Shown piece by piece: positions 1-64,000 of a DNA stretch of 64,000 bases. The translations under genes and the position numbers were made by a program. Positions within the stretch are counted from its first letter, which is position 1, and each line of letters begins with the position of its first letter. The notes under the pieces were generated by a model, which did no database searches, was not told the DNA's origin, and worked only from the letters and a program-made list of their open reading frames with translations. This DNA comes from Minisyncoccia bacterium (GTDB lineage Bacteria; Patescibacteriota; Minisyncoccia; UBA6257; GWB1-50-10): contig JBEKVQ010000001.1 in the NCBI GenBank assembly GCA_049997815.1, positions 20,642-84,641 of the forward strand, in the 5' to 3' direction.

Positions 1-14
1 AGCAAGAGCGTGAT

Positions 15-1427
15 GTGGAGAATGTGCTGGCTAAATATAACGTTGCCATAGTGCATGCCCTTACGCCCCGGGGTGGGCCGGAGAGCAATTCGCTCATACG
101 AAGCGATATCCCTTGGGAAGAAAAACTCAAGATTGTCTTGGCTTTTGAACCGACCATCTCCACGTCAGCTATTTCTCCAGAACAGCAAGGAATGTGGGCG
201 GGCATGGGTGTTCTGTTGAATGGTGGCTCGGTAGAAGTCGCATCGCCTTCCGATGCTGCCACTATAGCGGAGGGTAGTAAGCGTATAGTGACGCACAGTA
301 GCGCGACGTATGATTTTTCTGAAGGACACACGAAGCCAATCGAACAGCAATTGCAGGAAACGATCAGTTATCACCACGAGGGCGACTTTATGAATTACAA
401 CGAGGTAATTGTTAGTAATCCTGAAGTTGCCGGATTTTTCGCGAGGGTGAAGGAAGATAATTCGTTGGATGTTGGTGTGTCGGCCGAAGAGATTTTTCCC
501 GTCGTCGAAAAAATCCATATGCCAGTCTTCGCGGTAAAGAAGGGTGAGGTCTATAGGATCGACCCTTCTCTGCGGGAAGAGGTGGTTGGAAAAGAGGTTT
601 TTGGAATAAAAACATACAAGACGGTGTTAAAACTTGGCGAAAAGGTTATGCCTAGAGAGCTAGCTAGTCTACCAGGCGCTATAAGTAAAGAGCAGAAAGA
701 GCAATTCGCCAACGAGCTTATGGAAGATTCTCCGTTTCTGCTTACTATGGCTGAAGCAAGGCTCGCTGATTCGCGGAACGCCGGGCGGGAAACGTATATT
801 GGGGTTAATTTCGCCAAGCTTAATGAAGCTGAAAATGTTCCTACTGAGGTATATCAGTCGAGTGGCAAGTACGAAAGCCATCCTAAATTTGTAGGAAAAG
901 AAGTGAAGGTACTCGGAGAAGTAAAAAGTCCCGTTGCTACCTATCGTTCACTTTCAATTGACGGCCGTCTATTTACTCAATTAATAAAAAGAAAAACAGG
1001 GGAAGTGGTAACCTACGACCGAGTTTCGAGGGCTTTGGAAAGAGGCGATTTTTATATAAATACCGATTACGGACAAACATTTGGAGGGGCCAAAGAGAAG
1101 CCGATGAACTCAACCAATGCTTATCTTGAGAAAATGCATCGGATTTTCAATGGCTATCGGAAATTAATCGAGGAAGCAAAACGGGGCAGTCGAGAAGACA
1201 CGGTCGCATTCTATGAACATCGGCTTCGCGAGTCCGCGTTCCACTTGTATGGTTTTGCTGATGAAGCAAGTGAACATGGAGATATGAAGTCCAAGGAAGC
1301 CACAGACCGTTTGGCATTTGAAATTATGCCACGCGGGGAATATGAGGAAATCGTCAAGCGCCGTGTGGGTCCCAACGGAGAATTTCGAATTTCCAGAGAA
1401 GATCTGAGAAAGCTTAAGGGGTACTAA
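15..1427 (+). CDS. hypothetical protein (reading frame stays open to the window edge, so likely 5'-partial)
   Basis: Long ORF with a GTG at position 15. There is no in-frame stop upstream as far as position 3. No recognisable motif. Confidence 0.45.
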   Translation: MENVLAKYNVAIVHALTPRGGPESNSLIRSDIPWEEKLKIVLAFEPTISTSAISPEQQGMWAGMGVLLNGGSVEVASPSDAATIAEGSKRIVTHSSATYDFSEGHTKPIEQQLQETISYHHEGDFMNYNEVIVSNPEVAGFFARVKEDNSLDVGVSAEEIFPVVEKIHMPVFAVKKGEVYRIDPSLREEVVGKEVFGIKTYKTVLKLGEKVMPRELASLPGAISKEQKEQFANELMEDSPFLLTMAEARLADSRNAGRETYIGVNFAKLNEAENVPTEVYQSSGKYESHPKFVGKEVKVLGEVKSPVATYRSLSIDGRLFTQLIKRKTGEVVTYDRVSRALERGDFYINTDYGQTFGGAKEKPMNSTNAYLEKMHRIFNGYRKLIEEAKRGSREDTVAFYEHRLRESAFHLYGFADEASEHGDMKSKEATDRLAFEIMPRGEYEEIVKRRVGPNGEFRISREDLRKLKGY

Positions 1428-1612
1428 AAAGCCCCCATAAAGTAGGTAATATAAGGATTTTTGACTCTGTCCCTGCATTTTTGGTCGGCAGTTCAACTGT
1501 TGACTTTATCGCTATTATAGGTTATAATCAAACTGTTCTAAGATGTAGAACGCTCATTAAAAAAGTAGGGAAAGCTGGCATTTAAGATCGAACAGAAAGA
1601 TCTCTCTATCCA

Positions 1613-2596
1613 ATGTCCGCTCCCGATTCCCATTCCATAAACTCGGCCGAACAGAAAGGCCGGCAAATTCGCGCCGAACACAAGGTGCGGAAGGAGAATG
1701 TCATGAAGAATCAAATCAATACCAGATCGTTGCTATCCCCAAGGGTAGCGTCGAAAACGATATTTTTCGTGTTTTCCGTGTTGTGTATAATTATCTCGTT
1801 GTATTTGGATATCATTCCGTATGAAAGATTTCTTCTTTTCGATTCGGCACTGGTGTTAGCACCGGTGATAGGAATGATCGGAATCATTTATGTTTCTATT
1901 TGGTTGGAGCGAACGGGAGATATATTTGGATTGGGATTCGGTTTCCACCCATCACCTAAGCTTTTATTTGGAGACCTTTTCAAGGGTGCCCAGGAAGAAC
2001 GGGAAAGAATCAACCCTTTCGTCCAGCAGGAATTAATCCGCGCGGCGGAGAGAATTCTTGAGAAAGATATAGAGTTGAAAAAGTTGCTCGCAATGAAGAG
2101 AACAGAAGAAAACAAGGCAGCGATAGATGGTTGTCGGCGGTGGATTAGTAATCTTCTGGAAAGATTCTATCAACTGAGAGATTGTGCCAGAGCGTATAGT
2201 TTCTGGGTGTACAAAAGCTGGAAACCGTACGTGGCCTTCAGCTCGGTACCGAGGATGTTGGAGCAGCGGAAGAGAGACAAGGAACAGCGTGAGGCAGAAC
2301 AGTATAGACTAACTTGCTTCCGTAGGACTCATCTTCGCGTAGAAGGACGGGCGCCTTTCGAGGGACGCTTGTACAGTCTAGTGTCCGTCGACGGGGGAAG
2401 AAATTGGTTCTTGGCAGAGGAGAATGGGACGGGTGTGGAGATCCTTGGGACGTCTTATCACCTAGGTTCAGAGGTTTTCGACAAGCTCTTTTCGGAGAGC
2501 AGGTTGTTGAAGTATATACAAGCCAGTGGACCCATCAACCAAGCCGATTCAGCGGTGGTACAAATGCTCACTGATGCTGGCTTGCTGGGGGGTTGA
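1613..2596 (+). CDS. hypothetical membrane protein
   Basis: ORF with two hydrophobic helices (IFFVFSVLCIIISLYL, LVLAPVIGMIGIIYVSIWL). No family motif. The true start may be an internal Met near 1703. Confidence 0.35.
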   Translation: MSAPDSHSINSAEQKGRQIRAEHKVRKENVMKNQINTRSLLSPRVASKTIFFVFSVLCIIISLYLDIIPYERFLLFDSALVLAPVIGMIGIIYVSIWLERTGDIFGLGFGFHPSPKLLFGDLFKGAQEERERINPFVQQELIRAAERILEKDIELKKLLAMKRTEENKAAIDGCRRWISNLLERFYQLRDCARAYSFWVYKSWKPYVAFSSVPRMLEQRKRDKEQREAEQYRLTCFRRTHLRVEGRAPFEGRLYSLVSVDGGRNWFLAEENGTGVEILGTSYHLGSEVFDKLFSESRLLKYIQASGPINQADSAVVQMLTDAGLLGG

Positions 2597-2658
2597 TTTG
2601 AGATGAGGGAAGCAGTCATTATTGGGAGCCATTCGAGAAATTCGAATGGCTTTTTTAT

Positions 2659-3198
2659 TTGACAAGCCCGTCCGCCGGGCTTATTTTGTTAGTAATGAAC
2701 CTGTTTTTCAACACTTCATATGGTTTGAAGATAGAAGCGAACGAAGTCGTCCGCGAGATTTTGGGATTTATAAAAGCTAAACCGAGTTCTCAGTATAAGG
2801 TTATTATCGGAAGCGACTCACTTCATTTGCAAGATAATGGTGCGGACTTCGTGACCGCAATTGTGGTGCATCGCGTGGGAAACGGCGGAAGATATTTCTG
2901 GCGACGGCTAGCTTTGGGTAAGTTCTATAACCTCCATGACAGAATCATTCAGGAGGTAATGCTCTCCATCGATACTGCGAAGGCGATTCTGACCGATCTG
3001 GAGAAAGCGACCAAGGAACATGAAGTAAGCGGCATGAAATTGAACTGGGATTTTGAGATTCACGTGGACGTGGGCGAGAACGGCCCGACCAAAAACCTCA
3101 TTCAGGAGGTGGTGGGAATGGTGCGGGCGCACAATTTTGAGGCCAAGACCAAGCCCGACAGCTATGCGGCATCGAAGGTGGCGGATAGGTACGTCTAA
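2659..3198 (+). CDS. YkuK/DUF458-family RNase H-like protein
   Basis: Strong resemblance to B. subtilis YkuK as I recall it: VIGSDS, RYFWRR, FEIHVDVG, VRAHNFEAKTKPD. The family assignment is from memory of its hallmarks. Confidence 0.55.
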   Translation: MTSPSAGLILLVMNLFFNTSYGLKIEANEVVREILGFIKAKPSSQYKVIIGSDSLHLQDNGADFVTAIVVHRVGNGGRYFWRRLALGKFYNLHDRIIQEVMLSIDTAKAILTDLEKATKEHEVSGMKLNWDFEIHVDVGENGPTKNLIQEVVGMVRAHNFEAKTKPDSYAASKVADRYV

Positions 3199-3380
3199 TT
3201 CGCCCATATTTTCTCGGTACCAGATGTCGCTTGGCTCCAGCGGCCAAGCGCATCCTACGCTCTCACGCCATCGTCCGCCGAAGGCGGAACCAAGCCGACG
3301 GTGTTCCGAGAGTTGCCTCGAAAACATAAGCGAATTAGACGTTACATTTTTTTGTGGTAAGATAAGTTTCATTCAATAAA

Positions 3381-3947
3381 ATGGATAAGATTGTTTTGGA
3401 TATCGAGACGAAGAATTTCTTTGACGACGTGGGCGGGCGCGATAACATCGGGAAGATAGATATCTCGGTGGTGGGCGTTTATTCCTTCGGCCAGGATAAG
3501 TACATCGCCTTTGACGAGAATGAGATGGACAAATTGGGTGAACTCCTCAAAAAGACCCACCTTATCATCACCTTTGCGGGCGCGCGTTTCGATTTACCGG
3601 TCCTCGAGAAATATTTCAGCTTCAACATCAATTCCATTGAGCATTTTGATATTTTGGAGGCGATAGAGAAAAATCTCGGGCGGAGGATAAGTTTGGGGAT
3701 CTTGGCTGAAGCGAATGTGGGTGCGGGTAAGTCCGGCTACGGCGGTGAAGCCATTGAGATGTACAAGCGGGGCGAGATCCAGAAGCTCAAGGACTATTGT
3801 TTGCAGGATGTGAAGATAACGAAAGACATCTTTGACCTCATTAAAAAGCAGGGGTATTTATGGATTCCCGAGCGCTACTCTTCCCGAATGACGAAACTGG
3901 CGATAGAATATAAGGAAGAGGTATCGCCCCAGAACCAACTAATTTAA
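3381..3947 (+). CDS. RNase H-like 3'-5' exonuclease domain protein (PolB-exonuclease-like)
   Basis: LDIETKNFF (an Exo-I-like DxE motif) plus ITFAGARFDLPVLEKY, typical of YprB/PolB-exo-like ribonuclease H-fold proteins. Confidence 0.45.
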   Translation: MDKIVLDIETKNFFDDVGGRDNIGKIDISVVGVYSFGQDKYIAFDENEMDKLGELLKKTHLIITFAGARFDLPVLEKYFSFNINSIEHFDILEAIEKNLGRRISLGILAEANVGAGKSGYGGEAIEMYKRGEIQKLKDYCLQDVKITKDIFDLIKKQGYLWIPERYSSRMTKLAIEYKEEVSPQNQLI

Positions 3948-3951
3948 CCAA

Positions 3952-4269
3952 ATGGGCAGTTTCAAAAATAACAGAGTTGTTCTTGCGGTCTTTGCCATTC
4001 TGATGGCGGTGGGTCTTATGGCGGCCTATATTCCGATGCTCTTCCCGCCGAGCGGGAGCCAGAATCTTCCGCCTGACAATGCGCCCGCGGCGGACAATAA
4101 TTATTCGGCCCAGTTGCCCCAGAATCCGGCGCCGGTAGCAACGACAACCGTCACAAGTACTCTTCCCGCGAAAGTCCTGCCTGCGCAGGCAGGCTCTCTG
4201 CCGGATAGCTTCTCGGGAATTCAAGATGAGCAGAAATCGCTGGATGACATAAATAATCTTTTGAAGTGA
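3952..4269 (+). CDS. small membrane-anchored proline-rich protein
   Basis: N-terminal TM helix (VVLAVFAILMAVGLMAAYIPMLF) followed by a low-complexity P/A-rich tail. Confidence 0.35.
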   Translation: MGSFKNNRVVLAVFAILMAVGLMAAYIPMLFPPSGSQNLPPDNAPAADNNYSAQLPQNPAPVATTTVTSTLPAKVLPAQAGSLPDSFSGIQDEQKSLDDINNLLK

Positions 4270-4286
4270 GTTTTTGAGAGAAAATT

Positions 4287-4319
4287 ATCCCGCCAGTCCA
4301 TGGACTGGCGGGATTTTTA
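4287..4319 (+). terminator. rho-independent terminator
   Basis: Hairpin atcccgccagtcca/tggactggcgggat followed by TTTTT. Confidence 0.6.
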
Positions 4320-4358
4320 CTGGCGTTTCTCACGATTTTAGCGTACAGTTAGATTCTA

Positions 4359-5579
4359 ATGCGCGACAAAATCGTTGAAAATTTGATAAATAAGGAGACC
4401 AGGCGGCAGGCGAATACCCTGGACCTGATTGCCTCCGAAAACTACGTTTCTAGCGACGTTTTGAGGGCCTTGGGCTCGGTTTTTACCAATAAATACGCGG
4501 AAGGATATGCCCACGCCCGCTATTATGCCGGAAACGACGTGGTGGACGAACTGGAAGACCTGACTAAGATTCGCGCCCTCAAACTCTTCAAACTTTCCCC
4601 GAAGGAATGGTCCGTGAACATTCAGCCCTACTCCGGTTCTCCCGCCAATCTCGCGGTCTATCTGGCCCTCGTCCCGATAGGAGAAAAAATAATGGGCTTG
4701 CGTTTGGATATGGGCGGGCATCTCACGCATGGACATAAGGTGAGTGCAACCGGGAAACTATGGAAAATAATTCCCTACGCGGTTAATAAAGGTAGCGGAC
4801 AGTTGGATTACGGCGAGGTATCCGGGCTCGCAAAGAAAGAAAGGCCCAAACTTATCATCGCCGGATACAGCGCCTACTCCCGTTCCATCGATTTCAAAAA
4901 ATTCCAGCGCATCGCGAAGTCCTCGGGAGCGATTTTCATGGTGGATATGTCTCATTTTGCCGGGCTCGTGGCGGCCGGCGCCTATCCCTCGCCCTTTGAT
5001 TCGGCCGACGTTGTAACGACCACGATGCACAAGACGCTCCGCGGTCCTCGGGCGGCTCTTATATTCTCAAGAAAGAAGTATTCCGAAGCGATAGACAAGT
5101 CCGTTTTTCCCGGACTTCAGGGGGGTCCGCATGCGAATCAAATCGCGGCAACGGCAGTAGCTTTGAAGGAAGCGAGCGAGGGAGCTTTCAGGAAATATGC
5201 GAGGCAAGTCGTGAAGAATGCGAAGGCGCTCGCGGAGACGCTCAAGAAAAATCACTGGAAGGTCATCTCAGGTGGAACCGATTCCCATCTTTTCCTCGTG
5301 GATACCTGGGCGCGCGGATTGAGTGGGCAGGAGGCCTGCGAACTTTTGGAGGAAGTAGGAATTGTCGCGAACAAAAATACTATTCCCTTCGATACGCGCA
5401 CGCCGATGAGTCCCTCCGGCATCCGGCTGGGCACTCCGGCCATCACGACCCGCGGACTGAAAGAACGGGACGTAAAAACCCTCGGTCGACTTATATCCGA
5501 GGTCCTTATGAAGGAAGGCAAAACCGATGTTATTAAGAAAGAAGTGGCCAGGATCTGCAAAAAGTTCCCAATACACTAG
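4359..5579 (+). CDS. glyA: serine hydroxymethyltransferase
   Basis: DLIASENYVS, TNKYAEGY, PLP-lysine region HKTLRGPR. Typical SHMT length (406 aa). Confidence 0.95.
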   Translation: MRDKIVENLINKETRRQANTLDLIASENYVSSDVLRALGSVFTNKYAEGYAHARYYAGNDVVDELEDLTKIRALKLFKLSPKEWSVNIQPYSGSPANLAVYLALVPIGEKIMGLRLDMGGHLTHGHKVSATGKLWKIIPYAVNKGSGQLDYGEVSGLAKKERPKLIIAGYSAYSRSIDFKKFQRIAKSSGAIFMVDMSHFAGLVAAGAYPSPFDSADVVTTTMHKTLRGPRAALIFSRKKYSEAIDKSVFPGLQGGPHANQIAATAVALKEASEGAFRKYARQVVKNAKALAETLKKNHWKVISGGTDSHLFLVDTWARGLSGQEACELLEEVGIVANKNTIPFDTRTPMSPSGIRLGTPAITTRGLKERDVKTLGRLISEVLMKEGKTDVIKKEVARICKKFPIH

Positions 5580-5815
5580 CGTTCTTGACGCGTTTTTACG
5601 GCATTGCTAGCATTTAATTAGATATGAAATTCAGTTCCCGCAACAACTTCTTTTTTGGATTCTTCTTTACCTCCCCCGAGGAAGGGATTTTTCTTGATTG
5701 AATAGGATGGACGCCAAGAAAAACCTCTTCCTCGGAAGAGGTTTTTCGTTCTTCCGGGGAAATGCAACTTGAAAAATCAATCATCACAGTCAACCCACTT
5801 ACCATAGGAGGAGAT

Positions 5816-5968
5816 ATGAAATCCAAAACATCGAGATTCTCGTCGAAATCACTGAAGAGAGAGAAGAAGGCTGCTCTCAGTAAACGTCAGCCGAAAAAGC
5901 AGGCGAGCTGCGCCCGAGTGGCAGATGGATTGCCGACACATCGCCGGTTATGGGGATATGCCATATAA
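5816..5968 (+). CDS. small, very basic hypothetical protein (51 aa)
   Basis: ATG preceded by a canonical SD (taggaggagat-ATG). Lys/Arg/Ser-rich product. No family recognised. Confidence 0.25.
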   Translation: MKSKTSRFSSKSLKREKKAALSKRQPKKQASCARVADGLPTHRRLWGYAI

Positions 5969-6043
5969 CACTTATCCCTGTTTGGTTCATCAAGGCCTTC
6001 GTTTGAACAACGAGGGTCTTTTATTTGTGTTTGACGGGTATGG

Positions 6044-6880
6044 TTGGTTATACTGGGTATTGAAATGGTCATAGACGGTAGGAAAATCGCCTCGGATATA
6101 TTGGAAAACCTGAAAAAACAGGGTGCACCCAAAGTGTTCTTGGCGGCATTTCTAGTCGGGAACGACCCGAACTCGGAGAGCTTTTTGAAGCAGAAAGAAA
6201 AATTCGCGAAGGAGCTGGGCGTGGATTTCCGGCTCTATAAATTTCCGGAAGAAATAACGCAGGACGAGTTGCGCAAGGAGATTTTGAAAATTGCCGAATA
6301 CAAGACCTGCGGCGGCGCTATCGTTCAGCTTCCGCTGCCGGCGCATATCAGCCAGCAGTACGTTTTGAATGCCATTCCGCGCGAAAAAGACACGGACGTT
6401 CTGGGCGAACGGGCGCTCGGCGCTTTCTATGCCGGCCGGAACCCGGTTTTGCCCCCGGCTGTCGGCGTGGTGGAAGAAATATTGAAAGTTTTGAATGTGG
6501 AATTAAAAATCAAAAGTGTTGCGGTTATTGGGAGAGGCGTATTGGTAGGAAAGCCGGTTGCCGTCTGGCTTATGGATAGGGCGGCCGAGCTCTCCGTTTT
6601 TACGAGCAAGACCGGAGATACGAAAGATAAGCTCAAGACCGCGGATATAATCGTATCCGGCGTCGGAAAGGCAAGCCTCTTCGGCGCGGAAGATGTTAAA
6701 AACGAGGCAATTGTCATCGATTTCGGGTATGACAAGAAAGACGATAAATTCTGCGGCGATTTTGATGCGGCAAATGTCCCGGATTCGGTCAATTACACTC
6801 CCACCCCGGGCGGTACCGGCCCGATTTTGGTGGCCAAGCTACTCGAGAATTTCTTCAAGCTGAACGGCTTGCAAAAGTAA
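6044..6880 (+). CDS. folD: bifunctional methylene-THF dehydrogenase/methenyl-THF cyclohydrolase
   Basis: GGAIVQLPLPAHI, VIGRGVLVGKPV, PTPGGTGP motifs. The start may be the internal Met at 6065. Confidence 0.9.
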   Translation: MVILGIEMVIDGRKIASDILENLKKQGAPKVFLAAFLVGNDPNSESFLKQKEKFAKELGVDFRLYKFPEEITQDELRKEILKIAEYKTCGGAIVQLPLPAHISQQYVLNAIPREKDTDVLGERALGAFYAGRNPVLPPAVGVVEEILKVLNVELKIKSVAVIGRGVLVGKPVAVWLMDRAAELSVFTSKTGDTKDKLKTADIIVSGVGKASLFGAEDVKNEAIVIDFGYDKKDDKFCGDFDAANVPDSVNYTPTPGGTGPILVAKLLENFFKLNGLQK

Positions 6881-6997
6881 GTTCTCGGCATTAATCTCCA
6901 GATAGCAATTCGCCCTCTATGGTTAGCTCAATTATCCAGTTTTGAGCGACTGCCGGAGGAATTTACAAAGCAACAAATAAAGAAAGAGAGGAACGCT

Positions 6998-7633
6998 ATG
7001 TCTGGCATAGTGCAACTTGGCAGGTCCCAATCGGACCAATTCTGTCTCGCGCTCGAGAAACAGGGCTTAAATCGCGAAATAGCCGATAAGATTATTGGCA
7101 ATGAACGATTGGCCGCAATCCAAGCAATAGCCCCGCTTTGCCCCAGAGTTATAGAGGGGGCGCTTGCTATAGAGGTGCCGAATGGGCTGCATCTGAGGGG
7201 GATAAAAGAAGTGTTCGAGAGAAAAACCCACGAAAGCGTGAAAATCATCAGCCACCTTAATGCGGACGAAACAAAGAGTCTTCTTGAGGACGAGACGACT
7301 GAATATGGTGTGTATAACACCGTGGACTTGATTATTATGGTTCGCAAAGCAAAATTGGGAATGCTTGAATATCCCGTTAGGGTTGGCAAAGCCGGTGCAA
7401 TTGCGTTAAATGTTGCCACCGCTGCCTTTTTACTTCTTTCTCTCTCTTTGAAGGATGTGAATCTGGTTCGCTACGTATTTTCATGCCGATCAAATGAGAG
7501 ATTCACCTTCGAGAGATACGCAGGTGAAAGATTATTGATTCTTGGGGAGGTTGTAGAAAACAAATTTACACTCCCCTTCTGTGTTGGGAAAGAGTTTTTC
7601 TTCCCAACAAATTCTCCCATAAGCATGTATTAG
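6998..7633 (+). CDS. hypothetical protein
   Basis: ORF with an upstream agagagga SD-like sequence. The antisense 163-aa ORF is Ser-rich and looks spurious. Confidence 0.3.
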   Translation: MSGIVQLGRSQSDQFCLALEKQGLNREIADKIIGNERLAAIQAIAPLCPRVIEGALAIEVPNGLHLRGIKEVFERKTHESVKIISHLNADETKSLLEDETTEYGVYNTVDLIIMVRKAKLGMLEYPVRVGKAGAIALNVATAAFLLLSLSLKDVNLVRYVFSCRSNERFTFERYAGERLLILGEVVENKFTLPFCVGKEFFFPTNSPISMY

Positions 7634-7640
7634 AGAGACG

Positions 7641-7669
7641 AATCCCGAAGTCGGCATGACTTCGGGATT
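7641..7669. terminator. bidirectional hairpin terminator
   Basis: aatcccgaagtc-ggcat-gacttcgggatt with T/A runs on both sides. Lies between convergent genes. Confidence 0.5.
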
Positions 7670-7671
7670 TC

Positions 7672-8712
7672 TTATTCTTCGTCCACCGGCGAGCTCGCTC
7701 CTATTACAATTTTCTTCTCTGCCGCCTCCTCCGTCTTTTTCTTAATGGCTTCCAATAATTTCTTGTCTTCTTTTAATTTCAGCCGGACGTTGTCAAAACC
7801 GACGCCCAGTTTTTCATCGCCGAACGAAAAGCTCGCGCCATTCTTCCTTACCACGCCGTACTTGATGGCCGTATTCATCACGTCCGCTTCGTAGGAGATT
7901 CCCTCGCCGAACATTATGTCGAATTCCGCTATCTTGAAAGGCGCCGCCACCTTATTTTTGACTATCTTCGCCTTCACGCGATTGCCGATGCTCTCCTCAC
8001 CTTTCTTCACCTGGGCGATGCGCCGGATGTCTATCCGGACGGAGGCGTAAAACTTGAGCGCCATTCCCCCGGTCGTCGTCTCCGGATTCCCGAAGACCAT
8101 GCCGATCTTCATTCTGGTCTGGTTTATGAAAATTATGATGGTGCCGGACTTGTCCGCAATGGCGGTGAGCTTGCGGAGCGCCTGGGACATAAGCCGGGCC
8201 TGAAGGCCCATGTGGGAAGCGCCCATTTCGCCCTCTATCTCCGCCTTCGGCGTGAGCGCGGCGACGGAGTCTATGACCACCACATCAATGATGCCGGAGC
8301 GCACCAAGCTCTCCAGAATGTTCAGCGCCTCCTCGCCGTTATCCGGCTGGGAGATTATCAGGTCCTTCACTTTTACCCCAATTCTTGCGGCATATTCCGG
8401 GTCCAGAGCGTGCTCGGCATCGATAAAGGCCGCTTTCCCGCCCCGTTTTTGGGCTTCTGCGACTGCGTGGAGCGCGAGCGTCGTCTTGCCGGAGCTCTCC
8501 GGGCCGAATATCTCGATGACGCGGCCCTTCGGCAATCCCCCGCCGAGCGCCAAGTCCAGCGAAAAAGAACCGGAGGGCACCACCGCCACTTTCGAATGGT
8601 GGTTTTCGCCCAACCTCATTATCGCTCCCTCGCCGAAGCGCGACTGGAGCGATTCGATGAGCGAATCCAGTTCCTCGCCGGGTTTTTCGTTAGTTTTTTT
8701 ATTGGGTGCCAT
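7672..8712 (-). CDS. recA: recombinase RecA
   Basis: GPESSGKTT Walker [19 protein letters not shown]. Full-length RecA (346 aa). Confidence 0.95.
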
Positions 8713-9382
8713 TGGTTTTATTTTCGGGTTTCGCCGGCTGGTAAAAGATTTGCTTGGTAATCGTATATGCCTTTCCCAGAAGTTTTTTAATTTGGAAGGT
8801 GACGTTATTAAAGCCCGACTGGAGCAGAATGTTCTTCTCGAAACTGCCGTCTTTTTGGGGATAGACCGCTTCGCCGTTAACCGTAAGTTCGTCGGATGGG
8901 TTCATTATACCATGGATAGTGAAGCTGGGATCCGAAGCGATTGTCGGGTTGGCGGTAAGGTTCGTAAGATTAAGCTCCGGCTGTCCGAAAAGTCCCGGTA
9001 AACGGATGGCGAGGTAGCCCAAAACGATAACGGCGATAACGGAAGCCACCACGATTTTCTTGTTGAGTTTCGGAATGGCGAAGCGATTGGGTGGAAGAAT
9101 GTCCTCTTCTCCAGACCGGCGGATTTCCTCGCGGTTCTTCAAAAATTCCTGCCAAAGTTTTTGTCCGTCCAGATTAAGGACCTCGGCAATTTTCAAGAGA
9201 TAGCCGTGGACGTACGGCGCGGGCGGAAGTTTGTCGAACCGCTCCTCCAAAATGAGTGCGAGCGCTCGCTCCGAGACCCCCGTGAGCTGGGAAAGTTTGT
9301 CTATCGTGAGCCCCTTCAATTTGAGGGATTCCAATATCAGATTGGTCAGGTTTTTATTCTCGTTCTCCATTTTCTTCTCCAT
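8699..9382 (-). CDS. rodZ: RodZ-like HTH/transmembrane cytoskeletal protein
   Basis: N-terminal XRE-type HTH with [14 protein letters not shown] (the RodZ signature), a central TM helix and a C-terminal beta-rich domain. Confidence 0.5.
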
Positions 9383-11435
9383 TATAGAACACCTCCCGGG
9401 GCTTCGCTCCGTCGCCCGGGCCGATAATGCCCTTCTCCTCCATTATGTCCAAAAGCCGCGCGGCCCTGGCGTAGCCTACCTTAAGCCGCCTTTGAAGGAG
9501 CGAGGCCGAGGCTTTCTTGGCGGCCCGGACAGTCTCAATCGCTTCCCCGAGGAGCTCGTCGCTCGAGCTATCCATATCGAAATCGTCGAAATTCAGATTC
9601 ACCAGTGATTCTTCGCCGGTGCCGTTACCATTCGCGATCGAGATTCCCTCATCCGAGCTTTCGTTGTTCTTCTTAATGAAGCCCGTCACTCTTTTTATCT
9701 CCTCCTCAGTAATGTAGGCGCCCTGAATGCGGAGCGGTTTCGAAATGTCGGCGGCAATAAAGAGCGCATCTCCGCTTCCCAGAAGTTTTTCGGCGCCGGC
9801 GGTGTCCAATATCGTCCGGGAATCAACTTGGCTCGCTACCTGGAGTGCAATTCTGGACGTGATGTTCGCTTTGATTAATCCGGTGATAACTTCGACCGAA
9901 GGGCGCTGAGTGGACACAATAAGATGGATGCCGGTCGCGCGGGCCATCTGGGCAAGGCGGATGATGGAACCCTCAACCTCCCGGCCGTACGAGGTCATTA
10001 GGTCGGCGAGTTCGTCTATAACTATCACAAGGTAGGGTAAACTCTTTCCGTTCTTGTTGTAGCTTTTAATGTCGCGCGAACCTTCGGCCAAAAGAAGCTG
10101 ATAACGCCGGTCCATTTCCTGAATGGCCCATCGGAGAACAGCAATAGATTTTTTATTCTCGGTGATAACGGGAGACAGGAGATGCGGAATGCCGTTATAG
10201 ACTGAGAGTTCCACGCGCTTGGGGTCGATCATGATGAATCGAAGCATCTCGGGGGAATTTCTGTAGAGCAGGGAGATGATTATGGAGTGAATCATTATGG
10301 ACTTGCCGGAGCCGGTCGCGCCTGCGACGAGCAAGTGAGGCATTCTCTCAACGTCCTTGAAGATTGGTTCCCCGGAGACATTCCGGCCCAGGGCGAAGGC
10401 GAGGTCGCCGGATTTTTTGGCTTCCGGATAGAGCAACAAACTTCCAAGGCGCACCACGGCTGCCGCCTTGTTCGGCACCTCGATGCCCACAAGCGACTTG
10501 CCTGGAATAGGCGCTTCAATCCTGATGGGATGAGCCGCGAGAGCAAGAGCCAGGTCCTGATGAAGAGCCGTAATTCTGGATAATTTGATGCCCTCGGCGG
10601 GCTTAAGCGTGTAGCGGGTAACGGTTGGGCCCACATTTATCTCCCCCATCTCAACCGGTATGCCGAAGCCGTCCAGGGTTCTTTTTATGACGTTCGCGTT
10701 CGCCCGTAGGTCGCCGATCGTGGGTTTTTCGGTTGTCGAGACGAGCAAGTCCAATGGCGGCGCCACATAGTTCCTTATGGGCCGGGCTGCCGTCGCTTTT
10801 GGAATTTCCATCTTCGACTCGATTGTGAAGTCGTCCTCGTTCTCCTCTTTCTTTTTCTTTTCTTCTTTCTTTTCTTCCTTGGTCTTTGCCGGCGGCTCTT
10901 CGGGAAGATTTATATCGAGCTCCTCCTCTTCTTCCTCCTCATCTTTCTTCTTGAATAAATTGAGATTGAACGGCCTGTTTACGATAACGAGGAACGAGAC
11001 GAGAATGGCGGTTACGGTAATGACTATTGAGGCCGGTATTCCGAAGGGTATTTTCAGATAACCGATAACGATGCCAACCCAGCCGCCGTTTCTGGGCGAG
11101 AGGATATCTATAAAGCCGAGAGAAGCCAGAATGAAGACGATGCTACCGGTGAGCGCCGGGCCCAGAAGTTTATTCTTGTCGGATGCGAGGAGAGTGAAGC
11201 CGATGAGGAGCGAAAGCGCCGGCAGAAGCCAGTAGCCCCAGCCGAAGAGCTTGTCGAAGAAACCGTAAAAAGCGGTGCCCATGGGGCCGGCCTGGCCGGT
11301 CGCCGCGAGCACGAAAATTATCGCGAGCCCGAAAAGCACGACGAACCAAATGCTTTTTTTGGTGTCCGGATGAAGAGGAGAAATTTTTTCTTCGCGTTCT
11401 CCGCGTTCCCTTTTTCTGGGTTTATCTTTAGCCAT
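9354..11435 (-). CDS. ftsK: DNA translocase FtsK/SpoIIIE
   Basis: N-terminal TM helices and an acidic/lysine-rich linker. GATGSGKS Walker A, VIVIDELADLM Walker B, and a C-terminal gamma winged-helix (SLLQRRLKVGYARAARLLD). Start taken at the MAKDKPRK Met (11433-11435). Confidence 0.9.
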   Translation of the reverse strand: MAKDKPRKRERGEREEKISPLHPDTKKSIWFVVLFGLAIIFVLAATGQAGPMGTAFYGFFDKLFGWGYWLLPALSLLIGFTLLASDKNKLLGPALTGSIVFILASLGFIDILSPRNGGWVGIVIGYLKIPFGIPASIVITVTAILVSFLVIVNRPFNLNLFKKKDEEEEEEELDINLPEEPPAKTKEEKKEEKKKKEENEDDFTIESKMEIPKATAARPIRNYVAPPLDLLVSTTEKPTIGDLRANANVIKRTLDGFGIPVEMGEINVGPTVTRYTLKPAEGIKLSRITALHQDLALALAAHPIRIEAPIPGKSLVGIEVPNKAAAVVRLGSLLLYPEAKKSGDLAFALGRNVSGEPIFKDVERMPHLLVAGATGSGKSIMIHSIIISLLYRNSPEMLRFIMIDPKRVELSVYNGIPHLLSPVITENKKSIAVLRWAIQEMDRRYQLLLAEGSRDIKSYNKNGKSLPYLVIVIDELADLMTSYGREVEGSIIRLAQMARATGIHLIVSTQRPSVEVITGLIKANITSRIALQVASQVDSRTILDTAGAEKLLGSGDALFIAADISKPLRIQGAYITEEEIKRVTGFIKKNNESSDEGISIANGNGTGEESLVNLNFDDFDMDSSSDELLGEAIETVRAAKKASASLLQRRLKVGYARAARLLDIMEEKGIIGPGDGAKPREVFYNGEENGERE

Positions 11436-11487
11436 CGGTTTGTAAGCTGATTCTATTAAAAGCGAAATTGGGGTAAAATTCAAATGA

Positions 11488-12243
11488 ATGAATAAGAACT
11501 CGGGAGAAAAAGACGTCATTGTTTTCGACCTGGACGGAACCCTGGTGAAAAGCAAGCTTCCGCTCGACCGGGAAATGGCCCGACTGCTTGCCGGACTGAC
11601 CCGAGAAAAGAAGGTGGCTATAATAGGCGGCGGCAAGTTCTCTCTCTTTAAGTGGCAACTCCTTGGGCCGATGAAAAAGGAACGCCCAAAACTGGGGAAT
11701 TTATTCTTGTTCCCCACCAGCGGAGCCGCTTTTTACCGGTACAAAAATGGGTGGAAAAAGATTTATGAGCTGAGAATGGCCGGAAGCGAAATTAAGAAGG
11801 TAAGAGAGGCCTTTAAAACAGCGCTTTCCAAGGCTGGTTTTGAAGATCCCAAAAAGATATATGGCGCTTTAATAGAGGATCGCGGAACCCAAGTGACCTT
11901 TTCGGCCGCGGGGCAGCTTGCTCCCCTTTCGGTGAAGAAAGAATGGAATCGCCATGATATCCGTCCGAAGATAATGATAGAACTGGCCAAACTCTTGCCG
12001 GACTTCGGGATACGAGCGGGCGGGCTTACCTCCATAGATGTGACAAAAAAAGGAGTTAACAAAGGAAGCACCATCAAAAAGTTCATAAAGATAATAGGCG
12101 CGCCCAAGAAAAGCATTCTTTTTGTCGGCGATGCCCTCTTCTCTGGTGGGAACGATTATGCCGCGTTTGAAGCCGGCTTTGAATGTCTCAAGGTAAAGAA
12201 TCCTAACGATACCAAGAAGCTCATAAGAAAAATTCTTCGGTAG
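11488..12243 (+). CDS. HAD-IIB hydrolase, phosphomannomutase-like
   Basis: FDLDGTL motif I and FVGDALFSGGNDYAAF motif IV, resembling eukaryote-type PMM/HAD-IIB. Confidence 0.55.
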   Translation: MNKNSGEKDVIVFDLDGTLVKSKLPLDREMARLLAGLTREKKVAIIGGGKFSLFKWQLLGPMKKERPKLGNLFLFPTSGAAFYRYKNGWKKIYELRMAGSEIKKVREAFKTALSKAGFEDPKKIYGALIEDRGTQVTFSAAGQLAPLSVKKEWNRHDIRPKIMIELAKLLPDFGIRAGGLTSIDVTKKGVNKGSTIKKFIKIIGAPKKSILFVGDALFSGGNDYAAFEAGFECLKVKNPNDTKKLIRKILR

Positions 12244-12329
12244 CCGTCGCTAAATTTGACAAAATCGCCTCTATTTGATTTAATAGAGGCGGTTTCTTGA
12301 CGTTCCCGATCATATTTTAAGGAAGAGAA

Positions 12330-12614
12330 ATGAAAAATCTATGGTTATCAAACCTGCTGGTGGTCATTATTACCGGCGCAAATCTCATTCTTTCCAAACT
12401 GCTGTTGGGGAATAACTTGGCCCACGTTTTCGGTCTCACGTTCTTGTTATCGTGTCTTTTGACCACGGCCTGGTTCTTCCTTACGAGAGAGACAAGAGAA
12501 AAGTATGGGTTTTTTGCCCTAGCCTTTTCTTCTTTGGCTATCCAGTTATACCTGATCTGGTTTTTGGGGGCTCGCAGACGTTGCTTGTTCCTATTGGTAT
12601 GGCTGTCTCCGTAA
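12330..12614 (+). CDS. small hydrophobic protein
   Basis: Good SD (taaggaagagaa-ATG) and two predicted TM helices. A second hydrophobic ORF in another frame (12452..12754) overlaps it, so a frameshift or a sequencing indel is possible. Confidence 0.3.
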   Translation: MKNLWLSNLLVVIITGANLILSKLLLGNNLAHVFGLTFLLSCLLTTAWFFLTRETREKYGFFALAFSSLAIQLYLIWFLGARRRCLFLLVWLSP

Positions 12615-12754
12615 TGTTTCCGCTGGCTATAGTCATTGTGATGGAGTTGAAGAAAATTAAGACGATAGCCATCCGCGTGCTTTTAGGAGGAGTGATAGAA
12701 ATGAGTTTCGTGTTTGGGATCCTCCGCTTTCTGGGGCGAGCCCGTCTTCCTTGA
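12452..12754 (+). CDS. small hydrophobic protein (alternative frame; may be the continuation of 12330..12614)
   Basis: Membrane-like composition. Overlaps the preceding ORF out of frame. Confidence 0.2.
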   Translation: MSFDHGLVLPYERDKRKVWVFCPSLFFFGYPVIPDLVFGGSQTLLVPIGMAVSVMFPLAIVIVMELKKIKTIAIRVLLGGVIEMSFVFGILRFLGRARLP

Positions 12755-12781
12755 ACCTCTTGTCCTTACCATACGTAAGCC

Positions 12782-12818
12782 CCGCCATGCACTTGTGCAT
12801 GCGCGGGGTTTGTCTTCA
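12782..12818 (+). terminator. rho-independent terminator
   Basis: GC-rich imperfect hairpin ccccgccatgcac..gcatgcgcgggg followed by TTTGTCTT. Confidence 0.5.
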
Positions 12819-12865
12819 GTAAACCTACAAAAGCAAGAAAAGCTGGAAAACCTGAAAAATAAAGA

Positions 12866-13012
12866 AAACCTGATAATACGATAAAACCTACACTTGTAGG
12901 TTTCATGCGGTTACCGGGTAATGCGATAAAACCTATACTATTTGACAAAAAGTGTAAAACAATGTGAAACACTATTTCTTTTGGACAACCTGATAATGCG
13001 ATAAAACCTACA
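12866..13012. repeat. three copies of a 17-bp motif taatRcgataaaaccta, plus an aaacctac-N3-gtaggttt palindrome, in an AT-rich intergenic region
   Basis: Copies at 12875-12891, 12918-12934 and 12994-13010. Additional aaacct half-sites at 12830-12870. Confidence 0.5.
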
Positions 13013-13122
13013 TTTTTCATTTTTTGATAAAAAAATTGTTTATCGATAAACATTTTTAAATCAGTTATTTTTGGATAATATGGAGATGATTTTTGCTATT
13101 TTGGAGATTATAATTTAAAAAA

Positions 13123-13482
13123 ATGACTCAAAGATCTGAACTTGGGATAGAGGGAGAAGAATTTGCGGCCGAATTTTTGAAGCGGAAGGGATATAAGATC
13201 CTTGGACGGAATAAGCGCGAGAAGTGGGGCGAGCTGGATATCGTGGCAAGAGCCCCGGATAAGACGCTGGTTTTTGTAGAGGTGAAGACCATGATGCCGG
13301 GTACGCTGAAACCCGAGGACCAGATGTCGGCCTCGAAGATGAAAAAGTTCCGCCGGACAGCGGAATTGTATGCCGGTTCGCATGAAGACCTGATAAAGGA
13401 TAAAAGGGGATGGCGGCTGGACCTAATCGCCCTGGAAAAAAATGATGGAGGATTTACGGTTCGCCATTATGAGAACGTTTAA
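13123..13482 (+). CDS. YraN/UPF0102-family endonuclease
   Basis: EFAAEFLKRKGYKILGRN ... ELDIVARAPDKTLVFVEVKT, the classic YraN (Holliday-junction-resolvase-like) pattern. Confidence 0.7.
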   Translation: MTQRSELGIEGEEFAAEFLKRKGYKILGRNKREKWGELDIVARAPDKTLVFVEVKTMMPGTLKPEDQMSASKMKKFRRTAELYAGSHEDLIKDKRGWRLDLIALEKNDGGFTVRHYENV

Positions 13483-13589
13483 ATTAATATCACAATCTAT
13501 TCTTTATATTGTCAATACTTGATTATTCTCTCCGAAGGAATATTATTGTTATGTAAATCCGCTCCACCGAGCGGTAAAATTTTAAGAAT

Positions 13590-14813
13590 ATGGATTTAAA
13601 ACAATTAGCCAACGCTGCGGAACAGATAGCGGCCGAAAAGGGAATTCCCGCCGAAAAGGTTCTGGGAGCCATCGAGGCCTCGATCGCCGCGGCCTATAAG
13701 AAGGAGTATCGGAAGCGCTCCGAAATTATCCGCGCCAAGTTCAACATGAAGAGCGGCGAGGTGGATTTCTCGCAGGTGAAGACGGTGGTTGACCCGTCGC
13801 AGGTGCGCGTCGTAAGCGAGACCGAGGAAGAGGAAATGAACCCGACCGCCTCGGAAGAGAAGGACGAACTGCCCCGCTACAATCCCGACCGGCACATTTT
13901 TTTGGACGAGGCCAAGAAAATAAAATCCGACGCTAAAGCGGACGAGGAGATAGAATTTCCGCTCGAGGCCCACGCCGATTTCGGTCGCATCGCGGCCCAG
14001 ACGGCCAAGCAGGTGATTTTGCAGAACCTTCGCGAGGCGGAACGCTCGTCCATTAAGGAGGAGTTTGCCGACAAGGAGGGGACCATCGTGAGCGGCGCGG
14101 TCCAGCGCTTTGACCACGGGAACGTTTTCGTGAATCTCGGTCGCGCGGTGGGTATAATGTATCCAAATGAGAGCATTCCCGGCGAGCACTATCGCTTGGG
14201 CGACCGGATGCGTTTCTACGTTCTGGCCGTCCAGGACGACGCCCGCCGTCCCGGCATCATTCTTTCCCGTTCCCACCCGAACTTCGTGGCTAAACTTTTT
14301 GAGCTTGAGGTGCCGGAGATTGCCGAAAAAACGGTGGAAATAAAAGAGATTGCGAGAGAAGCGGGCAGCCGCACGAAGATAGCGGTGGCTTCGAAAGAAG
14401 AGGGTGTTGACCCGGTGGGTTCGGCGGTCGGCCAGCGCGGAACGCGCGTAATGGCGGTTACGAATGAGCTCGGGAATGAAAAAATAGACATCATTGAATG
14501 GTCCGATGACCCCTCGAAATTCATCGGCAATTCCGTATCGCCGGCCAAGGCGAAATTGGTGGAGATTTTGGACCGGCGGGAGGCAAGGGTCTTGGTTTCC
14601 GAAGACCAATTGAGTTTGGCCATCGGTAAAGGCGGGCAGAACGTCCGTCTGGCGGCGAAACTGACCGGCTGGAAGATAGATGTGCGCTCGCAATCCAATC
14701 CGGAAGCGGTTCTGGAGGGCGGAGTGGCTTCGGCTGAAGAAGGAGAAGGAGGCGATGCCATCACTGATTTTGGCGACGGCGCGGAAACCGTGAAGGAAAC
14801 AAAATTAGACTAG
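13590..14813 (+). CDS. nusA: transcription termination/antitermination factor NusA
   Basis: N-terminal domain, S1 domain (GTIVSGAVQRFDHGNVFVNLG) and two KH domains (GSAVGQRGTRV; IGKGGQNVRLA). Confidence 0.9.
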   Translation: MDLKQLANAAEQIAAEKGIPAEKVLGAIEASIAAAYKKEYRKRSEIIRAKFNMKSGEVDFSQVKTVVDPSQVRVVSETEEEEMNPTASEEKDELPRYNPDRHIFLDEAKKIKSDAKADEEIEFPLEAHADFGRIAAQTAKQVILQNLREAERSSIKEEFADKEGTIVSGAVQRFDHGNVFVNLGRAVGIMYPNESIPGEHYRLGDRMRFYVLAVQDDARRPGIILSRSHPNFVAKLFELEVPEIAEKTVEIKEIAREAGSRTKIAVASKEEGVDPVGSAVGQRGTRVMAVTNELGNEKIDIIEWSDDPSKFIGNSVSPAKAKLVEILDRREARVLVSEDQLSLAIGKGGQNVRLAAKLTGWKIDVRSQSNPEAVLEGGVASAEEGEGGDAITDFGDGAETVKETKLD

Positions 14814-14877
14814 GAAGAAAAGGCAATATAGTCGATTAACATTTTTTATCCCTCCAAAACAGGGGCCTTAATCAGTT

Positions 14878-14908
14878 TTAAAACCCTCATTTTATGAGGG
14901 TTTTGAGT
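14878..14908 (+). terminator. rho-independent terminator
   Basis: Perfect hairpin aaaaccctca-tttta-tgagggtttt after nusA. Confidence 0.65.
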
Positions 14909-14911
14909 ACT

Positions 14912-14940
14912 TTGACAAATTACTATATTAGATGTATAAT
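14912..14940 (+). promoter_or_regulatory. consensus sigma-70-type promoter
   Basis: TTGACA (14912-14917), a 17-nt spacer, then TATAAT (14935-14940). Confidence 0.55.
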
Positions 14941-14974
14941 ATACTTAGATACTTGAGGAATTGAACGTGTGATT

Positions 14975-15120
14975 TTCCGCCCTGATCTCCATCAGAGGGC
15001 CTGTTCATTCTCACTAAGAGATGAACAAAAACCGAAACTGTTTTCTTCTCTGCCCTGATTTTCACCGAGGGATTAACACTCGCTAAGAGTGTGGAAGAAA
15101 AACAGTGTCTGTCCCCACGG
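14975..15120 (+). ncRNA. candidate cis-regulatory leader RNA made of two tandem ~70-nt structured units
   Basis: Two units share GCCCTGAT..CA..GAGGG, a hairpin with loop C(A/G)CTAAGAG, then AAAAAC...CTGT. They lie between the consensus promoter and the ORF at 15145. Confidence 0.35.
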
Positions 15121-15144
15121 ACGTAAAAATATGGGGAGGATAGT

Positions 15145-15609
15145 ATGGTAAAACCCGAGTTGGTAAGAATTCCGGAACGTTTCGCTAAATCAGTTGGCGA
15201 ATTAGATTTCGCTACTGTGGCGAGGGTTCTGGGTGGGGGGATGCACAACATGAGCTCCGATACCCAAAATGAAGCAGATTCATTCGTTTTGGATAATGGC
15301 CTTAAGCTTAAGGACGTTCCCCATGTTTTTATGGCCACCCATTCAATGGGCGGTAGGGAGTGGAAGGTGATAACTGGTCGCAAGCCAGGCTACATTTCGG
15401 AAGGATGCTTCAATGGGGGATGGTATATTTTTACGGATGAGGATGTGGACTATCTCCATTGTTCGTCAGCAACATCGGGTAGTAGTCTGACAGCCGAAAA
15501 GCTATCAGACGGTTCTTGGAATGTGACACTTGAGGTTCCGAGCGATGGTGGGCAACCCTACCAAGGATTTTACTGGGATTGTTTCCATAAAGCTCTCGGT
15601 CTTGAATAA
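15145..15609 (+). CDS. hypothetical protein
   Basis: ORF downstream of the structured leader with a GGGGAGGA SD. No recognised family. Confidence 0.4.
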   Translation: MVKPELVRIPERFAKSVGELDFATVARVLGGGMHNMSSDTQNEADSFVLDNGLKLKDVPHVFMATHSMGGREWKVITGRKPGYISEGCFNGGWYIFTDEDVDYLHCSSATSGSSLTAEKLSDGSWNVTLEVPSDGGQPYQGFYWDCFHKALGLE

Positions 15610-15630
15610 GTCACAAGAAACAGCATAGAG

Positions 15631-15667
15631 TCCAAAAGTCGAGTAGTTTCATTACTCGACTTTTTTA
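15631..15667 (+). terminator. rho-independent terminator
   Basis: agtcgagtag-tttcatt-actcgact hairpin followed by TTTTTTATT. Confidence 0.6.
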
Positions 15668-15713
15668 TTCCCCAAATTTGAGAGAAAAGAGATTTATCGG
15701 CATAATTAAGCCA

Positions 15714-17153
15714 ATGGAAAGTTTTCGGGGTAAAAAGGTTCTCGTAATGGGTCTGGGGACGCTCGGCGGGGGGATTGCGACGACGAGGTGGCTCGTGAAA
15801 CACGGGGCGAAGGTAACCGTGACCGATTCGCGTTCCGGAGAAAAGTTGAAAGACTCAGTAAAAAAGCTGGGAAGCGTCGCTAAAAGAGTAAAATTCATTC
15901 TCGGCGAACATCGCGAAGTGGATTTTAAGAAAAACGATGTTATTGTGGTAAACCCGGCCGTACCGCATGAGAGCAAGTATTTGGCAATCGCGAGAAAGCA
16001 CAAAAGAGTTCTTGTGAACGATGCCCGGCTCTTTTTTGATACGGTTGAGAATCCCATCGTCGCCGTGACGGGTACTCGGGGTAAGACCACGACGACGAAT
16101 TGGCTCGCGCATTTTTTGAAGAAGAAATATCCGCGGGCGGTGGCGGCCGGAAATTCATCGGATGTGGCTCTTCTCGCGCTCACTGATAAACTGAAGAATA
16201 AAAAGAATCCGGCGGTTGTCGAGCTTTCATCGTGGCAATTGGAGCTTTTGCCGGGTGCAAAGCACGCGCCAGATGTTGCCGTCATCACAAATATCTACCC
16301 GGATCATCTGAATCGTTACGAATCCATCGTGGATTATGCCCTAGCTAAAGCTAACATCTTCAAGGATCAGAAGAAAGACCAAAAACTCATATTGAATGCG
16401 GATAATGTTTGGACGAAGTTCTTTTTGAAACAGAAGCCGTATTCCGAAGTGCTCCTATTTTCCAAGAAAACGTTGAATGGAAAACGGAACGGGATATTCC
16501 TGAAGAATGGGGCCGTTTATTTTAGAAGCGACGGGGAGTTAGAGAAGGTCGTCTCCGAAAGGATAATCCGGGAATTCTCGTTCCGGGGTGAGCACAATCT
16601 GGAGAATCTGCTTGCGGCGCTTCTCGCGAGCCATCTTCTCGGAATAGATTGGGCCGTACTTGCGAGAAAAATCAGAACCCTCCCTGATGTTTTATACCGG
16701 GAGCAGGTAATAATAAGGAGAAAGAACCTGACCGTGGTGAACGACTCGGCGGGAACATCGCCCGATGCCACGATCGCCGCCATAAAGCGCTTCGCCCCGC
16801 AAGGGAACACTGTTTTGATAACGGGCGGAACGGATAAAAATCTGGACTTCAGCGACTTGGCGAAGACGATAAAAAAATATCTGAGACCTAGCGAGATTTA
16901 TTTCTTGGATGGCAGCGCGACAAAAAAAATGATTGGCGCTTTGAAAAGGATTGGCTATTTCGGGAAGAAATCGCCCCAAATTTACGAGGATTTGACTGAA
17001 ATTCTAGCGTTCGTAAAGGCGGCGGTAAATTCGAAAAGGAGGACAATGATTGTTTTTTCGCCCGGCGCGGCGAGCTTCGAAAAATTCAAGAACGAATTTG
17101 ATAGGGGGAAAAAATTCAATCTGTATTCCAAACAGATCCTCGGTAAAAGATGA
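15714..17153 (+). CDS. murD: UDP-N-acetylmuramoylalanine--D-glutamate ligase
   Basis: N-terminal Rossmann GLGTLGGG and the Mur ligase P-loop VAVTGTRGKTTTT. Overall MurD architecture. The ORF is open from 15678; the Met at 15714 is the more likely start. Confidence 0.8.
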   Translation: MESFRGKKVLVMGLGTLGGGIATTRWLVKHGAKVTVTDSRSGEKLKDSVKKLGSVAKRVKFILGEHREVDFKKNDVIVVNPAVPHESKYLAIARKHKRVLVNDARLFFDTVENPIVAVTGTRGKTTTTNWLAHFLKKKYPRAVAAGNSSDVALLALTDKLKNKKNPAVVELSSWQLELLPGAKHAPDVAVITNIYPDHLNRYESIVDYALAKANIFKDQKKDQKLILNADNVWTKFFLKQKPYSEVLLFSKKTLNGKRNGIFLKNGAVYFRSDGELEKVVSERIIREFSFRGEHNLENLLAALLASHLLGIDWAVLARKIRTLPDVLYREQVIIRRKNLTVVNDSAGTSPDATIAAIKRFAPQGNTVLITGGTDKNLDFSDLAKTIKKYLRPSEIYFLDGSATKKMIGALKRIGYFGKKSPQIYEDLTEILAFVKAAVNSKRRTMIVFSPGAASFEKFKNEFDRGKKFNLYSKQILGKR

Positions 17154-17155
17154 AA

Positions 17156-17179
17156 AATCCCGGACATGTCCGGGATTTC
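17156..17179. terminator. bidirectional hairpin terminator
   Basis: aaatcccggacatgtccgggattt palindrome between convergent murD and hsp20. Confidence 0.55.
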
Positions 17180-17181
17180 GT

Positions 17182-17637
17182 TTACTGATCCGATTTTATC
17201 TTGAGTTTTTTGGACCTACTCCGGCTCATTTTCGGCATTTTTATCGTAAGGATGCCGTTTTTCATCGTGGCAGTGGAATTGTCCGGGTCCACTTCCTGCG
17301 GGAGGATAATGGAGCGGGAAAAGTTTCCCCAAAAAAGTTCCTGATAGAAATAATCTTTCTCTTTTACTTCCTCTTTCCTTTCCCGTTCGCCGCGGATGGT
17401 CACTGATTCGTTCGTGATATTTATCTCGAGGTCATCTTCTTTCACTCCCGCCACGGTGGACTGGACCACGATATAGTCGCCTTCCTCGAAGACGTCAACC
17501 GTGAGTGTGCCCTCCTCGTCCTTGGCCGCTTTGGGTTTTTCCGTGGAAACCCTCAGGGATGGCGGCTCGGTCTTCAGTTTGGCTAGTTCAACGAAGATAT
17601 CCCGCTTCGGTTCGTCATTGTGATTCTCTTCGGACAT
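17182..17637 (-). CDS. Hsp20/alpha-crystallin-family small heat shock protein
   Basis: Alpha-crystallin domain pattern: TLTVDVFEEGDYIVVQSTVAGVKEDDLEINI...NGILTIKMPK. Confidence 0.8.
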   Translation of the reverse strand: MSEENHNDEPKRDIFVELAKLKTEPPSLRVSTEKPKAAKDEEGTLTVDVFEEGDYIVVQSTVAGVKEDDLEINITNESVTIRGERERKEEVKEKDYFYQELFWGNFSRSIILPQEVDPDNSTATMKNGILTIKMPKMSRSRSKKLKIKSDQ

Positions 17638-17701
17638 GTTCCGATTATACCCGGTACTACAACTTTGTTGTAGTACCGGGTTATATCACGGAAACAGTTC
17701 T

Positions 17702-18394
17702 TCAGTTTTTGGTCTTAAGTTTCGAAAAATCGTGGAAAACGAAGAAGGCCGCGAATATAAGGAAAAGCGAGGGATAGAACAAACTCACATCCTCGAATCG
17801 GTAAATGAGATAGTTGAAGACGAAATGGATCGCAGTGGCGATGCCTATACCCAAGATAATTTTGGGGCCGACCTTACCGATTCTCCGGCCGATAGCCCAG
17901 TAGAAACCGGCGAAAGCCGAGGCCAAACCATGAAGCAGGGTTGCGCCGATAAAGCGGAAACCCAGCGCGCTCAAGGTCGTAATGAAATTGGTCAAACTCA
18001 GATAATCCAGCTTATCGCCCATTATGAATATATTCTCGATGGTCGCGAAGCCCAGGGCGGCGGCGATGGTATAGATCATCGCGTCCACCGGCTCGTCGAA
18101 GGCCGGTTCATTCCAGACGCTCCAGTAGGCCGCAAAGAACTTGAATATTTCCTCGATAACCGCGAGTCCCAGAACGAGAACGAGGAAGACATTAATCGGT
18201 CCGGCGATGAATTTCTGAAAAATAACCTGAAGAACCAGTACCGGAATGCTCGCGAGCGCACCGGCGCAGAACGTGAAGAGAATAAGCCTCTTCGGTTCGG
18301 GATGGCGGTCCTCCTTCAGAAAGAAGATCATCCACAATATCGCCGGCAATAGAGCGAGAATGACGACGAAGAGGAAATTTAATGTCGCTACCAT
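17702..18394 (-). CDS. PrsW-family intramembrane metalloprotease
   Basis: Polytopic membrane protein carrying EEIFKF, FATIENIF and LLHGLASAFAGFYW, matching the PrsW EExxK / FxxxE / H motifs. Confidence 0.55.
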   Translation of the reverse strand: MVATLNFLFVVILALLPAILWMIFFLKEDRHPEPKRLILFTFCAGALASIPVLVLQVIFQKFIAGPINVFLVLVLGLAVIEEIFKFFAAYWSVWNEPAFDEPVDAMIYTIAAALGFATIENIFIMGDKLDYLSLTNFITTLSALGFRFIGATLLHGLASAFAGFYWAIGRRIGKVGPKIILGIGIATAIHFVFNYLIYRFEDVSLFYPSLFLIFAAFFVFHDFSKLKTKN

Positions 18395-20505
18395 TTTTCA
18401 ACCATCAGGAGTTTTTTATCTCCGACCGGAAGATGTTCGTAGACAGCTTCGGTGATGAAGGGCATGAAGGGATGGAGCATTTTCAGGGACTCTCTGAGCG
18501 TGTAGGCGAGGATTTTCTGGGTATTGGCCTTCAATTTTTCGTCCGAACACTGTTTCTTGGATTCCTCGATATACCTATCGCAGAACTCGTGCCAGAAAAA
18601 TTCGTAGAGGTCGTGGAGAGCCGGACTAAACTCGAAGGCCGCGATGTATTTTTCGGTCTTGAACTTGGCATTTTTCAGTTCCCTCATAATTTTTTTGTCC
18701 GCGACGGTTTCCGCTCCCGGTACTTTATCCAGCTCGGTGTTTTTGAATTTAACGTCCCCCAACTGTGTTAGAACGAAACGGCTGGCGTTCCAGATCTTGT
18801 TCGCGAATTTCCGGCCGGCCATTACCGCCGCCTCGTCCCAATGAATGTCTTGTCCCGAGGCCTGCCAGATGACCGCGAACCGGGTCGCATCGGCTCCGTA
18901 ACGTTCCACATATTCCAATGGGTCAATGCCGGTACCCAAGCTTTTGGACATCCGCTTCCCCTCCTTGGCCAGTATTGTGCCGTTGATGAAGACGTCCGTG
19001 AAGGGAGCTTTCTTATGGAATTCCATACCGGAAAAAACCATCCGTGCAACCCAGAGATTCAGAATATCGCGGGCTGTGATAAGCGCACTGCCGGGGTAGT
19101 ATTTTTTAAGGTCCTCTTTGGAAAGCCCGGCGAAGGGCCATAGGGCGGATGAAAACCATGTGTCCAGAACGTCTTGGCTCCGCTCCATCCCGCATTTCTT
19201 GCAGAACGGGCAATCCCCCGGTTTCTCGAGAGACACGGCGAATTTTTCTTTGTCATTCTTGCAGAAATAGACCGGCAACTGGTGCCCCCACCAGATTTGG
19301 CGGGAGACGGACCAGTCGCGGACATTCTCGAGCCAGCTTAAATACGTCTTTTCGAAATTTTTTGGCTGAATTTTGACTTTCTTGGACTTCACGGCGGTTT
19401 TCGCGAGCACGCCCAGCTTATCCATTTTGAGGAACCACTGAATGGAGGGGATTGGTTCTATCGTCGCTCCGCAGCGATAGCATCTTGCGACCCGGTTTTG
19501 ATAAGGCTCTTCTTTTACCAAAAGCCTCATCTCTTTTAAGTCGCTTACTATTTTTTCTCTGGCTTCAACGGTTTTGAGTCCGGCGTACTTTCCCGCTACC
19601 GGCGTCATCTTGGCCCGTTCGTCTATCACCTGAATCATATCCAATTTATGCCGCTGGCCAATTTCGAAGTCCAGAATGTCGTGGGCGGGCGTCACCTTGA
19701 CCGCGCCCGTGCCGAACTTCGGGTCTATTACAGTGTCGCCAATTATCGGGATTTCCCGGTTTTGGATGGGAAGCATCACTTTTTTCCCGATGAGAGATTT
19801 GTATCTCTTGTCGGTGGGATTTACGGCGATTGCGGTGTCGCCCAGCATCGTTTCGGGGCGCGTGGTCGCGACCGTGACCTCGGGAGAGTATTTAATGTAC
19901 CAAAGTTTTGTCTCGCTACCCTCGTATTCCAATTCCAGCTCGGATAAACTCGTGCCGTCCTTAGGGCACCAGTTCACCGTGCGGAGCCCGCGGTAGAGCC
20001 ACCCCTTTTCGTAGTAATGGATGAAGGCCTTCAAAACGTCGCGGCTGTAATTCTCGTCCATCGTGAAGCGGACGCGGGACCAATCGGCCGAGACACCCAA
20101 TCTTCTCAATTGGGAAAGAATTATGTCGCCGTATTTTTTCTTCCACTCCCAGACCTTCTCTATGAACTTCTCGCGACCGAGATCCCATCTTGAAATATTT
20201 TCTTTCCGCAATTCTTTTTCCACCTTGTACTGCGTGGCGATGCCAGCATGGTCGGTTCCCGGGAGCCAGAGAGCTTTGAACCCCTTCATCCGGTGATATC
20301 TAATGAGAATATCCTGAATGGTATTATTCAGGGCGTGGCCCATATGAAGCGTGCCCGTCACATTCGGAAGAGGCATATAGACGATGTATTTTTTCTTACG
20401 ATTTTTTTGGTCAGGGAGACCATCGGGATTAAAATAGCCCGAATTGAGCCAGGTTTCGTATATCTTGTCTTCAACGAGCTTGGGGTCGTATTGGGGATTC
20501 AGCAT
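18388..20505 (-). CDS. valS: valine--tRNA ligase (short form, 705 aa)
   Basis: PNVTGTLHMGHA (HIGH region), KMSKSLGTGIDP (KMSKS), CP1 editing domain and anticodon-binding domain. Lacks the usual long C-terminal coiled coil. Confidence 0.9.
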   Translation of the reverse strand: MLNPQYDPKLVEDKIYETWLNSGYFNPDGLPDQKNRKKKYIVYMPLPNVTGTLHMGHALNNTIQDILIRYHRMKGFKALWLPGTDHAGIATQYKVEKELRKENISRWDLGREKFIEKVWEWKKKYGDIILSQLRRLGVSADWSRVRFTMDENYSRDVLKAFIHYYEKGWLYRGLRTVNWCPKDGTSLSELELEYEGSETKLWYIKYSPEVTVATTRPETMLGDTAIAVNPTDKRYKSLIGKKVMLPIQNREIPIIGDTVIDPKFGTGAVKVTPAHDILDFEIGQRHKLDMIQVIDERAKMTPVAGKYAGLKTVEAREKIVSDLKEMRLLVKEEPYQNRVARCYRCGATIEPIPSIQWFLKMDKLGVLAKTAVKSKKVKIQPKNFEKTYLSWLENVRDWSVSRQIWWGHQLPVYFCKNDKEKFAVSLEKPGDCPFCKKCGMERSQDVLDTWFSSALWPFAGLSKEDLKKYYPGSALITARDILNLWVARMVFSGMEFHKKAPFTDVFINGTILAKEGKRMSKSLGTGIDPLEYVERYGADATRFAVIWQASGQDIHWDEAAVMAGRKFANKIWNASRFVLTQLGDVKFKNTELDKVPGAETVADKKIMRELKNAKFKTEKYIAAFEFSPALHDLYEFFWHEFCDRYIEESKKQCSDEKLKANTQKILAYTLRESLKMLHPFMPFITEAVYEHLPVGDKKLLMVEKW

Positions 20506-20512
20506 GATCCAA

Positions 20513-21523
20513 TTATAAATTCAAATTCGCTTGGGCGCGAATGGCGTGCTTCTTTTTTCTCAAGCTCTGGATGTAGGCCGCGACCGCTATCATTACAGCA
20601 TTATCGGTGTTAAAACTCATCGGCGGCACGAGAAAATTCCGGCTAATCTCCCTCACTGCATTCCCGAGCGTCTCCCGCAGGAACGAATTAGCCGCGACCC
20701 CGCCAGAAAGGATTACCGACCTGGTTTCGTATTCCTTGGCCGCCCGGATGGCTTTCGCGACCAGCACATCCACGGCCGCTTTTTGGAAACTCGCAGCCAC
20801 GTCGGCTTCATTCACTCTCGGATTATCCCTCAAATAATAGAGCACCGAAGTTTTTAATCCGGAAAAGCTGAAATCGTAATTTTTGTCGTGGAGCATCGGA
20901 CGCGGAAAAACTATCGCGCCGGAATCTCCGCGGGAGGCGAGTTTTTGTATCTCCGGTCCGCCTGGATAGGGAAGACCGAGCATCTTCGCCACCTTATCGA
21001 AGGCCTCGCCCACGGCGTCGTCCCGCGTCTCACCCAATTTTTTCCATTTGGTGAGTGATTCAACTCTCAGTAGTATCGTGTGTCCACCACTAACAATGAT
21101 GGCAATGGCCGGAAATATTTTTGAAAGAGCGAGTTTATTACCCAAAAGCACGCTGTATAAATGACCTTCCAGATGATTTGCTCCGATGAGCGGTGTTTCC
21201 TTGAAAATATTTTTTTTGAGTTCTTTGGCGAACTCTACACCAGTCCAGAGAGCCGGTTCCAGTCCAGGCCCGACCGTGACGGCAAGGAGGTCGGGTTTGA
21301 TTTTCTTGTTTTCGGTGAGTTTTCCGAAAACCACCGGCAGATTTTTGATGTGTTCCCGCTTCGCGAGATTTGGCACGACGCCACCCCAGGGCCGATGAAT
21401 GGCAATTTGGGAAGAAACGATGCTCTTCAGGACCTTGAACGCCGGTTTTTTAAGCCCACCCTTTGCGTCGAGGAGCGCAAGCGCAGTTTCGTCGCAGGAG
21501 GTTTCGATGGCGAGTATCCTCAT
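20513..21523 (-). CDS. tsaD: tRNA N6-adenosine threonylcarbamoyltransferase TsaD
   Basis: MRILAIETSCDETALAL..., GGVAANS and a metal-binding HxxxH region. Kae1/TsaD family. Confidence 0.9.
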   Translation of the reverse strand: MRILAIETSCDETALALLDAKGGLKKPAFKVLKSIVSSQIAIHRPWGGVVPNLAKREHIKNLPVVFGKLTENKKIKPDLLAVTVGPGLEPALWTGVEFAKELKKNIFKETPLIGANHLEGHLYSVLLGNKLALSKIFPAIAIIVSGGHTILLRVESLTKWKKLGETRDDAVGEAFDKVAKMLGLPYPGGPEIQKLASRGDSGAIVFPRPMLHDKNYDFSFSGLKTSVLYYLRDNPRVNEADVAASFQKAAVDVLVAKAIRAAKEYETRSVILSGGVAANSFLRETLGNAVREISRNFLVPPMSFNTDNAVMIAVAAYIQSLRKKKHAIRAQANLNL

Positions 21524-21591
21524 TTACGGCATTTTACCCGATATCTCATCATTTTACGAGGATTAATCGATGTTTTATACTTATCATACAT

Positions 21592-21993
21592 ATGATTCAA
21601 CCATTTTTAGTTTTCGGCGATCTCGGTATCGCCATATTAAGGGTCATACTGGCCTTGATACTCATAGCGCACGGCTGGCCGAAGATAAAAGATATAAAAG
21701 GTACGGCGGCGTGGATGGGTCAGACGTTCAAGCCGGGATTTTTCTGGGCAACCGTCGTTGCGCTCACCGAATTCGTCGGCGGGATATTCCTCCTGTTCGG
21801 GTTTTTGGCTCAACTTGTTGCCCTTCTTGTTGCTGTTGAGTTTCTGGTCATCGTGTTCACGGTGAAACGCGGCAAGGGTTTCGTCGGCGGAAATGAGTTC
21901 GAACTTTTGATACTCGCCGCGGCCCTGGCGCTCTTGACCCTCGGCTCCGGCCACTACGGTCTGGACTACTACTGGGGCGTTCTGCTTTACTAG
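21592..21993 (+). CDS. DoxX-family membrane protein
   Basis: Four TM helices with the LRVILALILIAHGWPK pattern typical of DoxX. The longer upstream extension overlaps tsaD and was trimmed. Confidence 0.55.
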   Translation: MIQPFLVFGDLGIAILRVILALILIAHGWPKIKDIKGTAAWMGQTFKPGFFWATVVALTEFVGGIFLLFGFLAQLVALLVAVEFLVIVFTVKRGKGFVGGNEFELLILAAALALLTLGSGHYGLDYYWGVLLY

Positions 21994-22002
21994 AGAGGCA
22001 CT

Positions 22003-23493
22003 ATGCCTATACGTTTTTGGGAAATAATTCCGGGCGCGCTCGCTTGGACGACGCTTTTGGGATTTCTCCTTTTATCTTGGCGCGTGCCGGAGGCGGTCGT
22101 TTATATAATCATCCTCTATGACCTCTACTGGCTTTTAAAGGTACTTTATCTTTTCTCCCATCTCCGCCCGGCGTTCGTGAGAATGCGAGATAATATGAAG
22201 GTGGATTGGCTCCAGAAATTAAAGTCGGAGAAGCCGGGTGAATGGGGAAAGATCCACCATTTGGTGATATTCCCCTTCGTCCACGAGCCACACGAGGTCC
22301 TGAGAAAGAGTTTCTCGAATCTCGCGGAATCGAATTATCCGAAGGAGAAGTTCTTTGCGGTGCTTGCGATGGAAGGAAGGAGCGGAGAAGAGAGCCGGAA
22401 GACCGCAGAGAAGATAAAAGAAGAATTTGAAGGCAAATTCAGGGGCTTCCTGATTGCCGTTCATCCGAATGGCATTCCGGGGGAGATAATTGGCAAGGGT
22501 TCAAATGAAGCGTGGGCGGCGAAGGAAGCGAAGGAAAAGATCATCGACCCGTCCGGCGTCCCCTATGAAGATATTTTGATATCGGTTTTGGATTCGGATA
22601 CCCGCACCGGTCCGGATTATTACGGGATCCTTACCCACACATTTTTAAGCGCCCCGCATCCGCACCGCTCGAGTTATCAGCCCATCCCCATTTACATGAA
22701 TAACATCCATGAGGTGCCGTTCATCGCCAGAATGATGAGTTTCTCATCTACCTTCTGGCAATTGATGCAAGAGGCTCGTCCGGAACAACTGGTGACCTTT
22801 TCCTCCCACAGCATGCCCTGGAAAGCGCTCGTCGAGGTCGGTTTTTGGGAAAAGGACCTGGTTTCGGAGGATTCGAGGATTTTTTTTCAGTGCCTCGCCC
22901 ATTACAAAGGTGATTGGCGGTGCGAACCGGTTTTTTATCCCATCTACCTTGATGCAGTTGCCGGAGAAAATTTTTGGGCGGTGGTGAAGAGTTTGTATAA
23001 GCAGCAGCGGCGTTGGGCCTGGGGGGCGGAAAATTTGGCCCGGCTGGCCAACGATTTCTCGCGCGATAAGGAAATATCCGGAAGGGTAAAAAGATTTTGG
23101 TTTCGAGTTCTCTTCGACGGTTTCTATTCCTGGTCCACAAGCTCGTTCATAATATTTTTCTTTGGCTGGCTGCCGAATGTTTTGGGAAACGAAACATTCC
23201 GCGCCTCGGTCCTCTCGTACAATTTGCCGCGGGTTACCGGTTGGATGTTGAATCTTGGTTCGGTGGGCATCTTGGCTTCCGCTTTTCTGAGCATCGTGAT
23301 ACTGAAGCCGACAATGAAGGGATTCAAAAAAAGATTCTATGTATATTACGTTCTGCAGTGGTTACTCACGCCAGCCGTTTTCATCATTTTCAGCGCCTTG
23401 CCGGCGCTGGATGCCCAAACCCGGCTGATGCTCTCAGGACGCTTACGTCTGGGTTTTTGGAACACGCCGAAACCGAAGACAGACCCCGTTTAG
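22003..23493 (+). CDS. family-2 glycosyltransferase, membrane-embedded, with a processive-synthase QxxRW motif
   Basis: VLDSDT (DxD) and QQRRWAWG (QxxRW), with flanking TM helices. Confidence 0.55.
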   Translation: MPIRFWEIIPGALAWTTLLGFLLLSWRVPEAVVYIIILYDLYWLLKVLYLFSHLRPAFVRMRDNMKVDWLQKLKSEKPGEWGKIHHLVIFPFVHEPHEVLRKSFSNLAESNYPKEKFFAVLAMEGRSGEESRKTAEKIKEEFEGKFRGFLIAVHPNGIPGEIIGKGSNEAWAAKEAKEKIIDPSGVPYEDILISVLDSDTRTGPDYYGILTHTFLSAPHPHRSSYQPIPIYMNNIHEVPFIARMMSFSSTFWQLMQEARPEQLVTFSSHSMPWKALVEVGFWEKDLVSEDSRIFFQCLAHYKGDWRCEPVFYPIYLDAVAGENFWAVVKSLYKQQRRWAWGAENLARLANDFSRDKEISGRVKRFWFRVLFDGFYSWSTSSFIIFFFGWLPNVLGNETFRASVLSYNLPRVTGWMLNLGSVGILASAFLSIVILKPTMKGFKKRFYVYYVLQWLLTPAVFIIFSALPALDAQTRLMLSGRLRLGFWNTPKPKTDPV

Positions 23494-23494
23494 C

Positions 23495-24028
23495 ATGACG
23501 GAATATCTTACCCAAGCCGTGGTTTTGGGTTACCGGCCGCAGAAAGAAAATGACCGGTTGGTGGATTTGTACACCAAGGATTTTGGGCGTTTGGAAGTAA
23601 GGGTCATCGGCGGCCGACGCATACTCTCGAAACTTTCGCCGCATTTGGATTTGTTCAATCTGGCCACGGTGCGCTTGGTCGAAAAGAAAAGCGTAACACT
23701 AACCGACGTTCTTTCCGATGATGATTTTGGGAAGGAAAGGCGGAGTCCTGATTTTTATCCCAAGTTTTTGAAAATTCTTTCGCTCGTGCGGGCGCTCACC
23801 CCCAAGGCGATGCCCGATACGCATCTCTGGCATTATCTCGTGAAAGGTCTGAAAACCGGGAATGGCGACGTCAGAACCCTACTCAAGGTTTTGGGCTATG
23901 ACCCGCAACATGCGGCCTGCGATTCCTGCAATCGGAGCCCGGTCTCGGTCTTTCGCATCAAAGACCAATCGTTTTTTTGCCGGAGCTGCAGTTTAAAAGA
24001 TTCTCCGGATGGGATAATATATTTCTAG
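23495..24028 (+). CDS. recO: DNA repair protein RecO (short form)
   Basis: N-terminal OB fold (AVVLGYRPQKENDRLVDLYT..GRLEV) and a C-terminal Cys4 zinc motif (CDSC...CRSC). Confidence 0.6.
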   Translation: MTEYLTQAVVLGYRPQKENDRLVDLYTKDFGRLEVRVIGGRRILSKLSPHLDLFNLATVRLVEKKSVTLTDVLSDDDFGKERRSPDFYPKFLKILSLVRALTPKAMPDTHLWHYLVKGLKTGNGDVRTLLKVLGYDPQHAACDSCNRSPVSVFRIKDQSFFCRSCSLKDSPDGIIYF

Positions 24029-24049
24029 TCGCGTTTACGGCGGCTTTTT

Positions 24050-25918
24050 ATGTCTCTCGAAAGTTTGGAAAAAAGATTGAAAAGTTCCCGGATAAAAACA
24101 TCCGGCAAAACTTCCGCTCGGAAAAAGGGGGCGGAAGAAAAGATGCCGGAACCTCTCTCGGAAAAAATTCTTGAGTTCGAAGAAGAACTCGAAGATAGCC
24201 ATCATTGGTTGAAAAGGACCCTTTTGTTTGGGAGCGGATTGGCATTTCTAATTCTCGCTCTGGGGCTTTTTTTCATCTTCTCATACAGCACGAGTTCGCG
24301 GGACGTGACGCTTGAAATATCTCCTTCGTCCGATGTCTCCCGGGGAGCGCCCTTCTCGGTCGAGGTGAGCGTTACGAATAACTCCGGCGGTCTCATTAAG
24401 GGCGGGATAATCACGCTCAACCTGCCCCAGGGTGTGATTGAGCCGGGTTCCGGGCGTGATCGCAGCGTGGTGATGGAGAACATCGGAGACCTCACGTCGG
24501 GCAACCTCGTAAAGAGGACGTACTCCCTCGTGCCGGTGGACCCAGTCGGTTCGAAAGAGACCGTAACCGCAGTCCTGTCATATGCGATATCTACGGGCGC
24601 CCGGTTTGAGGTGCGCCAAACAATGGATATAGAAGTAAAAACCGCGGCCATTGAGATGGAATTGAAACGGCCCGATCAAATATTGAGCGGCTCCACCTTC
24701 GCCGTGAAGGTCAATTACATGAATAAGAGCGATTTTAATTTTCCGGCGCTCACTCTCGAAGCCGACTATCCGAGTGCCTTCAAATTCGATTCGGCGAGCG
24801 TTCCGCCGGCTTCAATGAATAATTACTGGCAGCTCGGAGGATTGAGCGGTAATGCGAGCGGAACGGTTTCCATCTCCGGCCATCTGGACCTAAGTTCGGG
24901 CGCGAACGTCTCTTTGCCGGTCAAAATCTCCGCCAATTTCGGCGGCCAGGATTATCCCGTTGCGGATGGCGTTGTCTCTCTCACTCCCGCGTCCTCGCCC
25001 ATAACCCTCCAGGTTTTTGTTAATAACCAGAATAATTATCTAGCCAGCGCGGGGGATGTTCTGAAATACTCGATTCAGTATCAAAATTCGAGCGGTATCG
25101 CTCTGTCCGATGCGAAAATAACGGCGACCGTTGCGGGAGAAATGTTGGACTGGAGTTCACTGAAGACCGATGGGGTATTTGATCCGAACGCCCAGACAAT
25201 AAGCTGGAGCTCCGCGAATATGCCGGCTCTTAAAATGCTTGACCCGGGCGCGGGCAGTCAGGCGGATTTTCAGGTGAAATTAAAAAGCACATTTAATTTG
25301 GATCGCTTGAATGACAGGAACTTCTCCGTCCGCGTGAATGTGGTCATGAGCTCCCCGTCCGTTCCGTACTACCTTTCCTCCAAAAACACTTCGGTGCAGG
25401 CGGTTTCGGATACTAAGATATCCGGTTTGGTGATGGTTACGACGCAGGGGTATTTTGAAGAGGCAGCGAGTGGGACATCGAGTGGCGGAAGCTTGCCGCC
25501 GCAGGTAAATCACACCAACAGTTATTCCATCCACTGGCTCATTAGGAATTTTGCGACCGATTTAAACAATGTGGAGGTGAGGGCGGCGCTTGCGCCTGGC
25601 GTGAAGTGGGTGACGGCTGTGAGCGCAAATCTCGGTAACCCAGTTATTTATAACCCCGGCGATAATTCGGTTACCTGGAACATCGACCGCGTGGCGGCAA
25701 CCAAGGGAATTTTAAGCGACCCTGCTGAAGCGATTTTCCAGGTCGAAGCGACACCGGACGCATCAATGGTCGGTGCGCCCGAGCTGCTCGTTGGCACGAC
25801 TTATCTTAAGGGCACCGATAATTTTACAGGTCAGGAATTAACGAGCCAATTCGTTCCGATGACAACCAAGACGCTCAGTGGCGGAGTAGGCCAATTTGAG
25901 ACCATTGTTGTTTGGTAG
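24050..25918 (+). CDS. large membrane-anchored extracellular protein of unknown function
   Basis: N-terminal charged region, then one TM helix (LLFGSGLAFLILALGLFFIF). The remainder is beta-rich and Ser/Thr/Asn-rich, resembling CARDB/DUF11-like surface repeats. Confidence 0.45.
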   Translation: MSLESLEKRLKSSRIKTSGKTSARKKGAEEKMPEPLSEKILEFEEELEDSHHWLKRTLLFGSGLAFLILALGLFFIFSYSTSSRDVTLEISPSSDVSRGAPFSVEVSVTNNSGGLIKGGIITLNLPQGVIEPGSGRDRSVVMENIGDLTSGNLVKRTYSLVPVDPVGSKETVTAVLSYAISTGARFEVRQTMDIEVKTAAIEMELKRPDQILSGSTFAVKVNYMNKSDFNFPALTLEADYPSAFKFDSASVPPASMNNYWQLGGLSGNASGTVSISGHLDLSSGANVSLPVKISANFGGQDYPVADGVVSLTPASSPITLQVFVNNQNNYLASAGDVLKYSIQYQNSSGIALSDAKITATVAGEMLDWSSLKTDGVFDPNAQTISWSSANMPALKMLDPGAGSQADFQVKLKSTFNLDRLNDRNFSVRVNVVMSSPSVPYYLSSKNTSVQAVSDTKISGLVMVTTQGYFEEAASGTSSGGSLPPQVNHTNSYSIHWLIRNFATDLNNVEVRAALAPGVKWVTAVSANLGNPVIYNPGDNSVTWNIDRVAATKGILSDPAEAIFQVEATPDASMVGAPELLVGTTYLKGTDNFTGQELTSQFVPMTTKTLSGGVGQFETIVVW

Positions 25919-25963
25919 CCGATTTACAACTCGGAATTTACAAATTACAGTTGAAGAGTAGCT

Positions 25964-27262
25964 ATGAAAGGAAATATCTCCAAAATCGGTTTATTCGAAA
26001 AAATCGCGAGCTTGGCGAAGCGGCGCGGTTTTATCTATCCCGGCTCCGAAATTTACGGCGGCCTGGGCGGTTTTTACGATTGGGGCCATTTGGGAGTGAA
26101 GCTGAAGTGGAATATCGAATCGTCCTGGTGGCGCGAGATGGTCCAGCTTCGGGACGACGTTGTGGGAATCGATGCCGCCTTGATTATGAATCCGAAAGTT
26201 TGGGAGGCCTCGGGGCACGTTTCCGGTTTTTCCGACCCGCTTGTGGAGTGTAAGAAGTGCCATCATCGCTTCAAAGACGATCAGATTGAGGACAACAAAT
26301 GCCCCGATTGCGGAGGCGCGCTTACCGAATCCCGCCAGTTCAATATGATGTTCAAAACATTCGTTGGTCCGGCGGAAGATAGCGCTTCCGTGGCCTATCT
26401 CCGGCCCGAGACCGCCGGCGGAATTTTCGTGAATTTTAAGAACGTACTCTCGACGAACCGGCTTAAGATTCCCTTTGGTGTCGCCCAGATGGGCAAGGCC
26501 TTCCGTAACGAGATAAATCCCAGGGACTTCGTCTTTCGTACGCGCGAGTTCAAGCAGATGGAATTGGAATATTTCGTGAAGCCCGGCGAGGATGAAAAAT
26601 ATTTCGACGAGTGGGTAGAAAGACGCTTCGCTTGGTACAAATCCATCGGCCTCAAGAATGTGCGAAAACGGGAGCAAGCCAAAGAGGAGCGGGCGCATTA
26701 TTCCAAGGCGACGACGGACATCGAGTATGAATTTCCTTTCGGCTGGCAGGAGATAGAAGGAATCGCGAATCGGGGCGATTTCGACCTTAGCGCGCATACG
26801 AAAGCATCGGGCCAGGACCTTTCATATGTGGATGAGGAAACGAAGGAGCGCTTTGTTCCGTACGTGATAGAACCCTCCGCCGGAGTGGAGCGCATTGCGC
26901 TCGCGCTCCTTTGCGAAGCCTACTATGAAGAGAAGGACCGGGTGGTTTTGAAATTCAATCCCAAGATGGCACCGATAAAAGTAGCGGTTTTTCCGCTTCT
27001 CGCGAATAAGCCGGAGCTCGTGAAGCTCGCCCGTAAAATCTATGAAGAATTAAGGCGGGAGTATACGGTGGCCTGGGATGCCCGGGGAAACATCGGCAAG
27101 CGCTACTACTCGCAGGATGAGATTGGCACGCCTTTCTGCATTACGGTGGACTTCGACAGTTTGGAGAAGGACGATGTGACGGTGCGAGAGAGAGACACAA
27201 CGAAACAAGAAAGGGTGAAGATAAAAGAGCTTAAAGAATATCTAAAAGAGCGCCTCGGATGA
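25964..27262 (+). CDS. glyQS: glycine--tRNA ligase (alpha2 type)
   Basis: GFIYPGSEIYGG, FRNEI, FKQMELEYF class II motifs. Insertion domain with a Cys cluster. Confidence 0.9.
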   Translation: MKGNISKIGLFEKIASLAKRRGFIYPGSEIYGGLGGFYDWGHLGVKLKWNIESSWWREMVQLRDDVVGIDAALIMNPKVWEASGHVSGFSDPLVECKKCHHRFKDDQIEDNKCPDCGGALTESRQFNMMFKTFVGPAEDSASVAYLRPETAGGIFVNFKNVLSTNRLKIPFGVAQMGKAFRNEINPRDFVFRTREFKQMELEYFVKPGEDEKYFDEWVERRFAWYKSIGLKNVRKREQAKEERAHYSKATTDIEYEFPFGWQEIEGIANRGDFDLSAHTKASGQDLSYVDEETKERFVPYVIEPSAGVERIALALLCEAYYEEKDRVVLKFNPKMAPIKVAVFPLLANKPELVKLARKIYEELRREYTVAWDARGNIGKRYYSQDEIGTPFCITVDFDSLEKDDVTVRERDTTKQERVKIKELKEYLKERLG

Positions 27263-27273
27263 GGCGCTTTTTT
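27249..27273 (+). terminator. rho-independent terminator overlapping the glyQS stop
   Basis: agcgcctc-ggat-gaggcgct followed by TTTTTT. Confidence 0.55.
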
Positions 27274-27311
27274 GTTGTGGTTTCAAGATAATTAAATTAT
27301 CATTTCTCTAT

Positions 27312-28580
27312 ATGATAAAAGCCGAAAAAATAAAATTAAGGAACGGACTGCGGATAATTTTGGTGCCCCAGTCGGGAAGTTTGGCGACGACCGTAATGGT
27401 ATCGGTCGAGGCCGGCTCCAAATACGAGACGAAAGAAATAAACGGTATCTCCCATTTTTTGGAACATATGTGCTTCAAGGGCACGACTAAGCGCCCCGAC
27501 CCGATAAACATCTCGGCGGAGCTGGACGGCCTGGGAGCACAGTACAACGCCTTCACTGGTCAGGAATCCACGGCCTATTACGCCAAAGCCAAGAACGAGA
27601 ACTTCAACGAAATTCTGGATGTGATGGCCGATATGTATTTGGACCCGATATTCGACGCGAAGGAGATAGAAAAAGAAAAAGGAGTCATCATCCAGGAGCT
27701 CAATATGTACGAAGACACGCCGGCGCGGCGCGTGGGCGAACTTTTCATGCGTCTCGTCTATGGTGACCAGCCGGCGGGTTGGGACGTTGGTGGCCGAAAA
27801 GAAGTGATAAGGAAGATAAAGCGGAATAATTTCATAAAATACCGGAGTAAACATTACGTGCCTCAGGCGACCATTGTTACCGTTTCGGGCGGGTTCAAAG
27901 AAAATGGTCTAGTGGAAAAGATAGGGAGGTATTTTTCCGCGTTAAAGCCGGGGCCCAAAAGCAAAAAATTGAAAGTTAGAGAAGTTCAATCCAGGCCGCG
28001 GGAGAAAATATATTTCAAGGATTCCGACCAGACGCATATGGTTATGGGTTTCCGAGCTTTCGGGGTTCACGACAAGCGGCGTTTGGCTCTTCAGGTTGCC
28101 TCGGAAGTATTGGGCGGCGGAATGAGTTCGCGTCTTTTTAGAAAGGTCCGGGATGAGCTGGGCGCGGCCTATTACGTGCGGGCGGAAGCCGACCTCTATT
28201 CTGACCACGGCCTTTTCATGATGTCAGCGGGCGTTGATCACGCCAAGATAGAGAAAGTGATAAAAGCGGGTCTCGATGAATTTACTCGCCTTCGGGACGA
28301 GCTCGTGAGCGAGAAAGAATTGAAGAAAGCCAAAGAGCACCTTATCGGCAATCTCTATCTGTCGCTTGAGACGTCGGATGAATTGGCTTATTTCTACGGC
28401 GGCCAGGAGGTGATGGGATTGAAGTTGACCTCGCCGCAGAAAATCGCGAAGCAAGTCGGCAAAATAACGGCCAATGATATAAGAAAGGTGATGCGGCAGG
28501 TGATAAAAAAAGACCGCCTGAACCTTACCATCATCGGGCCCTTCAAGAAGAAGAGTTTCCTTGATATAGTGAAGGTGTAA
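27312..28580 (+). CDS. M16-family zinc peptidase (insulinase-like)
   Basis: Inverted zinc motif HFLEHMCFKGT (HxxEH) and the downstream E. Typical ~420-aa M16B. Confidence 0.85.
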   Translation: MIKAEKIKLRNGLRIILVPQSGSLATTVMVSVEAGSKYETKEINGISHFLEHMCFKGTTKRPDPINISAELDGLGAQYNAFTGQESTAYYAKAKNENFNEILDVMADMYLDPIFDAKEIEKEKGVIIQELNMYEDTPARRVGELFMRLVYGDQPAGWDVGGRKEVIRKIKRNNFIKYRSKHYVPQATIVTVSGGFKENGLVEKIGRYFSALKPGPKSKKLKVREVQSRPREKIYFKDSDQTHMVMGFRAFGVHDKRRLALQVASEVLGGGMSSRLFRKVRDELGAAYYVRAEADLYSDHGLFMMSAGVDHAKIEKVIKAGLDEFTRLRDELVSEKELKKAKEHLIGNLYLSLETSDELAYFYGGQEVMGLKLTSPQKIAKQVGKITANDIRKVMRQVIKKDRLNLTIIGPFKKKSFLDIVKV

Positions 28581-28586
28581 GGAATT

Positions 28587-29609
28587 ATGGGTACCCAGAT
28601 ACAAAAAATCGAGATAACTTGGACATCCATCTGGAGGGTTTTTATTTTCTGCGCCGGCTTGGCGGCGGTATATTTTGCCTGGAATTCATTTTCCGTTCTT
28701 CTCGTGGGTGTGGTGGTCTCTCTGGGGATAGAACCACTCGTAGGATTTCTCGCGGAAAAAATGAAGCTCGGAAGGGTTTTTGCCGCTATCCTAGTCGTCC
28801 TCTTTCTTTTTTTCATCTTCGTCGGGGCGTTTTATATGATAATGCCGGTCGTCTTCGACGAACTGGCCGGGTTCCTAACCCACTTTACGCAATCCATCTC
28901 TTCCATTTTTCAGATAAGTCTACCCGCCGCCAATCTTCAAAATCTCGGATTGGACCAGATCTTGAGTTTTGTGGCGGGTGCGGGTACCTCGGTGCCAGGC
29001 GCGATTTCCCAGATCTTCGGGAACATCGTTTTGATTTTTTCGGCCATCATTATAACCCTGTATCTAGGCACCGAAAAAGAAGGGGCATGGAAGATGCTCG
29101 GGGTTATCTTGCCCGAAAGCTACGAGCGGCCGGTGTCGGCTATTTTCACCGCTTTTGAAACGAAGATGCGCCGCTGGCTGGGCGCCCAGTTGATCATCAG
29201 TTTATCCATCGGATTGATGGTCGGAATCGGAATGTGGCTTATAGGTGTGCGTTATGCCCTCATTCTGGGGGTCATTGCCGCAATTTTTGAGATCGTTCCG
29301 ATTATCGGTCCCGTGATGACTGGAATCGTGGCATTTTTGGTCGCAATGGCCGATTCGACGATGCTCGCGGTTTACGCCGTGATTTTCTTTTTCGTAATCC
29401 AGCAGTTCGAGGGTTATGTTTTGATACCGCTCGTGATAGGAAAAAGCATGCGGGTTCACCCCGTAATCGCCGTGGTTTCTCTTTTGGTTGGCGGTCAGTT
29501 GGCGGGTTTCGTGGGAATAATTTTGGGTGTACCGATCGCGGTTTTAGTCCAAGAGGTATTCAATTATCTGGCGGAAAGGAGAAAGCGCCGTCCGGGTTTG
29601 AACATGTGA
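28587..29609 (+). CDS. AI-2E family transporter (PerM/UPF0118)
   Basis: ~8 TM helices with the pattern characteristic of PerM-like permeases. Confidence 0.65.
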   Translation: MGTQIQKIEITWTSIWRVFIFCAGLAAVYFAWNSFSVLLVGVVVSLGIEPLVGFLAEKMKLGRVFAAILVVLFLFFIFVGAFYMIMPVVFDELAGFLTHFTQSISSIFQISLPAANLQNLGLDQILSFVAGAGTSVPGAISQIFGNIVLIFSAIIITLYLGTEKEGAWKMLGVILPESYERPVSAIFTAFETKMRRWLGAQLIISLSIGLMVGIGMWLIGVRYALILGVIAAIFEIVPIIGPVMTGIVAFLVAMADSTMLAVYAVIFFFVIQQFEGYVLIPLVIGKSMRVHPVIAVVSLLVGGQLAGFVGIILGVPIAVLVQEVFNYLAERRKRRPGLNM

Positions 29610-29655
29610 GGTCGTGTCTCAAGAGGTTTTTTCTTTCGCTCATAAAATCTCTCTG

Positions 29656-29679
29656 CCCCGACATAAAGTCGGGGTTTTT
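29656..29679 (+). terminator. rho-independent terminator
   Basis: ccccgac-ataaa-gtcgggg followed by TTTTT. Confidence 0.6.
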
Positions 29680-29720
29680 CTTTCGGAATTGATTGGGCTA
29701 TTGATCTATGGCTTAATTAA

Positions 29721-31199
29721 ATGGCGATGAATAAGAAGTTCTATATTACGACAACCCTCCCGTACGTGAACGCGGAGCCGCATATTGGTTTCGCGCTCGA
29801 GATTGTCCAGGCGGACATAATCGCCCGCCATCACAAATCCCTCGGCGAGGAGGTGGTTTTCAATACCGGCACAGATGAACATGGCCTGAAGATCTATAGG
29901 AATGCTCAGGAGGAGGGGAAAGACGTTCAAAAGTACGCAGACGAGAATGCCGCGAAGTTCAATGAGTTGAAGAAAGCGCTGAACGTCGATTTTACGAATT
30001 TCATCCGCACTACCGACCCGCATCACATCTCGGCGGCTCAGGAGTTCTGGAAGCGGTGCGACAAGAATGGCGATATTTACAAAAAGAACTATCAGATCAA
30101 ATACTGCGTCGGCTGCGAACTTGAAAAGACCGAATCCGAACTCCAAGACGGCATTTGTCCCATTCACCCCAATCTGGAGTTGGAGCTCATCGATGAGGAA
30201 AATTATTTCTTCCGTTTTTCCAAATATCAAAAGCCGCTTCTGGAACTTTACGAAAAATATCCGGATTTCGTGGTACCGGCCCACCGGCTCACGGAAATAA
30301 GTAATTTCGTGGCGGCGGGACTCCAGGATTTCAGCATCTCGCGGCTCAAAAGCAAGATGCCTTGGGGCGTGCCGGTGCCGGGAGACGAAGCTCAAGTGAT
30401 GTACGTTTGGTTCGATGCGCTCGTGAATTACGTTTCCACTCTTGGCTGGCCCGAGAACACGAAGAATTTTGAAGATTTTTGGGGCACGAAAGATAGTCCC
30501 AATGCTCTTCAGATCGCCGGCAAGGATAATCTGCGCCAGCAATCGGCAATGTGGCAGGCAATGCTCTTATCGGCCGGACTCCCGACCTCGCGGCAGATAA
30601 TCATCCACGGTTTCATTACGAGCGGGGGAGAAAAGATGTCCAAGAGCTTGGGGAATGTGGTGAATCCTTACGAGATTGTTGAGAAATACGGAACGGATGC
30701 GCTCCGGTTTTGGCTCGCCAATGACCTCAATCCTTTCGAGGATGGCGATTTTACCTGGGATAAATTCAAGGAAAGCTATAACGCGAATCTGGCGAACGGT
30801 CTGGGAAACTTTGCGGCGCGGGTACTCACGCTGGGAAGTTCTCTCGGGCAATTCGAGGCGCCGGCGGTTTCAGGAACGATAACGGAGAAGATAGAAGCCG
30901 CGAAGAAGACCGTTCGGGAAAAGTTGAAAGAATTCAAATTCCACGAAGCGCTTGGTGCCGTTCGGGAACTTATCGGTTTCGGCGACGGATATGTGAATGA
31001 GAACAAGCCCTGGGCGGAAAAAGACGGTGAGAAAAAGAAAGAATTGGTTTTCAATCTGATAGTGATTCTGGATAACGTTGCGGCTCTGCTCGCGCCCTTT
31101 ATTCCGGGCACGGCCTCGAAGATCACCGGGAATATTGTTTGGTCCGGCTCTAAATTGGAAACGAAGAAAGGTGAAGCATTGTTTCCTAGGGTTTCTTAG
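29721..31199 (+). CDS. metG: methionine--tRNA ligase (core form, no C-terminal tRNA-binding extension)
   Basis: PYVNAEPHIGFA (HIGH), KMSKSLGN (KMSKS) and a zinc knuckle (CVGC...CPIH). Confidence 0.9.
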   Translation: MAMNKKFYITTTLPYVNAEPHIGFALEIVQADIIARHHKSLGEEVVFNTGTDEHGLKIYRNAQEEGKDVQKYADENAAKFNELKKALNVDFTNFIRTTDPHHISAAQEFWKRCDKNGDIYKKNYQIKYCVGCELEKTESELQDGICPIHPNLELELIDEENYFFRFSKYQKPLLELYEKYPDFVVPAHRLTEISNFVAAGLQDFSISRLKSKMPWGVPVPGDEAQVMYVWFDALVNYVSTLGWPENTKNFEDFWGTKDSPNALQIAGKDNLRQQSAMWQAMLLSAGLPTSRQIIIHGFITSGGEKMSKSLGNVVNPYEIVEKYGTDALRFWLANDLNPFEDGDFTWDKFKESYNANLANGLGNFAARVLTLGSSLGQFEAPAVSGTITEKIEAAKKTVREKLKEFKFHEALGAVRELIGFGDGYVNENKPWAEKDGEKKKELVFNLIVILDNVAALLAPFIPGTASKITGNIVWSGSKLETKKGEALFPRVS

Positions 31200-31200
31200 T

Positions 31201-32040
31201 ATGCAGCCGAAGTTTTTTGACGCCCATACGCACGCGAACCTAGCGGCGTTCAGTGGCGACTATAAAGAAACGATAAACCGCGCTCTTTCGTCCGGTGTCG
31301 GTCTCGTGAACATCGGAACACAGAAAGACACCTCGCTACGGGCGGTTGAGATTGCGCGCGAATTCACGCGTGAGCCCGTCTTTGCGACAATCGGTTTGCA
31401 TCCGACGCATACTCACGAGGATGATTTTCACGACGAGCATGAACTGGCCGTCTCCACTGGCGCTTCAGAGGAGTTCGATCACGATCTCTACAAAAAAATG
31501 GCGTTGGATCCCAAAGTGGTCGCGATAGGCGAGTGCGGATTGGATTACTTCCGTTTAAGCGGAGATACCGAAGAAAAGAAGGAGAAGCAGAAAAAAGTTT
31601 TTGTGGAACAGATCAAATTGGCCCACGAGATAAAAAAGCCGCTCATGATCCATTGCCGTTCCGCGTTTCCGGAGCTGATAGAAGCATTGGAAGAAAATAA
31701 GGGCTTGCTGAATGAAAAACCCGGCATAATCCACTTTATGAGCGGCACTAAAGATGAGGCGAAAAAATTGGCGGATTTGGGATTCTATTTCACCTTCGGC
31801 GGAGTAATCACATTCGCCCGCGATTACGACGAAATCATCAGGTTCCTGCCTATGGAGAGAATTTTGAGCGAAACCGACGCGCCATATGTATCCCCAGCGC
31901 CCTATCGGGGAAAACGGAACGAGCCGGCCTACGTGATTGAAGTCGTCAAGAGGTTAGCGGAGGTAAGGGGAGTGCCGTTCGGGGAAATATGCGGTAAAAT
32001 CGTCCAAAATACAGCCAGAGCGCTTAATATTGACTTTTAG
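31201..32040 (+). CDS. tatD: TatD-family metal-dependent DNase/hydrolase
   Basis: FFDAHTHAN, IGECGLDY, MIHCR, ETDAPY. Start taken at the Met immediately after the metG stop. Confidence 0.85.
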   Translation: MQPKFFDAHTHANLAAFSGDYKETINRALSSGVGLVNIGTQKDTSLRAVEIAREFTREPVFATIGLHPTHTHEDDFHDEHELAVSTGASEEFDHDLYKKMALDPKVVAIGECGLDYFRLSGDTEEKKEKQKKVFVEQIKLAHEIKKPLMIHCRSAFPELIEALEENKGLLNEKPGIIHFMSGTKDEAKKLADLGFYFTFGGVITFARDYDEIIRFLPMERILSETDAPYVSPAPYRGKRNEPAYVIEVVKRLAEVRGVPFGEICGKIVQNTARALNIDF

Positions 32041-32238
32041 CTCTTTATATGGTACTCTAAGCGAGTAAAATACCGAGGTTTTGATTGCGGTAATTTGGTC
32101 TTTGCCGATGAGAATTCGCCGGTAAGGACCAGGTTGGCACAAAAAATAAGAAGCACTTTCAAAACGTTTTTCGCTGGGGCGGTCAAAAAGCCGATCTGGT
32201 AGCCCAAACAGCGGAAAACTCATTAAGGAGGTTCATTT

Positions 32239-33402
32239 ATGAACCAGGTCCGTTTTTTTCTTCTGGCACTGGTGCTCGCGATCGTCGCGATTCCAGCGTC
32301 GGCTCAGATGATGCATCCCCTCTTGTCCACGGATAGCTCCTACTTGGAGCAGTTCCGGAACAAGACCCCCGATGAAGTTCAGGGGAAGGTTTGGGGGAGT
32401 ATATGCGCCATGAACCGGATGCAATATCCGGATTCGAATAAGGTGATGCCGGGCGATTTCATCGCTATGCCGTTGGGTGAGTACTATCAAGCCACGGCGG
32501 GCGGGACGAGTCACATGTGGGATGCCGCAAGGTGTTTCACGAATAAGATAGTATTACCTTATCTGAACGGCACTCTGGAGACGAGGGTCCAGCAACAATC
32601 AAAGTCGATTGTTGAGGATTCTACAAAAGCCAGTTCCAGGCCCTATCCCGAGTGGCTAGTATTCTTCCCGATAGTAATCATAGTATTGGCAGCGTTGTAC
32701 TTTCTCGCCAGATCAAAGAAGTGGAACAAGAAACCGGTTAACCCGCCGTTCATCTCATCGGAAAAAATACCTAATCCCAAAACAGCAACCCCCGAACAGG
32801 TTCGGCCGCTGGTACAGGAAGCATTGGGGGGAACGTTCGGCGAGAAGAATTTCAAGTTAATCGGCGATACTGAAGATGTCCTCATCGAGAAAGGTACCCT
32901 GGTGTCTTTCTTTAAGGATGGCTCCCATACCGTAAAGGAGTATAAGAATCAGGATGGGTACCGAGCTCTCGTTGAGTTCTTGAGGAGTGGGAAGAGGTCG
33001 CTGGTCGTCCTTGATGCGGCATGCTTCAATCCACTTTGGACAGCGGAGTATGCCGAATTTTCTGGCACCGTCATTCCGAAAGGGAAGACCCAGCCAGAAG
33101 TGATTGAGCGGATCACGATGGACCAGGTCGGTGACATCGGCGAAAACATCCGCCGCATCAACCGGGGCGAGGAAGTAGCCGTCGAGCCGGTTGTCGAGCA
33201 GCCGCCCGCAGCTCCAGCTCAGGAGTCACCCACTGCCCAGGAACCGCCAACTTCCGAAGAGAAGGAGCCGGAAGTTTCTGTGGAGGAAATACAAATCAGT
33301 GAGGGGAGACTCACATTAAAGGGGGGTCGGGTTAAGCTGAGTTTCGATCAGCTTAAGGAACTGATACACGAAGTTGTTCCGAAAGGTGGAGCATCATCGT
33401 AG
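32239..33402 (+). CDS. hypothetical secreted/membrane protein
   Basis: AGGAGG SD, a signal peptide (LLALVLAIVAIPASA), an internal TM helix and a P/E-rich C-terminal region. Confidence 0.4.
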   Translation: MNQVRFFLLALVLAIVAIPASAQMMHPLLSTDSSYLEQFRNKTPDEVQGKVWGSICAMNRMQYPDSNKVMPGDFIAMPLGEYYQATAGGTSHMWDAARCFTNKIVLPYLNGTLETRVQQQSKSIVEDSTKASSRPYPEWLVFFPIVIIVLAALYFLARSKKWNKKPVNPPFISSEKIPNPKTATPEQVRPLVQEALGGTFGEKNFKLIGDTEDVLIEKGTLVSFFKDGSHTVKEYKNQDGYRALVEFLRSGKRSLVVLDAACFNPLWTAEYAEFSGTVIPKGKTQPEVIERITMDQVGDIGENIRRINRGEEVAVEPVVEQPPAAPAQESPTAQEPPTSEEKEPEVSVEEIQISEGRLTLKGGRVKLSFDQLKELIHEVVPKGGASS

Positions 33403-33454
33403 GTCAAGAAGGGCTAGTATTCTCCAGAAGCACATTTGTTCTTTTATCATCGGG

Positions 33455-33486
33455 GCCCGTTGGAATCTCAACGGGCTCTTTTTATT
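33455..33486 (+). terminator. rho-independent terminator
   Basis: gcccgttg-gaatct-caacgggc followed by TCTTTTT. Confidence 0.6.
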
Positions 33487-33524
33487 TTCAAAACCCGGCA
33501 AATCAATTAGAATGAGCCAATAAG

Positions 33525-36500
33525 ATGAAGGAATACGATTTCCAAAAGATCGAGAAAAAATGGCAGAAAAGGTGGCTTGAAGACGGCACCTACGAACCGG
33601 ATTTGGTGAAGGCCAAAAATCCCTTCTATAACCTGATGATGTTCCCGTACCCGTCGGCCGAAGGGCTGCACGTCGGGAATATGTATGCTTTCACGGGCGC
33701 GGACATCTACGGCCGGATGAAGCGGATGCGGGGCTACGACGTTTTCGAGCCTATCGGGCTGGACGGCTTCGGGATTCATTCGGAAAACTATGCCCTGAAA
33801 ATCGGCGCGCACCCAATGGACCAGGCAAAAATATCGGAAAAACGTTTTTACGAACAGCTCCGGATGATCGGGAATGGCTTTGCCTGGAACGAAAAGGTGG
33901 AGACCTATAACCCGGATTATTACAAATGGACCCAATGGGTTTTCACGGAGATGTGGAGGCGCGGCCTGGCCTATCGCAAAAAACAATCGGTGAACTGGTG
34001 CCCGAAAGACAAAACGGTCTTGGCTGATGAGCAGGTAATCGCCGGAAAATGCGAAAGGTGCTCCGCGGTCGTCGTCAAAAAAGATATGGAGCAGTGGTTT
34101 TTCAGGATTACTAAATATGCCGAAAAACTCTTAAAGAACCTGGATAAGATAGATTGGTCGGAAAGAGTGAAAATAGCCCAGCGGAATTGGATTGGGAAAT
34201 CCGAGGGCGCGCTGCTGGATTTCGAAATCAAGGGCGGTGTCGCGCCGTCCTATGTTTTGCTCCACGGATATACCGGCTCGCCCAAGAAACATTTTTTCCC
34301 CTGGCTCAAGAAGGAATTGGAAAAGCGCGGAGCGAAAGTTTACGCGCCGGAACTGCCGGATGCCGAAGATCCTAAGGTTTATGACCAAGCGGCCGAAGTC
34401 CTGAAATCCGTGCCGTTCGGCGAGGACACGGTGCTCGTGGGGCATAGTTTGGGCGGAGTGGTGGCACTTAAGGTTCTCGAGAAACTGAATAAGCCGGTAA
34501 GAAAGACCGTGCTCGTCACAAGTTACAACGAAAACAAGTTTTTTAACGACCCCTTTGAACCTCATACCTTTGACTGGAAATTCGACGTAAAGAAAATAAA
34601 AGCCAATGCCGGGAACATCCATATTTTGAGGGATATGACCGATGACGTTGTCCCTTCGTACCAGGCAGACAATCTAAAGGACGTTTTTGGGGGAGAAATA
34701 TTCGATTTCAGCGCAGCGACGCCCCATGCTTGGGGAAAGAAGGAGAAAGAGGAACCCGAGATTTTGGGTCATTGTATTGATTCTCTCCGGGTTTTCACGA
34801 CCCGCCCCGACACGCTCTTCGGCGCGACCTATATGGTCGTGGCACCGGAACACGGAATGGTAGGGGAACTCAAAGAGAAAATAACGAACTACAAGGAGGT
34901 TGAGGCCTATGTGAAGAAAACGAGCAACAAGTCGGAGGAAGAAAGAATAGAAGAAGGGAAGGAAAAGACCGGGGTGGAACTCAAGGGGATTAAGGCGGTG
35001 AATCCCGTAAATAATGAAGAAATCCCGGTTTTCATCGCCGATTACGTGCTCGCCTCATACGGGACGGGCGCCATTATGGCGGTGCCGGCGCATGACGAAC
35101 GGGATTATGAGTTTGCAAAGAAATATAAATTGCCGATCCGGGAAGTGGTTATCAGGAAATTTGGTGAAACAAAGAGTGGAGCGCAAGAAAGAAAAACAGT
35201 GTATGCCGTTGTTAAACACAAAGATAAGATTCTCCTGGTATTCAATAAAAAACTCAACGAGCATCAGTTACCAGGAGGGAAAATTGAAGATGGCGAGAAT
35301 GACTCTGATACGCTGCGTAGGGAAATCGCGGAAGAAACTGGGTACGATCACGTGACGCCGCAGACATATCTCGGCCAGATTGATTTCAATTATTTCTTCC
35401 GTCACTACAAGTTCGATAGCCATTTGCGGGCGAAAGGATATCTTGTAGAACTGAATGACGAGCATAAAATTCCGGTTCGTAATTCCACCGGGGAAAACAT
35501 GCAGTCATCCGAATGGATGGAGGCAGACAGAGCGATCGAATGTATGAAGAACGGAACATGGAGTGGGATTGAGGGATTTATCAAGCGTGCAACAGGACAA
35601 GAATCACTCTGCTTCTCCGGCGATGGTGTATTAGTGGACTCTGATAATTTTGACGGAACGGATTCCGAAAAAGCCAAGTGGGAAATCACAAAGCTCGTGG
35701 GCGGAGAAAGAAAAATCCAATACCGCTTACGCGACTGGCTTATCTCGCGCCAGCGCTACTGGGGTGCGCCGATACCAATGATCCACTGCGAGGCCTGCGC
35801 CTCGAAGGGCGATGGCGAACAGAAAGAAATGCTTGGCTGGTATGCCGTACCAGAAAAAAATCTGCCGGTGGAACTTCCTTACGTCAAAGATTTCCGTCCG
35901 CAGGGCAAGGGCGAATCTCCGCTCGCTTCGGTCAAAGAATTTTATGAAGCGAAGTGCCCCCACTGCGGCGGGAAGGCGCGCCGGGAGACCGACGTCTCGG
36001 ACACTTTCCTGGACTCGGCCTGGTATTATCTCCGCTACCCGAGTGCAAAAGAAAAAAATAAGGCCTGGGATTTGGAAATGACGAAAAAATGGTTCCCGGT
36101 GAATCTCTATACCGGCGGAGCGGAACACTCCGTTCTCCATCTTCTCTACGTTCGCTTCGTGGCCATGGCTTTTCATGATGCCGGCTGGCTTGATTTCGAA
36201 GAGCCGTTCCCGAAGTTCCGCGCGCACGGGCTGCTCATAAAAGAGGGAGCGAAGATGTCCAAGTCCAAGGGGAATGTGATAAATCCGGACGAGTACATAA
36301 AAAAATTCGGCGCCGATTCCCTCCGAATGTATCTGATGTTCCTCGCGCCCTTCGAGCAGGGCGGCGATTTCCGGGACGAAGCGGTTCTGGGTATTGTGCG
36401 TTTTTTGGACCGAGTTTGGAATTTGTACATGAAAGAACCCGGCGTTTCCGGCTGGGCGGACGAAAATGTTCTTCGTCTCACACATCGCACGATAAAAAAG

Positions 36501-36920
36501 ATAACGGACGATATCGAATCTCTTCATTACAATACCGCCATTAGCGCTTTAATGATTCTCCTGAACGAACTTGAGAAGGCAAATCCCGACAGAGAGAATA
36601 AAGAAGTGTTTTTGAAACTTCTCGCTCCCTTTGCCCCCCATATAACCGAGGAGCTTTGGCATGAATTGGGCAATCCGGCGTCGATTCATAGAGAATCCTG
36701 GCCAGTCGCCAATCCAAAATTATTGAAAGAGGAGGATTTCGACATGGTGGTTCAGGTGAACGGAAAACTGCGAGCAACCGTCAAAATGCCGAGGGGCATT
36801 GCCCAGAAAGATGCCGAGAAAGCAGCATTGAGCAATGAAAATGTGAGGAATTCCCTTGCCGGGCAGAAACCGAAGAAAATCATTTTCGTCCCCGACCGCT
36901 TAATTAATTTCGTGGTTTGA
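33525..36920 (+). CDS. leuS: leucine--tRNA ligase with two inserted hydrolase domains (alpha/beta serine hydrolase; Nudix)
   Basis: Canonical LeuRS blocks: PYPSAEGLHVGN (HIGH), NWIGKSEG, TTRPDTLFGATY (CP1), RLRDWLISRQRYWG and KMSKSKGN. Insert 1 (aa ~236-415) carries LLHGYTGS and GHSLGG. Insert 2 (aa ~555-690) carries a perfect Nudix box GGKIEDGENDSDTLRREIAEETGY. Confidence 0.9.
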   Translation: MKEYDFQKIEKKWQKRWLEDGTYEPDLVKAKNPFYNLMMFPYPSAEGLHVGNMYAFTGADIYGRMKRMRGYDVFEPIGLDGFGIHSENYALKIGAHPMDQAKISEKRFYEQLRMIGNGFAWNEKVETYNPDYYKWTQWVFTEMWRRGLAYRKKQSVNWCPKDKTVLADEQVIAGKCERCSAVVVKKDMEQWFFRITKYAEKLLKNLDKIDWSERVKIAQRNWIGKSEGALLDFEIKGGVAPSYVLLHGYTGSPKKHFFPWLKKELEKRGAKVYAPELPDAEDPKVYDQAAEVLKSVPFGEDTVLVGHSLGGVVALKVLEKLNKPVRKTVLVTSYNENKFFNDPFEPHTFDWKFDVKKIKANAGNIHILRDMTDDVVPSYQADNLKDVFGGEIFDFSAATPHAWGKKEKEEPEILGHCIDSLRVFTTRPDTLFGATYMVVAPEHGMVGELKEKITNYKEVEAYVKKTSNKSEEERIEEGKEKTGVELKGIKAVNPVNNEEIPVFIADYVLASYGTGAIMAVPAHDERDYEFAKKYKLPIREVVIRKFGETKSGAQERKTVYAVVKHKDKILLVFNKKLNEHQLPGGKIEDGENDSDTLRREIAEETGYDHVTPQTYLGQIDFNYFFRHYKFDSHLRAKGYLVELNDEHKIPVRNSTGENMQSSEWMEADRAIECMKNGTWSGIEGFIKRATGQESLCFSGDGVLVDSDNFDGTDSEKAKWEITKLVGGERKIQYRLRDWLISRQRYWGAPIPMIHCEACASKGDGEQKEMLGWYAVPEKNLPVELPYVKDFRPQGKGESPLASVKEFYEAKCPHCGGKARRETDVSDTFLDSAWYYLRYPSAKEKNKAWDLEMTKKWFPVNLYTGGAEHSVLHLLYVRFVAMAFHDAGWLDFEEPFPKFRAHGLLIKEGAKMSKSKGNVINPDEYIKKFGADSLRMYLMFLAPFEQGGDFRDEAVLGIVRFLDRVWNLYMKEPGVSGWADENVLRLTHRTIKKITDDIESLHYNTAISALMILLNELEKANPDRENKEVFLKLLAPFAPHITEELWHELGNPASIHRESWPVANPKLLKEEDFDMVVQVNGKLRATVKMPRGIAQKDAEKAALSNENVRNSLAGQKPKKIIFVPDRLINFVV

Positions 36921-36937
36921 TTTACCATTAACTAGAA

Positions 36938-37855
36938 ATGAGCAAGATTCTCTGGATAATCGTCATTATAATCGTCTTGGTGGCGCTTTATAACACTTTC
37001 GCTAAGTTGAGTGCCAATGTGAAATTCGAAAGTCTTTCCGGGTTGTTCCGTATTCCCTCCGGTCTTTACCACAGCACCTCCTCCACGGTCGTGTCTGTTT
37101 CCGTTGGGGGAGATACTTATGGTGGCGCGGTGCAGCCGTCCAGAAGCTCACCGGTTCCGCCAAGTGTTGGGACCCAGCCCACCGTGGTTCCGCCAACCGG
37201 TTTCACCACTGGCCAACTTTCCCCCCATTACGGGCAAGTGAAAATAAGTTCCGTCTCCGCCGGGAATTTTCCTAACTCCAATCAGTTTTCTTTATCGGCG
37301 AACTCCCTTAGCGCGCCACTAGATATTACCGGATGGCGCTTGAAATCGAACAACAGGGACATAATGATCCCGAAAGCCGTTTCGAACTACGACCCATCCG
37401 GTTTTTCTCTCGCCTCCGACATTGTCATGGGGAATAACCAGCGCGTTAGTTTTTATAATGCGACCAGCCCGATACTAGTGAATTTAAGATTGAATGAATG
37501 CACCGGTTACCTGAACAATGCGTACAACTTCACCCCCACCCTGCCGAACAATTGCCCTTCCTCATACGACCAATCGGAGATAATATCTTTTTCGGGGTCT
37601 TGCCAAGATATGATACTTTCTCTTTGGGGTTGTTCGGAGCCGACGAAGGGGCAACTAAGTAGCGATCAGTCCTGCAGAACCTTTTTGACCGACCGTTTCA
37701 ATTACAGCGGTTGTTATAAATATCATCGCGGCGATGCGAATTTCTTGAGCAACGAATGGAGCATTTGGCTAAACGGTTCGATGTATTTCGATAACCACGA
37801 CCTCCTGCTCCTTTTCGACAGGGAAGGTCTATTGGTTGATAGATATTCTTCCTGA
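36938..37855 (+). CDS. hypothetical membrane-anchored extracellular protein
   Basis: N-terminal TM helix (ILWIIVIIIVLVALY), a Ser/Thr/Pro-rich linker and a Cys-containing C-terminal domain. Confidence 0.4.
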   Translation: MSKILWIIVIIIVLVALYNTFAKLSANVKFESLSGLFRIPSGLYHSTSSTVVSVSVGGDTYGGAVQPSRSSPVPPSVGTQPTVVPPTGFTTGQLSPHYGQVKISSVSAGNFPNSNQFSLSANSLSAPLDITGWRLKSNNRDIMIPKAVSNYDPSGFSLASDIVMGNNQRVSFYNATSPILVNLRLNECTGYLNNAYNFTPTLPNNCPSSYDQSEIISFSGSCQDMILSLWGCSEPTKGQLSSDQSCRTFLTDRFNYSGCYKYHRGDANFLSNEWSIWLNGSMYFDNHDLLLLFDREGLLVDRYSS

Positions 37856-37875
37856 CCGGCCAGACAATAGCGGGA

Positions 37876-38916
37876 TTATTTTCTTTCGATCAGTGTAACC
37901 ATGACCTCGCGCTCCTTGCCGGCGCGAAGGATTTTTAGTTTCACCTCTTCTCCCACCTTGCAATCGTCCAAAAAATCCTGAAGGGTAGTGTCGGACGTTA
38001 TTTTTTCCCCGTTCCATTCGAGAACAATATCCTGTTCCAGTATGCCCGCCTTATCGGCCGGGCTTTTGGGGATAACGGCGGTTTCGGTCGAATTCTGCCG
38101 GGTAATGTAAGCACCGTATTCGGCAGGCAGGCCCATCTTTTCGCTCAGGTCGTGATTCAACACCAGGTAACGCAGCCCCAGAAGGGGTCGGCGGATGCGC
38201 CCGTACCTTTTGAGGTCGCTCAAATCCCTCTCGGCGGCCTTAATGGGGATGGCAAAACTGATGTTTTGGGCGCCTACAACGACTGCGGCATTAATGCCCA
38301 CGGCGCATCCGCAAATATCCACGAGCGGCCCCCCGGAGTTGCCTGGGTTTATCGCGGCATCCGTTTGGATAAGTCCTCGAAGTTCCTGGACGGGTGCCCG
38401 GGAATCGGATTTTGCCTGAACTGAACGGGAAAGGCCGGAAACAATTCCCCTGGAGACGGTATTTTTGAAGATCCCCAGGGCATTTCCGATAGCGAGCACG
38501 GTTTGGCCCAATTCCAGATTTTCTGAATTGCCCAATTTTACGACCGGCAATGTTTTTCCTGTTTTTATCTTAAGAATCGCCACATCGTTTATAGGATCAC
38601 GGGCTAGAACCTCGGCTTCGTAACTCTCGTCGTCATTCAGGAAGACCGTGTAACTCACGCCGGATTCGGCGATGACGTGCTTGTTGGTCAAGATTATTCC
38701 GCTCTTGTCCACGATGAAGCCGGAGCCGCCGCCGACTTGGACCATACCGTGGGCATCTATTTTGTCTGGCGGAATTTGAAAAGCGGTTGCCTTATTCTTA
38801 TTCGAGGCCGGCAGCTCTTTTTTTAGAGCTTCCAAACTTTTTGATAGAATAATGGAGACCACTGCCGGCATTGTCCGGCGGATGGTTTTGATTATTTTTT
38901 TATCCTTTCCCAGCAT
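37876..38916 (-). CDS. htrA: HtrA/DegP-family serine protease with PDZ domain
   Basis: Catalytic triad context TNKHVI (His), D, GNSGGPLVD (Ser) and a C-terminal PDZ domain. Confidence 0.85.
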   Translation of the reverse strand: MLGKDKKIIKTIRRTMPAVVSIILSKSLEALKKELPASNKNKATAFQIPPDKIDAHGMVQVGGGSGFIVDKSGIILTNKHVIAESGVSYTVFLNDDESYEAEVLARDPINDVAILKIKTGKTLPVVKLGNSENLELGQTVLAIGNALGIFKNTVSRGIVSGLSRSVQAKSDSRAPVQELRGLIQTDAAINPGNSGGPLVDICGCAVGINAAVVVGAQNISFAIPIKAAERDLSDLKRYGRIRRPLLGLRYLVLNHDLSEKMGLPAEYGAYITRQNSTETAVIPKSPADKAGILEQDIVLEWNGEKITSDTTLQDFLDDCKVGEEVKLKILRAGKEREVMVTLIERK

Positions 38917-38917
38917 T

Positions 38918-39400
38918 TTATTGAACGATTATTTTCCCCGTGAGTTGAGCATGCAAATGGTCATGATAATCCCAGCTCCCGATTTTTTCGAATTTGAACG
39001 ACCATGATGAACCCGGCGGAATGCCGCCACAAGCATCAAAAGCAACGCCGGCATTATCCGGACAATGTTCCTGAAGCGTTGTGCCGCTATAAACCGCGTG
39101 GGTCGGATGTACTCCCGAGGCCGGCCAAAAATCGAACGAACTCGAATTTTTAAAAATTACCGTCGCGCCTTTCTGAACCGTTAGAACATTTGGGCTGAAA
39201 CCGTTGTCATTGAAATTGATTATGGGGCTGGAATCCTGATTCGTTCCCCGGGGGACGGTATTCACGGTTACCGGATTGGAATCCAGGGGCGGATTCAGGG
39301 GTGGTGTTAGTCCTGTATTTTTTTCGCTCCGGCTCAATAGGATAAAGCCAAGCGCCAAGACGACGATAACTATGGCTGAGATTGCATATTTTTTAGGCAT
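38918..39400 (-). CDS. membrane-anchored small beta-sandwich protein, possibly cupredoxin-like
   Basis: N-terminal TM helix. Conserved His/Cys positions (HPTH, C, HDHLH) hint at metal binding, but this is tentative. Confidence 0.35.
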   Translation of the reverse strand: MPKKYAISAIVIVVLALGFILLSRSEKNTGLTPPLNPPLDSNPVTVNTVPRGTNQDSSPIINFNDNGFSPNVLTVQKGATVIFKNSSSFDFWPASGVHPTHAVYSGTTLQEHCPDNAGVAFDACGGIPPGSSWSFKFEKIGSWDYHDHLHAQLTGKIIVQ

Positions 39401-39776
39401 AATTTATTTTGTTTCCTGTTATTTTATTCTACCATTTTTAGGGGCATTTCCGAATTACATTGGTGCCTAGGGCCTAGCCAAAACGAAACCACCCCCAAGG
39501 GGGTGGTTGGTCACAAAGTTATACTCTGCGGCTCTTCCTTCTCTTCGGCTTGGCCGCCTTTCTTTTCTTTGCCATTTTAGTTTTATTTTTTGGGCTAACG
39601 CCTTTATTTTCGGAGCTGATGTTGGATTGTCGACCACCAACCACGTCAGTTCCATAGCAACCTGCTATTCTAAGTTAATTATACACTAAAAAATTTTTAA
39701 AAACTGTGGATAACTCTGATTTTCCGATTCATCGCGAAAATTTTTCTGAAAATGAGGAAAGAATACATTATTGCGT

Positions 39777-39795
39777 TCGTTTTTATTGCGGAGGG
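39777..39795. repeat. 19-bp direct repeat tgcggagggtagaggattc (island-distal att-like copy)
   Basis: Identical to 58088-58106, which is the 3' end of tRNA-Ser(CGA). Degenerate similarity to the tRNA continues for a few more bases. Confidence 0.6.
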
Positions 39796-39915
39796 TAGAG
39801 GATTCTCCCTCGCCTCTCGGCTTCGCCTCGGGCTGGGCACCGCCTCGCGTGCCTTCGGCACATGCTCCGGCGTTCTAATCATCACGCGAGCCGAGCAGTC
39901 GGCTCACTTACCCTC
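39777..39915 (-). other. GC-rich tRNA-Ser-like structured remnant at the island junction
   Basis: The ends (gcggagggtag ... ttaccctctcgca) mimic the acceptor arm of tRNA-Ser(CGA). The interior holds GNRA/UUCG-type hairpins (gtgccttcggcac; gagccgagcagtcggctc). A terminator-like hairpin gacgccg-ttta-cg-cggcgtc follows at 39931-39950. Confidence 0.3.
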
Positions 39916-40403
39916 TCGCAAAATTAAGACGCCGTTTACGCGGCGTCATTTTGCGGTGTGTCTCGGTTTAGGACCAAGACCGCTTGAATCAGTATAAGGC
40001 TTCTTTGGGGGTCGTTCAATTTCTGGGAATTGAGGCGTCAAGGTCTGGGGTTAAAACCAGACTCCGAACAGACGGAAAGATGACCAAACACCTAAGGAGA
40101 TAAGAGTGGCTGCAGTGAGGACATATGCAATCCCGAATTCAATTTTTGGATGGATATATATGCCCAATTTTTCACAAATAGCTCTAATCAACGCACGATA
40201 GGTCCAATGTGTGATGCTTCCGATCAAGCTGTTAATCAGAGAAAATATGTTTCTTGTTCGCCTCATTTGAGGAGAATATGACCAAATTAGGTCAGGGTCA
40301 AATGAGACAAATGGGACACCGAAAGGGTATTTCGCGCCCTATCTCATTTCGCTTGGTTGTATCCAAAAAGCCAAAAAATGCCAATTTTTTACGCCCCTCT
40401 ATA

Positions 40404-40880
40404 TTATATAATCCTGCACTCCATGAGGTGACGACAGAGCGCCTCCCGGCTCACAATATATTTTGTTGAGAGTTTATCGAGGTCGGGTTCTTTTTTATAA
40501 TCCGCCCGAAGGAACGCAAGCGGCATCAGGAGTTCGGCGGCGAATTGACTGGCTTCCGCTTCCGGATTGTCCTCGATATTTGGGCCACCGCAGGTGTGCC
40601 CCAGCATGAGGTGGCCGATCTCGTGCGCGATCGTGAATCGCCTCCTCACCCACGCCGTGTCGGGATTGAAGCCGATCGTCGGATAGCCATTAATCATCAC
40701 CAAAAGCCCGTCCACGGCCTTCAACGGAAAACGCAGCACTTCCAAATCGTGCCGCGCTTTCAAATACCGGATAATCTTCGGCAAGAAAATCGGGATTTCC
40801 CCGGCCCGGGCATCCTTGAGAAGCTTCCGGGCGATGTTCCGTATCACGCCTACGCTAGCCCTGACCTCTGTCCTTTCCAT
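40404..40880 (-). CDS. ImmA/IrrE-family zinc metallopeptidase (DUF955)
   Basis: HEIGHLMLGH HExxH motif. Immediately downstream of, and overlapping, an XRE HTH gene, the ImmR-ImmA arrangement of mobile elements. Confidence 0.7.
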   Translation of the reverse strand: MERTEVRASVGVIRNIARKLLKDARAGEIPIFLPKIIRYLKARHDLEVLRFPLKAVDGLLVMINGYPTIGFNPDTAWVRRRFTIAHEIGHLMLGHTCGGPNIEDNPEAEASQFAAELLMPLAFLRADYKKEPDLDKLSTKYIVSREALCRHLMECRII

Positions 40881-41208
40881 GGCGTTTTTCGGCGAGCTCG
40901 ATGAAATGGAGGACCGCCGCCTTATCCTCGTCGGTCAAATTCTTGCTCGCCCGGAGAGCCACTTTTAAATCCATCTTTTTACCCTCCTGACCGAGAAAAT
41001 ATCCGATGTTCTGGTGGAGAACCTCGGCTGCTTTCTGCAAATCTTCGGCCTTGAATCGGCGTTCTCCGGCCTCGATCAAGGACACGGCGGTCGCCGATTC
41101 ATATCCCAATTCCTTGGCGAATTGGGCTTGGGAAAGCCCGGCTTTCTCCCGAGCCTCCCGCAGGCGCTTGCCGATCTCGACGTTCAAGTCCTCACCTTTC
41201 ATAGGCAT
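40855..41208 (-). CDS. XRE-family HTH transcriptional regulator (ImmR-like)
   Basis: IGKRLREAREKAGLSQAQFAKELGYESATAVSLIEAGER is a canonical HTH_3. Confidence 0.75.
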   Translation of the reverse strand: MPMKGEDLNVEIGKRLREAREKAGLSQAQFAKELGYESATAVSLIEAGERRFKAEDLQKAAEVLHQNIGYFLGQEGKKMDLKVALRASKNLTDEDKAAVLHFIELAEKRHGKDRGQG

Positions 41209-41252
41209 GATTATATATTAGCACATTGATATGTTATCCCCATCAGATTGAT

Positions 41253-41281
41253 TTGACAACGGATTAGCATTTTGGTAAACT
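41253..41281 (+). promoter_or_regulatory. putative sigma-70 promoter in the divergent immR / ParB-MTase intergenic region
   Basis: TTGACA (41253-41258), a 17-nt spacer ending in TGG, then TAAACT (41276-41281). Confidence 0.35.
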
Positions 41282-41305
41282 TATATTACCATAACGATAA
41301 ATACC

Positions 41306-42586
41306 ATGTTGCCCAAAAACATTAAAATAGAGCAGGTGCCAGTGAAGGACCTAAAACCCGCCGCGTATAACCCGAGGAAATGGGATGAAAAGGCCCTCGC
41401 TGACATGAAAGAGAGCATTTCCCGCTTCGGCCTCTGCGACCCCCTGATCGTGAACGGGGCTCCGGCACGGAAGAACGTCGTGATCGGCGGCCATCTCCGG
41501 CTGAAGGTCGCGACGCTTCTAGGACACGCCGAGGTGCCCGTCGTCTATCTGAACATTCCGGAGATCGAGCGGGAGAAAGAGCTGAATCTGAGATTGAACA
41601 AAAATGTCGGCGCGTGGGACGAAGAACTCTTGAAGGCGTTTGACACGGATCTCCTCCTCGATGTTGGGTTCACGCCGGACGAACTGAATTCGTTCTTCGA
41701 CGACGTGCTTGAGATTTCTGACGATGGCTTTGATGTTGAAGAAGAGCTCGCAAAAATCACCAAGCCGGAGACGAAGCCCGGCGACTTGTACCAACTGGGC
41801 GGCCATCGCCTGCTCTGCGGCGATGCGCTCGACCCCGCGCAGGTCGCGAAGCTCATGGATACGGAACGCGCTCACATGATATTTTCCGATCCGCCGTACA
41901 ATATCGCCCTCGACTACAGGAAGGGCATCGGCACCAAAGGCAAATACACGACGGAGAAATTGGTCAACGATAGCAAGGGAACAAAAGAATATGAAACGTT
42001 TCTCGGGGACGCGCTCAGGAACGCACTCACCGCGAGCCGGCCCGACGCGCACATCTTCTTCTGGTGCGATGAAAAGTACGTGTGGCTGCTCCAGACGCTC
42101 TATGAGAAGTACGGCGTGGCGAACCGGCGGCTTTGCCTCTGGGTCAAAAACAACTTCGACCCCACGCCGCAGGTGGCGTTCAACAAAGTGATTGAACTGT
42201 GCGTATACGGCACGAAAGGCAGCCCCGCGCTCAATCCGAGCATCCGGAATCTTTCCGAGGTGCTGAACAAGGAAGCGAACTCCGTCGGCCTCTACGACGA
42301 CCTCATGTCAATCGTCCAGCTCTGGCTCGTGAAGCGGGACACGACGACCGACTACGAGCACCCCACCCAGAAGCCGATCACGCTCTGCGAAAAGCCAATC
42401 AAGCGGTGCAGTGCGCCGGGCGACATAATCCTCGACCTCTTCGGCGGGTCGGGCAGCACTCTGATCGCCGCAGAACAATTGAAGCGCCGGGCATTCCTCG
42501 TCGAGATCGACCCGACCTTCTGCGACCTCATCGTCCGCCGATGGGAGCATTCCACCGGAAGCCATGCCAAACTCATCAAAAAATAA
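41306..42586 (+). CDS. ParB-like nuclease domain fused to an N6-adenine/N4-cytosine DNA methyltransferase
   Basis: N-terminal ParB/Srx region (LKPAAYNPRKW...LIVN...GGHLRLKVA). MTase motif IV FSDPPYNI and motif I DLFGGSGSTLIAAEQ (beta-class order). Confidence 0.8.
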   Translation: MLPKNIKIEQVPVKDLKPAAYNPRKWDEKALADMKESISRFGLCDPLIVNGAPARKNVVIGGHLRLKVATLLGHAEVPVVYLNIPEIEREKELNLRLNKNVGAWDEELLKAFDTDLLLDVGFTPDELNSFFDDVLEISDDGFDVEEELAKITKPETKPGDLYQLGGHRLLCGDALDPAQVAKLMDTERAHMIFSDPPYNIALDYRKGIGTKGKYTTEKLVNDSKGTKEYETFLGDALRNALTASRPDAHIFFWCDEKYVWLLQTLYEKYGVANRRLCLWVKNNFDPTPQVAFNKVIELCVYGTKGSPALNPSIRNLSEVLNKEANSVGLYDDLMSIVQLWLVKRDTTTDYEHPTQKPITLCEKPIKRCSAPGDIILDLFGGSGSTLIAAEQLKRRAFLVEIDPTFCDLIVRRWEHSTGSHAKLIKK

Positions 42587-43328
42587 AATATGGAAACTGG
42601 GAAATCATCGGTTGCTCCTCGGAGATGCCGCAAAGCAAGAGGATATTGCCCGGGTTTTGGGTAAAGAAAAGGCATCTCTCTTGCTCACCGACCCGCCCTA
42701 CGGCGTGGGCTACGTCGAAGGCAAACAGGAATTTCTGGCGATCATCCACAAAGGAAGCGGCGGCGCAAAGTTTTCCGCCATTGCGGGCGATTCCCCCGAA
42801 GATGACTACTACAACTTTTCCCTCCGGTGGCTCGAGGCCGTGCGGCCGCACCTCGCGGAGAAAAACAGCTTCTATATCTTCAATGGCGACACGAAGCTGC
42901 GGGAACTTTTAAACGCCCTTTATGATGCCCGCTATGTAAAGTCCGCGCTGCTCATCTGGATCAAAAACCATCTCGTCATCGGCCGCAAGGATTACCATCC
43001 CCAGCACGAACTTATCGTCTACGGCTGGTACGGCAGGCATGCTTTCTTCGGACAAAAAGACAAAAGCGCCCTCTTTTATCCCAAGCCGCAAAAGAGCACG
43101 CTCCATCCCACCATGAAACCGCCCGCCCTCCTGCGGCGGCTCATCTACCATTCAAGCCAGCCGGGAGACGCGGTGCTCGATCCCTTCGGCGGGTCGGGTT
43201 CCACCCTGATCGCCTGCGAGCATCTCAGCCGAAGGTGCTTCATGATCGAGCGCGATGAGGGATATTGCCGGACCATCATCGACCGGTGGCAGAAGCTTAC
43301 CAAACAAAAGGCCAAATCACTCGCATGA
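42564..43328 (+). CDS. DNA methyltransferase (beta-class N6A/N4C), paralogue of the preceding MTase domain
   Basis: LGNHRLLLGDA (compare LGGHRLLCGDA in the previous gene), LTDPPYGVGY, DPFGGSGSTLIACE. Overlaps the upstream gene by 23 bp. Confidence 0.8.
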   Translation: MPNSSKNKIWKLGNHRLLLGDAAKQEDIARVLGKEKASLLLTDPPYGVGYVEGKQEFLAIIHKGSGGAKFSAIAGDSPEDDYYNFSLRWLEAVRPHLAEKNSFYIFNGDTKLRELLNALYDARYVKSALLIWIKNHLVIGRKDYHPQHELIVYGWYGRHAFFGQKDKSALFYPKPQKSTLHPTMKPPALLRRLIYHSSQPGDAVLDPFGGSGSTLIACEHLSRRCFMIERDEGYCRTIIDRWQKLTKQKAKSLA

Positions 43329-43717
43329 ACACGGATAGCGATGACAATACCAAAACGCCGAACGTCTACAAGAAGCGCGAATTCGAATCGTATGTCTTGT
43401 GGCGGTCGATGCCTTCGATCCTGCGCGGCCAGCCGCGGCACGTTATCGAAAGGCTGGGCATCGACGACGAGCTCGCCATATCGCTCCTCGATATCAAGAA
43501 CCAGACCGAATTCGCCCAGCGCTTCGGAATCAAGGACTTGGGGACCTTGACCGAGTGGAACAAGAAGATCGAGGAGGCGGGCGGCCTCATGAAGAGCATC
43601 CACCTCTGGGCGAAGCGGCTCACCCCGAATGTGGTCTCGGCCCTCTACCGCGAGGCCACGAAAACCGGGCGGGCAGCCGAAGTCAAAGCGTGGATGGAAA
43701 TAGTCGAAGGAATGTAA
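43325..43717 (+). CDS. hypothetical protein (130 aa)
   Basis: ATGA start/stop overlap with the MTase gene. Predicted helical. No motif recognised. Confidence 0.4.
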   Translation: MNTDSDDNTKTPNVYKKREFESYVLWRSMPSILRGQPRHVIERLGIDDELAISLLDIKNQTEFAQRFGIKDLGTLTEWNKKIEEAGGLMKSIHLWAKRLTPNVVSALYREATKTGRAAEVKAWMEIVEGM

Positions 43718-43725
43718 CCAACACC

Positions 43726-43938
43726 ATGGATCAAGCAAACAAAAACAAAGTGCTGACGATCGACGAGGCGGCGGCCATTCTTTCCGAGACGCTCGAAGAG
43801 GTGACTCAGCGGAAAACCTCCCTGCGCCGGGCGATGACGATCTCGCGCCTCGCGCTTGCGCTCGCGAAGGTCGCAGAGATCAAAGACCTCAAGGACCGGG
43901 TCGAGTTTCTTGAGCAGGCGTTAAAGAAAAGGAAATGA
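43726..43938 (+). CDS. hypothetical small coiled-coil protein (70 aa)
   Basis: Tightly packed in the operon. Heptad-like helical sequence. Confidence 0.35.
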   Translation: MDQANKNKVLTIDEAAAILSETLEEVTQRKTSLRRAMTISRLALALAKVAEIKDLKDRVEFLEQALKKRK

Positions 43939-43939
43939 C

Positions 43940-45787
43940 ATGAAAAACATTTTGAACATATTGAGCCGGGAGAACAATCTCACGCCGCGGGAAAAGTTTC
44001 TCCTCTTGGTCAAAAACGACACCCAAAAAGCCAAAACCGGCAAAGACATGCTGACCGAGGCCGACAAAGAAGCGCTCGAAAACTGGCATGCCAAGACGAG
44101 CGAGGAAGCCCGAGAATGGAACCAGTTAAACGAGGGCTGGAAATACGGCGGCCGCATGGACATCGAGGCCGAGTTTGCCTATAAAGACGCCCAGGTGGCC
44201 TACCTGTCTCAGCTGCCCATCATCGTCGACCTTTTATATTACCCGGGAGATCGGCGGATGGGCTCCTGCATCGATGGCCTCAAGCGCCTCAAAAAAGTGA
44301 CGATAGACGAGGCGGTCGCGATCGCCCAAAAGCAGAAAGCGGCAAAACTCAGCGAAGGCTTGGATTTTGAATATGCCGTCTATCAACTAGCCTTTGAACT
44401 TTTGAGCGATGATGACAAAAAAAGCATGAAAGCGCTTTACGAGGACGTAGAGTTCGATCATCAGTATCTCGATCAGGAGGAAATCATCGCCCACCTCTAC
44501 CACGGCCGAAAAACACTGAGCCGGGAAGCGAAGGAAAAACTGGCTGAGCTCGTAGCCGAGCAGAGTTACAACGGGTTTGCTAAGGAGTACCAGCTGTTCC
44601 ACTATTTCGCCTGCATTCCCGTCCTTGAGGTGGCGAGATACTATCTCAAGCACCACGGAATCGAAATTGCGGGCGCACCCATGCCAAAAAATCAAGAAGC
44701 GCAGGATGGGGATGAAGACACCCACAATGCGGTAATGAAAGCTATGCAAAAATACGCCGAGGAGCATGGCATCACCATCAAGGCCATGCTACGCGAAGCC
44801 TGCCTCCGGTGGATTGACGAAGACCTCCTTGAGGAATATCTGCCCCTTGCGGCAAGCAACAGCGCGGACCTTTTGGAGAGGTGGTTTGGGAGCAAGGGCG
44901 AGGCCCGGAAAATCTTGCTCAAGCACGTTCAATCGGGCGAACTCGCCTTTAGAGACCGGACGGATAAGGAAACTAGGAAGGAAAAATTGTATAGCAAGGG
45001 TCTTGGCGACCGCGAGGCTGAATCGGCCCGGATGGCTCTGGAGAACTTCAACCTCAAGCCCATCCTCAAGGGGGAGCTTGACGAGAAAGTCGCCTTTGAG
45101 ACATTCAGTGATAGAGTCATTACTGGTGAAAGCCTCTATGCGTTCACCGGAAATTATCGGTTTGTTAAGGAATTCAAAAAACGGGTCGATACCTACGATG
45201 CCAACCTGGGTCTCGTCTACGCCGAGAGCGACCCCGAACAAAAAGGCGAACACCTCGACCAGGAGCTTCTGATCTGCGACCTGACCGATAAAGGCGAGGC
45301 CGCCCCTTTCAGCTTCTACGGCATCAATATGACGCTGCTCTCGAGCATCTTCCGAGGACACTCCTTATTCGAAGAATTCCGGAAAAACGGCAAACTCTGG
45401 ATCAGATTCAAGAATGCGGAGATACAAAAGACGTTTATGGAACGGAGGCAAACGCTCATGGATGGGTACGCAAATCTGCTTGCGATCGAGGGTGTTTTCA
45501 AAAAACTCTCCCCGATGTACGAGATCGATATGGCCGAGCATGTCTCCGGCCGGCTCGCCACGGTACGGGAGTTCATCGAACAGTACAACCAGGCGGTGCG
45601 CACAGCGACGAACACCGACGACAAATCGCGGAAATCAAAAAACACTTTCCTTCAAGAGAAAGAGGAAATGCTGTTTGAAGACGACATAGTGATCGATATC
45701 GACGCTATAGAACCGAACCACGACATCGTGGGGGAACATGAAGCGAAACTGAGAGGGATTTTCCCCGTCTTCGGCGACGGTCGGTAA
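43940..45787 (+). CDS. hypothetical protein (615 aa), no recognisable domain
   Basis: Long uninterrupted ORF, translationally coupled to the preceding small genes. Acidic and helical-rich. Confidence 0.5.
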   Translation: MKNILNILSRENNLTPREKFLLLVKNDTQKAKTGKDMLTEADKEALENWHAKTSEEAREWNQLNEGWKYGGRMDIEAEFAYKDAQVAYLSQLPIIVDLLYYPGDRRMGSCIDGLKRLKKVTIDEAVAIAQKQKAAKLSEGLDFEYAVYQLAFELLSDDDKKSMKALYEDVEFDHQYLDQEEIIAHLYHGRKTLSREAKEKLAELVAEQSYNGFAKEYQLFHYFACIPVLEVARYYLKHHGIEIAGAPMPKNQEAQDGDEDTHNAVMKAMQKYAEEHGITIKAMLREACLRWIDEDLLEEYLPLAASNSADLLERWFGSKGEARKILLKHVQSGELAFRDRTDKETRKEKLYSKGLGDREAESARMALENFNLKPILKGELDEKVAFETFSDRVITGESLYAFTGNYRFVKEFKKRVDTYDANLGLVYAESDPEQKGEHLDQELLICDLTDKGEAAPFSFYGINMTLLSSIFRGHSLFEEFRKNGKLWIRFKNAEIQKTFMERRQTLMDGYANLLAIEGVFKKLSPMYEIDMAEHVSGRLATVREFIEQYNQAVRTATNTDDKSRKSKNTFLQEKEEMLFEDDIVIDIDAIEPNHDIVGEHEAKLRGIFPVFGDGR

Positions 45788-45840
45788 CGCAGAAATCCCA
45801 GCCAACGACCCCTTGCGGTACCCGAACTGGATCGAGTGGT

Positions 45841-46905
45841 TTAGGGCGATTCTAACCGAGAGTCATTCCAGTAATCGTGAGACTGAAACCAAAACTCGTT
45901 TTTCAGCCTCTCGCTCAATCTTCGTGTGTTGGCGTGAGACAGAACGCCGAGATATGACTGAATGGACTGCTCGAAACTCAGCTTAGAGATTTTTCTAGTC
46001 TCGTATTTTTTCATCCTTTCTTCCATTTTTTTAAACATCCTATGTTTGGTTTTTGACCGGATGAGTCTGTGGTGAGGGAAAATAACATAGCCAAGGAAAT
46101 CCACTCCTTGACATACTGAACGAAGTATGCTTTTATTAGGATGTAACTTAAGTGCGAGTTCATTTTCAAGAAATTCAGAGATCGGATTCAGAAGCTTTTC
46201 CAATTCTTCGGGGCTTTCCGAGACCAGGGCGAAATCATCGGTGTAGCGGACGTAGTGTTTTACTTTCAACCTATGCTTCACAAACTGATCAAGTTCGTTC
46301 ATATAGACATTGGCAAAGAGCTGGGAGGTCAGATTCCCTATGGGGATGCCCTTCCCCGGTGCACTCTCGTAACTCCTCACAATAGACTCCAAAAGCCACA
46401 GCGCATCAACGTCTTTGATGCGTTTTTTGATTATGGAAAGCAGGATTTCGTGGCTAACGGAGTCAAAGAACTTCCGGACATCACATTTCAGTACAAAACA
46501 GGGATGAGTGTTGTTCCGGCTTACTTCCCTCATAATCTTCTCCAAAACTTCCACCCCTTTATGAGTGCCAAAACCCACCCGACACGAAAACGAAGTTGGA
46601 ATGAAGGTCGGCTCGAAGACCGGGTTCACGACCGAGAAGACTGCGTGATGGAGAATCCGATCCCGAACCGTGGCCTTGTGGATATGACGCAGTTTTGGGT
46701 CAGTGATGTAAAAGCCTTTATACGGACCATGCTTATAGGTCTTACTTTTCAAATCCCGGTGAAGTTGAAAAATATTTCGCTCAAGATTCCATTCGAAACT
46801 CTGGACATCCGGCTTACCCCGCTTATCGCTCTTGAACGAATCCCAGGCCGAGAAGAGGTTCTCCGGCGAGATAATTCTTTCAAAAATGTTTTTATAGATC
46901 TTCAT
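45841..46905 (-). CDS. diversity-generating retroelement reverse transcriptase
   Basis: RT motifs including GIPIGNLTSQLFANVYM (the DGR-specific I/LGxxxSQ in place of the group II QG...) and YVRYTDDFAL (YxDD). Only 354 aa, with no maturase or endonuclease domain. Confidence 0.8.
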   Translation of the reverse strand: MKIYKNIFERIISPENLFSAWDSFKSDKRGKPDVQSFEWNLERNIFQLHRDLKSKTYKHGPYKGFYITDPKLRHIHKATVRDRILHHAVFSVVNPVFEPTFIPTSFSCRVGFGTHKGVEVLEKIMREVSRNNTHPCFVLKCDVRKFFDSVSHEILLSIIKKRIKDVDALWLLESIVRSYESAPGKGIPIGNLTSQLFANVYMNELDQFVKHRLKVKHYVRYTDDFALVSESPEELEKLLNPISEFLENELALKLHPNKSILRSVCQGVDFLGYVIFPHHRLIRSKTKHRMFKKMEERMKKYETRKISKLSFEQSIQSYLGVLSHANTRRLSERLKNEFWFQSHDYWNDSRLESP

Positions 46906-46924
46906 AAAAGGTATTCAATAACCT

Positions 46925-47275
46925 ATGGATGATTTCGACATTCCGATATTCAAAAAATCATACGAACTTTACAAAACGTTCTATGGATACCGTACCATTA
47001 TTGCCAAGCAGGACAGATACGCCATATGGCAGAGATCCGAGGATACAACCTTGGAGATTCTCGAAGGGATCCTTGCAGCCAGTCAGGCGTATAAAACGGA
47101 CAAACTACCAGCCCTTGAGAAAGTCAGTCTCAAACTGAACATTCTGCGCGTCTTTCTTCGGCTCATGAAAGAGGTAAAAACGCTGGATAATAAGAAGTAC
47201 ATCGCGCTCCAGTCGCTCGTGGATGAGATCGGGAGAATGCTCGGCGGATGGATTAAATCCACCAAAGAAAGATAG
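46925..47275 (+). CDS. avd: DGR accessory variability determinant (Avd; four-helix-bundle / 23S rRNA IVS-protein family)
   Basis: C-terminus EIGRMLGGWIKSTKER closely parallels BPP-1 Avd EVGRILGSWIARVNRK. Length is 116 aa. A hairpin cccgct-atttt-agcggg follows the stop. Confidence 0.7.
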   Translation: MDDFDIPIFKKSYELYKTFYGYRTIIAKQDRYAIWQRSEDTTLEILEGILAASQAYKTDKLPALEKVSLKLNILRVFLRLMKEVKTLDNKKYIALQSLVDEIGRMLGGWIKSTKER

Positions 47276-47327
47276 GGAGAATGCCCGCTATTTTAGCGGG
47301 TATTCCACCTTCATTGAGGAGTGACTT

Positions 47328-47452
47328 CGAGACGAAGCCGGAAGCCGAACCATAGTTGTCGTTAGCATTGCTGACCCAGTTCGTGTTGAACTTGACCTTG
47401 TCGTCGTTGAACTTGAAGTTCGGGGCGTTGTCGAAATCGCCATCGGCCTCAG
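47328..47452 (-). repeat. DGR template repeat (TR)
   Basis: 125 bp. On the minus strand it reads GAC AAC GCC CCG AAC TTC AAG TTC AAC ..., with 8 AAC codons. Matches the VR except at its adenines. Confidence 0.8.
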
Positions 47453-47722
47453 AAATCATTGCCCTCGTCCATCCACGTCACTGGAAATCAAGGTTTACCG
47501 CTCAATAAGAGCTTATATCCTCTCAATCCTGTATTTTATCCGGCAGCATCTCTAAAAAGAAAACCTGCACCAGACAAGAGCAAGCAGTAATCTCCTCAAT
47601 ACAATACGCTCTTGGAAACCTTGACCTCCAAGATTCTGATTGTTTTTCTCTTCCTTGAAGAGAGAGTTCGGTGACGGCAATCCGTGAACTACCGTTCATG
47701 AACCTAATCTCATTCTGAATTA

Positions 47723-47764
47723 TACAAAAATAAAGAGGTTATCCACAATGAAGTGAATAACCTC
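47723..47764 (-). terminator. rho-independent terminator of the DGR target gene
   Basis: gaggttat...ataacctc hairpin with a U-run on the minus strand, downstream of the target-gene stop. Confidence 0.5.
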
Positions 47765-47840
47765 TCAAAAATATGACGCGGACGAAAGGATCAAACGACA
47801 AAACGTCAAAAGGTCCAAGGGTCCAAGGTACAATGTTCGA

Positions 47841-48755
47841 TTACTGCGAGACGAAGCCGGAAGCCGAACCACAGGCGTCGCCAGCAGCGCCGACCCAGCG
47901 CGCGCCGAACCGGACCCGGCCGTCGTCGAACCCGAAGCGCGGGGCGCGGCCGAAAACGCCATCGGCCCCAGGAGAGAATTCGTCGCCGGCACAGTCGATC
48001 CAAAGATCGTCATAGTTCTGTAGACGTTCCGGATGAGTAAGAATCATTATCCCTACTGCGAAAGCACCAAGACCGAACTGGTTGTCTTTCATGACTTCCA
48101 GTGCCCGACGGACTGAACGGCCTCTGTGAAGGATGCCGAATTGCGCGGCCACGACGAGAATGTCGTGATCCTTCTGTTCTTCGCCAAGCTTCTGGAAAAT
48201 CTTCGCCGATTTCTCGGACTGACGGAGATTCTTCGGACCAAGCTGACCTTCACGGTAGTTGTAGAACTTGCCGTCGCGGGTCTTCTTGATCAGATCCAGA
48301 ACCTTCTGGACTGCTTCTCCGTAGGTCGGAGCAACACTCTGCCACTTCGGGATAGCAAACCATCCTTCGGCGTTTGCGGGAAGCGGCTGTTCGGCCAGTT
48401 TCTCGTCGGCGAATCCGATGCCGGGGATGAGCTGGCGCAGGATGTTGGTCTGCTCGGTGATACCCTTCGGTTTGTATCCGGAGAGGTATCCGTATTTCGA
48501 CGATACTTCTTCACTGGCGAACTGATTCGAAACGGAAAGTTCTTTTACTTTCGCAATCGAGAATTCCAACATCGCGGAGCGATATTCATCTCCCCGCCCG
48601 AGAAAACACTGGAGACTGTCTTTGTTGAAACCAGCCTTTTCAACGGCTATTTCGGCCACTTCTTCATTCAAGTCTTGAATGAATCGTTTGACCTGCTTTT
48701 TCTGACCGGGAGTGATCCCGTTAGATGTGATCGATGTATTTTTCATCGTCATCAC
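47841..48755 (-). CDS. DGR variable (target) protein
   Basis: 304-aa ORF whose last ~41 codons are the VR (…GADGVFGRAPRFGFDDGRVRFGARWVGAAGDACGSASGFVSQ). The C-terminal Gly/Trp-rich region is compatible with a C-type-lectin/FGE-like variable fold, but this is inferred. Confidence 0.7.
   Translation of the reverse strand: MMTMKNTSITSNGITPGQKKQVKRFIQDLNEEVAEIAVEKAGFNKDSLQCFLGRGDEYRSAMLEFSIAKVKELSVSNQFASEEVSSKYGYLSGYKPKGITEQTNILRQLIPGIGFADEKLAEQPLPANAEGWFAIPKWQSVAPTYGEAVQKVLDLIKKTRDGKFYNYREGQLGPKNLRQSEKSAKIFQKLGEEQKDHDILVVAAQFGILHRGRSVRRALEVMKDNQFGLGAFAVGIMILTHPERLQNYDDLWIDCAGDEFSPGADGVFGRAPRFGFDDGRVRFGARWVGAAGDACGSASGFVSQ
47847..47971 (-). repeat. DGR variable repeat (VR) at the 3' end of the target gene
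   Basis: 125 bp aligned to the TR with 28 mismatches, every one at a TR adenine. The shared A-free 3' end GGTTCGGCTTCCGGCTTCGTCTCG is IMH-like. Lies 3 bp from the target-gene stop. Confidence 0.8.
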
Positions 48756-48994
48756 CCTTTCAATTAGTGAATGTATGGGTTATTTAAATGAGCGTTCCTG
48801 AGATTCAAGAACGGTTTGATATTACCATATTATGGTATAAAAGTCAAATCAATAAATAGCTCTGTTTATAGAGGTATTCTTTAAAATAGTCTGGATTCTC
48901 AATGTTCAGCCTTATACTGAATTTTTGAGTAAGCTTTCAGTGGGCTCTTGGGACGCTCTGGATTCCTCCGGGGCTTCGCGTCATCTCTTGTGGT

Positions 48995-50341
48995 ATGAAT
49001 ACCCAAACCATGGGGGCGAACGGGACGGGAGCCTCCACAACAATCCCGGCCCAAGTAAAGGTCAAATACCTGCTCTATGCGAGGAAAAGCACGGAATCGG
49101 AGGAGCGGCAGATACTCTCCATTGATTCGCAGGTGAAGGAGATGCTTCAGCTGGCCGAGCGCGAGGGGTTGGAAATCTCCGAGATTCGGCGCGAAAGCCA
49201 CTCGGCCAAAGCGACCGGACAACGTCCGGTGTTCAACGAGATTATCAATGATATTCGCCTCGGCAAGTTCAACGGCATTCTCACCTGGGCGGCGGATCGG
49301 TTATCGAGAAATGCCGGGGATCTGGGCAAGCTCGTGGATCTGATGGATGAGAAACTCCTTGTTGATATCCGGACGTACGGCCAGCGATTCAGTAATTCGC
49401 CGAACGAGAAGTTTCTTCTCATGATCCTCGGGTCACAGGCGAAGCTCGAGAACGATAATCGGGGCGTGAACGTGAAGCGCGGACTGCGAACGCGATGCGA
49501 GATGGGATTGCGGCCGGGCGTAGCGCCCACTGGCTATCTCAACGAGAAAAGAATGGATAGAAAATGCCAAGTGCTCATCGACCCCGATCGCGCCCATATC
49601 ATCAAAAAGATTTTTGAGAAGGTAGCTAATGAACATTGGAGCGGAAGGAAGGTCTATCACTGGCTACGCTTCGATCTGAACTTCCGCACGAAGAGCAACC
49701 ACCACCTCTCGCTCGGAAACATCTATTTAATGATTCAGAATCACTTCTATTACGGAAGATTCGAGTATCCGGAAAAGAGCGGCATGTGGTATGACGGCAA
49801 GCACCAGCCGATTATAAGCAAAGAGTTGTTCGATAAAGTGCAGGAGCAACTGAAACGGGACCAGATCGTGCGGTCGGAAATAAAAGAATTCGCATTTACG
49901 AAGCTCATGACCTGCGGGCTCTGCGGATCGGGCGTGAGCGCCGAGGAGAAATATAAGAAGCTCAAAGATGGCACGTCGGCGCGATATGTCTACTATGGCT
50001 GCAGCCGGGCGCGGGACAAGAACTGCAAAGCCGGATATATACGCGAAGAGGATCTCATTGAACAGCTCGTGAAGGTTATGGACAAGCTCGATATAAGTGA
50101 GATCGGTATGCAGCATAAATTTGAAGAGGAAGTAGCAAGATTCAATAAATTCCAAAAGGGCATCCTCGGGATGCAGGGTATAAAAACCAATGCGAAAGAC
50201 GTAGATCTGCGTACCTACGCGAAGTATCTTCTCCGGGAAGGGAGTGCCATCGAAAAGCGTGAGCTACTGGCGTGTGTGAAGAGTAAATTTATATTCAAAA
50301 ACAAGCTTGTGCATCTAGAAAAAGCACTAACTGAGCAATAA
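48995..50341 (+). CDS. large serine recombinase
   Basis: Resolvase catalytic domain (YARKSTESEERQ with the nucleophilic Ser), a recombinase domain and a C-terminal zinc ribbon (CGLCGS...YYGCS). Confidence 0.8.
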   Translation: MNTQTMGANGTGASTTIPAQVKVKYLLYARKSTESEERQILSIDSQVKEMLQLAEREGLEISEIRRESHSAKATGQRPVFNEIINDIRLGKFNGILTWAADRLSRNAGDLGKLVDLMDEKLLVDIRTYGQRFSNSPNEKFLLMILGSQAKLENDNRGVNVKRGLRTRCEMGLRPGVAPTGYLNEKRMDRKCQVLIDPDRAHIIKKIFEKVANEHWSGRKVYHWLRFDLNFRTKSNHHLSLGNIYLMIQNHFYYGRFEYPEKSGMWYDGKHQPIISKELFDKVQEQLKRDQIVRSEIKEFAFTKLMTCGLCGSGVSAEEKYKKLKDGTSARYVYYGCSRARDKNCKAGYIREEDLIEQLVKVMDKLDISEIGMQHKFEEEVARFNKFQKGILGMQGIKTNAKDVDLRTYAKYLLREGSAIEKRELLACVKSKFIFKNKLVHLEKALTEQ

Positions 50342-50378
50342 AACCCTTATTTTATAAGGATTTTTATCAATTTAACCT

Positions 50379-52121
50379 ATGAAAACCTATGAACACTTGA
50401 CTTTATATTTGCAGTCTGATAGACTTGAATTACAAGCTATGAGAAAGGATATACAAGCAAAACTTAATGGAATGCCGGAATTGCTCTCTATCAGCCAGGT
50501 AGCTGAGATTTTCAATATTCACCCCGACACCCTCCGAAACTGGGAGAAGGAAGGCATTTTAGTGCCTCTACGGGCCGGTAAGCGCGGAGACCGCAAATAC
50601 CGCCCCCAGGACATTCAAACCATTGTGGACAAAATGGGCAGTAAGCTCACCCTGCCACAACTTGAGCAGTTCCTTTGGAAAAGCGCCGATATTCTCCGCG
50701 GCAAGATCGACAGCTCCGATTACAAGAAATATATATTCGGACTCCTCTTTTACAAACGAATCAGTGACGTTTGGGACGAGGAATATAAGCGAGTGATGGA
50801 AGAATATAAAGATGAGACGGTCGCGCGAGCTGATTACAACCACCGTTTTCAAGTACCTCAGGATTGCCGGTGGTCAGTTATTGAGGAGCAGGCGGAAAAT
50901 ATCGGCCCCAAGCTTAATGGAATCTTTGATAAGCTCACGAACGCCAACAGCCCGAAGCTGGACAAAATTTTTGACGACCTCGATTTTGCACACAAAGATA
51001 AATTTCCGAATGAAACCACTCAGCGTTTAATAAATCACTTTTCGCAATACAACTTTAGCGATACGTATATCAACTCCGATCTTCTTGGGGACGCATACGA
51101 GTATCTCATTAAGCAGTTTGCGGCTGATGCCGGGAAGAAGGGTGGGGAATTTTATACCCCGCGAGAAGTTGAGCGCGTTATCATCCAAATTCTGAAGCCA
51201 CACAAGAAAGATCACATATATGATCCTACCGTTGGATCAGGCGGTTTTCTTCTTGAAGCGTATCACCACCTAAAGGAAACAGATGGCGAAAAAATTGCAC
51301 GGACACTTTATCTCTATGGGCAAGAAATAAACATCGGAACATTTGCGATCGCGAAGATTAATATGTTTCTCCACGGACTTGACGCTGCAGATGTCCAGCG
51401 CGGTGACACACTCGCGAATCCTCAATTCTTGAACCCGAACGGAACGCTAAAAACATTCGACATCTGCGTAGCAAATCCTCCCTACTCAATTAACGACTGG
51501 GAAAGCGAGCTGTTTAAAGAAAGATATGGCCGAATTGAAGGTTACGAAATACCGCCGAAGAGTAATGCGGACTATGCTTTCGTACTCCATATCATAAAGT
51601 CAATGAATTCAAATGGCCGCGCAGGTATCGTATTGCCTCACGGTGTTTTATTTCGCGGTGGTGCTGAAGGACGTATCCGTGAACAGATTCTCAAGAACGA
51701 CCTTATTGAGGCGGTGATTGCGCTCCCACCTAAGCTTTTTTATGGTACCGGCATACCGGCGGCGATTCTCATTTTCAACAGAAATAAGTCGGAGGACCAT
51801 AAAAATAAAGTCTTCATCATTGATGCCGAGAAGGACTTTTCCGAAGGCAAAAACCAGAACTCACTACGCGTGCAGGATATCCAAAAGATTGTGAGGGCAT
51901 ATGAAAACTACACAGACATTGAGGGCTATGCTCGAGTCGTTGGCCTTAAAGAGATTGAGGAGAACGAGTACAGCCTCGGTGCGCGCAGATATATTGAAAA
52001 CGACGACAAGGAAGAGACTATAGATGTTTCTGCCGTTCGAAAGGAACTCCTCGCGATTCAAAAGGAACGCGCGGATATAGATAAAAAGGTTGAGGGATTT
52101 CTCTCGGATCTTAAATATTGA
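50379..52121 (+). CDS. hsdM: Type I restriction-modification methyltransferase subunit HsdM with an N-terminal MerR/Xis-type HTH extension
   Basis: HsdM N-domain, FYTPREV, and VANPPYSI (motif IV NPPY). The first ~85 aa form a HTH_17-like domain (LLSISQVAEIFNIHPDTLRNWEKEGIL). Confidence 0.9.
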   Translation: MKTYEHLTLYLQSDRLELQAMRKDIQAKLNGMPELLSISQVAEIFNIHPDTLRNWEKEGILVPLRAGKRGDRKYRPQDIQTIVDKMGSKLTLPQLEQFLWKSADILRGKIDSSDYKKYIFGLLFYKRISDVWDEEYKRVMEEYKDETVARADYNHRFQVPQDCRWSVIEEQAENIGPKLNGIFDKLTNANSPKLDKIFDDLDFAHKDKFPNETTQRLINHFSQYNFSDTYINSDLLGDAYEYLIKQFAADAGKKGGEFYTPREVERVIIQILKPHKKDHIYDPTVGSGGFLLEAYHHLKETDGEKIARTLYLYGQEINIGTFAIAKINMFLHGLDAADVQRGDTLANPQFLNPNGTLKTFDICVANPPYSINDWESELFKERYGRIEGYEIPPKSNADYAFVLHIIKSMNSNGRAGIVLPHGVLFRGGAEGRIREQILKNDLIEAVIALPPKLFYGTGIPAAILIFNRNKSEDHKNKVFIIDAEKDFSEGKNQNSLRVQDIQKIVRAYENYTDIEGYARVVGLKEIEENEYSLGARRYIENDDKEETIDVSAVRKELLAIQKERADIDKKVEGFLSDLKY

Positions 52122-52122
52122 T

Positions 52123-53412
52123 ATGAAAACGGCACAGACGACAATTCCGAATGGGTGGCAACAAGCAAAGCTTGGTGACATTGCTAAGTTACGTAAGGGA
52201 TTAACTTACAAAAGTTCACACTATTCAAATAAGCAGGATGGTTTAATTTTTCTTACTCTCAAGTCCATCCTAAGAGGGGGTGGTTTTAATACCGATGGGA
52301 TAAAGTTCTATTCTGGAGATTATGATCCTTCTGCTGTTGTAAATGAAGATGATTTGGTGATCGCAAATACTGATATAACACGGGATGCTGAAGTTGTTGG
52401 AGCACCGATGCTGCTCCCGGGTTTTCCAAAGAAACCCGTCTTAATCTCAATGGATCTTTCTGTTTTAGATATCAACGAAAGAGGTGCAAATAAACACTTT
52501 ATATATTATCTTTTACAAGCTCCAATGGCCCGTAATTTTATGAGAGACCACTCAAATGGCTCTACCGTCCTCCATCTCAAGACCAAAGACGTTCCTAGAT
52601 TCAGTTTTTTAATGCCAACTATTACGGAACAGAAAAAGATTGCGGAGATTTTGGGGACAGTAGATGCAGAAATTAAAAAAACCGACGAGATTATTATTGC
52701 TACAGAGAAGCTCAAAAATGGGCTAGTACGACAGTTGTTTACCCGAGGTATTGGACACACAAAATTTAAGAAAACTAAATTCGGTGATATTCCGGCAGAA
52801 TGGACTACAGAAAGTTTCAAAGATTCGTCAATTGAAATTATTGATGGCGACCGCGGAGTTAATTATCCAAAGCAAACCGACTTCTCTGATGACGGCTACT
52901 GCTTGTTTTTGAATAATAAAAATATAAAGAACGATGCTTTTCTTTTTGAAGATTGCAGCTTTATCACAAAAGAAAAAGATGGGACCTTGCGCAAGGGAAA
53001 GCTGAAGCGCTTTGATGTTGTGCTTACCACAAGAGGAACTGTAGGAAATATTGCGTTTTATGACAGTACCGTCCCATTTGAAAACATTCGAATAAACTCC
53101 GGAATGTTGATCCTCCGCGTTTCGAGAGGTTATGAGCCAGAGTTCCTGTACCGACTAATGAGAAATGAGTATATGAAAAGGAAATATACCGAAACGGCTT
53201 CAGGGTCTGCTCAACCGCAGCTACCCATTCGTAGTCTGGAAAATATTCTTATAGTTAAGCCAGATATTTCCGAACAAAAAGAAATAGTCGCAATCGCAAA
53301 ATCGGTTGACGAAAAAATTTCTGTGAACAAAAAATTGAGAGAGAAGCTCATTCTTCTCAAAAAGGGACTTATGCAAGATCTTTTGAGCGGCAAGGTAAGA
53401 GTAGTTACATAA
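52123..53412 (+). CDS. hsdS: Type I RM specificity subunit HsdS
   Basis: Two target-recognition domains separated by the conserved central region (LVRQLFTRGIGHTKFKKTKFGDIP) and the C-terminal conserved helix (LKKGLMQDLLSGKVRV). Start taken 1 nt after the hsdM stop. Confidence 0.8.
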   Translation: MKTAQTTIPNGWQQAKLGDIAKLRKGLTYKSSHYSNKQDGLIFLTLKSILRGGGFNTDGIKFYSGDYDPSAVVNEDDLVIANTDITRDAEVVGAPMLLPGFPKKPVLISMDLSVLDINERGANKHFIYYLLQAPMARNFMRDHSNGSTVLHLKTKDVPRFSFLMPTITEQKKIAEILGTVDAEIKKTDEIIIATEKLKNGLVRQLFTRGIGHTKFKKTKFGDIPAEWTTESFKDSSIEIIDGDRGVNYPKQTDFSDDGYCLFLNNKNIKNDAFLFEDCSFITKEKDGTLRKGKLKRFDVVLTTRGTVGNIAFYDSTVPFENIRINSGMLILRVSRGYEPEFLYRLMRNEYMKRKYTETASGSAQPQLPIRSLENILIVKPDISEQKEIVAIAKSVDEKISVNKKLREKLILLKKGLMQDLLSGKVRVVT

Positions 53413-53418
53413 ATTATT

Positions 53419-54507
53419 ATGCGATTCATAGACATATTTAAAACTGATGCAGCATCTATTCTCCAGAATCGAAAGAATGGGGTTATTTATACTGCGGACT
53501 TTGGAAGTGGCGAAGGGAAATATATTAGTTCCGCATTTGATAGTACTGATCCCGTTGATTTGAGTATTCAGATTTCTCCAAAAGTCGAAGTGAGAATCGC
53601 ATATATTTTTAACGGTGAACAAATCAGTGGGTTACAGATATCGAAAGTTAATAATAAGGGTGAGCTGGAAAAGATTCATCTTTCGACCTTGGATTGGGAG
53701 GGAGTGCTTGGTTTACTCCAGATATTCTCGGAGATGGATATTAAGGCATTAGCGCGCAAAAATTTGATTTTGAATGAAAAAATTACAGAGAATCCTCAGG
53801 AGTTGGAAGCATTCTTAAAAACTATTAGCACTGATCCGGAGGGAAAAGAGAAAATGACGGAAATCGTGAAAAACTTTGGTCTTATTAAGCGTGGCGATAT
53901 TGATGAAATCGCTGAACGTAGAGAGTCATCAGCTCTATTTGATAGATTACTCAATAATTCCACCGAGTTTGCTGCAAAGAAAACAGAATGGGGTGTCGGT
54001 AAAAATGAAGAGGTTTGGCAAAGATTTTTTAAAGAAAATGTATGGATTCTTGGTGCAGAGTTTATTGAGATTCTTAATGAACGGGTGCTCGATACAGAAA
54101 ACATAACAGACTATATTGTGAAATCGTATGACGGTTTTGCGGATATTATTGAATTAAAACTTCCGAGTGTACAATTTTGGAACGCAGATCTAACACCAAA
54201 TAGTGACTTAGCAAAAGCACTCATGCAGTGTATGCGTTATATTTCGGCAATTGAAAGAAGGATCAACGACCTTGAGCTTAATAAAAAACTTGGTCGAACA
54301 GCTATTGTGAAACCTAGAATCACATTGATTTTTGGCCGGTCGAATAATTGGACAGATGAACAGAGGGAAACATACAGAATTTTAAATGCCAATTTTCATT
54401 CCATAAGTATTTTGACTTACGATCATGTTTTTGAGAGGGCAAAAAGGATGACTGCTAATAATATGCGTGACGTTGATGATATAAAACCGGAAGTTATCAC
54501 ATTTTAA
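53419..54507 (+). CDS. uncharacterised protein with a PD-(D/E)xK nuclease-like motif (possibly DUF4263/Shedu-like), embedded in the Type I RM operon
   Basis: ITDYIVKSYDGFADIIELKLP gives a D...ExK arrangement, followed by QCMRY. Sits between hsdS and hsdR with 6-bp and 3-bp gaps. Confidence 0.45.
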   Translation: MRFIDIFKTDAASILQNRKNGVIYTADFGSGEGKYISSAFDSTDPVDLSIQISPKVEVRIAYIFNGEQISGLQISKVNNKGELEKIHLSTLDWEGVLGLLQIFSEMDIKALARKNLILNEKITENPQELEAFLKTISTDPEGKEKMTEIVKNFGLIKRGDIDEIAERRESSALFDRLLNNSTEFAAKKTEWGVGKNEEVWQRFFKENVWILGAEFIEILNERVLDTENITDYIVKSYDGFADIIELKLPSVQFWNADLTPNSDLAKALMQCMRYISAIERRINDLELNKKLGRTAIVKPRITLIFGRSNNWTDEQRETYRILNANFHSISILTYDHVFERAKRMTANNMRDVDDIKPEVITF

Positions 54508-54510
54508 TTT

Positions 54511-57423
54511 ATGAAATTCAACGAACAACATACAATTGAAAATCACATCATCAAGTTTCTCAAGGAGGAACTTGGTTATGAATATATAAAACCGCAAGAG
54601 TTTGCGAAGCTGCGCGAATTTGAGAACGAATACATTATCGCCCCGCTCCTTACTGTGGCAATAAAGAAAATCAACGAGATTACTGATGAGACAGAAGCTC
54701 AAGTAGTAGTGCGTGAGGTTAAAAAGCTTGATTCAAACGAGGCATTCTTAAATGTTCTCCGAAACGGCCTCAACTTAAAAGATCCCGAAACCGGTAAGAT
54801 GCGTGATTATTTTATCGTTGATTTTGATAGGCCGGAAAACAATCATTTTGTTGTCACAAATCAATTTTATTTTGAAGGTAACTCCGAAAATATTCGCCCA
54901 GACGTGATGGTATTTCTAAACGGTCTGCCGGTGGTTGATATTGAGGCTAAGAGCCCAACTGCCTCAAGCAGTATTGATTACTCCAATGCCGTAGGTCAGA
55001 TAAAACGATACGAACGCAATGCCTTTAAACTTTTCTGGCCTAACTGTTTCAATATCGCCTCCGACGGCCTGAAGACCGTGTATGGCGCCACCTATGCTTC
55101 GGCAGAGTATTTCCTACAATGGCGCGAGGAGGAACTGGCGAAGAAATATGGTGAGGAGCTCGAAGTGACGCTTGCCGCACTTATCTCACGCGATCGCCTG
55201 CTTGATATCATCGGAAACTTTATTCTCTTTGAGAAAGAGCAAGAAGGAACCATAAAAAAGATCACCCGCTACATGCAGTATCGGGCCACCAATAAGATCG
55301 TTGAGCGTGTTCAAAGTGGAAAAACAAAGCGCGGCCTCGTTTGGCATACACAAGGGTCTGGAAAATCCTTCACTATGTTTTTTACCGCATGGAAGTTGCG
55401 TTTCGACAAGAAACTAAAAAACCCAAAGGTCTTCGTTTTGGTTGACCGGATTGATCTTGATGATCAGCTCTACAACACGTTTCTTAATTGTGGCGGGCAA
55501 AATGTGATCCGGGTAGAATCCCGTCGCGATCTTGAACGAAAAATCCAATCTCCAGAACGTGGCATTTTTATCTCTACAATTCAGAAATTCTCCGAGCTGG
55601 GCGATGAGGTAAAAAATCTCGACGAGAACATTATTGTTCTTTCTGACGAAGCGCACCGGGATAACGAGGGCATCTCCGCAATCAATTTGCGAAGCGCTAT
55701 GACGAACGCTTTTTTCTTCGGTTTTACTGGCACCCCGATTGATCGACTAACTCTCAATACCCACAGAAATTTCGGCGAGGAGGGAGAACGCTATCTTGAT
55801 TACTACTCTATTCAGCAAGCCGTTGATGATGGAGCGACGCTGCCGGTTACCTATGAAGCGCGGCTTTCTAAATTCTTCATTAACGAAGAGGAGCTTGATA
55901 AGCAATTCGACGAGCTCACAGTGGATCTGAACGAAAAAGAGAAGGACCAGATTTCAAAGAAATATGGTAAAAAGGAAGCAATCGTAAAGCTCGATAGGCG
56001 TATGGAGGCAATCGCCCGGGATATCGTTGAGCACTTCAAACTCTATGTTGAGCCAGCTGGGTTCAAGGCACAGATTGTTTGTTATGACCGCGAGACTACG
56101 GCCAAGTATAAAAAACTACTTGATCAACTTGTACCAAAAAACTGGTCTGAAGTTGTTTACTCTCCCGGAGATGCCAATACCGATTCAGAAGAGTTGCGGA
56201 CATATAACACGACGAAGGCAAAACGGGAGAAGATCATCAACGAGTTCAAAGATCCGAACAGTTCTCTGAAGTTCTTGCTCGTTTGCGATATGCTCTTGAC
56301 CGGCTTTGACGCGCCTGTTGAGCAAGTTATGTATCTTGATAAGCCACTATGGGATCACAATCTCCTGCAAGCAATCGCGCGGACGAACCGTATTTATCCA
56401 AATAAGGGGGCCGGAAAGGTTATTGATTACTATGGCATCACACGAAGTCTCTACAAATCGTTGAACTTCGACGAGAGTATTGTTGATTCCGCGATGATTA
56501 ATATTGACAAGCTCAAAGAGGAATTCGAGGAGGTTTTGGACGAATTGAAAAATCTCTTTGTCGGTATTAACACCGAAGACCCTTCTATCGAAAATCTCCG
56601 CCGGTGCTTAAAGATTTTTGCGGACAATATAGAAAAACAGAAGTTCTATCAGGAGAAGTACGCTCGTCTGAAGCTTCTTTTTGAAGTTCTGTCCCCGGAC
56701 CCATTTCTAAAAAAACATATTCGTATCTTCGAATGGTTTACAAGCGTATTCATCGCTTTTGAAAAAGAGTATGGTATGAAAGTATCCGATACGGAGCTTC
56801 TTGCAAAATACGGCGAGAAAGTGAAACAGCTCATCCAACAGCGAGTTGACTATGAGGGCATCACCAAGAATTTCCGCGAGCTTAATGTAAATGATCTTTA
56901 TGTAATGGAGCGGCTTAATAAGATGGATGACGAAGAAAAAGCGCTCAATCTTGAAAAGATGCTTAAGCAGGAAATTTCTATCAATGTTGATACGAATCCG
57001 GCATACAAGAAATTCAGCGAGCGGCTCTTGGCAATACGAAAAGAATTTGAGCAGCACCAAATTGATCTTGCGGAGCGAATTAAACGCTACCAAGAGCTTT
57101 TGTCGGATATAAAGAAAAAAGGAGACGAGGCAAAAGAGCTTGGCTTCACACTCAAGGAGTATGGTTTATTCGTTATCTCGGAAGAATTCATCGTTGATAG
57201 TGACAAAGCCACGGTGCATGAATTTATTAAGGAAATGACGAACCGGCTGGAAGAGGTGCTTGATGAAGGGTGGCAAGAATCCTCTAAGCGGGAAGAGTTT
57301 TTGAAGGAGGCCAAGAGGATCATTCAGGAGCTTGTGCTCAAGGAGTACAAGGGAAAGATAAGGGTCAACGACTTCCATAAGTATTTGAATCGGCTCATCG
57401 ACATCGTAATTAAGAAATTCTGA
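54511..57423 (+). CDS. hsdR: Type I RM restriction subunit HsdR (helicase/endonuclease)
   Basis: N-terminal nuclease region (VDIEAK), helicase motif I HTQGSGKS, DEAH box VLSDEAHRD, motif VI. 970 aa. Confidence 0.9.
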   Translation: MKFNEQHTIENHIIKFLKEELGYEYIKPQEFAKLREFENEYIIAPLLTVAIKKINEITDETEAQVVVREVKKLDSNEAFLNVLRNGLNLKDPETGKMRDYFIVDFDRPENNHFVVTNQFYFEGNSENIRPDVMVFLNGLPVVDIEAKSPTASSSIDYSNAVGQIKRYERNAFKLFWPNCFNIASDGLKTVYGATYASAEYFLQWREEELAKKYGEELEVTLAALISRDRLLDIIGNFILFEKEQEGTIKKITRYMQYRATNKIVERVQSGKTKRGLVWHTQGSGKSFTMFFTAWKLRFDKKLKNPKVFVLVDRIDLDDQLYNTFLNCGGQNVIRVESRRDLERKIQSPERGIFISTIQKFSELGDEVKNLDENIIVLSDEAHRDNEGISAINLRSAMTNAFFFGFTGTPIDRLTLNTHRNFGEEGERYLDYYSIQQAVDDGATLPVTYEARLSKFFINEEELDKQFDELTVDLNEKEKDQISKKYGKKEAIVKLDRRMEAIARDIVEHFKLYVEPAGFKAQIVCYDRETTAKYKKLLDQLVPKNWSEVVYSPGDANTDSEELRTYNTTKAKREKIINEFKDPNSSLKFLLVCDMLLTGFDAPVEQVMYLDKPLWDHNLLQAIARTNRIYPNKGAGKVIDYYGITRSLYKSLNFDESIVDSAMINIDKLKEEFEEVLDELKNLFVGINTEDPSIENLRRCLKIFADNIEKQKFYQEKYARLKLLFEVLSPDPFLKKHIRIFEWFTSVFIAFEKEYGMKVSDTELLAKYGEKVKQLIQQRVDYEGITKNFRELNVNDLYVMERLNKMDDEEKALNLEKMLKQEISINVDTNPAYKKFSERLLAIRKEFEQHQIDLAERIKRYQELLSDIKKKGDEAKELGFTLKEYGLFVISEEFIVDSDKATVHEFIKEMTNRLEEVLDEGWQESSKREEFLKEAKRIIQELVLKEYKGKIRVNDFHKYLNRLIDIVIKKF

Positions 57424-57424
57424 T

Positions 57425-57994
57425 ATGGAAAAGCAGATCACATTACAAAACAAAAAAGTCACTTACACTCTCCGAAAAAGCACACGGGCAAGAAGGATGC
57501 GCCTTGCTGTATATTGTGATGGGTCTGTCGTGGTGACGACGCCGCACGATTTACAAGAAACCACCGCCGAGAAGTTCATAAAGGAAAAGACGACTTGGTT
57601 ATTTTCAAAACTTGCATTCTTTAGGCAATTCAAAGGAAGATCGATTGCGCGACATAGCCATCAGGATTACTTAAATCGTAAAGAGGAAGCACTTGCTATT
57701 GTTCAGCAAAAAGTTGAAATCCTCGCGAAACGATACGGATTCCGATTCAATAGGATCAACATCAAAAATCAAAGGACCCGCTGGGGGAGCTGCTCGAAAA
57801 AGGGCAATCTGAATTTCAATTACAAGGTGATGTTTTTACCGGCAAATGCCCAAGAATACATTATTGCTCATGAACTTTGTCACCTGAAGGAATTCAACCA
57901 TTCGAAAAGGTTCTGGGGGCTGGTTTCAAAAATAGTATCGAATTACTCGAAAATTAAAAGTGAATTAAAAAAGAGTGGTTTATCTTTTTACTAA
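57425..57994 (+). CDS. DUF45/M48-family (YgjP-like) zinc metallohydrolase
   Basis: HELCHLKEFNHSKRFW HExxH motif. 2-bp gap after hsdR. This family frequently accompanies Type I RM operons. Confidence 0.7.
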   Translation: MEKQITLQNKKVTYTLRKSTRARRMRLAVYCDGSVVVTTPHDLQETTAEKFIKEKTTWLFSKLAFFRQFKGRSIARHSHQDYLNRKEEALAIVQQKVEILAKRYGFRFNRINIKNQRTRWGSCSKKGNLNFNYKVMFLPANAQEYIIAHELCHLKEFNHSKRFWGLVSKIVSNYSKIKSELKKSGLSFY

Positions 57995-58087
57995 AATAAA
58001 ATCACCCATACTGGGTGATTTTATTCAAGTAACTCGGTCGCACTAGTGCCTCGGCTGAGGCCATCGGTACGATAACAACGCCTTGTC

Positions 58088-58106
58088 TGCGGAGGGTAGA
58101 GGATTC
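58088..58106. repeat. 19-bp direct repeat tgcggagggtagaggattc (tRNA-proximal att-like copy)
   Basis: Forms the 3' end (T-loop to discriminator) of tRNA-Ser(CGA). Identical to 39777-39795. Confidence 0.6.
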
Positions 58107-58176
58107 GAACCTCTGAGGGGATTTCTCCCCAACCGCATTTCGAGTGCGGCGCGTTAGACCACTCTGCCAACCCTCC
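58090..58176 (-). tRNA. tRNA-Ser (anticodon CGA)
   Basis: Reverse complement GGAGGGTTGGCAGAGTGGTCTAACGCGCCGCA-CTCGAAA-TGCGG...GGTTCGAATCCTCTACCCTCCG. Long variable arm. Anticodon loop CTCGAAA. Confidence 0.85.
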
Positions 58177-58184
58177 TTCGCACG

Positions 58185-58256
58185 TGCCCCCGAGAGGAAT
58201 CGAACTTCTATCTTATCCTTAGGACGGATCCGCTCTATCCATTGAGCTACGGGGGC
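58185..58256 (-). tRNA. tRNA-Arg (anticodon CCT)
   Basis: Reverse complement GCCCCCG TA GCTC AATGGATA GAGC G GATCC GTCCTAA GGATA ... GTTCGATTC ... CGGGGGC A. Anticodon stem is 4 bp plus a 27:43 G-A mismatch. Confidence 0.7.
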
Positions 58257-58326
58257 GATGCTATGTATTTATATGATAAGTTGAAGCTCATGTAAAGTTT
58301 TGTTATGATGTTCTCGCAACAAATAA

Positions 58327-58398
58327 GGGCGATTAGCTCAGTGGTAGAGCGTTTCATTGACATTGAAAAGGTCAGAGGTTCGATACCTCTATCGCCCA
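58327..58398 (+). tRNA. tRNA-Val (anticodon GAC)
   Basis: GGGCGAT TA GCTC AGTGGTA GAGC G TTTCA TTGACAT TGAAA AGGTC AGAGG TTCGATA CCTCT ATCGCCC A. Confidence 0.85.
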
Positions 58399-58406
58399 CA
58401 GGCAGG

Positions 58407-58477
58407 GGGCCTATAGTAAAACGGTATTACGCGGCCATGGCATGGCTGAGGTCGGGGTTCGATTCCCCGTAGGTCCA
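58407..58477 (+). tRNA. tRNA-Ala (anticodon GGC)
   Basis: GGGCCTA ... CGGCC ATGGCAT GGCTG ... CGGGG TTCGATT CCCCG TAGGTCC A. Has the G3:U70 wobble pair characteristic of tRNA-Ala. Confidence 0.8.
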
Positions 58478-58489
58478 CGGGATTTATTC

Positions 58490-58576
58490 GGAGGCGTGCG
58501 CGAGTGGTTGAAACGGACGGTCTTGAAAACCGTTATGTCCGCAAGGGCATCGAAGGTTCGAATCCTTCCGCCTCCG
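58490..58576 (+). tRNA. tRNA-Ser (anticodon TGA)
   Basis: GGAGGCG ... ACGGT CTTGAAA ACCGT, a long variable arm, AAGG TTCGAAT CCTT, CGCCTCC G. Confidence 0.85.
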
Positions 58577-58613
58577 CAAAATAGATTTTCTTGATTTTAT
58601 CCGTTAAAGTTTA

Positions 58614-59165
58614 GTGATGGATTCGGATGAGCATATTATTAAACTTTATTTGGAGGGCCAGAGAGATTTCTTGGGAGTCCTCATAAACAGATACATAGAC
58701 CATATCTATAATTTTATCTTCAGATTCGTGCGGGACCGCGGACGAGCAGAAGATTTAACTCAAGAAACCTTTATAAAGGTTTGGAAAAATCTCCATAGAT
58801 TTGACCCAGAGAGAAAATTCAAAACGTGGCTCTTCCAGATAGCGAGAAATACCACGCTCGATTTCTTGAGGAAAAAGAAGAGCATTAACTTTTCCGAGCT
58901 GGAGGGAGAAGACGGGGAGATTTTCGAGGTTGCCGATTCGGGGCCCACGCCTCATGAAATTTTTGAGAAAAAAGAGGCGGGAATCATGATTCAAGAAATC
59001 TTGGATGAATTGCCGCCGAAATACAGTTCAGTTCTGGTTCTGTATTATCAGAATCAGTTGAATTTTAGGGAGATTGCCGAGTTGAGCAATGAGTCCGTGG
59101 ATACCATAAAAAGTCGCCACCGGCGAGCCATCTCTCTTGTGAAAAAGAAAATTCCTCATGATTAA
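58614..59165 (+). CDS. ECF-type RNA polymerase sigma factor
   Basis: Region 2 (AEDLTQETFIKVWKNLHRF) and region 4 (LPPKYSSVLVLYYQNQLNFREIAELSNESVDTIKSRHRRA). Confidence 0.8.
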   Translation: MMDSDEHIIKLYLEGQRDFLGVLINRYIDHIYNFIFRFVRDRGRAEDLTQETFIKVWKNLHRFDPERKFKTWLFQIARNTTLDFLRKKKSINFSELEGEDGEIFEVADSGPTPHEIFEKKEAGIMIQEILDELPPKYSSVLVLYYQNQLNFREIAELSNESVDTIKSRHRRAISLVKKKIPHD

Positions 59166-59203
59166 ATGCACCCAAAACGTCGCATCATCCGTATTAGGAA
59201 CTA

Positions 59204-59632
59204 ATGGACGAATCTGATGGATTCGGGAAGATTGTTTTGGAATCGGAGCTCCAGGCCCCAGTAGGGCTTTTGGAGAAAATTTTGTTTTCTATCGCAAGGC
59301 GTGAACGCCGTTCGGCTACTCTGAAATTCGCGGCTTATTCCTGTGCATCGGCGCTTGTCGCGATCCTGCTCTTTTTCTCCTGGAGTGCGGCGAATGCGGC
59401 CTTCTACCGAAACGGCACCTCTCAGCTATTCTCTCTAGTTTTTTCCGACTTCCAGTCGATTTTGGCTAACTGGAATTATTTTATCTTGTCCGTAATTGAA
59501 TCGTTGCCAGTTTTAGAGATAATATATCTGCTTCTTTCCGTCGCAGTGCTCTCGGTTCTGATATCGCTTGCGGCGGCGAACGTCAGAAATATCGGTCGCA
59601 TAAGAAATTTCGGATTAAAACATGCTCGATAA
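59204..59632 (+). CDS. putative membrane anti-sigma factor
   Basis: Immediately downstream of the ECF sigma gene. Cytoplasmic N-region followed by two TM helices. The function is inferred from position. Confidence 0.35.
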   Translation: MDESDGFGKIVLESELQAPVGLLEKILFSIARRERRSATLKFAAYSCASALVAILLFFSWSAANAAFYRNGTSQLFSLVFSDFQSILANWNYFILSVIESLPVLEIIYLLLSVAVLSVLISLAAANVRNIGRIRNFGLKHAR

Positions 59633-60095
59633 CGTTTTGAGATCCAGGTGGCTCCGAATTTCAGTTTTTACTCTCTTGGCACTCATTATTCTTCTTGCGG
59701 TCTTTTGGTTTGGTATGGTCATAGGAGAAAAGAGGGCGGATTTCAAGAACAATTGGGGGCAGAACTATGGACGATTTTTCGGCGAACCGCGGCACGGATT
59801 TTTCGGTGAGTTGCCCAGCGGCGGTCCCGGAAATCCATTTGGGAACGCCGGCACGGTTCTGAGCGTCCAAGGGGACACGATAGTAACCAAGAGCAGCGAT
59901 AACAGCGAAAAAACCATATTAGTCACTTCGAGCACGGTTATCAGGGAACAGTCGGAAGCGGAGGCCTTGAGTGAAATAAAGCCGGGTGATCTTATTGTGG
60001 CCATAGGCGCGCCGAACGCGAGCGGCCAGATTGAAGCCAGTTTCATAAGGATATTCCCGGCGCCGCCGAACGGCTCTCTTCCTCCGAAGCAATAA
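59622..60095 (+). CDS. membrane-anchored hypothetical protein
   Basis: N-terminal TM helix. Gly/Pro-rich segment, then a beta-rich C-terminal domain. Overlaps the upstream gene by 11 bp. Confidence 0.35.
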   Translation: MLDNVLRSRWLRISVFTLLALIILLAVFWFGMVIGEKRADFKNNWGQNYGRFFGEPRHGFFGELPSGGPGNPFGNAGTVLSVQGDTIVTKSSDNSEKTILVTSSTVIREQSEAEALSEIKPGDLIVAIGAPNASGQIEASFIRIFPAPPNGSLPPKQ

Positions 60096-60109
60096 TCCGA
60101 ATTTTAAAA

Positions 60110-61921
60110 ATGAAAACTTTTTTTAGCGGCCTCAAAAAGAGGGTATCGGAACACAAATTCATAGCTGCCGTAGTTATCGTTTTGGTCGCCTGGGGCGGTT
60201 ATTATGCTTATGGAAAACTGAGCACGACTGCCACCGAAACGCGCTACGTTCTGGCCGCCGTAGAGAAGGGTACGCTCGTCTCTTCGGTCTCCGGCACCGG
60301 CCAAGTTTCGGTTCTGGACCAGATGGACATAAAGCCAAAAGTTTCCGGGGACGTAACCTCCATTTTGGTAAAAGAAGGGGACACGGTTAAATCCGGAGCG
60401 TTGCTCATAAAACTCGACTCAACCGACGCCCAAAAAGCCGTTCGGGATGCCCAAGCCAATCTCGACAGCGCAAAACTGGCTCTGCAGAAACTCGTGGAGC
60501 CGGCCGATGCTCTGTCTCTAATCCAGGCTCAGGATGCTCTTTCTCAAGCCCAGCAGTCCAAACAGGATGCGGAAGCAAATTTTTCCAAGTCCTATGATGA
60601 CGGTTTTAATTCCATCTCGAATGCTTTTACGGATTTGCCCGCTGTTGTAACCGGATTGGATAATCTCTTGCATGGAACGTCGGTAAACGGCATTCAAACC
60701 AACATAGATGCTTACTACAACATGGCTAATGGATATAAACCCAACGTGTCCCAGTTCCGGGATGCGGCTGCGGCCAGCTATCAAGCGGCGCGGACGGCCT
60801 ACGACCAGAATGTTCAGGACTATAAGAATGCCGGCCGGACATCGGACCATCCGACGATCGATTCTCTACTCAGTGAGACGTACAACACCACTATTTTGAT
60901 ATCCGATGCCCTGAAGGATACTAAGAACCTTATTGATCTGGCCTATGACTCCCTGAATTCTCAGAATGGTAAGATTCCGGCCATTCTAACTACCCATGAA
61001 AACAATCTTCAGAGCTACACCGCCACTACGAATTCTCATCTAACCGACCTTTTAAACATTCAAAACTCGATAAAAAATTATAGCGATGCAATCACGAATG
61101 CGAATCAATCCATTTCGGAGAAGACCCAAGCGCTTACCGACCTTAAGAACGGCGCAAATCCATTGGACATTCAATCTCAGCAACTTGCAGTTACACAGAG
61201 GGGAAACGCCCTTCTGGATGCCCAAGAAACGCTCGCAGACTATTCTATCCGAGCGCCGTTTGACGGCGTCGTGGCCAAGATAGATGTCAATAAGGGAGAT
61301 CCAGCTTCTTCGGGTGCTGTGGTGACCACAATGATTTCTAACCAGAGCATCGCCAACGTCTCCTTAAATGAGGTGGATGTCGCCAAGGTCAAAGTTGGCC
61401 AGAAAGCGACAATGACCTTCGATGCTTTCTCGGGGCTCACGATTGCCGGCCAGGTTTCCCAGGTTGATACGATAGGAACCGTGAGCCAAGGAGTGGTGAA
61501 TTACAATATTCAGATACTCTTTGGCACTCAAGACGACAGGATTAAACCGTCAATGAGCGTTTCGGCCTCGATAATCACGGATGTAAAACAAGATGTCCTC
61601 CTCGTACCCAACTCGGCCGTTAAGACGCAAAACGGAAATTCTTATGTTCAAGTGTTGATCAATGTTCCACAGAATGCTTCGTCTACAAGCAGTCAGGGAA
61701 TCGTTTCAAGCATACCCCCGAGCCAGGTCCAGATAACGACGGGGATTTCGAACGGTTCGAAGACGGAAGTGGCAAGCGGATTGAATGAAGGTGACCTCAT
61801 CGTGACGCGGACCATAACCGGAACGACCGCAGCATCGGCATCTCCGACAGCGCAAAGTTCTTCGCTCGGCGGACTGAGAATTCCCGGATTGGGTGGAGGC
61901 GGCGCACCGGCCGGTCGTTAG
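60110..61921 (+). CDS. HlyD/MacA-type periplasmic adaptor (membrane-fusion protein) with an extended coiled coil
   Basis: N-terminal TM anchor, biotinyl-lipoyl-like half-motifs flanking a very long alpha-helical hairpin, then beta-barrel and MP domains. Precedes the ABC ATPase and FtsX permease genes. Confidence 0.7.
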   Translation: MKTFFSGLKKRVSEHKFIAAVVIVLVAWGGYYAYGKLSTTATETRYVLAAVEKGTLVSSVSGTGQVSVLDQMDIKPKVSGDVTSILVKEGDTVKSGALLIKLDSTDAQKAVRDAQANLDSAKLALQKLVEPADALSLIQAQDALSQAQQSKQDAEANFSKSYDDGFNSISNAFTDLPAVVTGLDNLLHGTSVNGIQTNIDAYYNMANGYKPNVSQFRDAAAASYQAARTAYDQNVQDYKNAGRTSDHPTIDSLLSETYNTTILISDALKDTKNLIDLAYDSLNSQNGKIPAILTTHENNLQSYTATTNSHLTDLLNIQNSIKNYSDAITNANQSISEKTQALTDLKNGANPLDIQSQQLAVTQRGNALLDAQETLADYSIRAPFDGVVAKIDVNKGDPASSGAVVTTMISNQSIANVSLNEVDVAKVKVGQKATMTFDAFSGLTIAGQVSQVDTIGTVSQGVVNYNIQILFGTQDDRIKPSMSVSASIITDVKQDVLLVPNSAVKTQNGNSYVQVLINVPQNASSTSSQGIVSSIPPSQVQITTGISNGSKTEVASGLNEGDLIVTRTITGTTAASASPTAQSSSLGGLRIPGLGGGGAPAGR

Positions 61922-61927
61922 TTCCCT

Positions 61928-62650
61928 ATGATTGAGTGCAAGAATATCGTTAAGATCTACAGGACCGGGGATATTGAAACCTTGGCGCTTAAGGATGTTT
62001 CTTTCCACATTCGGGAGGGGGAGTTCGTGGCTATTATGGGTCCGTCCGGTTCCGGCAAATCCACTCTTATGCATATCTTGGGCGCGCTCGATACTCCCAC
62101 TTCAGGAACCTATAAATTGGATGGGCACGATGTTTCGAAACTATCGGACGACGAACTGGCTGACATCAGGAAAAATAAAATAGGTTTCGTCTTTCAATCG
62201 TTCAATCTTCTTCCCCGGGCCACCGTTTTAAGGAATGTTACACTCCCGCTCATCTACGCCAATGTCGCCAAGGATAAACGGGAGGAGCAGGCCGAGCATG
62301 CACTTGATGCCGCCGGCCTTGACCGTGATCACTGGAATCACCTCTCGAATCAGCTTTCGGGCGGACAGATGCAGCGCGTCGCGATAGCGCGGGCGCTCGT
62401 AAACAATCCGTCCATCATTCTTGCCGATGAGCCGACTGGTAACTTGGATTCCAAGACCGGCGAAGTTGTGCTTGGCACCTTTCAGGAACTGAATAAGAGC
62501 GGCCATCACACAATCATTCTAATCACCCACGAGCTTTATGTGGCGGAACACGCCGATAGAATTATTCACATTCAAGATGGCTCCATCGTGGAAGACAAGA
62601 GGAACCTGAGTAAGAGGGAGGCCCATAGTCATCATAAGGCGCAAATATGA
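61928..62650 (+). CDS. ABC transporter ATP-binding protein (MacB/LolD-like)
   Basis: GPSGSGKST Walker [16 protein letters not shown] signature, [11 protein letters not shown] Walker B. Confidence 0.9.
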
Positions 62651-63888
62651 ATATTCCCGATATCTTTGAAGAAACATATTCGTCGCTTGCGGCGAACAAG
62701 GTAAGAACCGGCCTCACGATGCTCGGCATCGTGATTGGCATCGGCTCCGTGATAGCGATGGTCTCCATAGGTCAGGGCGCTCAGGGCTCTATAGAATCCA
62801 GAATCCAATCGATCGGTTCCAATCTGATAATCGTGACGCCGGGAGCGGCAAGAAGTTTCGGCTACGGTGCGAGCGCCGGCCGGGGCGGTGCTCAAACCCT
62901 CACTCTTGACGATGCGAGCGCCATCTCCCAATTGGATGGCGTAGCCGCGATATCGCCTGAGGTAAGCGGCAGGTACCAGGTTATTTCGCGCGGCACGAAT
63001 ACGAACACGAGCGTTTGGGGCGTGACTGCGTCGTATCCTCAAGTGCGGAACGTGGAAGTTGACCAGGGCGTATTCGTGACTGACGCCGATGTAAATGATA
63101 CGGCTAAAATCGCGGTAATCGGCCCGACCGTGCTTCAAGATCTTTTTGGTTCCACCGACACGACAGCGACCCCCGACCAGGCCATCGGCCAAATCGTCAG
63201 GATAAAGAGTACGGAGTTCAAAATAGTGGGTGTCACGAAGTCCAAGGGAGGCACCGGTTTTGGAAATCAGGACGATATGATATACGTTCCTCTCTCGACC
63301 GCTCAGCTTCTCTTGGTCGGCAGTAAGTCGTACGTTACGGAGTTAGATGTCCAGGCCCAGGACCAGCAATCCTTGGCGAATGTTCAGACAAGCATCACGA
63401 ATCTTCTCCTGCAGCGGCATAATATTTCGGACCCGACCCAAGCGGATTTCAGTGTATTGAACCAAGCCGACATTGTGGCAACGGCATCCTCGATCACGAA
63501 CACTCTTACCATTCTTCTCGGGGCCATTGCCGGAATTTCGCTTATCGTGGGTGGCATCGGTATCATGAACATGATGCTTACGACTGTGACGGAGCGCACG
63601 CGGGAGATAGGCCTTCGCAAAGCCATTGGGGCGAAGAATAAAGACATTAGCACCCAATTCCTTTCGGAGTCGGTGATGCTGACTTTCTCGGGAGGAGTTT
63701 TTGGCGTAGTTTTCGGGTGGCTCGCAGCATCGGCCGTGACGCAGTTCGCCGGAATCGCGACCTCGATCGCTTGGTCATCGGTGCTACTCGCTTTCGGGGT
63801 TTCGGCGGCCATCGGCATTGTTTTCGGTTATTATCCGGCTCGACGTGCGGCATCACTGAACCCGATAGAAGCGTTGAGATACGAATAA
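62647..63888 (+). CDS. ABC transporter permease, FtsX/MacB family
   Basis: N-terminal TM helix, a large periplasmic domain, and a C-terminal FtsX 3-TM bundle (GGIGIMNMMLTTVTERTREIGLRKAIGA). 4-bp overlap with the ATPase gene. Confidence 0.85.
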   Translation: MNIPDIFEETYSSLAANKVRTGLTMLGIVIGIGSVIAMVSIGQGAQGSIESRIQSIGSNLIIVTPGAARSFGYGASAGRGGAQTLTLDDASAISQLDGVAAISPEVSGRYQVISRGTNTNTSVWGVTASYPQVRNVEVDQGVFVTDADVNDTAKIAVIGPTVLQDLFGSTDTTATPDQAIGQIVRIKSTEFKIVGVTKSKGGTGFGNQDDMIYVPLSTAQLLLVGSKSYVTELDVQAQDQQSLANVQTSITNLLLQRHNISDPTQADFSVLNQADIVATASSITNTLTILLGAIAGISLIVGGIGIMNMMLTTVTERTREIGLRKAIGAKNKDISTQFLSESVMLTFSGGVFGVVFGWLAASAVTQFAGIATSIAWSSVLLAFGVSAAIGIVFGYYPARRAASLNPIEALRYE

Positions 63889-63946
63889 AAACAAAACCCG
63901 CCATTCGGCGGTTCCAGAATAAAAGTCGACTAATTAAAATAAAAAA

Positions 63947-64000
63947 ATGAAGAAATATTTACCAATCATCGTAACGGCAGTAATTGTCGGAGTAGTTTGC
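63947..64000 (+). CDS. start of an ORF with a signal-peptide-like N-terminus (3'-partial)
   Basis: ATG at 63947 encodes MKKYLPIIVTAVIVGVV and runs off the window. Confidence 0.2.
   Translation, partial: MKKYLPIIVTAVIVGVVC

Follow-up and report, generated by a model that had tools for sequence, protein, structure and literature searches.

A tandemly duplicated structured 5' leader, private to one strain, upstream of a rare conserved gene in a Minisyncoccia bacterium

It was found that the 5' leader of an uncharacterised 154-codon ORF in a Minisyncoccia bacterium (Patescibacteriota) contains a module of about 72 nt in two tandem copies, both of which retain the same predicted fold. The DNA analysed, referred to below as the window, is a stretch of 64,000 nt (assembly GCA_049997815.1, contig JBEKVQ010000001.1, positions 20,642-84,641 of the forward strand). 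The leader belongs to the general kind of structured 5' leaders, without assignment to a family, and, judging from the genomes searched, only one strain carries the motif. The reading towards which we lean, tentatively and with somewhat less than even confidence, is that of a lineage-private, duplicated, cis-acting 5' leader, at the two loops of which a putative factor would tune translation or mRNA stability.

The nusA gene (13590-14813; NusA_N, S1 and KH domains in Pfam) is followed by a predicted intrinsic terminator (14874-14911, + strand; core AAAACCCUCAUUUUAUGAGGGUUUU, -18.1 kcal/mol, z -5.6), which forms the upstream boundary of the cassette. As the preliminary description had stated, a consensus promoter of the sigma-70 type lies immediately after this terminator (TTGACA-17-TATAAT, 14912-14940, + strand; TTGACA at 14912-14917 and TATAAT at 14935-14940). 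It scored 12 of 12 and was the sole perfect TTGACA-N17-TATAAT in the 64 kb, where shuffled sequences gave an expectation of 0. Judging from the position of the -10 box, transcription probably starts at about 14947, and the resulting leader of 198 nt (14947-15144, + strand; minimum free energy (MFE) -64.2 kcal/mol, z -3.1) precedes the ORF (15145-15609, + strand), which encodes a member of an uncharacterised conserved family. The ORF has its own predicted intrinsic terminator, a 14-bp stem followed by a U-run (15634-15668, + strand; -18.8 kcal/mol, z -9.3). This is the downstream boundary, beyond which come a promoter-like site and the murD-like gene to which it belongs. The promoter, leader, ORF and terminator constitute a self-contained cassette of about 760 bp (14905-15670) between nusA and murD, bounded by terminators on both sides, and the leader and the ORF are presumably co-transcribed. 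The GC content of the cassette was not anomalous. The genomic neighbours of the ORF homologues were different at each locus, which fits a self-contained accessory cassette, and these varied contexts suggest that the cassette has moved horizontally. Among the unrelated neighbourhoods were a tRNA gene with a Ni-SOD gene, a KwaB-domain (PF16162) gene with a PIF1-family helicase gene, and a DEAD helicase gene with a P-type ATPase gene.

The tandem arrangement of the leader, which the preliminary description had proposed, was borne out by a non-circular search. When unit 2 alone was used to build a covariance model and both strands of the 64 kb were searched with filters off, unit 1 was recovered with 29.5 bits and an E value of 6.5e-5; the next-best match of this model in the window reached 16.4 bits and lay within the coding region of leucyl-tRNA synthetase. 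With a model built from both units, no other match in the window exceeded 13.7 bits. The composite pattern GCCCTGAT..GAGGG..CTAAGAG occurred exactly twice in the window (14979 and 15052; 0 expected), and three repeat blocks, TTYTCYGCCCTGATYTYCA, CTCRCTAAGAG and GAASAAAAAC..CTGT, were spaced by 69-73 nt. The blocks were located where the preliminary description had put them, but the spacing of 2 nt that it gave after CA is 3 nt in unit 1. The two units were 75% identical in a structure-aware alignment. Tandem Repeats Finder did not detect the repeat in the leader because the two copies were too diverged.

Each unit consists, in order, of a pyrimidine tract (UUYUCY), hairpin 1, hairpin 2, AAAAAC and CUGU; it begins 6 nt earlier than first described, with the pyrimidine tract. 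In unit 1 (14973-15041, + strand), the UUUUCC tract is followed by hairpin 1 at 14979-15000 (GCCCU/AGGGC), hairpin 2 at 15003-15026 (GUUCAU-U-CUC ACUAA GAG-AUGAAC), AAAAAC at 15027-15032 and CUGU at 15038-15041. In unit 2 (15046-15112, + strand), the UUCUCU tract is followed by hairpin 1 at 15053-15071 (CCCU/AGGG), hairpin 2 at 15076-15092 (ACACUC GCUAA GAGUGU), the tail GGAAGAAAAAC at 15093-15103 and CUGU at 15109-15112. The loop of hairpin 1 has 11-12 nt in both units. In hairpin 2, which had been described as a hairpin with the loop C(A/G)CTAAGAG, the sequence was confirmed, while the loop proper was predicted to be RCUAA (ACUAA in unit 1, GCUAA in unit 2) closed by CUC/GAG pairs common to both units. 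The outer stems of hairpin 2 differ between the units, GUUCAU/AUGAAC versus ACA/UGU, and both pair.

The predicted core of unit 1 had a free energy of -17.9 kcal/mol (z -3.46), and none of 200 shuffled sequences was as stable; for unit 2, these values were -13.1 kcal/mol (z -2.08) and 6 of 200. Unit 2 is additionally enclosed by a predicted helix of 12 bp (15037-15106, + strand) between ACUGUUUUCUUC (15037-15048) and GAAGAAAAACAGU (15094-15106), which was absent from the earlier description. This helix makes unit 2 a three-way junction and was present in both the MFE and the centroid structure of the full leader. Since one of its strands is 15037-15048, the 3' flank of unit 1 belongs to the three-way junction of unit 2. 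A 77-nt piece comprising unit 2 with its flanks had a predicted energy of -24.5 kcal/mol (z -3.42). None of 200 shuffles was as stable as the whole leader, and all four hairpins appeared in both its MFE and its centroid structure. One compensatory pair was counted between the units; with two copies only, 228 of 500 shuffles equalled it.

A leader peptide with an upstream start or a plausible Shine-Dalgarno (SD) sequence was not found upon inspection of the leader sequence. The frame in which the differences between the 5' blocks look synonymous is closed by a TGA just upstream, and a 21-codon ORF at 15021 lacks a usable SD. Nor was a terminator found within the leader, as there is no hairpin with a U-run between 15112 and 15144.

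The two folded units in series had been taken for a cooperative tandem riboswitch, in which each unit would be a small-molecule aptamer and translation would be controlled by the two in cooperation. That a pair of similar folded units adjoins the SD within the 5' leader is in line with this reading, as is the three-way junction predicted for unit 2. However, the Rfam 15 scan of the whole 64 kb at the gathering threshold found only tRNAs, and at E<=10 the region 14800-15250 gave nothing credible in the leader, the best matches having E>=0.5 and scores far below threshold. The motif thus matches no Rfam family. As a separate observation, five tRNA genes are clustered at 58090-58576 on both strands of the window.

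Larger collections were scanned with an exact 21-base pattern spanning both hairpins, CCCTGA..GAGGG..CTCRCTAAGAG. No match was found in viral contigs, and 185,579 species genomes (one per species) gave nine single matches in unrelated taxa, none of them hairpin-forming or present in tandem copies, which are read as chance. The only other copies of the motif were found at two loci (L009 and L030), where it is identical. These loci belong to the same strain, with one SNP, which lies inside the ORF. The motif therefore appears, from the sequences compared, to be private to one strain.

The leaders of homologous genes were also compared. Apart from the leader of the window, 10 independent homologue leaders were recovered; an alignment of 50 protein sequences proved too diverse to locate homologue loci with. 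The window and 13 homologue loci were searched, with filters off, with the models R1 (unit 2 alone) and R2 (both units). The motif was absent from all 10 independent leaders. In the 35 kb of homologue loci, the best match of R1 was in the L013 leader (11.9 bits, E 0.73), and R2 reached 9.5 bits (E 2.8). In local alignments of the window leader with those of the homologues, the best z values were 3.8 (L032, 5' part) and 2.9 (L008); all others stayed below 1.6, whereas truly related homologue leaders aligned at z 5-39. An nhmmer profile of subgroup A, the closest subgroup, found nothing in the window leader. In Rfam scans of the homologue loci, one tRNA was found, and the other matches were below threshold and outside the leaders of these loci. 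Even the nearest homologues (59-61% identity) carry leaders unrelated to that of the window, whereas known riboswitch classes are conserved across wide phylogenetic distances. Recurrence of the motif upstream of homologous genes had been set beforehand as the test of the riboswitch reading, and because the motif recurred neither there nor in the species genomes, this reading is unsupported. We consider it quite unlikely.

Several resemblances noticed by eye did not withstand scrutiny. The L013 leader had seemed to offer a parallel (GGGAUU, a variable hairpin and GGAAAAAC), but its R2 score fell into the noise. The hand-derived pattern NGGGAUK...GAAAAAC, present in 4 of 11 leaders, was post hoc and was rejected as evidence of homology. 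Neither this pattern nor the resemblance assembled by eye from GGGAUU, a variable hairpin, GAAAAAC and AAGU..CYCAC withstood two unbiased k-mer tests: with ordered 6-mer pairs among the leaders, 115 of 200 shuffles did as well as the real leaders, and with 8-mers common across lineages, 9 of 60 did.

The known RNAs closest to the leader resemble it in layout only. The glycine riboswitch (RF00504) likewise has two similar folded units in series 5' of an ORF, but the leader has no Rfam match and is confined to one strain. Guanidine-II (mini-ykkC) RNAs consist of two small hairpins with variable stems, identical loops and closing pairs, connected by a linker and located near the SD; their loops are ACGR tetraloops on a C-G closing pair. 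The leader shares with them the paired hairpins with a common loop and closing pairs next to the SD. It differs from them in that its loops are ACUAA and GCUAA and not ACGR, in that it gave no match of the RF01068 type, and in that an additional hairpin and a tail make its units bigger. Moreover, RCUAA is not self-complementary, so that a loop-loop kissing dimer is impossible.

A habit common to the family was seen. At four homologue loci (L006, L008, L013 and L032), the promoter reads TTGACA-17-TATAAT or TATACT, and the leaders, 200-360 nt long, have very stable predicted folds. Within one subgroup (L006, L010 and L032), a double hairpin of 80 nt in the leader (L006 2162-2241; L010 6-87; L032 1172-1251) is 78-87% identical, compared with 66-73% nucleotide identity for the coding sequence. 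The double hairpin consists of CGGGUUUCGGCGCAGAGUUC..GGAUUGCGCGYCGAAACUCG and of a hairpin whose loop reads YAUGUYG and whose stem shows compensatory changes; it had no match in Rfam. Since this hairpin is more conserved than the coding sequence, we take the leaders of the 154-aa family to be under selection, and in the sequences compared they at the same time turn over quickly between lineages. In the L035 lineage, the leader contains a perfectly paired hairpin of 22 bp with a U-run after it (UUCGCUUUUUUU, at about 250-320), which resembles an intrinsic terminator and lies about 30 nt 5' of the SD, suggesting attenuation there. L035 is on the same contig as L039, and the same protein on another contig is L038.

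The main rival explanation is a neutral one, according to which about 72 nt were duplicated in tandem in a 5' UTR that was long to begin with. The hairpins would then contribute nothing more specific than mRNA structure or stability in general, and the blocks would be conserved because the copies have had little time to diverge. We regard this explanation as somewhat unlikely. It accords with the confinement of the motif to one strain and with our own estimate that identical runs of 7-8 bases are not improbable at 75% identity. It is opposed by the purifying selection on the leaders of relatives and by the fact that both copies are more stable than their shuffles. To these can be added a simulation in which the unit copies received random mutations until they had diverged as far as the real ones. 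Two hairpins were retained in 22-38% of the trials, which agrees with a relic. In contrast, only 1.7% of the mutated copies of unit 2 reached the stability of unit 1; in the opposite direction, 14% of the mutated copies of unit 1 were as stable as unit 2, which again agrees with a relic. The simulation is mild evidence against pure neutrality, and the rejection is weak in the direction from unit 1 to unit 2. The distribution of the differences also speaks against a mere relic, as they cluster in the stem of hairpin 2 with the pairing kept and the loop retained.

The region of the start codon provides a further comparison. A predicted element at 15112-15140 (+ strand) can form through pairing of UCCCCA (15112-15117) with UGGGGA (15132-15137), and UGGGGA overlaps the SD sequence GGGGAGGA (15133-15140). 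In an alternative predicted pairing, AUUUUCC (14971-14977), just 5' of unit 1, binds GGAGGAU. The calculated mean unpaired probability of the SD was 0.32, with 7.9 kcal/mol needed to open it; among the control ORFs of the window, 25-33% were occluded to the same degree or more. The occlusion predicted for this SD is ordinary for this genome, which is what neutral duplication would lead one to expect, and across the homologue leaders SD sequestration was not a family-wide trait.

The duplicated cis-acting leader that we favour would operate as follows. The module of about 72 nt was tandemly duplicated, and the fold was kept by both copies. The leader would act in cis and post-transcriptionally, restraining or tuning the output of an exceptionally strong promoter. 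A trans-acting factor would recognise the two CUC-RCUAA-GAG loops, carried on differing stems, as a pair of sites; the simplest candidate is an RNA-binding protein that forms dimers, and the 154-aa product itself may be this factor. Binding of this putative factor would shift the competition of the pyrimidine tracts or of CCCCA for the purine-rich SD GGGGAGGA or, alternatively, would alter mRNA stability. Both the regulatory effect and the factor, including which protein it is, we infer from sequence. In favour of this reading are the statistically sound repeat, the stability of both units and of the whole leader relative to shuffles, the low share of mutated copies of unit 2 that reached the stability of unit 1, the promoters and folded leaders of the relatives, and the lack of a plausible leader peptide. 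It is weakened by the confinement of the motif to one strain, by the ordinary occlusion of the SD and by the predicted fold of the 154-aa protein, which showed no likeness to known RNA-binding proteins. Such an arrangement would be similar to the targets of CsrA/RsmE and to ribosomal-protein leaders, in which identical hairpin loops in the 5' UTR, one of them near the SD, suit a dimeric binder. Unlike the CsrA/RsmE targets, the leader has no GGA motifs in its loops, and no model of a ribosomal-protein leader matches it.

Paired recognition sites might also be read at the level of DNA, the units being transcription-factor sites that form a roadblock downstream of the promoter. Inverted repeats do occur in each unit, e.g., CTGAT-N4-ATCAG in unit 1 and the palindromes of hairpin 2. 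However, unit 2 lacks the CTGAT/ATCAG palindrome, and the sites, at +33 to +165, are far from the promoter. Furthermore, the arms of hairpin 2 differ (GTTCAT/ATGAAC versus ACACTC/GAGTGT) while the centre is kept, and a dimeric DNA binder needs the reverse. Since the loop and closing pairs of hairpin 2 are kept and its outer stems differ yet pair, recognition of RNA is favoured over recognition of DNA, and we regard the DNA operators as very improbable.

The ORF downstream of the leader is a real conserved gene of a rare family without annotation. Its product had 11 homologue clusters among 5.8 billion proteins, and a profile search among 1.84 billion gave 149 representatives at E<=1e-3, including 36 at E<=1e-30. 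The conserved motifs are HSMGGREW, SATSGSSLTAEK, LEVP and PYQG.YW..FH. No model of Pfam, PHROG, PADLOC or NCBIfam matched the 154-aa protein or its relatives, in agreement with the earlier statement that its function is unassigned, and the family was absent from phage, plasmid and viral collections. At one homologue locus, the deposited call (L018 979-1047; P0009, 123 aa) seems to lack part of its N-terminus; 69 nt before the P0009 start lies an in-frame ATG that has its own SD and restores the N-terminal region of the family.

The AlphaFold (AF2) model of the 154-aa protein, which is confident (pLDDT 85, pTM 0.79), has the order beta-alpha-alpha-beta7-alpha and gave weak fold matches only; no resemblance of this predicted fold to known RNA-binding proteins was detected. 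It is no more than possible that the protein has a helix-grip-like ligand-binding fold. The likeness of the order of elements to that of ligand-binding helix-grip proteins, with weak matches only, would suit a riboswitch. A broader version of the regulatory reading can also be formulated, in which the units would be aptamers or protein- or RNA-recognition modules of an undescribed regulatory RNA, dedicated to a protein family, possibly helix-grip-like and ligand-binding, in which each lineage has its own fast-evolving yet selected leader after a consensus promoter, so that an obligatory structured leader would define the family. This version is considered unlikely.

Another reading considered was that the strongly expressed repeat RNA undergoes processing and is a partner to which the ORF product binds, on the model of type III toxin-antitoxin pairs or other small ribonucleoproteins. 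The layout of the cassette, with a strong promoter, tandem repeat RNA, a small ORF, its own terminator and variable contexts, is similar to that of the type III systems ToxIN, CptIN and TenpIN. AAAAAC occurs once in each unit, which provides an A-rich element, and the homologue at L035/L038 has a terminator-like hairpin between the leader and the ORF. However, type III systems have near-identical repeats of 34-45 nt with a terminator after them, and toxins of the ToxN/AbiQ fold. The cassette has just two diverged units, 75% identical, which Tandem Repeats Finder did not report as an array, and no terminator between them and the ORF, and the repeats are missing from most homologue leaders. The 154-aa protein matched none of the ToxN, AbiQ, CptN or TenpN families and gave no PADLOC match or fold match of this kind, and the absence of its family from phages and plasmids also argues against a partner RNA, which we consider very unlikely.

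The tandem appearance of the units is by itself insufficient to call a riboswitch. If the leader is functional, it would represent a rare case of post-transcriptional control in Patescibacteria, for which, to our knowledge, almost no regulatory RNAs are known, and it would provide an experimental handle on the unannotated 154-aa family (149 representative clusters). The sturdier lead is at the level of this family, with its consensus promoters, its long leaders and the hairpin that, in one subgroup, is more conserved than the coding sequence.

Two further features were noted. Just 3' of the homologous ORF at L032 (1846-1907, + strand), there is a weak match to the type III hammerhead (26.5 bits versus a gathering threshold of 48.5, E 0.041), in which a hairpin GCCGUUGAGUACGGC is followed by CUGAUGAG, UCC...GGA and CGAAA. 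In the window, the leucyl-tRNA synthetase gene (33525-36920, + strand) encodes a protein of 1131 aa with an unusual architecture: besides the editing domain, it contains two extra Pfam domains, an alpha/beta-hydrolase or serine-hydrolase insertion (residues 243-395) and a NUDIX insertion (residues 557-670).

Follow-up and report, generated by a model that had tools for sequence, protein, structure and literature searches.

The leucyl-tRNA synthetase (LeuRS) encoded in the stretch of 64,000 nucleotides analysed here (the window) carries two autonomous hydrolase modules, an alpha/beta serine hydrolase and a Nudix domain, which have intact catalytic residues and are located at surface loops of the CP1 editing domain. 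An earlier note on this DNA had described the two inserts in this gene; what it overlooked is that they are not a peculiarity of a single gene, as swappable hydrolase cargo in LeuRS is widespread and combinatorial among Patescibacteria and genomes labelled as DPANN. Judging from their sequences, both insert domains are apparently catalytically active. The reading that we favor, and to which we give a little less than an even chance, is that the modules are optional accessory enzymes that clear aminoacyl and adenylate by-products and are not needed for leucylation.

The 1131-aa protein is the genome's syntenic, orthologous bacterial-type LeuRS. As the earlier note stated, it is encoded by one continuous open reading frame (leuS, 33525..36920, on the + strand, as are all features given below), and in a profile search the whole protein scored 865.8 bits against TIGR00396 (leuS_bact), for which the cut-off is 548.4. 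A full-length AF2 model (mean pLDDT 89.7, pTM 0.76) retrieved LeuRS structures in Foldseek with a TM of ~0.8 over the target length. Pairwise alignment to the LeuRS of T. thermophilus (1H3N; Tt) served as the reference for the insertion points. The N-terminal catalytic part and ZN-1 region (aa 1-237, 33525..34235) aligned to Tt 1-238, and the CP1 editing-domain core (aa 421-548, 34785..35168; PF13603, 187 bits) aligned to Tt 243-367. The rest of CP1, the second catalytic half, and the anticodon-binding and C-terminal domains (35613..36917) aligned to Tt 377-578 (aa 697-905) and Tt 633-876 (aa 906-1131), with a PF08264 Anticodon_1 match at aa 979-1091.

The synthetic and editing motifs of the LeuRS are intact. 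The HIGH motif reads HVGN (aa 49-52, 33669-33680), with Asn rather than His at position four, and neither H49 nor G51 varies in 83 homologs. In the KMSKS motif (aa 910-914, 36252-36266), K910, M911, K913 and S914 are invariant. Within the editing core, TTRPDT (aa 425-430) and GTGAIMAVPAHDERD (aa 513-527) are invariant or almost so among homologs, and T425, T426, R427, T430, G513, G515 and D527 are invariant in homologs with or without inserts. The protein thus shares with the canonical LeuRS of T. thermophilus (1H3N/2BYT) and E. coli (4AQ7/4ARC) its family, its fold, a HIGH-type motif, KMSKS, the T-rich/GTG/Asp editing set, and the anticodon-binding and C-terminal domains. It differs from them in the HVGN variant, in the additional 183 and ~148 residues that constitute two hydrolase domains inside CP1, and in lacking the leucine-specific domain, as no residues matched Tt 579-632 in the 1H3N alignment. 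Since the leucine-specific domain is not universal among LeuRS, its absence leaves membership in TIGR00396 standing.

The alignment fixed the insertion points at Tt 239-242 and Tt 368-376, which are replaced by the first and second insert, respectively. LeuRS sequence flanks each insert and no intein domain was found, in agreement with the proposal that these are in-frame domain insertions rather than separate genes or inteins. Insert 1 (aa 238-420, 34236..34784) is located where CP1 begins, in the turn of a beta-hairpin some five residues ahead of the T-rich motif TTRPDT, and takes the place of 4 Tt residues; its 183 aa agree with the ~180 residues estimated previously. Insert 2 (aa ~549-696, 35169..35612) is located in a loop in the C-terminal part of CP1, where ~9 Tt residues are replaced. 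The estimate of ~190 residues for the second stretch holds for the distance between ...PIREVV and KIQYRL (~187 residues), but the true insertion is ~140-148 aa because ordinary LeuRS has ~45-60 residues at that spot. No description of a LeuRS with these inserts was found in the literature searched, and none of the solved LeuRS structures among the Foldseek matches has such inserts.

Both domains that the earlier note had named from their motifs were recovered above cut-off by profile searches, and both were modelled by AF2 as confidently folded, independent domains. Insert 1 is a YdeN/RBBP9-type alpha/beta serine hydrolase (PF06821 Ser_hydrolase, 38.7 bits against a cut-off of 22; aa 243-395, model positions 1-148 of 172; pLDDT ~90), and its nearest solved relatives are YdeN of B. 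subtilis (1UXO, E=2.3e-10) and human RBBP9 (E=2e-5). The motifs LLHGYTGS (aa 245-252) and GHSLGG (aa 306-311) are both present as reported. Among 78 hydrolase-bearing homologs, the nucleophile Ser308 within GHSLGG (34446..34448) and the likely triad partner His401 (34725-34727) are conserved in all 78, the other likely triad partner Asp370 (34632-34634) in 74, and the oxyanion pair His247-Gly248 (34263-34268) in 75 and 70, respectively. Insert 1 shares with YdeN and RBBP9 the family, by profile and by sequence, and a compact alpha/beta fold of ~185 aa with GxSxG, Asp and His. Unlike those proteins, it sits inside a loop of another enzyme, and its subfamily has motifs of its own (FDWKFDF and H-x-C-G-K-x-E-P).

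Insert 2 is a Nudix hydrolase domain of ~148 aa (PF00293 NUDIX, 52.0 bits against a cut-off of 21.1, aa 557-670; pLDDT 89.9 when modelled alone). Its Nudix box (GX5EX7REUXEEXGU, aa 585-607, 35277..35345) is complete, as had been claimed, with every specified position matched (G585-x5-E591-x7-R599-E600-I-A-E603-E604-T-G606-Y607). In 54 Nudix-bearing homologs, G585, E600, E603, E604 and G606 are each conserved in 53, R599 in 51 and E591 in 49, and outside the catalytic residues the sequence drifts to 25-30% identity. Foldseek returned 571 PDB matches at E<=1e-3, the best 50 of which are all Nudix proteins; among the matches listed, the nearest folds are 2AZW (E. faecalis), the Aquifex Ap4A hydrolase 3I7U (TM 0.74-0.81) and mycobacterial MutT1. 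These proteins, M. smegmatis MutT1 and Rv2985 included, have the same complete Nudix box, and minimal Nudix enzymes of the MutT/Ap4A type share with insert 2 an alpha/beta/alpha sandwich (TM 0.70-0.81). Insert 2 differs from solved Nudix proteins in its placement within CP1 and is only ~20% identical to any of them. Its fold is nearest the Ap4A/MutT1 type, but its scores against the NCBIfam MutT, RppH and YtkD models are far under their cut-offs. An exhaustive search of 1.84 billion proteins turned up no close match to this domain, which is no more than 45% identical to any other Nudix domain.

Inserts of this kind, for which the earlier note had suggested a survey of related LeuRS, are recurrent in Patescibacteria and in DPANN-labelled MAGs. 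The cargo comprises Nudix domains in one to three copies, serine hydrolases in one or two copies, Ham1, HAD and DUF559, placed at the two CP1-flanking sites and at a third, and site, order and copy number all vary within LeuRS. One protein (P0184) bears the stack Nudix-HAD-Nudix-Nudix, and another (P0126) bears the endonuclease-like DUF559 at site 1. All four architectures are represented among the best 120 homologs, in which insert length is tightly held (178-194 aa). A back-translated genome scan with hydrolase profile A3, the tighter of two profiles (A2 was too diverse for it), placed 60 of 68 loci within LeuRS. Twenty large proteins were scanned among the Nudix matches, and LeuRS features were present in all 18 that had any synthetase domain: 16 matched the PF13603 editing domain, TIGR00396 confirmed one more (P0184), and the last (P0130) is a fragment. 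The ValRS encoded in the same 64-kb window has its own CP1 and carries no cargo inserts, and no paralogs of either insert were found elsewhere in the window. The variation of cargo within LeuRS, the clean ValRS, the tight insert length and the gene adjacencies described below point to a link between the cargo and LeuRS specifically.

Nearly identical orthologs can dispense with the inserts: both are missing from positional orthologs with 84-85% identity in the core, and a core tree of 120 sequences requires at least 14 gain or loss events for the hydrolase and at least 25 for the Nudix domain. No LeuRS active-site positions co-vary with either insert; only junction residues do so, and the other positions flagged track phylogeny.

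According to the reading we favor, the modules would be positioned beside the place visited by the tRNA 3' end, next to the editing site. The serine hydrolase would cleave alpha-aminoacyl esters or anhydrides, with mischarged or unwanted aminoacyl-tRNA(Leu) ends and released aminoacyl-adenylates as candidate substrates, and would thereby broaden the range of what CP1 clears. The Nudix domain may act on by-products of adenylate chemistry, hydrolysing adenine (di)nucleoside polyphosphates or related NDP-X compounds. As optional plug-ins, neither module would be needed for leucylation. By analogy with characterized relatives, a clearance role on mischarged tRNA, aminoacyl-adenylates or ApnA, as suggested by the earlier note, is plausible.

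Several observations count in favor of clearance. The catalytic residues are near-invariant, the AF2 models are confident, and the editing motifs of CP1 are invariant. The Nudix fold is nearest to the Ap4A hydrolases and to MutT1/Rv2985. The chemistry of RBBP9 is also suggestive, in that RBBP9 acts on single alpha-amino acids bound via their carboxyl group, removes single hydrophobic amino acids and needs a free alpha-amine (PMC8866121). It traps Leu, Ile, Phe, Tyr and Trp as acyl-enzymes, and the bonds it cleaves may be amides, esters or thioesters (PMC8866121). RBBP9 is also reported to activate valacyclovir, a nucleoside analogue esterified with an amino acid (pmid 32196348, as cited in PMC7730578). 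Finally, among free-standing proteins the one closest to the hydrolase (P0271, E=1e-60), whose termini and motifs are as in insert 1, is encoded at a locus (L006) in an abutting, same-strand, operon-like cluster of two hydrolase genes, a YbaK-like tRNA_edit gene, Ham1 and an archaeal-type LeuRS. A hydrolase gene again adjoins LeuRS at the nearest relative locus (L075), as does a YbaK gene at another (L126).

Other observations count against clearance, beginning with the dispensability of the inserts and the absence of active-site co-variation. Ham1 ITPase, HAD and DUF559 occupy the same sites and have no obvious tie to aminoacylation. The operon is not conserved: in the surroundings of relatives of the L006 archaeal-type LeuRS (80 loci) it did not recur, and adjacency was limited to the hydrolase gene at L075 and the YbaK gene at L126. 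The neighbourhood link of hydrolase or YbaK to LeuRS is therefore confined to a narrow clade, and most free-standing relatives of the hydrolase are not near leuS. As a single query, P0271 had no metagenome relatives. Moreover, the residues with which RBBP9 anchors the alpha-amine, Glu108 and Ser76, have no conserved counterpart in insert 1 among the 78 hydrolase-bearing homologs; the aligned positions are Leu309 (Leu in 73 of 78) and a variable loop (Arg343 in 51 of 78, Pro in the query), although the alignment of this loop is uncertain. The mismatch bears on the substrate analogy and not on membership in PF06821. Of the two parts of the clearance reading, the Nudix link is the weaker, because LeuRS, to our knowledge, is not among the strongest producers of Ap4A.

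Synthetase proofreading is thought to use a small set of ancient folds, namely CP1, INS/YbaK, AlaX, DTD and a few others. The trans-editing deacylases (YbaK/ProXp, AlaX and DTD) and cis editing domains hydrolyse wrong aminoacyl esters, which is the role proposed here, and a YbaK-like gene accompanies the free-standing hydrolase and LeuRS at L006; YbaK/ProXp, AlaX and DTD nonetheless have no sequence or fold relationship to the inserts, and we know of no alpha/beta serine hydrolase shown to be a tRNA deacylase. Another class Ia synthetase with an extra small-molecule enzyme domain is NCBIfam NF040702 ('isoleucine--tRNA ligase, N-acetyltransferase domain-containing'), from which the LeuRS differs in host, domain types and positions; scoring 59 bits where the cut-off is 1999, the LeuRS falls outside that family. 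Across two radiations of ultra-small symbionts, serine hydrolase and Nudix domains have been added to the editing domain of LeuRS again and again, in many different combinations. If their substrates are aminoacyl-tRNAs or adenylates, the inserts would represent new chemistry for translational quality control and would point to a physiological substrate for the uncharacterised bacterial YdeN family.

An alternative that comes close to clearance, and which we consider quite possible though improbable on balance, is that housekeeping hydrolases have lodged in permissive hinge loops of CP1. The streamlined genomes of Patescibacteria and DPANN would have housed a MutT-like Nudix, an ITPase, a HAD and a YdeN-like esterase in an essential, constitutive protein, where these domains would act on free metabolites, uncoupled from leucylation or tRNA. 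The cargo does resemble a kit for sanitation of the nucleotide pool (Nudix, Ham1, HAD), close orthologs gain and lose inserts freely, and the LeuRS core residues show no co-adaptation. The same lineages commonly have free-standing versions, usually away from leuS, as at a locus (L003) where a free-standing hydrolase gene lies near small housekeeping genes, a free Nudix among them. Intragenic recombination could also move cargo between sites, so the various arrangements need not be independent acquisitions. Permissive loops do not readily explain, however, why essentially all multidomain hosts retrieved in the Nudix and hydrolase searches are LeuRS while the window's ValRS is clean, nor why insert length and junctions vary so little. 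Terminal fusion would be mechanistically far easier than repeated insertion within a loop, and loop permissiveness cannot account for the cluster of separate genes for hydrolase, YbaK-like protein, Ham1 and archaeal-type LeuRS. Were housekeeping the only role, the proteins would provide a natural, large-scale example of streamlined genomes building multi-enzyme proteins by in-loop insertion, as well as a map of tolerated insertion sites in an enzyme that is an antibiotic target.

It is unlikely, but worth considering, that the modules guard leucylation against attack. They might reverse blocks at the tRNA 3' end, such as the 3'-pyrophosphorylation introduced by toxSAS enzymes or N-acylated aminoacyl groups. 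They might instead destroy antibiotics that target LeuRS by mimicking aminoacyl-adenylates; the hydrolase would cut the bond between the aminoacyl and nucleotide parts, and a Nudix or HAD domain would degrade the nucleotide. Patchy distribution, fast turnover and high Nudix divergence are typical of conflict systems, and cargo does occur in multiples, as in P0184. Enzymes of the toxSAS group pyrophosphorylate tRNA CCA ends (bioRxiv 10.1101/2021.04.30.441581; PMC11559606). LeuRS is also known to be targeted by an adenylate-mimic toxin, and a structure of the toxic moiety of agrocin 84 on E. coli LeuRS (PDB 3ZGZ) was among the Foldseek matches. Set against this, leuS has no association with toxin, antitoxin or defence genes in the 64-kb window or at related loci. 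PHROGs and PADLOC returned only generic Nudix or esterase similarity; the sole PADLOC match was of the generic Nudix to candidate PDC-S07 (45.6 bits), with no partner genes nearby and no match for the hydrolase. Ham1 and DUF559 fit poorly with such a role, and we know of no Nudix enzyme that acts on 3'-pyrophosphorylated tRNA. A broader proposal, which we regard as speculative and improbable, is that in Patescibacteria and DPANN archaea CP1 is a docking platform for swappable enzymes whose task is to repair or police, in cis, the acceptor end of the tRNA. The Nudix domain, with HAD, would remove 3'-pyrophosphate or phosphate blocks, for example those left by toxSAS toxins, and the serine hydrolase would strip off aminoacyl groups that are wrong or blocked. 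The fast exchange of cargo and its stacking would then reflect an arms race over translation among episymbionts, their hosts and phages.

Many domains appended to synthetases are non-catalytic, and the inserts could likewise be dead scaffolds kept as structural or tRNA-binding add-ons, with the added surface perhaps compensating for the missing leucine-specific domain. We consider this very unlikely, as the nucleophile, the triad His and Asp, the oxyanion HG and the full Nudix box are near-invariant while the rest of the Nudix domain drifts, and orthologs without inserts lack the leucine-specific domain too. There is equally little probability that the inserts are selfish, intein-like or homing cassettes that are merely tolerated. 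Insert and core phylogenies do disagree (in P0029 the insert is 85% and the core 59% identical; in P0061, 80% and 57%), P0126 carries its endonuclease-like DUF559, and small GIY-YIG genes flank the free-standing hydrolase genes at two loci (L003 and L004). Within the gene, GC3 is also lowest in the Nudix insert (0.47, against 0.60-0.68 in the core), but this dip is not significant, as a value this low occurs in 12.5% of segments of the same size across the genes of the 64-kb stretch. Pfam gave no hit to a Hint/intein or homing-endonuclease domain in the 1131-aa protein, and the inserts fold as ordinary enzymes whose catalytic residues are under purifying selection. Comparison with insert-less orthologs at the DNA level and a repeat search revealed clean junctions with no flanking repeats or target-site duplications. 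That an assembly chimera, the danger to which the earlier note had pointed, or a frameshift artefact joined separate genes has a negligible probability, for beyond the unusual length nothing suggests it, the frame runs on without a compositional break, an independent ENA assembly has the same protein, with two substitutions (E336K and H580Y), on a contig of 167 kb, and the recurrence of the architecture, with identical junctions in dozens of independent MAGs, refutes it.

Length varies among the homologs in other ways as well. In the longest of the first 120, the extra length consists of many small expansions, with no further cargo domains except a second hydrolase in one protein (P0045), and another homolog (P0110) has a 162-aa insert in its C-terminal region.

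The leuS gene (33525..36920, + strand) is a continuous reading frame for a bacterial-type leucyl-tRNA synthetase (LeuRS) of 1131 aa, which scored 865.8 bits against TIGR00396 (curated cut-off 548.4). Its AlphaFold2 model (mean pLDDT 89.7, pTM 0.76) matches solved LeuRS structures with a TM of ~0.8 over the length of the solved ones. Alignment with the Thermus thermophilus enzyme (1H3N) gave four blocks, in which residues 1-237, 421-548, 697-905 and 906-1131 correspond to T. thermophilus residues 1-238, 243-367, 377-578 and 633-876, and the gaps between the blocks therefore set the boundaries of two inserts in the editing domain, CP1. Insert 1 (aa 238-420, nt 34236-34784, + strand) replaces a four-residue beta-hairpin turn, and TTRPDT, the T-rich editing motif, follows directly on the hairpin that hosts it. 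Insert 2 (aa ~549-696, nt 35169-35612, + strand) takes the place of a loop of nine residues in the C-terminal portion of CP1. All of the hydrolase and Nudix motifs that the earlier note had read in leuS are present in the protein, and the profile searches proposed there as a refutation test returned PF06821 (Ser_hydrolase, 38.7 bits; cut-off 22) and PF00293 (NUDIX, 52.0 bits; cut-off 21.1). The second insertion had been put at ~190 aa; its actual size is about 140-148 aa, since this interval is already 45-60 residues long in ordinary LeuRS enzymes. The leucine-specific domain is absent from the window LeuRS, which has no alignment to T. thermophilus residues 579-632 (aa 905/906 junction, window 36237-36242), and the sequence of its HIGH motif is HVGN (aa 49-52, nt 33669-33680).

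Insert 1 has YdeN of Bacillus subtilis (1UXO, E=2.3e-10) and RBBP9 of humans (E=2e-5) as its nearest relatives. The second insert, a minimal Nudix domain, is nearest in sequence to an uncharacterised Enterococcus faecalis MutT/nudix protein, and none of the NCBIfam Nudix subfamily models came close to its cut-off against the window LeuRS. Both inserts are predicted to form compact, well-ordered domains (pLDDT ~90). The folds nearest to that predicted for insert 2 are those of the E. faecalis MutT/nudix protein, of Aquifex Ap4A hydrolase (TM 0.74-0.81 for the latter), of mycobacterial MutT1 and of the diadenosine polyphosphatase Rv2985, with the ADP-ribose pyrophosphatases as a poorer match. 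Among 78 hydrolase-bearing homologs, the nucleophile Ser308 of GHSLGG and the triad residue His401 are kept in all, the triad residue Asp370 in 74, and the oxyanion pair His247 and Gly248 in 75 and 70, respectively. Nudix-box residues G585, E591, R599, E600, E603, E604 and G606 are kept in 49-53 of 54 Nudix-bearing homologs, and outside the box the Nudix sequence has diverged to 25-30% identity. Judging from this conservation, both modules look catalytically competent. The LeuRS motifs HVGN, KMSKS, TTRPDT and GTG...HDERD are invariant in homologs with or without inserts, and the modules therefore supplement CP1 rather than substitute for it.

Taken singly, the parts are ordinary: the host belongs to the bacterial LeuRS family and the inserts to PF06821 and PF00293. 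The unusual features are the architecture that they form and its patchy, combinatorial distribution. Extra domains, appended or embedded, are already known in synthetases. Proteins such as the window LeuRS are already in databases, one of them with the JGI annotation 'leucyl-tRNA synthetase/predicted alpha/beta hydrolase family esterase', and there is no solved LeuRS structure with such inserts. We found no prior description of a LeuRS with these inserts in the open-access literature, and an earlier account elsewhere is possible.

All four architectures occur among the best 120 LeuRS homologs, with the hydrolase only in 41, both inserts in 37, the Nudix domain only in 17 and neither in 25; the named ones belong to the Patescibacteria, Lipton-, Sung- or Jorgensenbacteria, or Paceibacterota. 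A tree of the LeuRS core requires at least 14 state changes for the hydrolase and at least 25 for the Nudix domain. Within the clade of the window LeuRS (~85% core identity), four proteins (P0006, P0008, P0015 and P0021) have neither insert, two (P0002 and P0004) have the hydrolase only, and the window LeuRS is the only Nudix carrier. Clade members with and without inserts are positional orthologs: HisRS-like, M16 peptidase, AI-2E transporter, MetRS, TatD, LeuRS, 305-aa hypothetical and HtrA follow one another in this order in the window as well as on the P0008 and P0015 contigs. Across short evolutionary distances the inserts are plainly dispensable, which counts against a tie between cargo and LeuRS. 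Insert and core histories conflict in places; in one homolog, P0029, identity is 85% for the hydrolase and 59% for the core. The window Nudix domain is one of a rare four-member subfamily (37-45% identity); HMMER, run exhaustively against 1.84 billion representatives, gave 11 matches at E<=1e-10 and no close relative (best E=1.6e-20).

Other LeuRS proteins carry two Nudix domains ahead of CP1 and one behind (P0121, P0129 and P0133), a Nudix domain then a hydrolase, both past CP1 (P0123 and P0135), or a YdeN-like hydrolase at both sites, the second copy being at the site of insert 2 (P0045). The site of insert 1 holds a Ham1/ITPase domain in P0137, a DUF559 endonuclease-like domain in P0126 and a Nudix-Nudix-hydrolase series in P0148 and at locus L027, and in P0184 a Nudix-HAD-Nudix-Nudix block occupies a third site, where the catalytic core meets the anticodon-binding domain. 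Scanning species-representative genomes with a profile of the hydrolase subfamily yielded 68 loci, at which the hydrolase is embedded alone (36), embedded with a Nudix domain at the site of insert 2 (17), embedded with an extra Nudix domain at the site of insert 1 (3), embedded in a truncated form (4) or free-standing (8). The host is a bacterial-type LeuRS at all 60 embedded loci, including 17 in MAGs labelled Woese-, Pace- or Nanoarchaeota or 'archaeon', the labels being taken as deposited and some clearly unreliable. DPANN-labelled loci with a hydrolase insert in a bacterial-type LeuRS are L011, L019, L021-L026, L028-L030, L036, L043, L050, L053, L057 and L058, and the C-terminal region of the LeuRS of DPANN-labelled MAGs scored higher on the archaeal LeuRS model. 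These enzymes bring to mind the LeuRS reported from Halobacteria, a bacterial enzyme with archaeal tRNA-binding domains (Fang et al. 2014, as cited in PMC9437257), and they suggest inter-domain transfer, provided that the MAG labels are right. In one Patescibacteria MAG (L048:7197-10918), a leuS with hydrolase and Nudix domains is split into overlapping ORFs (7197-8981 and 8630-10918), reflecting either a frameshift error or a truly split gene.

What might these hydrolases do within LeuRS? We tentatively favor the reading that they are accessory clearance enzymes tethered at the editing domain. The PF06821 domain, which lies some five residues away from TTRPDT, would serve as an auxiliary aminoacyl-ester (or aminoacyl-adenylate) hydrolase. 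RBBP9 has been identified as an enzyme that activates valacyclovir (Shenoy et al. 2020, pmid 32196348, as cited in PMC7730578), and valacyclovir, as an alpha-amino-acid ester of a nucleoside analogue, is the chemically closest small-molecule mimic of the aminoacyl-tRNA 3' end. Taken with the position beside the editing motif, this chemistry makes an auxiliary aminoacyl-ester hydrolase the most economical reading of insert 1. The predicted fold of the Nudix insert suggests that it may act on NTP-type substrates or on (di)nucleoside polyphosphates, for instance ApnA. Synthetases form ApnA out of aminoacyl-adenylates. The Nudix half of the explanation is the weaker, having no specific tie to LeuRS chemistry.

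The main alternative, only somewhat less likely, is that an essential protein has taken up housekeeping hydrolases in its permissive loops and that these are uncoupled from leucylation. In its favour, the cargo has a house-cleaning flavour (Nudix, Ham1, HAD), the inserts are freely gained and lost, and we found no co-adaptation of LeuRS, in that no core or active-site positions were found to co-vary with either insert. Other evidence speaks for a link to LeuRS. Among the Nudix matches, 18 of the 20 large proteins scanned have a synthetase domain, and all 18 have LeuRS features (PF13603 editing-domain match in 16; P0184 confirmed by TIGR00396; P0130 a fragment), with no IleRS, ValRS or MetRS host. 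The window ValRS (18388-20505, - strand, 953 bits) has its own CP1, without an insert. Insert 1 stays within 178-194 aa, and its junction residues are conserved. The anatomy of the inserts, their intact catalytic motifs, their recurrence and modularity, and their specificity for LeuRS hosts are all observed directly.

The hydrolase-insert profile matches 2023 proteins, the best 120 of which are all free-standing PF06821 proteins of ~185 aa from Patescibacteria, DPANN archaea and Bacilli. The top free-standing match, P0271 (E=1e-60, 45% identity), carries the private motifs of the insert subfamily, and its termini coincide with the insert boundaries. P0271 is encoded on a Pacearchaeota contig (L006:6001-10882) in an operon-like cluster of abutting or overlapping genes on one strand: a hydrolase, a second hydrolase, a YbaK-like tRNA_edit gene, a Ham1-like gene and an archaeal-type LeuRS (784 bits against TIGR00395; cut-off 648). 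Domain types that are fused to LeuRS in bacteria occur here unfused, each in its own gene, next to a LeuRS from another lineage, which loop permissiveness cannot explain. Against a link, the cluster is not kept across 80 loci of related LeuRS, and only two are partial: L075, whose LeuRS is the closest relative (74% identity), has a hydrolase adjoining LeuRS downstream, and L126 has an adjoining YbaK-like gene. Other free-standing hydrolases lie away from leuS. On two unrelated Patescibacteria contigs (L003:6001-8757 and L004:5570-6591), free-standing YdeN-like genes adjoin genes for 80-92-aa GIY-YIG nucleases, and the first has a free 157-aa Nudix gene 1.7 kb downstream on the same strand. The LeuRS cargo may bring new chemistry to translational quality control, an idea open to direct test; otherwise it is a large natural case of in-loop domain insertion in streamlined genomes.

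It is improbable that the modules serve conflict or repair, reversing tRNA 3'-end blocks (e.g., toxSAS pyrophosphorylation) and destroying adenylate-mimic antibiotics. Very improbable, even jointly, are the readings as dead scaffolds, as selfish elements or as an artefact. That the gene is no artefact is shown by several results: an independent ENA assembly has the same protein, with two substitutions (E336K and H580Y), on a contig of 167 kb, the junctions are clean against insert-less orthologs at the protein and DNA levels, and we found neither a compositional break across leuS nor repeats bracketing insert 1 or insert 2. A Pfam profile search detected no intein or homing-endonuclease domain in LeuRS. 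The earlier note's view that leuS has no intein signatures is borne out.

Elsewhere in the window, ValRS (704 aa) and MetRS (29721-31199, + strand, 492 aa) are short and have no appended C-terminal domains, which sets them apart from the expanded LeuRS. Between TatD and leuS lies a 387-aa ORF (32239-33402, + strand) with no Pfam match, whose N-terminus is predicted to be signal/TM-like and whose tail is rich in Pro and Glu; the ORF is also in the independent assembly and is absent from the syntenic loci of P0008 and P0015, one of which has an Rce1-like gene and the other nothing. A type I restriction-modification locus (HsdM 50379-52121, HsdR 54511-57423) adjoins a five-tRNA-gene cluster (regions flagged, 50379-57423 and 58089-58577). 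Two ORFs between HsdM and HsdR (52090-53412 and 53419-54507) have a GC3 of 0.33-0.37 against a window mean of ~0.59, and the locus looks like a horizontally acquired island.

What the first reader, a model, noticed from the sequence alone, without database searches (positions are those of the whole stretch)
39777..58106. 18.3-kb island bounded by a 19-bp direct repeat that is the 3' end of tRNA-Ser(CGA), with no tyrosine integrase visible
- tgcggagggtagaggattc occurs at 39777-39795 and at 58088-58106.
- The right-hand copy is the T-loop-to-discriminator segment of an intact tRNA-Ser(CGA) whose 3' end faces the island. This is the classic signature of site-specific integration into a tRNA gene.
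- Weaker similarity to the tRNA continues a few bases beyond the left copy, consistent with an old, partly decayed att site.
- Everything between the repeats is accessory: ImmR/ImmA switch, ParB-MTase fusion, orphan MTase, unknown genes, DGR, large serine recombinase, Type I RM with an embedded gene, and a DUF45 hydrolase.
- The only recombinase seen is a serine recombinase, which normally does not leave ~19-bp tRNA-derived repeats. Either the original tyrosine integrase has been lost or the element is composite.
Basis: partly seen in the sequence, partly recalled or inferred. Interest (0 to 1): 0.75.

Follow-up and report, generated by a model that had tools for sequence, protein, structure and literature searches.

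The report
Serine-recombinase defence island at tRNA-Ser
The island is real, but the 19-bp repeat was already in the chromosome before it arrived; the island's own large serine recombinase inserted it at a 5-bp site at the very end of a serine tRNA gene, a target normally used only by the other (tyrosine) integrase family.

Summary
The 19-mer TGCGGAGGGTAGAGGATTC occurs exactly twice, at 39787-39805 (not 39777-39795) and at 58088-58106, which is the 3' end of tRNA-Ser(CGA).

It is not the island's att site. Island-free contigs of the same population still carry both copies, 146 bp apart.

The true junctions are a 5-bp core, TGCGG, at 39952-39956 and 58088-58092. This core flanks 18,131 bp of inserted DNA (39957-58087).

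A sister element has a 92%-identical backbone, the same ends, a 90%-identical recombinase and different cargo. In another contig of the same population it sits at the other serine tRNA, tRNA-Ser(TGA), at the same CCGCA core. The island is therefore one mobile unit, and the 448-aa large serine recombinase (48995-50341) is the likely integrase. No tyrosine integrase is needed, and there is no room for one.

Of 44 homologous recombinase loci in Patescibacteria (CPR) genomes, 24 have an antisense tRNA-Ser just downstream and 5 have another tRNA there. Between the recombinase gene and the tRNA lies a slot of 0.1-9 kb that holds defence systems.

Serine integrases are hardly known to use tRNA genes, so I rate this a new variant of a known kind. 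Recombinase activity is inferred, not shown.

The parts
39787..39805 (-). Older relic: a 19-nt copy of the tRNA-Ser(CGA) 3' end. It is host DNA and not part of the island.
   Evidence: Exact repeat. Present in all island-free contigs. A tRNA-Ser 3' fragment sits at the orthologous position in a sister species.
39806..39951 (-). 146-bp host spacer between the relic and the native tRNA end. It contains the native tRNA-Arg/Ser terminator hairpin at 39947-39928.
   Evidence: Identical in empty-site contigs. Terminator-like site. Folds strongly, z = -5.3.
39952..39956 (.). attL core TGCGG (CCGCA in tRNA sense).
   Evidence: Empty-site alignment A1. 5-bp overlap in the blastn map. Coordinates asserted.
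39957..40056 (.). Distal (P) arm of the element.
   Evidence: 93.6% identical to the distal end of the sister element, and the last 47 nt are identical.
40057..40360 (-). Small variable slot holding orf71 (40051-40266). The sister element has a 301-aa gene here.
   Evidence: No homology between the two elements in this stretch.
40404..40880 (-). ImmA-like Peptidase_M78.
   Evidence: Pfam 1.3e-16.
40855..41208 (-). ImmR-like HTH_3 repressor.
   Evidence: Pfam 1.3e-12.
41306..42586 (+). ParB_N-N6_N4 DNA methyltransferase fusion.
   Evidence: Pfam. phrog_498, 7e-106. Co-occurs with the recombinase in 16 of the 44 related genome loci.
42564..43328 (+). Second N6/N4 DNA methyltransferase.
   Evidence: Pfam 5.7e-31.
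43325..45787 (+). Three CPR-specific backbone genes of unknown function: p130 (43325-43717), p70 (43726-43938) and p615 (43940-45787).
45841..46905 (-). DGR reverse transcriptase.
   Evidence: RVT_1 2.2e-24.
46925..47275 (+). DGR accessory protein bAvd.
   Evidence: PF22296 8.2e-16.
47324..47452 (-). DGR template repeat (TR).
   Evidence: Repeat family D1. All mismatches to the VR fall at TR adenines.
47841..48755 (-). DGR target gene (304 aa) with the variable repeat (VR) at its 3' end, 47843-47971.
   Evidence: The VR differs between the window and the sister element.
48995..50341 (+). Large serine recombinase (448 aa), the inferred integrase.
   Evidence: Resolvase + Recombinase + Zn_ribbon_recom. 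phrog_95 integrase, 4.9e-65. Aligns to SPbeta SprA/YokA over residues 27-365. 90% identical to the sister element's recombinase.
50379..57994 (+). Defence cargo slot: MerR-fused HsdM, HsdS, Shedu SduA (53419-54507), HsdR and YgjP/DUF45.
   Evidence: Pfam and PADLOC. The stretch 50266-58034 has no homology to the sister element, which carries Dcm+Vsr+PDC-M33 instead.
58035..58087 (.). tRNA-proximal (P') arm of the element, carrying the TATCG..ACC motif.
   Evidence: 82% identical to the sister element. TATCG lies within about 25 nt of the tRNA end in 17 of the 31 junctions listed.
58088..58092 (.). attR core TGCGG: the last two acceptor-stem base pairs, the discriminator and 2 trailer nucleotides.
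58090..58176 (-). tRNA-Ser(CGA), intact. This is the integration target (B arm).
   Evidence: ARAGORN and Rfam.
58490..58578 (+). tRNA-Ser(TGA) with its CCGCA core at 58574-58578. This alternative attB is empty in the window and occupied in the sister contig and in L063.

Best explanation
The window carries an integrative element of about 18.1 kb (39957-58087) in a Patescibacteria (Minisyncoccia) chromosome. I infer that the element's own large serine recombinase (LSR) inserted it.

Proposed mechanism (inferred):
- The LSR recombined an attP site, ...GAGACACA-CCGCA-GACAAGGCG..., with an attB site formed by the last bases of tRNA-Ser(CGA) and its trailer.
- The crossover lay inside a 5-bp common core, CCGCA. 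That core covers the last two acceptor-stem pairs, the discriminator and two trailer bases.
- Because the core and everything on the tRNA side are unchanged, the tRNA stays intact. It only loses its native terminator, which now lies 18 kb away.

The same element family also uses tRNA-Ser(TGA), 400 bp away, which ends in the same CTCCGCA.

Layout of the element:
- A conserved backbone: ImmR/ImmA switch, ParB-MTase, MTase, three CPR-specific unknown genes, a DGR and the LSR.
- Two variable slots. The large one lies between the LSR gene and the tRNA-proximal att arm and carries anti-phage defence systems. Here these are a Type I RM system with an embedded Shedu gene.

The 19-bp repeat that drew attention is an older relic of the host locus. 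It is a displaced tRNA-Ser 3' fragment left by an earlier, unrelated event.

What is shown and what is inferred:
- Shown: the junctions, the empty and occupied sites, the second target, the domain content, and the family-wide linkage to tRNA genes.
- Inferred: that the LSR catalyses the reaction, where the crossover lies within the core, the regulatory role of ImmR/ImmA, and the route of transfer between cells.
For: 1. Empty site. L002/L012 (JGI 3300038425) has the cupredoxin gene, relic 19-mer, 146-bp spacer, tRNA cluster and sigma-70 gene contiguous. Alignment to both window junctions shows identity up to ...CATTT-TGCGG on the left and from TGCGG-AGGG... on the right, so only 5 bp are shared. 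L007-L009, the sister contig and L014 also show the uninterrupted spacer-tRNA arrangement.
2. Sister element. In ERZ27250144 k141_98660 the host flanks are 99.9-100% identical to the window. The CGA site is empty, with a 5-bp overlap. An 18.4-kb element sits at tRNA-Ser(TGA). Its backbone is 92% identical over 9.9 kb, its distal end 93.6% identical and its proximal end 82% identical to the window element. It has the same CCGCA core but unrelated cargo. A second sample, L063, shows the same TGA-site junction.
3. The LSR has the Resolvase, Recombinase and Zn-ribbon domains. It has the RKS motif with the catalytic Ser and the DRLSR motif. It aligns to the SPbeta integrase over residues 27-365.
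4. Family-level linkage. Of 44 LSR-homologue loci in genome contigs, nearly all titled as Patescibacteria or uncultured MAGs, 24 have a tRNA-Ser and 5 have a tRNA-Gln, -Leu or -Trp as the first downstream tRNA. In every case the tRNA is antisense to the LSR with its 3' end facing it, 78 bp to 9 kb away. Apart from L062, whose LSR match is cut at the contig end, no locus has a tRNA upstream of the LSR. The DNA next to the tRNA end carries conserved arm motifs: TATCG..GAC(C) in 17 junctions and GTTCT...GACCC in the ~50%-identity subgroup.
5. No tyrosine integrase. All ORFs of at least 70 aa are accounted for. None has a Phage_integrase hit, and the only large unknown protein, p615, gives only helical-bundle fold matches.
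6. The cargo slot holds defence genes in 8 of the 9 elements examined: Type I, II and III RM, Shedu, Dsr1 and PDC-M33.
Against: - No excised circle was found. The reconstructed attP junction has no exact match in metagenome contigs or viral contigs.
- attP shows only weak dyad symmetry, 10 of 26 positions.
- No recombination directionality factor was identified.
- The LSR gene lies 7.7 kb from the nearest att arm, which is unusual for serine-integrase elements. In relatives the gap shrinks to 78-314 bp.
- The downstream halves of the two attB sites share only AAAT, so how the enzyme accepts both sites is unexplained.
- All evidence is comparative. No activity was measured.
Confidence: 0.85

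Rival explanations
1. One reading: the 19-bp direct repeats are attL and attR of an 18.3-kb island that a tyrosine integrase inserted and that later lost the integrase gene.
For: The 19-mer is an exact copy of the tRNA 3' end and lies left of the island. This is the classic tyrosine-integrase signature. Serine integrases rarely use tRNA genes (PMC7192596).
Against: Both 19-mers are present in every island-free contig, 146 bp apart. The island starts 165 bp to the right of the left copy. The sister element sits at tRNA-Ser(TGA), where no 19-mer repeat flanks it and only CCGCA is duplicated.
Confidence: 0.02
2. Composite island: two independent insertions side by side, a DGR/MTase element and a separate LSR + RM/Shedu element, each with its own history of integration.
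For: The recombinase sits in the middle of the island. GC content drops from about 0.50-0.57 in the backbone to about 0.37-0.46 in the cargo. The cargo is unrelated between sister elements. L051 shows that tandem accretion does occur at tRNA-Ser.
Against: Backbone, LSR and both terminal arms are found together at another tRNA in the sister contig. Homology is continuous from 40361 to 50265, across the supposed seam. There is no internal att-like CCGCA junction with arm motifs. The cargo has been exchanged inside one mobile unit and was not integrated separately by site-specific recombination at the tRNA.
Confidence: 0.08
3. The serine recombinase is a DNA invertase for phase variation of the adjacent Type I RM system (an hsdS inverton) and not an integrase. 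Something else moved the island.
For: The LSR gene lies directly upstream of hsdM. A 15-nt perfect inverted repeat links the LSR 3' end (50292-50306) and hsdS (52901-52915) (I23). Recombinase-driven hsdS invertons are known (PMC7672463).
Against: The protein is a 448-aa large serine recombinase with Recombinase and Zn-ribbon domains, not a small invertase. Its 90%-identical sister sits next to a Dcm/Vsr cargo with no hsdS. The window has only one hsdS. One 15-nt inverted repeat in 24 kb is close to chance by my estimate (about 0.3 expected). Homologues track tRNA genes, not RM systems.
Confidence: 0.03
4. About the relic only: the 19-mer plus the 146-bp spacer is a functional structured RNA (a tRNA-like minihelix or terminator module) kept by selection, not a decayed att scar.
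For: The 170-nt stretch folds at -80.4 kcal/mol, z = -5.3. A 5' GAGGGUA pairs with the 3' UACCCUC of the 19-mer. The stretch is invariant in all contigs of the population.
Against: No Rfam or ARAGORN hit. The body does not align to a tRNA. The sister species L064 has a different arrangement at the same place, with only a 17-nt tRNA 3' fragment, so there is no conserved structure to test. Invariance within one population is uninformative.
Confidence: 0.15

Closest known systems
Serine-integrase (large serine recombinase) integrative elements, e.g. SPbeta SprA, TP901-1, A118, Bxb1, phiC31
   Same: Same three-domain recombinase. A short common core flanked by otherwise unrelated att arms. From my own knowledge, cores of 2 to about 16 bp are typical; here the core is 5 bp. 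One recombinase gene per element. Occupied and empty sites occur in related genomes.
   Different: At most about 30% identical to any phage integrase in GenBank phages. The target is the 3' end of a tRNA gene, which Mageeney et al. 2020 say had not been reported for serine integrases (14/297 candidate cases; PMC7192596). The target gene is not disrupted. The integrase gene can lie up to 9 kb from its att arm. No phage structural genes are present.
Classical tRNA-integrating genomic islands and prophages with tyrosine integrases (P4-like, Islander-type)
   Same: Insertion at the 3' end of a tRNA gene with the tRNA kept intact. The integration module lies on the tRNA-proximal side. Variable cargo. 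Relic tRNA 3' fragments occur at the locus.
   Different: No tyrosine recombinase. Only 5 bp are duplicated, against tens of bp of tRNA sequence. The crossover lies at the discriminator/trailer and not in the anticodon or T loop.
SCCmec (CcrAB serine recombinases integrating at the 3' end of rlmH/orfX); comparison from my own knowledge
   Same: A large serine recombinase inserts a non-phage cargo island at the extreme 3' end of a conserved housekeeping gene without inactivating it. Cargo is highly variable and tandem or composite arrays occur.
   Different: Different host phylum and target (a protein gene versus a tRNA). A single recombinase here, not a CcrA/B pair. The cargo is defence systems plus a DGR, not resistance genes.
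Defence-gene hotspots of P2/P4-like and other integrative elements; comparison from my own knowledge
   Same: A fixed slot next to the integration module holds different anti-phage systems in otherwise near-identical elements.
   Different: The chassis is an LSR element in CPR bacteria with no recognisable phage or satellite genes.
ICEBs1-type ImmR/ImmA regulation
   Same: An adjacent HTH repressor and M78 anti-repressor protease pair at the element end, divergent from the rest of the element.
   Different: No conjugation genes. The role in excision is inferred only.

Membership tests
tRNA-integrating island made by a tyrosine integrase | A tyrosine recombinase (Phage_integrase) gene in the island | tested here: not met
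   No Phage_integrase hit in any island ORF. The p615 model shows no recombinase fold. No unassigned coding space of 250 aa or more remains.
tRNA-integrating island made by a tyrosine integrase | The direct repeat of the tRNA 3' segment is created by the insertion, so the empty site has a single copy | tested here: not met
   Both 19-mers are present in the empty sites.
tRNA-integrating island made by a tyrosine integrase | Insertion at the tRNA 3' end with the tRNA left intact | tested here: met
Large serine recombinase integrative element | Resolvase catalytic domain with the catalytic Ser, plus Recombinase domain and zinc ribbon | tested here: met
   Pfam 1.2e-19, 9.7e-15 and 1.4e-9. The YARKST and DRLSR motifs are visible.
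Large serine recombinase integrative element | attL and attR share only a short core, and empty and occupied alleles differ by exactly element plus core | tested here: met
   5-bp TGCGG core.
Large serine recombinase integrative element | The same recombinase lineage is repeatedly linked to the same kind of target and to conserved att arms | tested here: met
   29 of 44 loci have an antisense tRNA downstream, 24 of them tRNA-Ser, with conserved arm motifs next to the tRNA end.
Large serine recombinase integrative element | Imperfect dyad symmetry of attP and attB around a central dinucleotide | tested here: inconclusive
   Best dyad score is 10 of 26 for attP. The P and B arms are 12/30 identical.
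Large serine recombinase integrative element | Catalysed attP x attB recombination, an excised circle, and a directionality factor | not testable with these tools
   The attP junction is absent from assembled contigs. No reads were available and no RDF was recognised.
Diversity-generating retroelement | RT, accessory protein, and a TR/VR pair whose differences fall at TR adenines, with the VR at the 3' end of a target gene | tested here: met
   The VR differs between sister elements.
Prophage or phage satellite | Capsid, terminase, portal, tail or primase genes, or relatives in viral collections | tested here: not met
   PHROGs match only the MTase, ImmA and the integrase. p615 and the LSR are absent from IMG/VR, and p615 is absent from GenBank phages.
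ICE / IME | Relaxase, coupling protein or type IV secretion genes | tested here: not met
   No such Pfam domains in any island ORF. An oriT cannot be excluded.
Defence island / cargo hotspot | Known defence systems that vary between otherwise homologous elements at one position | tested here: met
   Type I RM + SduA in the window versus Dcm/Vsr + PDC-M33 in the sister element. Type II RM, Type III RM, Dsr1 and PDC-M33 in relatives.

The most novel reading that the evidence does not exclude
A clade of large serine recombinases widespread in Patescibacteria (CPR) has taken over the tRNA 3'-end niche that is otherwise almost exclusive to tyrosine integrases.

- It recognises the conserved T-arm and acceptor end of tRNA-Ser, with switches to tRNA-Gln, -Leu and -Trp. 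It recombines at the discriminator/trailer, so the tRNA is untouched.
- It serves as the chassis of a modular shuttle that moves defence systems, and in one sublineage a DGR, between these small-genome bacteria.
- This would be the first well-supported natural case of serine-integrase use of tRNA genes. The support is empty and occupied alleles plus two alternative tRNA targets within one population.
Probability: 0.55. Interest if true: 0.65.

Novelty: new variant of a known kind. Interest (0 to 1): 0.55.

Why it matters
- It removes an apparent paradox (a tRNA island with no tyrosine integrase). It also shows that a tRNA-derived direct repeat next to an island can be a pre-existing relic and not the att site, which is a trap for island-finding software.
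- It gives strong comparative evidence that serine integrases can specialise on tRNA 3' ends. Mageeney et al. (2020) flagged this as unreported and in need of proof.
- tRNA-Ser 3' ends are highly conserved. Such recombinases would therefore have ready-made landing sites in many genomes, including CPR bacteria, for which I know of few genetic tools.
- It identifies a vehicle for defence-system and DGR exchange in Patescibacteria.

Tried and rejected
- Exact search for the reconstructed attP junction (an excised circle) in metagenome contigs and viral contigs found nothing.
- Search for the distal arm in metagenome contigs gave only one more integrated copy, L063.
- Rfam at E <= 1 over 36000-60000 found only the five tRNAs, and nothing in the relic or spacer.
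- The viral-origin test failed for the p615 family and the LSR in IMG/VR, and for p615 in GenBank phages.
- The first look-up of the sigma-70 protein failed because the ORF start was wrong. It was repeated with the called start.
- The first dyad-symmetry script used an attP reconstruction that was one base short, so its result is discarded. The corrected run shows only weak symmetry.
- I first placed the left core at 39953-39957. Re-reading the ruler and an assertion put it at 39952-39956.
- Alignment of the relic region to the tRNA body shows no homology beyond the 3' ~19-24 nt.
- Search for the spacer in viral contigs found nothing.
- One literature query was rejected for syntax. Searches for CPR + serine recombinase + tRNA, and for CPR + DGR + integrase + tRNA, found no report of this system.
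Full report
**1. The observation**

- TGCGGAGGGTAGAGGATTC occurs exactly twice in the window, at 39787-39805 and 58088-58106. No further copy appears even with three mismatches. Chance expectation is 0.03.
- The right copy is the 3' end of an intact tRNA-Ser(CGA) on the minus strand. ARAGORN places it at 58089-58176 and Rfam at 58090-58176. It is the first gene of a five-tRNA cluster: Ser-CGA, Arg-CCT, Val-GAC, Ala-GGC, Ser-TGA.
- Pfam and PADLOC confirm the listed gene content: ImmA/HTH, ParB-MTase, MTase, RT, bAvd, large serine recombinase, Type I RM with an embedded Shedu SduA gene, and YgjP.
- TR (47324-47452) and VR (47843-47971) differ only at TR adenines in the coding sense, so this is a canonical DGR.

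**2. The empty site overturns the att interpretation**

- I looked up contigs that encode exactly the cupredoxin-like protein flanking the island on the left (38918-39400). This returned several assemblies of the same population.
- In L002 (JGI 3300038425, a 396-kb contig) the cupredoxin gene is followed directly by the tRNA cluster and the sigma-70 gene.
- Both 19-mers are still there, 165 bp apart start to start (19-mer, 146-bp spacer, tRNA).
- L007, L008, L009 and the sister contig show the same arrangement. L014 begins inside the spacer and carries it at the distance from the sigma-70 gene expected for an empty locus.
- Alignment of the empty site to the two window junctions gives:
  - left: identity up to ...GCGGCGTCATTT-TGCGG, then divergence;
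  - right: identity from TGCGG-AGGGTAGAGG onwards.
- The insertion is therefore 39957-58087 (18,131 bp), flanked by a 5-bp duplication TGCGG at 39952-39956 and 58088-58092.
- In tRNA sense the core is CCGCA: the last two acceptor-stem pairs, the discriminator G and two trailer nucleotides. The tRNA is untouched.
- The native terminator hairpin (39947-39928, minus strand) is now 18 kb from the tRNA.

**3. A sister element at the other serine tRNA**

- In contig ERZ27250144 k141_98660 (L003 + L013) the host flanks are 99.9-100% identical to the window and the CGA site is empty.
- An 18.4-kb element lies between tRNA-Ser(TGA) and the sigma-70 gene.
- The blastn map shows:
  - backbone: window 40361-50265 is 92% identical over 9.9 kb, in inverted orientation, as expected because the two Ser tRNAs face each other;
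  - distal end: 93.6% identical, with the last 47 nt identical (GAAGCCTTATACTGATTCAAGCGGTCTTGGTCCTAAACCGAGACACA|CCGCA);
  - tRNA-proximal end: 82% identical;
  - two non-homologous slots: 40057-40360 (orf71 versus a 301-aa gene) and 50266-58034 (the cargo).
- The two recombinases are 90% identical.
- The junction again lies right after CCGCA at the tRNA end, and CCGCA is the only duplication.
- A second sample (L063, Ga0187878) shows the same TGA-site junction.
- Both arms, the backbone and the recombinase therefore travel together. The island is one mobile unit and not two adjacent insertions.
- The two attB sites share 20 of 30 nt on the tRNA side and only AAAT downstream.

**4. The recombinase**

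- The 448-aa protein has Resolvase, Recombinase and Zn_ribbon_recom domains.
- It matches the PHROG integrase family phrog_95 at 4.9e-65.
- It aligns over residues 27-365 to the solved SPbeta integrase SprA/YokA.
- It has the YARKST and DRLSR motifs.
- It is at most about 30% identical to any serine integrase in GenBank phages.
- A 5-bp common core fits serine integrases. From my own knowledge, their cores range from 2 to about 16 bp.
- No tyrosine recombinase exists in the island. All coding space is assigned and no ORF has a Phage_integrase hit.

**5. Family-level evidence**

- A scan of one genome per GTDB species found 44 loci that encode relatives of the recombinase (35-90% identity). They are almost all in Patescibacteria/CPR MAGs. 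NCBI labels the window's own p615 protein 'Minisyncoccia bacterium'.
- In 24 loci the first downstream tRNA is a tRNA-Ser, and in 5 it is tRNA-Gln, -Leu or -Trp. In every case the tRNA is antisense to the recombinase gene with its 3' end facing it, 78 bp to 9 kb away.
- Apart from L062, whose recombinase match is cut at the contig end, no locus has a tRNA upstream of the recombinase.
- The DNA next to the tRNA end carries conserved motifs:
  - TATCG followed within 3-9 nt by GAC(C) or ACC, in 17 of the 31 junctions listed, including the window and its sister element;
  - GTTCT...GACCC in the ~50%-identity subgroup.
- This is what a conserved attP half-site would look like.
- Most of the remaining loci are short or truncated contigs.

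**6. Cargo and backbone**

The slot between the recombinase gene and the proximal arm holds defence genes in 8 of the 9 elements examined:

| Element | Cargo in the slot |
|---|---|
| window | Type I RM + Shedu |
| sister element | Dcm + Vsr + PDC-M33 A/B/C |
| L019 | Type II RM + a HEPN protein |
| L020, L031 | Type III RM |
| L027 | Dsr1 |
| L054 | PDC-M33 |
| L030 | unknown |

- The ParB-MTase accompanies the recombinase in 16 of the 44 genome loci.
- The p130/p70/p615/DGR block is shared with L039, whose recombinase is 68% identical and which also sits at a tRNA-Ser(CGA).
- No capsid, terminase, relaxase or T4SS gene was recognised. p615 and the LSR have no relatives in IMG/VR, and p615 has none in GenBank phages.
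- The way the element moves between cells is unknown.

**7. What the 19-mer is**

- It is host DNA that predates the island. It is identical in every contig of the population whichever site is occupied.
- In a sister species (L064, cupredoxin protein 74% identical) the locus has the same synteny. A 17-nt tRNA-Ser 3' fragment (ATCCTTCCGCCTCCGCA) sits at the orthologous position, followed by GTAAAAAC (window: ATAAAAAC). There the neighbouring tRNA-Ser has been replaced, and the two Ser tRNAs are swapped relative to the window.
- The most economical reading is a displaced tRNA 3' end left by an older integration of a different element, one that carried at least 19 bp of tRNA sequence, followed by decay to 146 bp. 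This is inference.
- The spacer plus relic folds unusually well (z = -5.3). It can form an acceptor-like helix, but it does not align to a tRNA body and matches no Rfam family. That remains unexplained.
- L051 shows that tandem accretion with a 17-nt tRNA repeat occurs at other tRNA-Ser genes that carry these elements.

**8. Comparison with what is known**

- Mageeney et al. 2020 (PMC7192596) found t(m)RNA targets for 44.5% of tyrosine-integrase elements but only 14 of 297 (4.9%) serine-integrase elements. [quoted passage not shown]
- The large LSR survey of Durrant et al. (PMC10083194) does not mention tRNA.
- The streptococcal ICE survey links tRNA sites to tyrosine integrases only.
- Searches combining CPR/Patescibacteria/Saccharibacteria, serine recombinase, DGR and tRNA found no description of this system. 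The library is incomplete, so this is not proof of novelty.

**9. Verdict**

- The finding is real as an island and as a repeat, but the link between the two is wrong.
- The 'missing tyrosine integrase' is explained by an ordinary serine-integrase mechanism at an unusual target.
- What remains of interest is the target itself (tRNA 3' ends), its conservation across a CPR-wide recombinase clade, and the modular defence/DGR cargo.
- I rate it a new variant of a known kind, interest 0.55.
- Recombinase activity, the crossover position, regulation by ImmR/ImmA and the transfer route are all inferred.

Noticed in passing
window 39787-39956 (minus strand): The relic 19-mer plus the 146-bp spacer folds at -80.4 kcal/mol (z = -5.3). 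A 5' GAGGGUA pairs with the 3' UACCCUC and a short T-arm-like hairpin forms, giving a tRNA-like minihelix. ARAGORN and Rfam do not call it.
   Followed up: partly
L064 2860-3660 (ENA ERZ27245774 k141_49223, sister species): The sigma70 - tRNA cluster - cupredoxin synteny is the same, but the two tRNA-Ser genes are swapped relative to the window. The cupredoxin-side gene is a different tRNA-Ser(tga), flanked by a 5' fragment (GGGGAGGCGTGCGCGAGT) and a 3' fragment (ATCCTTCCGCCTCCGCA) of the window-type tRNA-Ser(TGA). This suggests tRNA gene replacement at this hot spot.
   Followed up: partly
L051 11300-16870 (CALFEO010000013.1): Tandem arrangement. The LSR element's proximal arm abuts a 17-nt copy of the tRNA-Ser(gga) 3' end. 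A 4.3-kb unit without an LSR (M23 peptidase and unknown genes) follows, with its own homologous proximal arm next to the real tRNA.
   Followed up: partly
window 33525-36920 (+): A 1131-aa leucyl-tRNA-synthetase-like protein has Ser_hydrolase/Abhydrolase_6 and NUDIX domain hits inserted between the tRNA-synt_1 segments (precomputed Pfam list).
   Followed up: no
window 50379-52121 and 53419-54507: HsdM carries an N-terminal MerR-type HTH domain (residues 35-82). A Shedu SduA gene sits between hsdS and hsdR inside the Type I RM operon.
   Followed up: no
window 50292-50306 / 52901-52915: A perfect 15-nt inverted repeat joins the 3' end of the recombinase gene and the middle of hsdS. It is probably chance (about 0.3 expected in 24 kb by my estimate), but it is the geometry of an hsdS inverton.
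   Followed up: partly
window 47843-47971 vs sister contig 18136-18264: The sister element's VR is 88% identical to the window TR, while the window's VR is about 78% identical to either TR. The two elements therefore carry differently diversified targets, which fits recent DGR activity.
   Followed up: partly
L004, L005, L006 (Logan contigs), first bases: Three independent Logan contigs end at the same base inside the 146-bp spacer (GAGCATGTGCC...). L014, from the same run as L006, starts in the spacer. This may reflect a polymorphism or a repeat-induced assembly break in the spacer.
   Followed up: no
L040-L045, L052, L057, L062: MAGs titled 'uncultured Pseudomonadales' or 'Gammaproteobacteria' (TPA assemblies) carry LSR relatives of 39-59% identity. 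L042-L045 and L057 have a tRNA-Ser downstream, with the GTTCT...GACCC arm type. Either the clade extends beyond CPR or these bins are mislabelled.
   Followed up: no
window 57988-58032: A 21-nt inverted repeat (90% complementary, 3-nt loop) lies at the island's right end, just after the YgjP gene. It could replace the displaced native terminator of the tRNA operon, but the terminator scan did not call it.
   Followed up: partly
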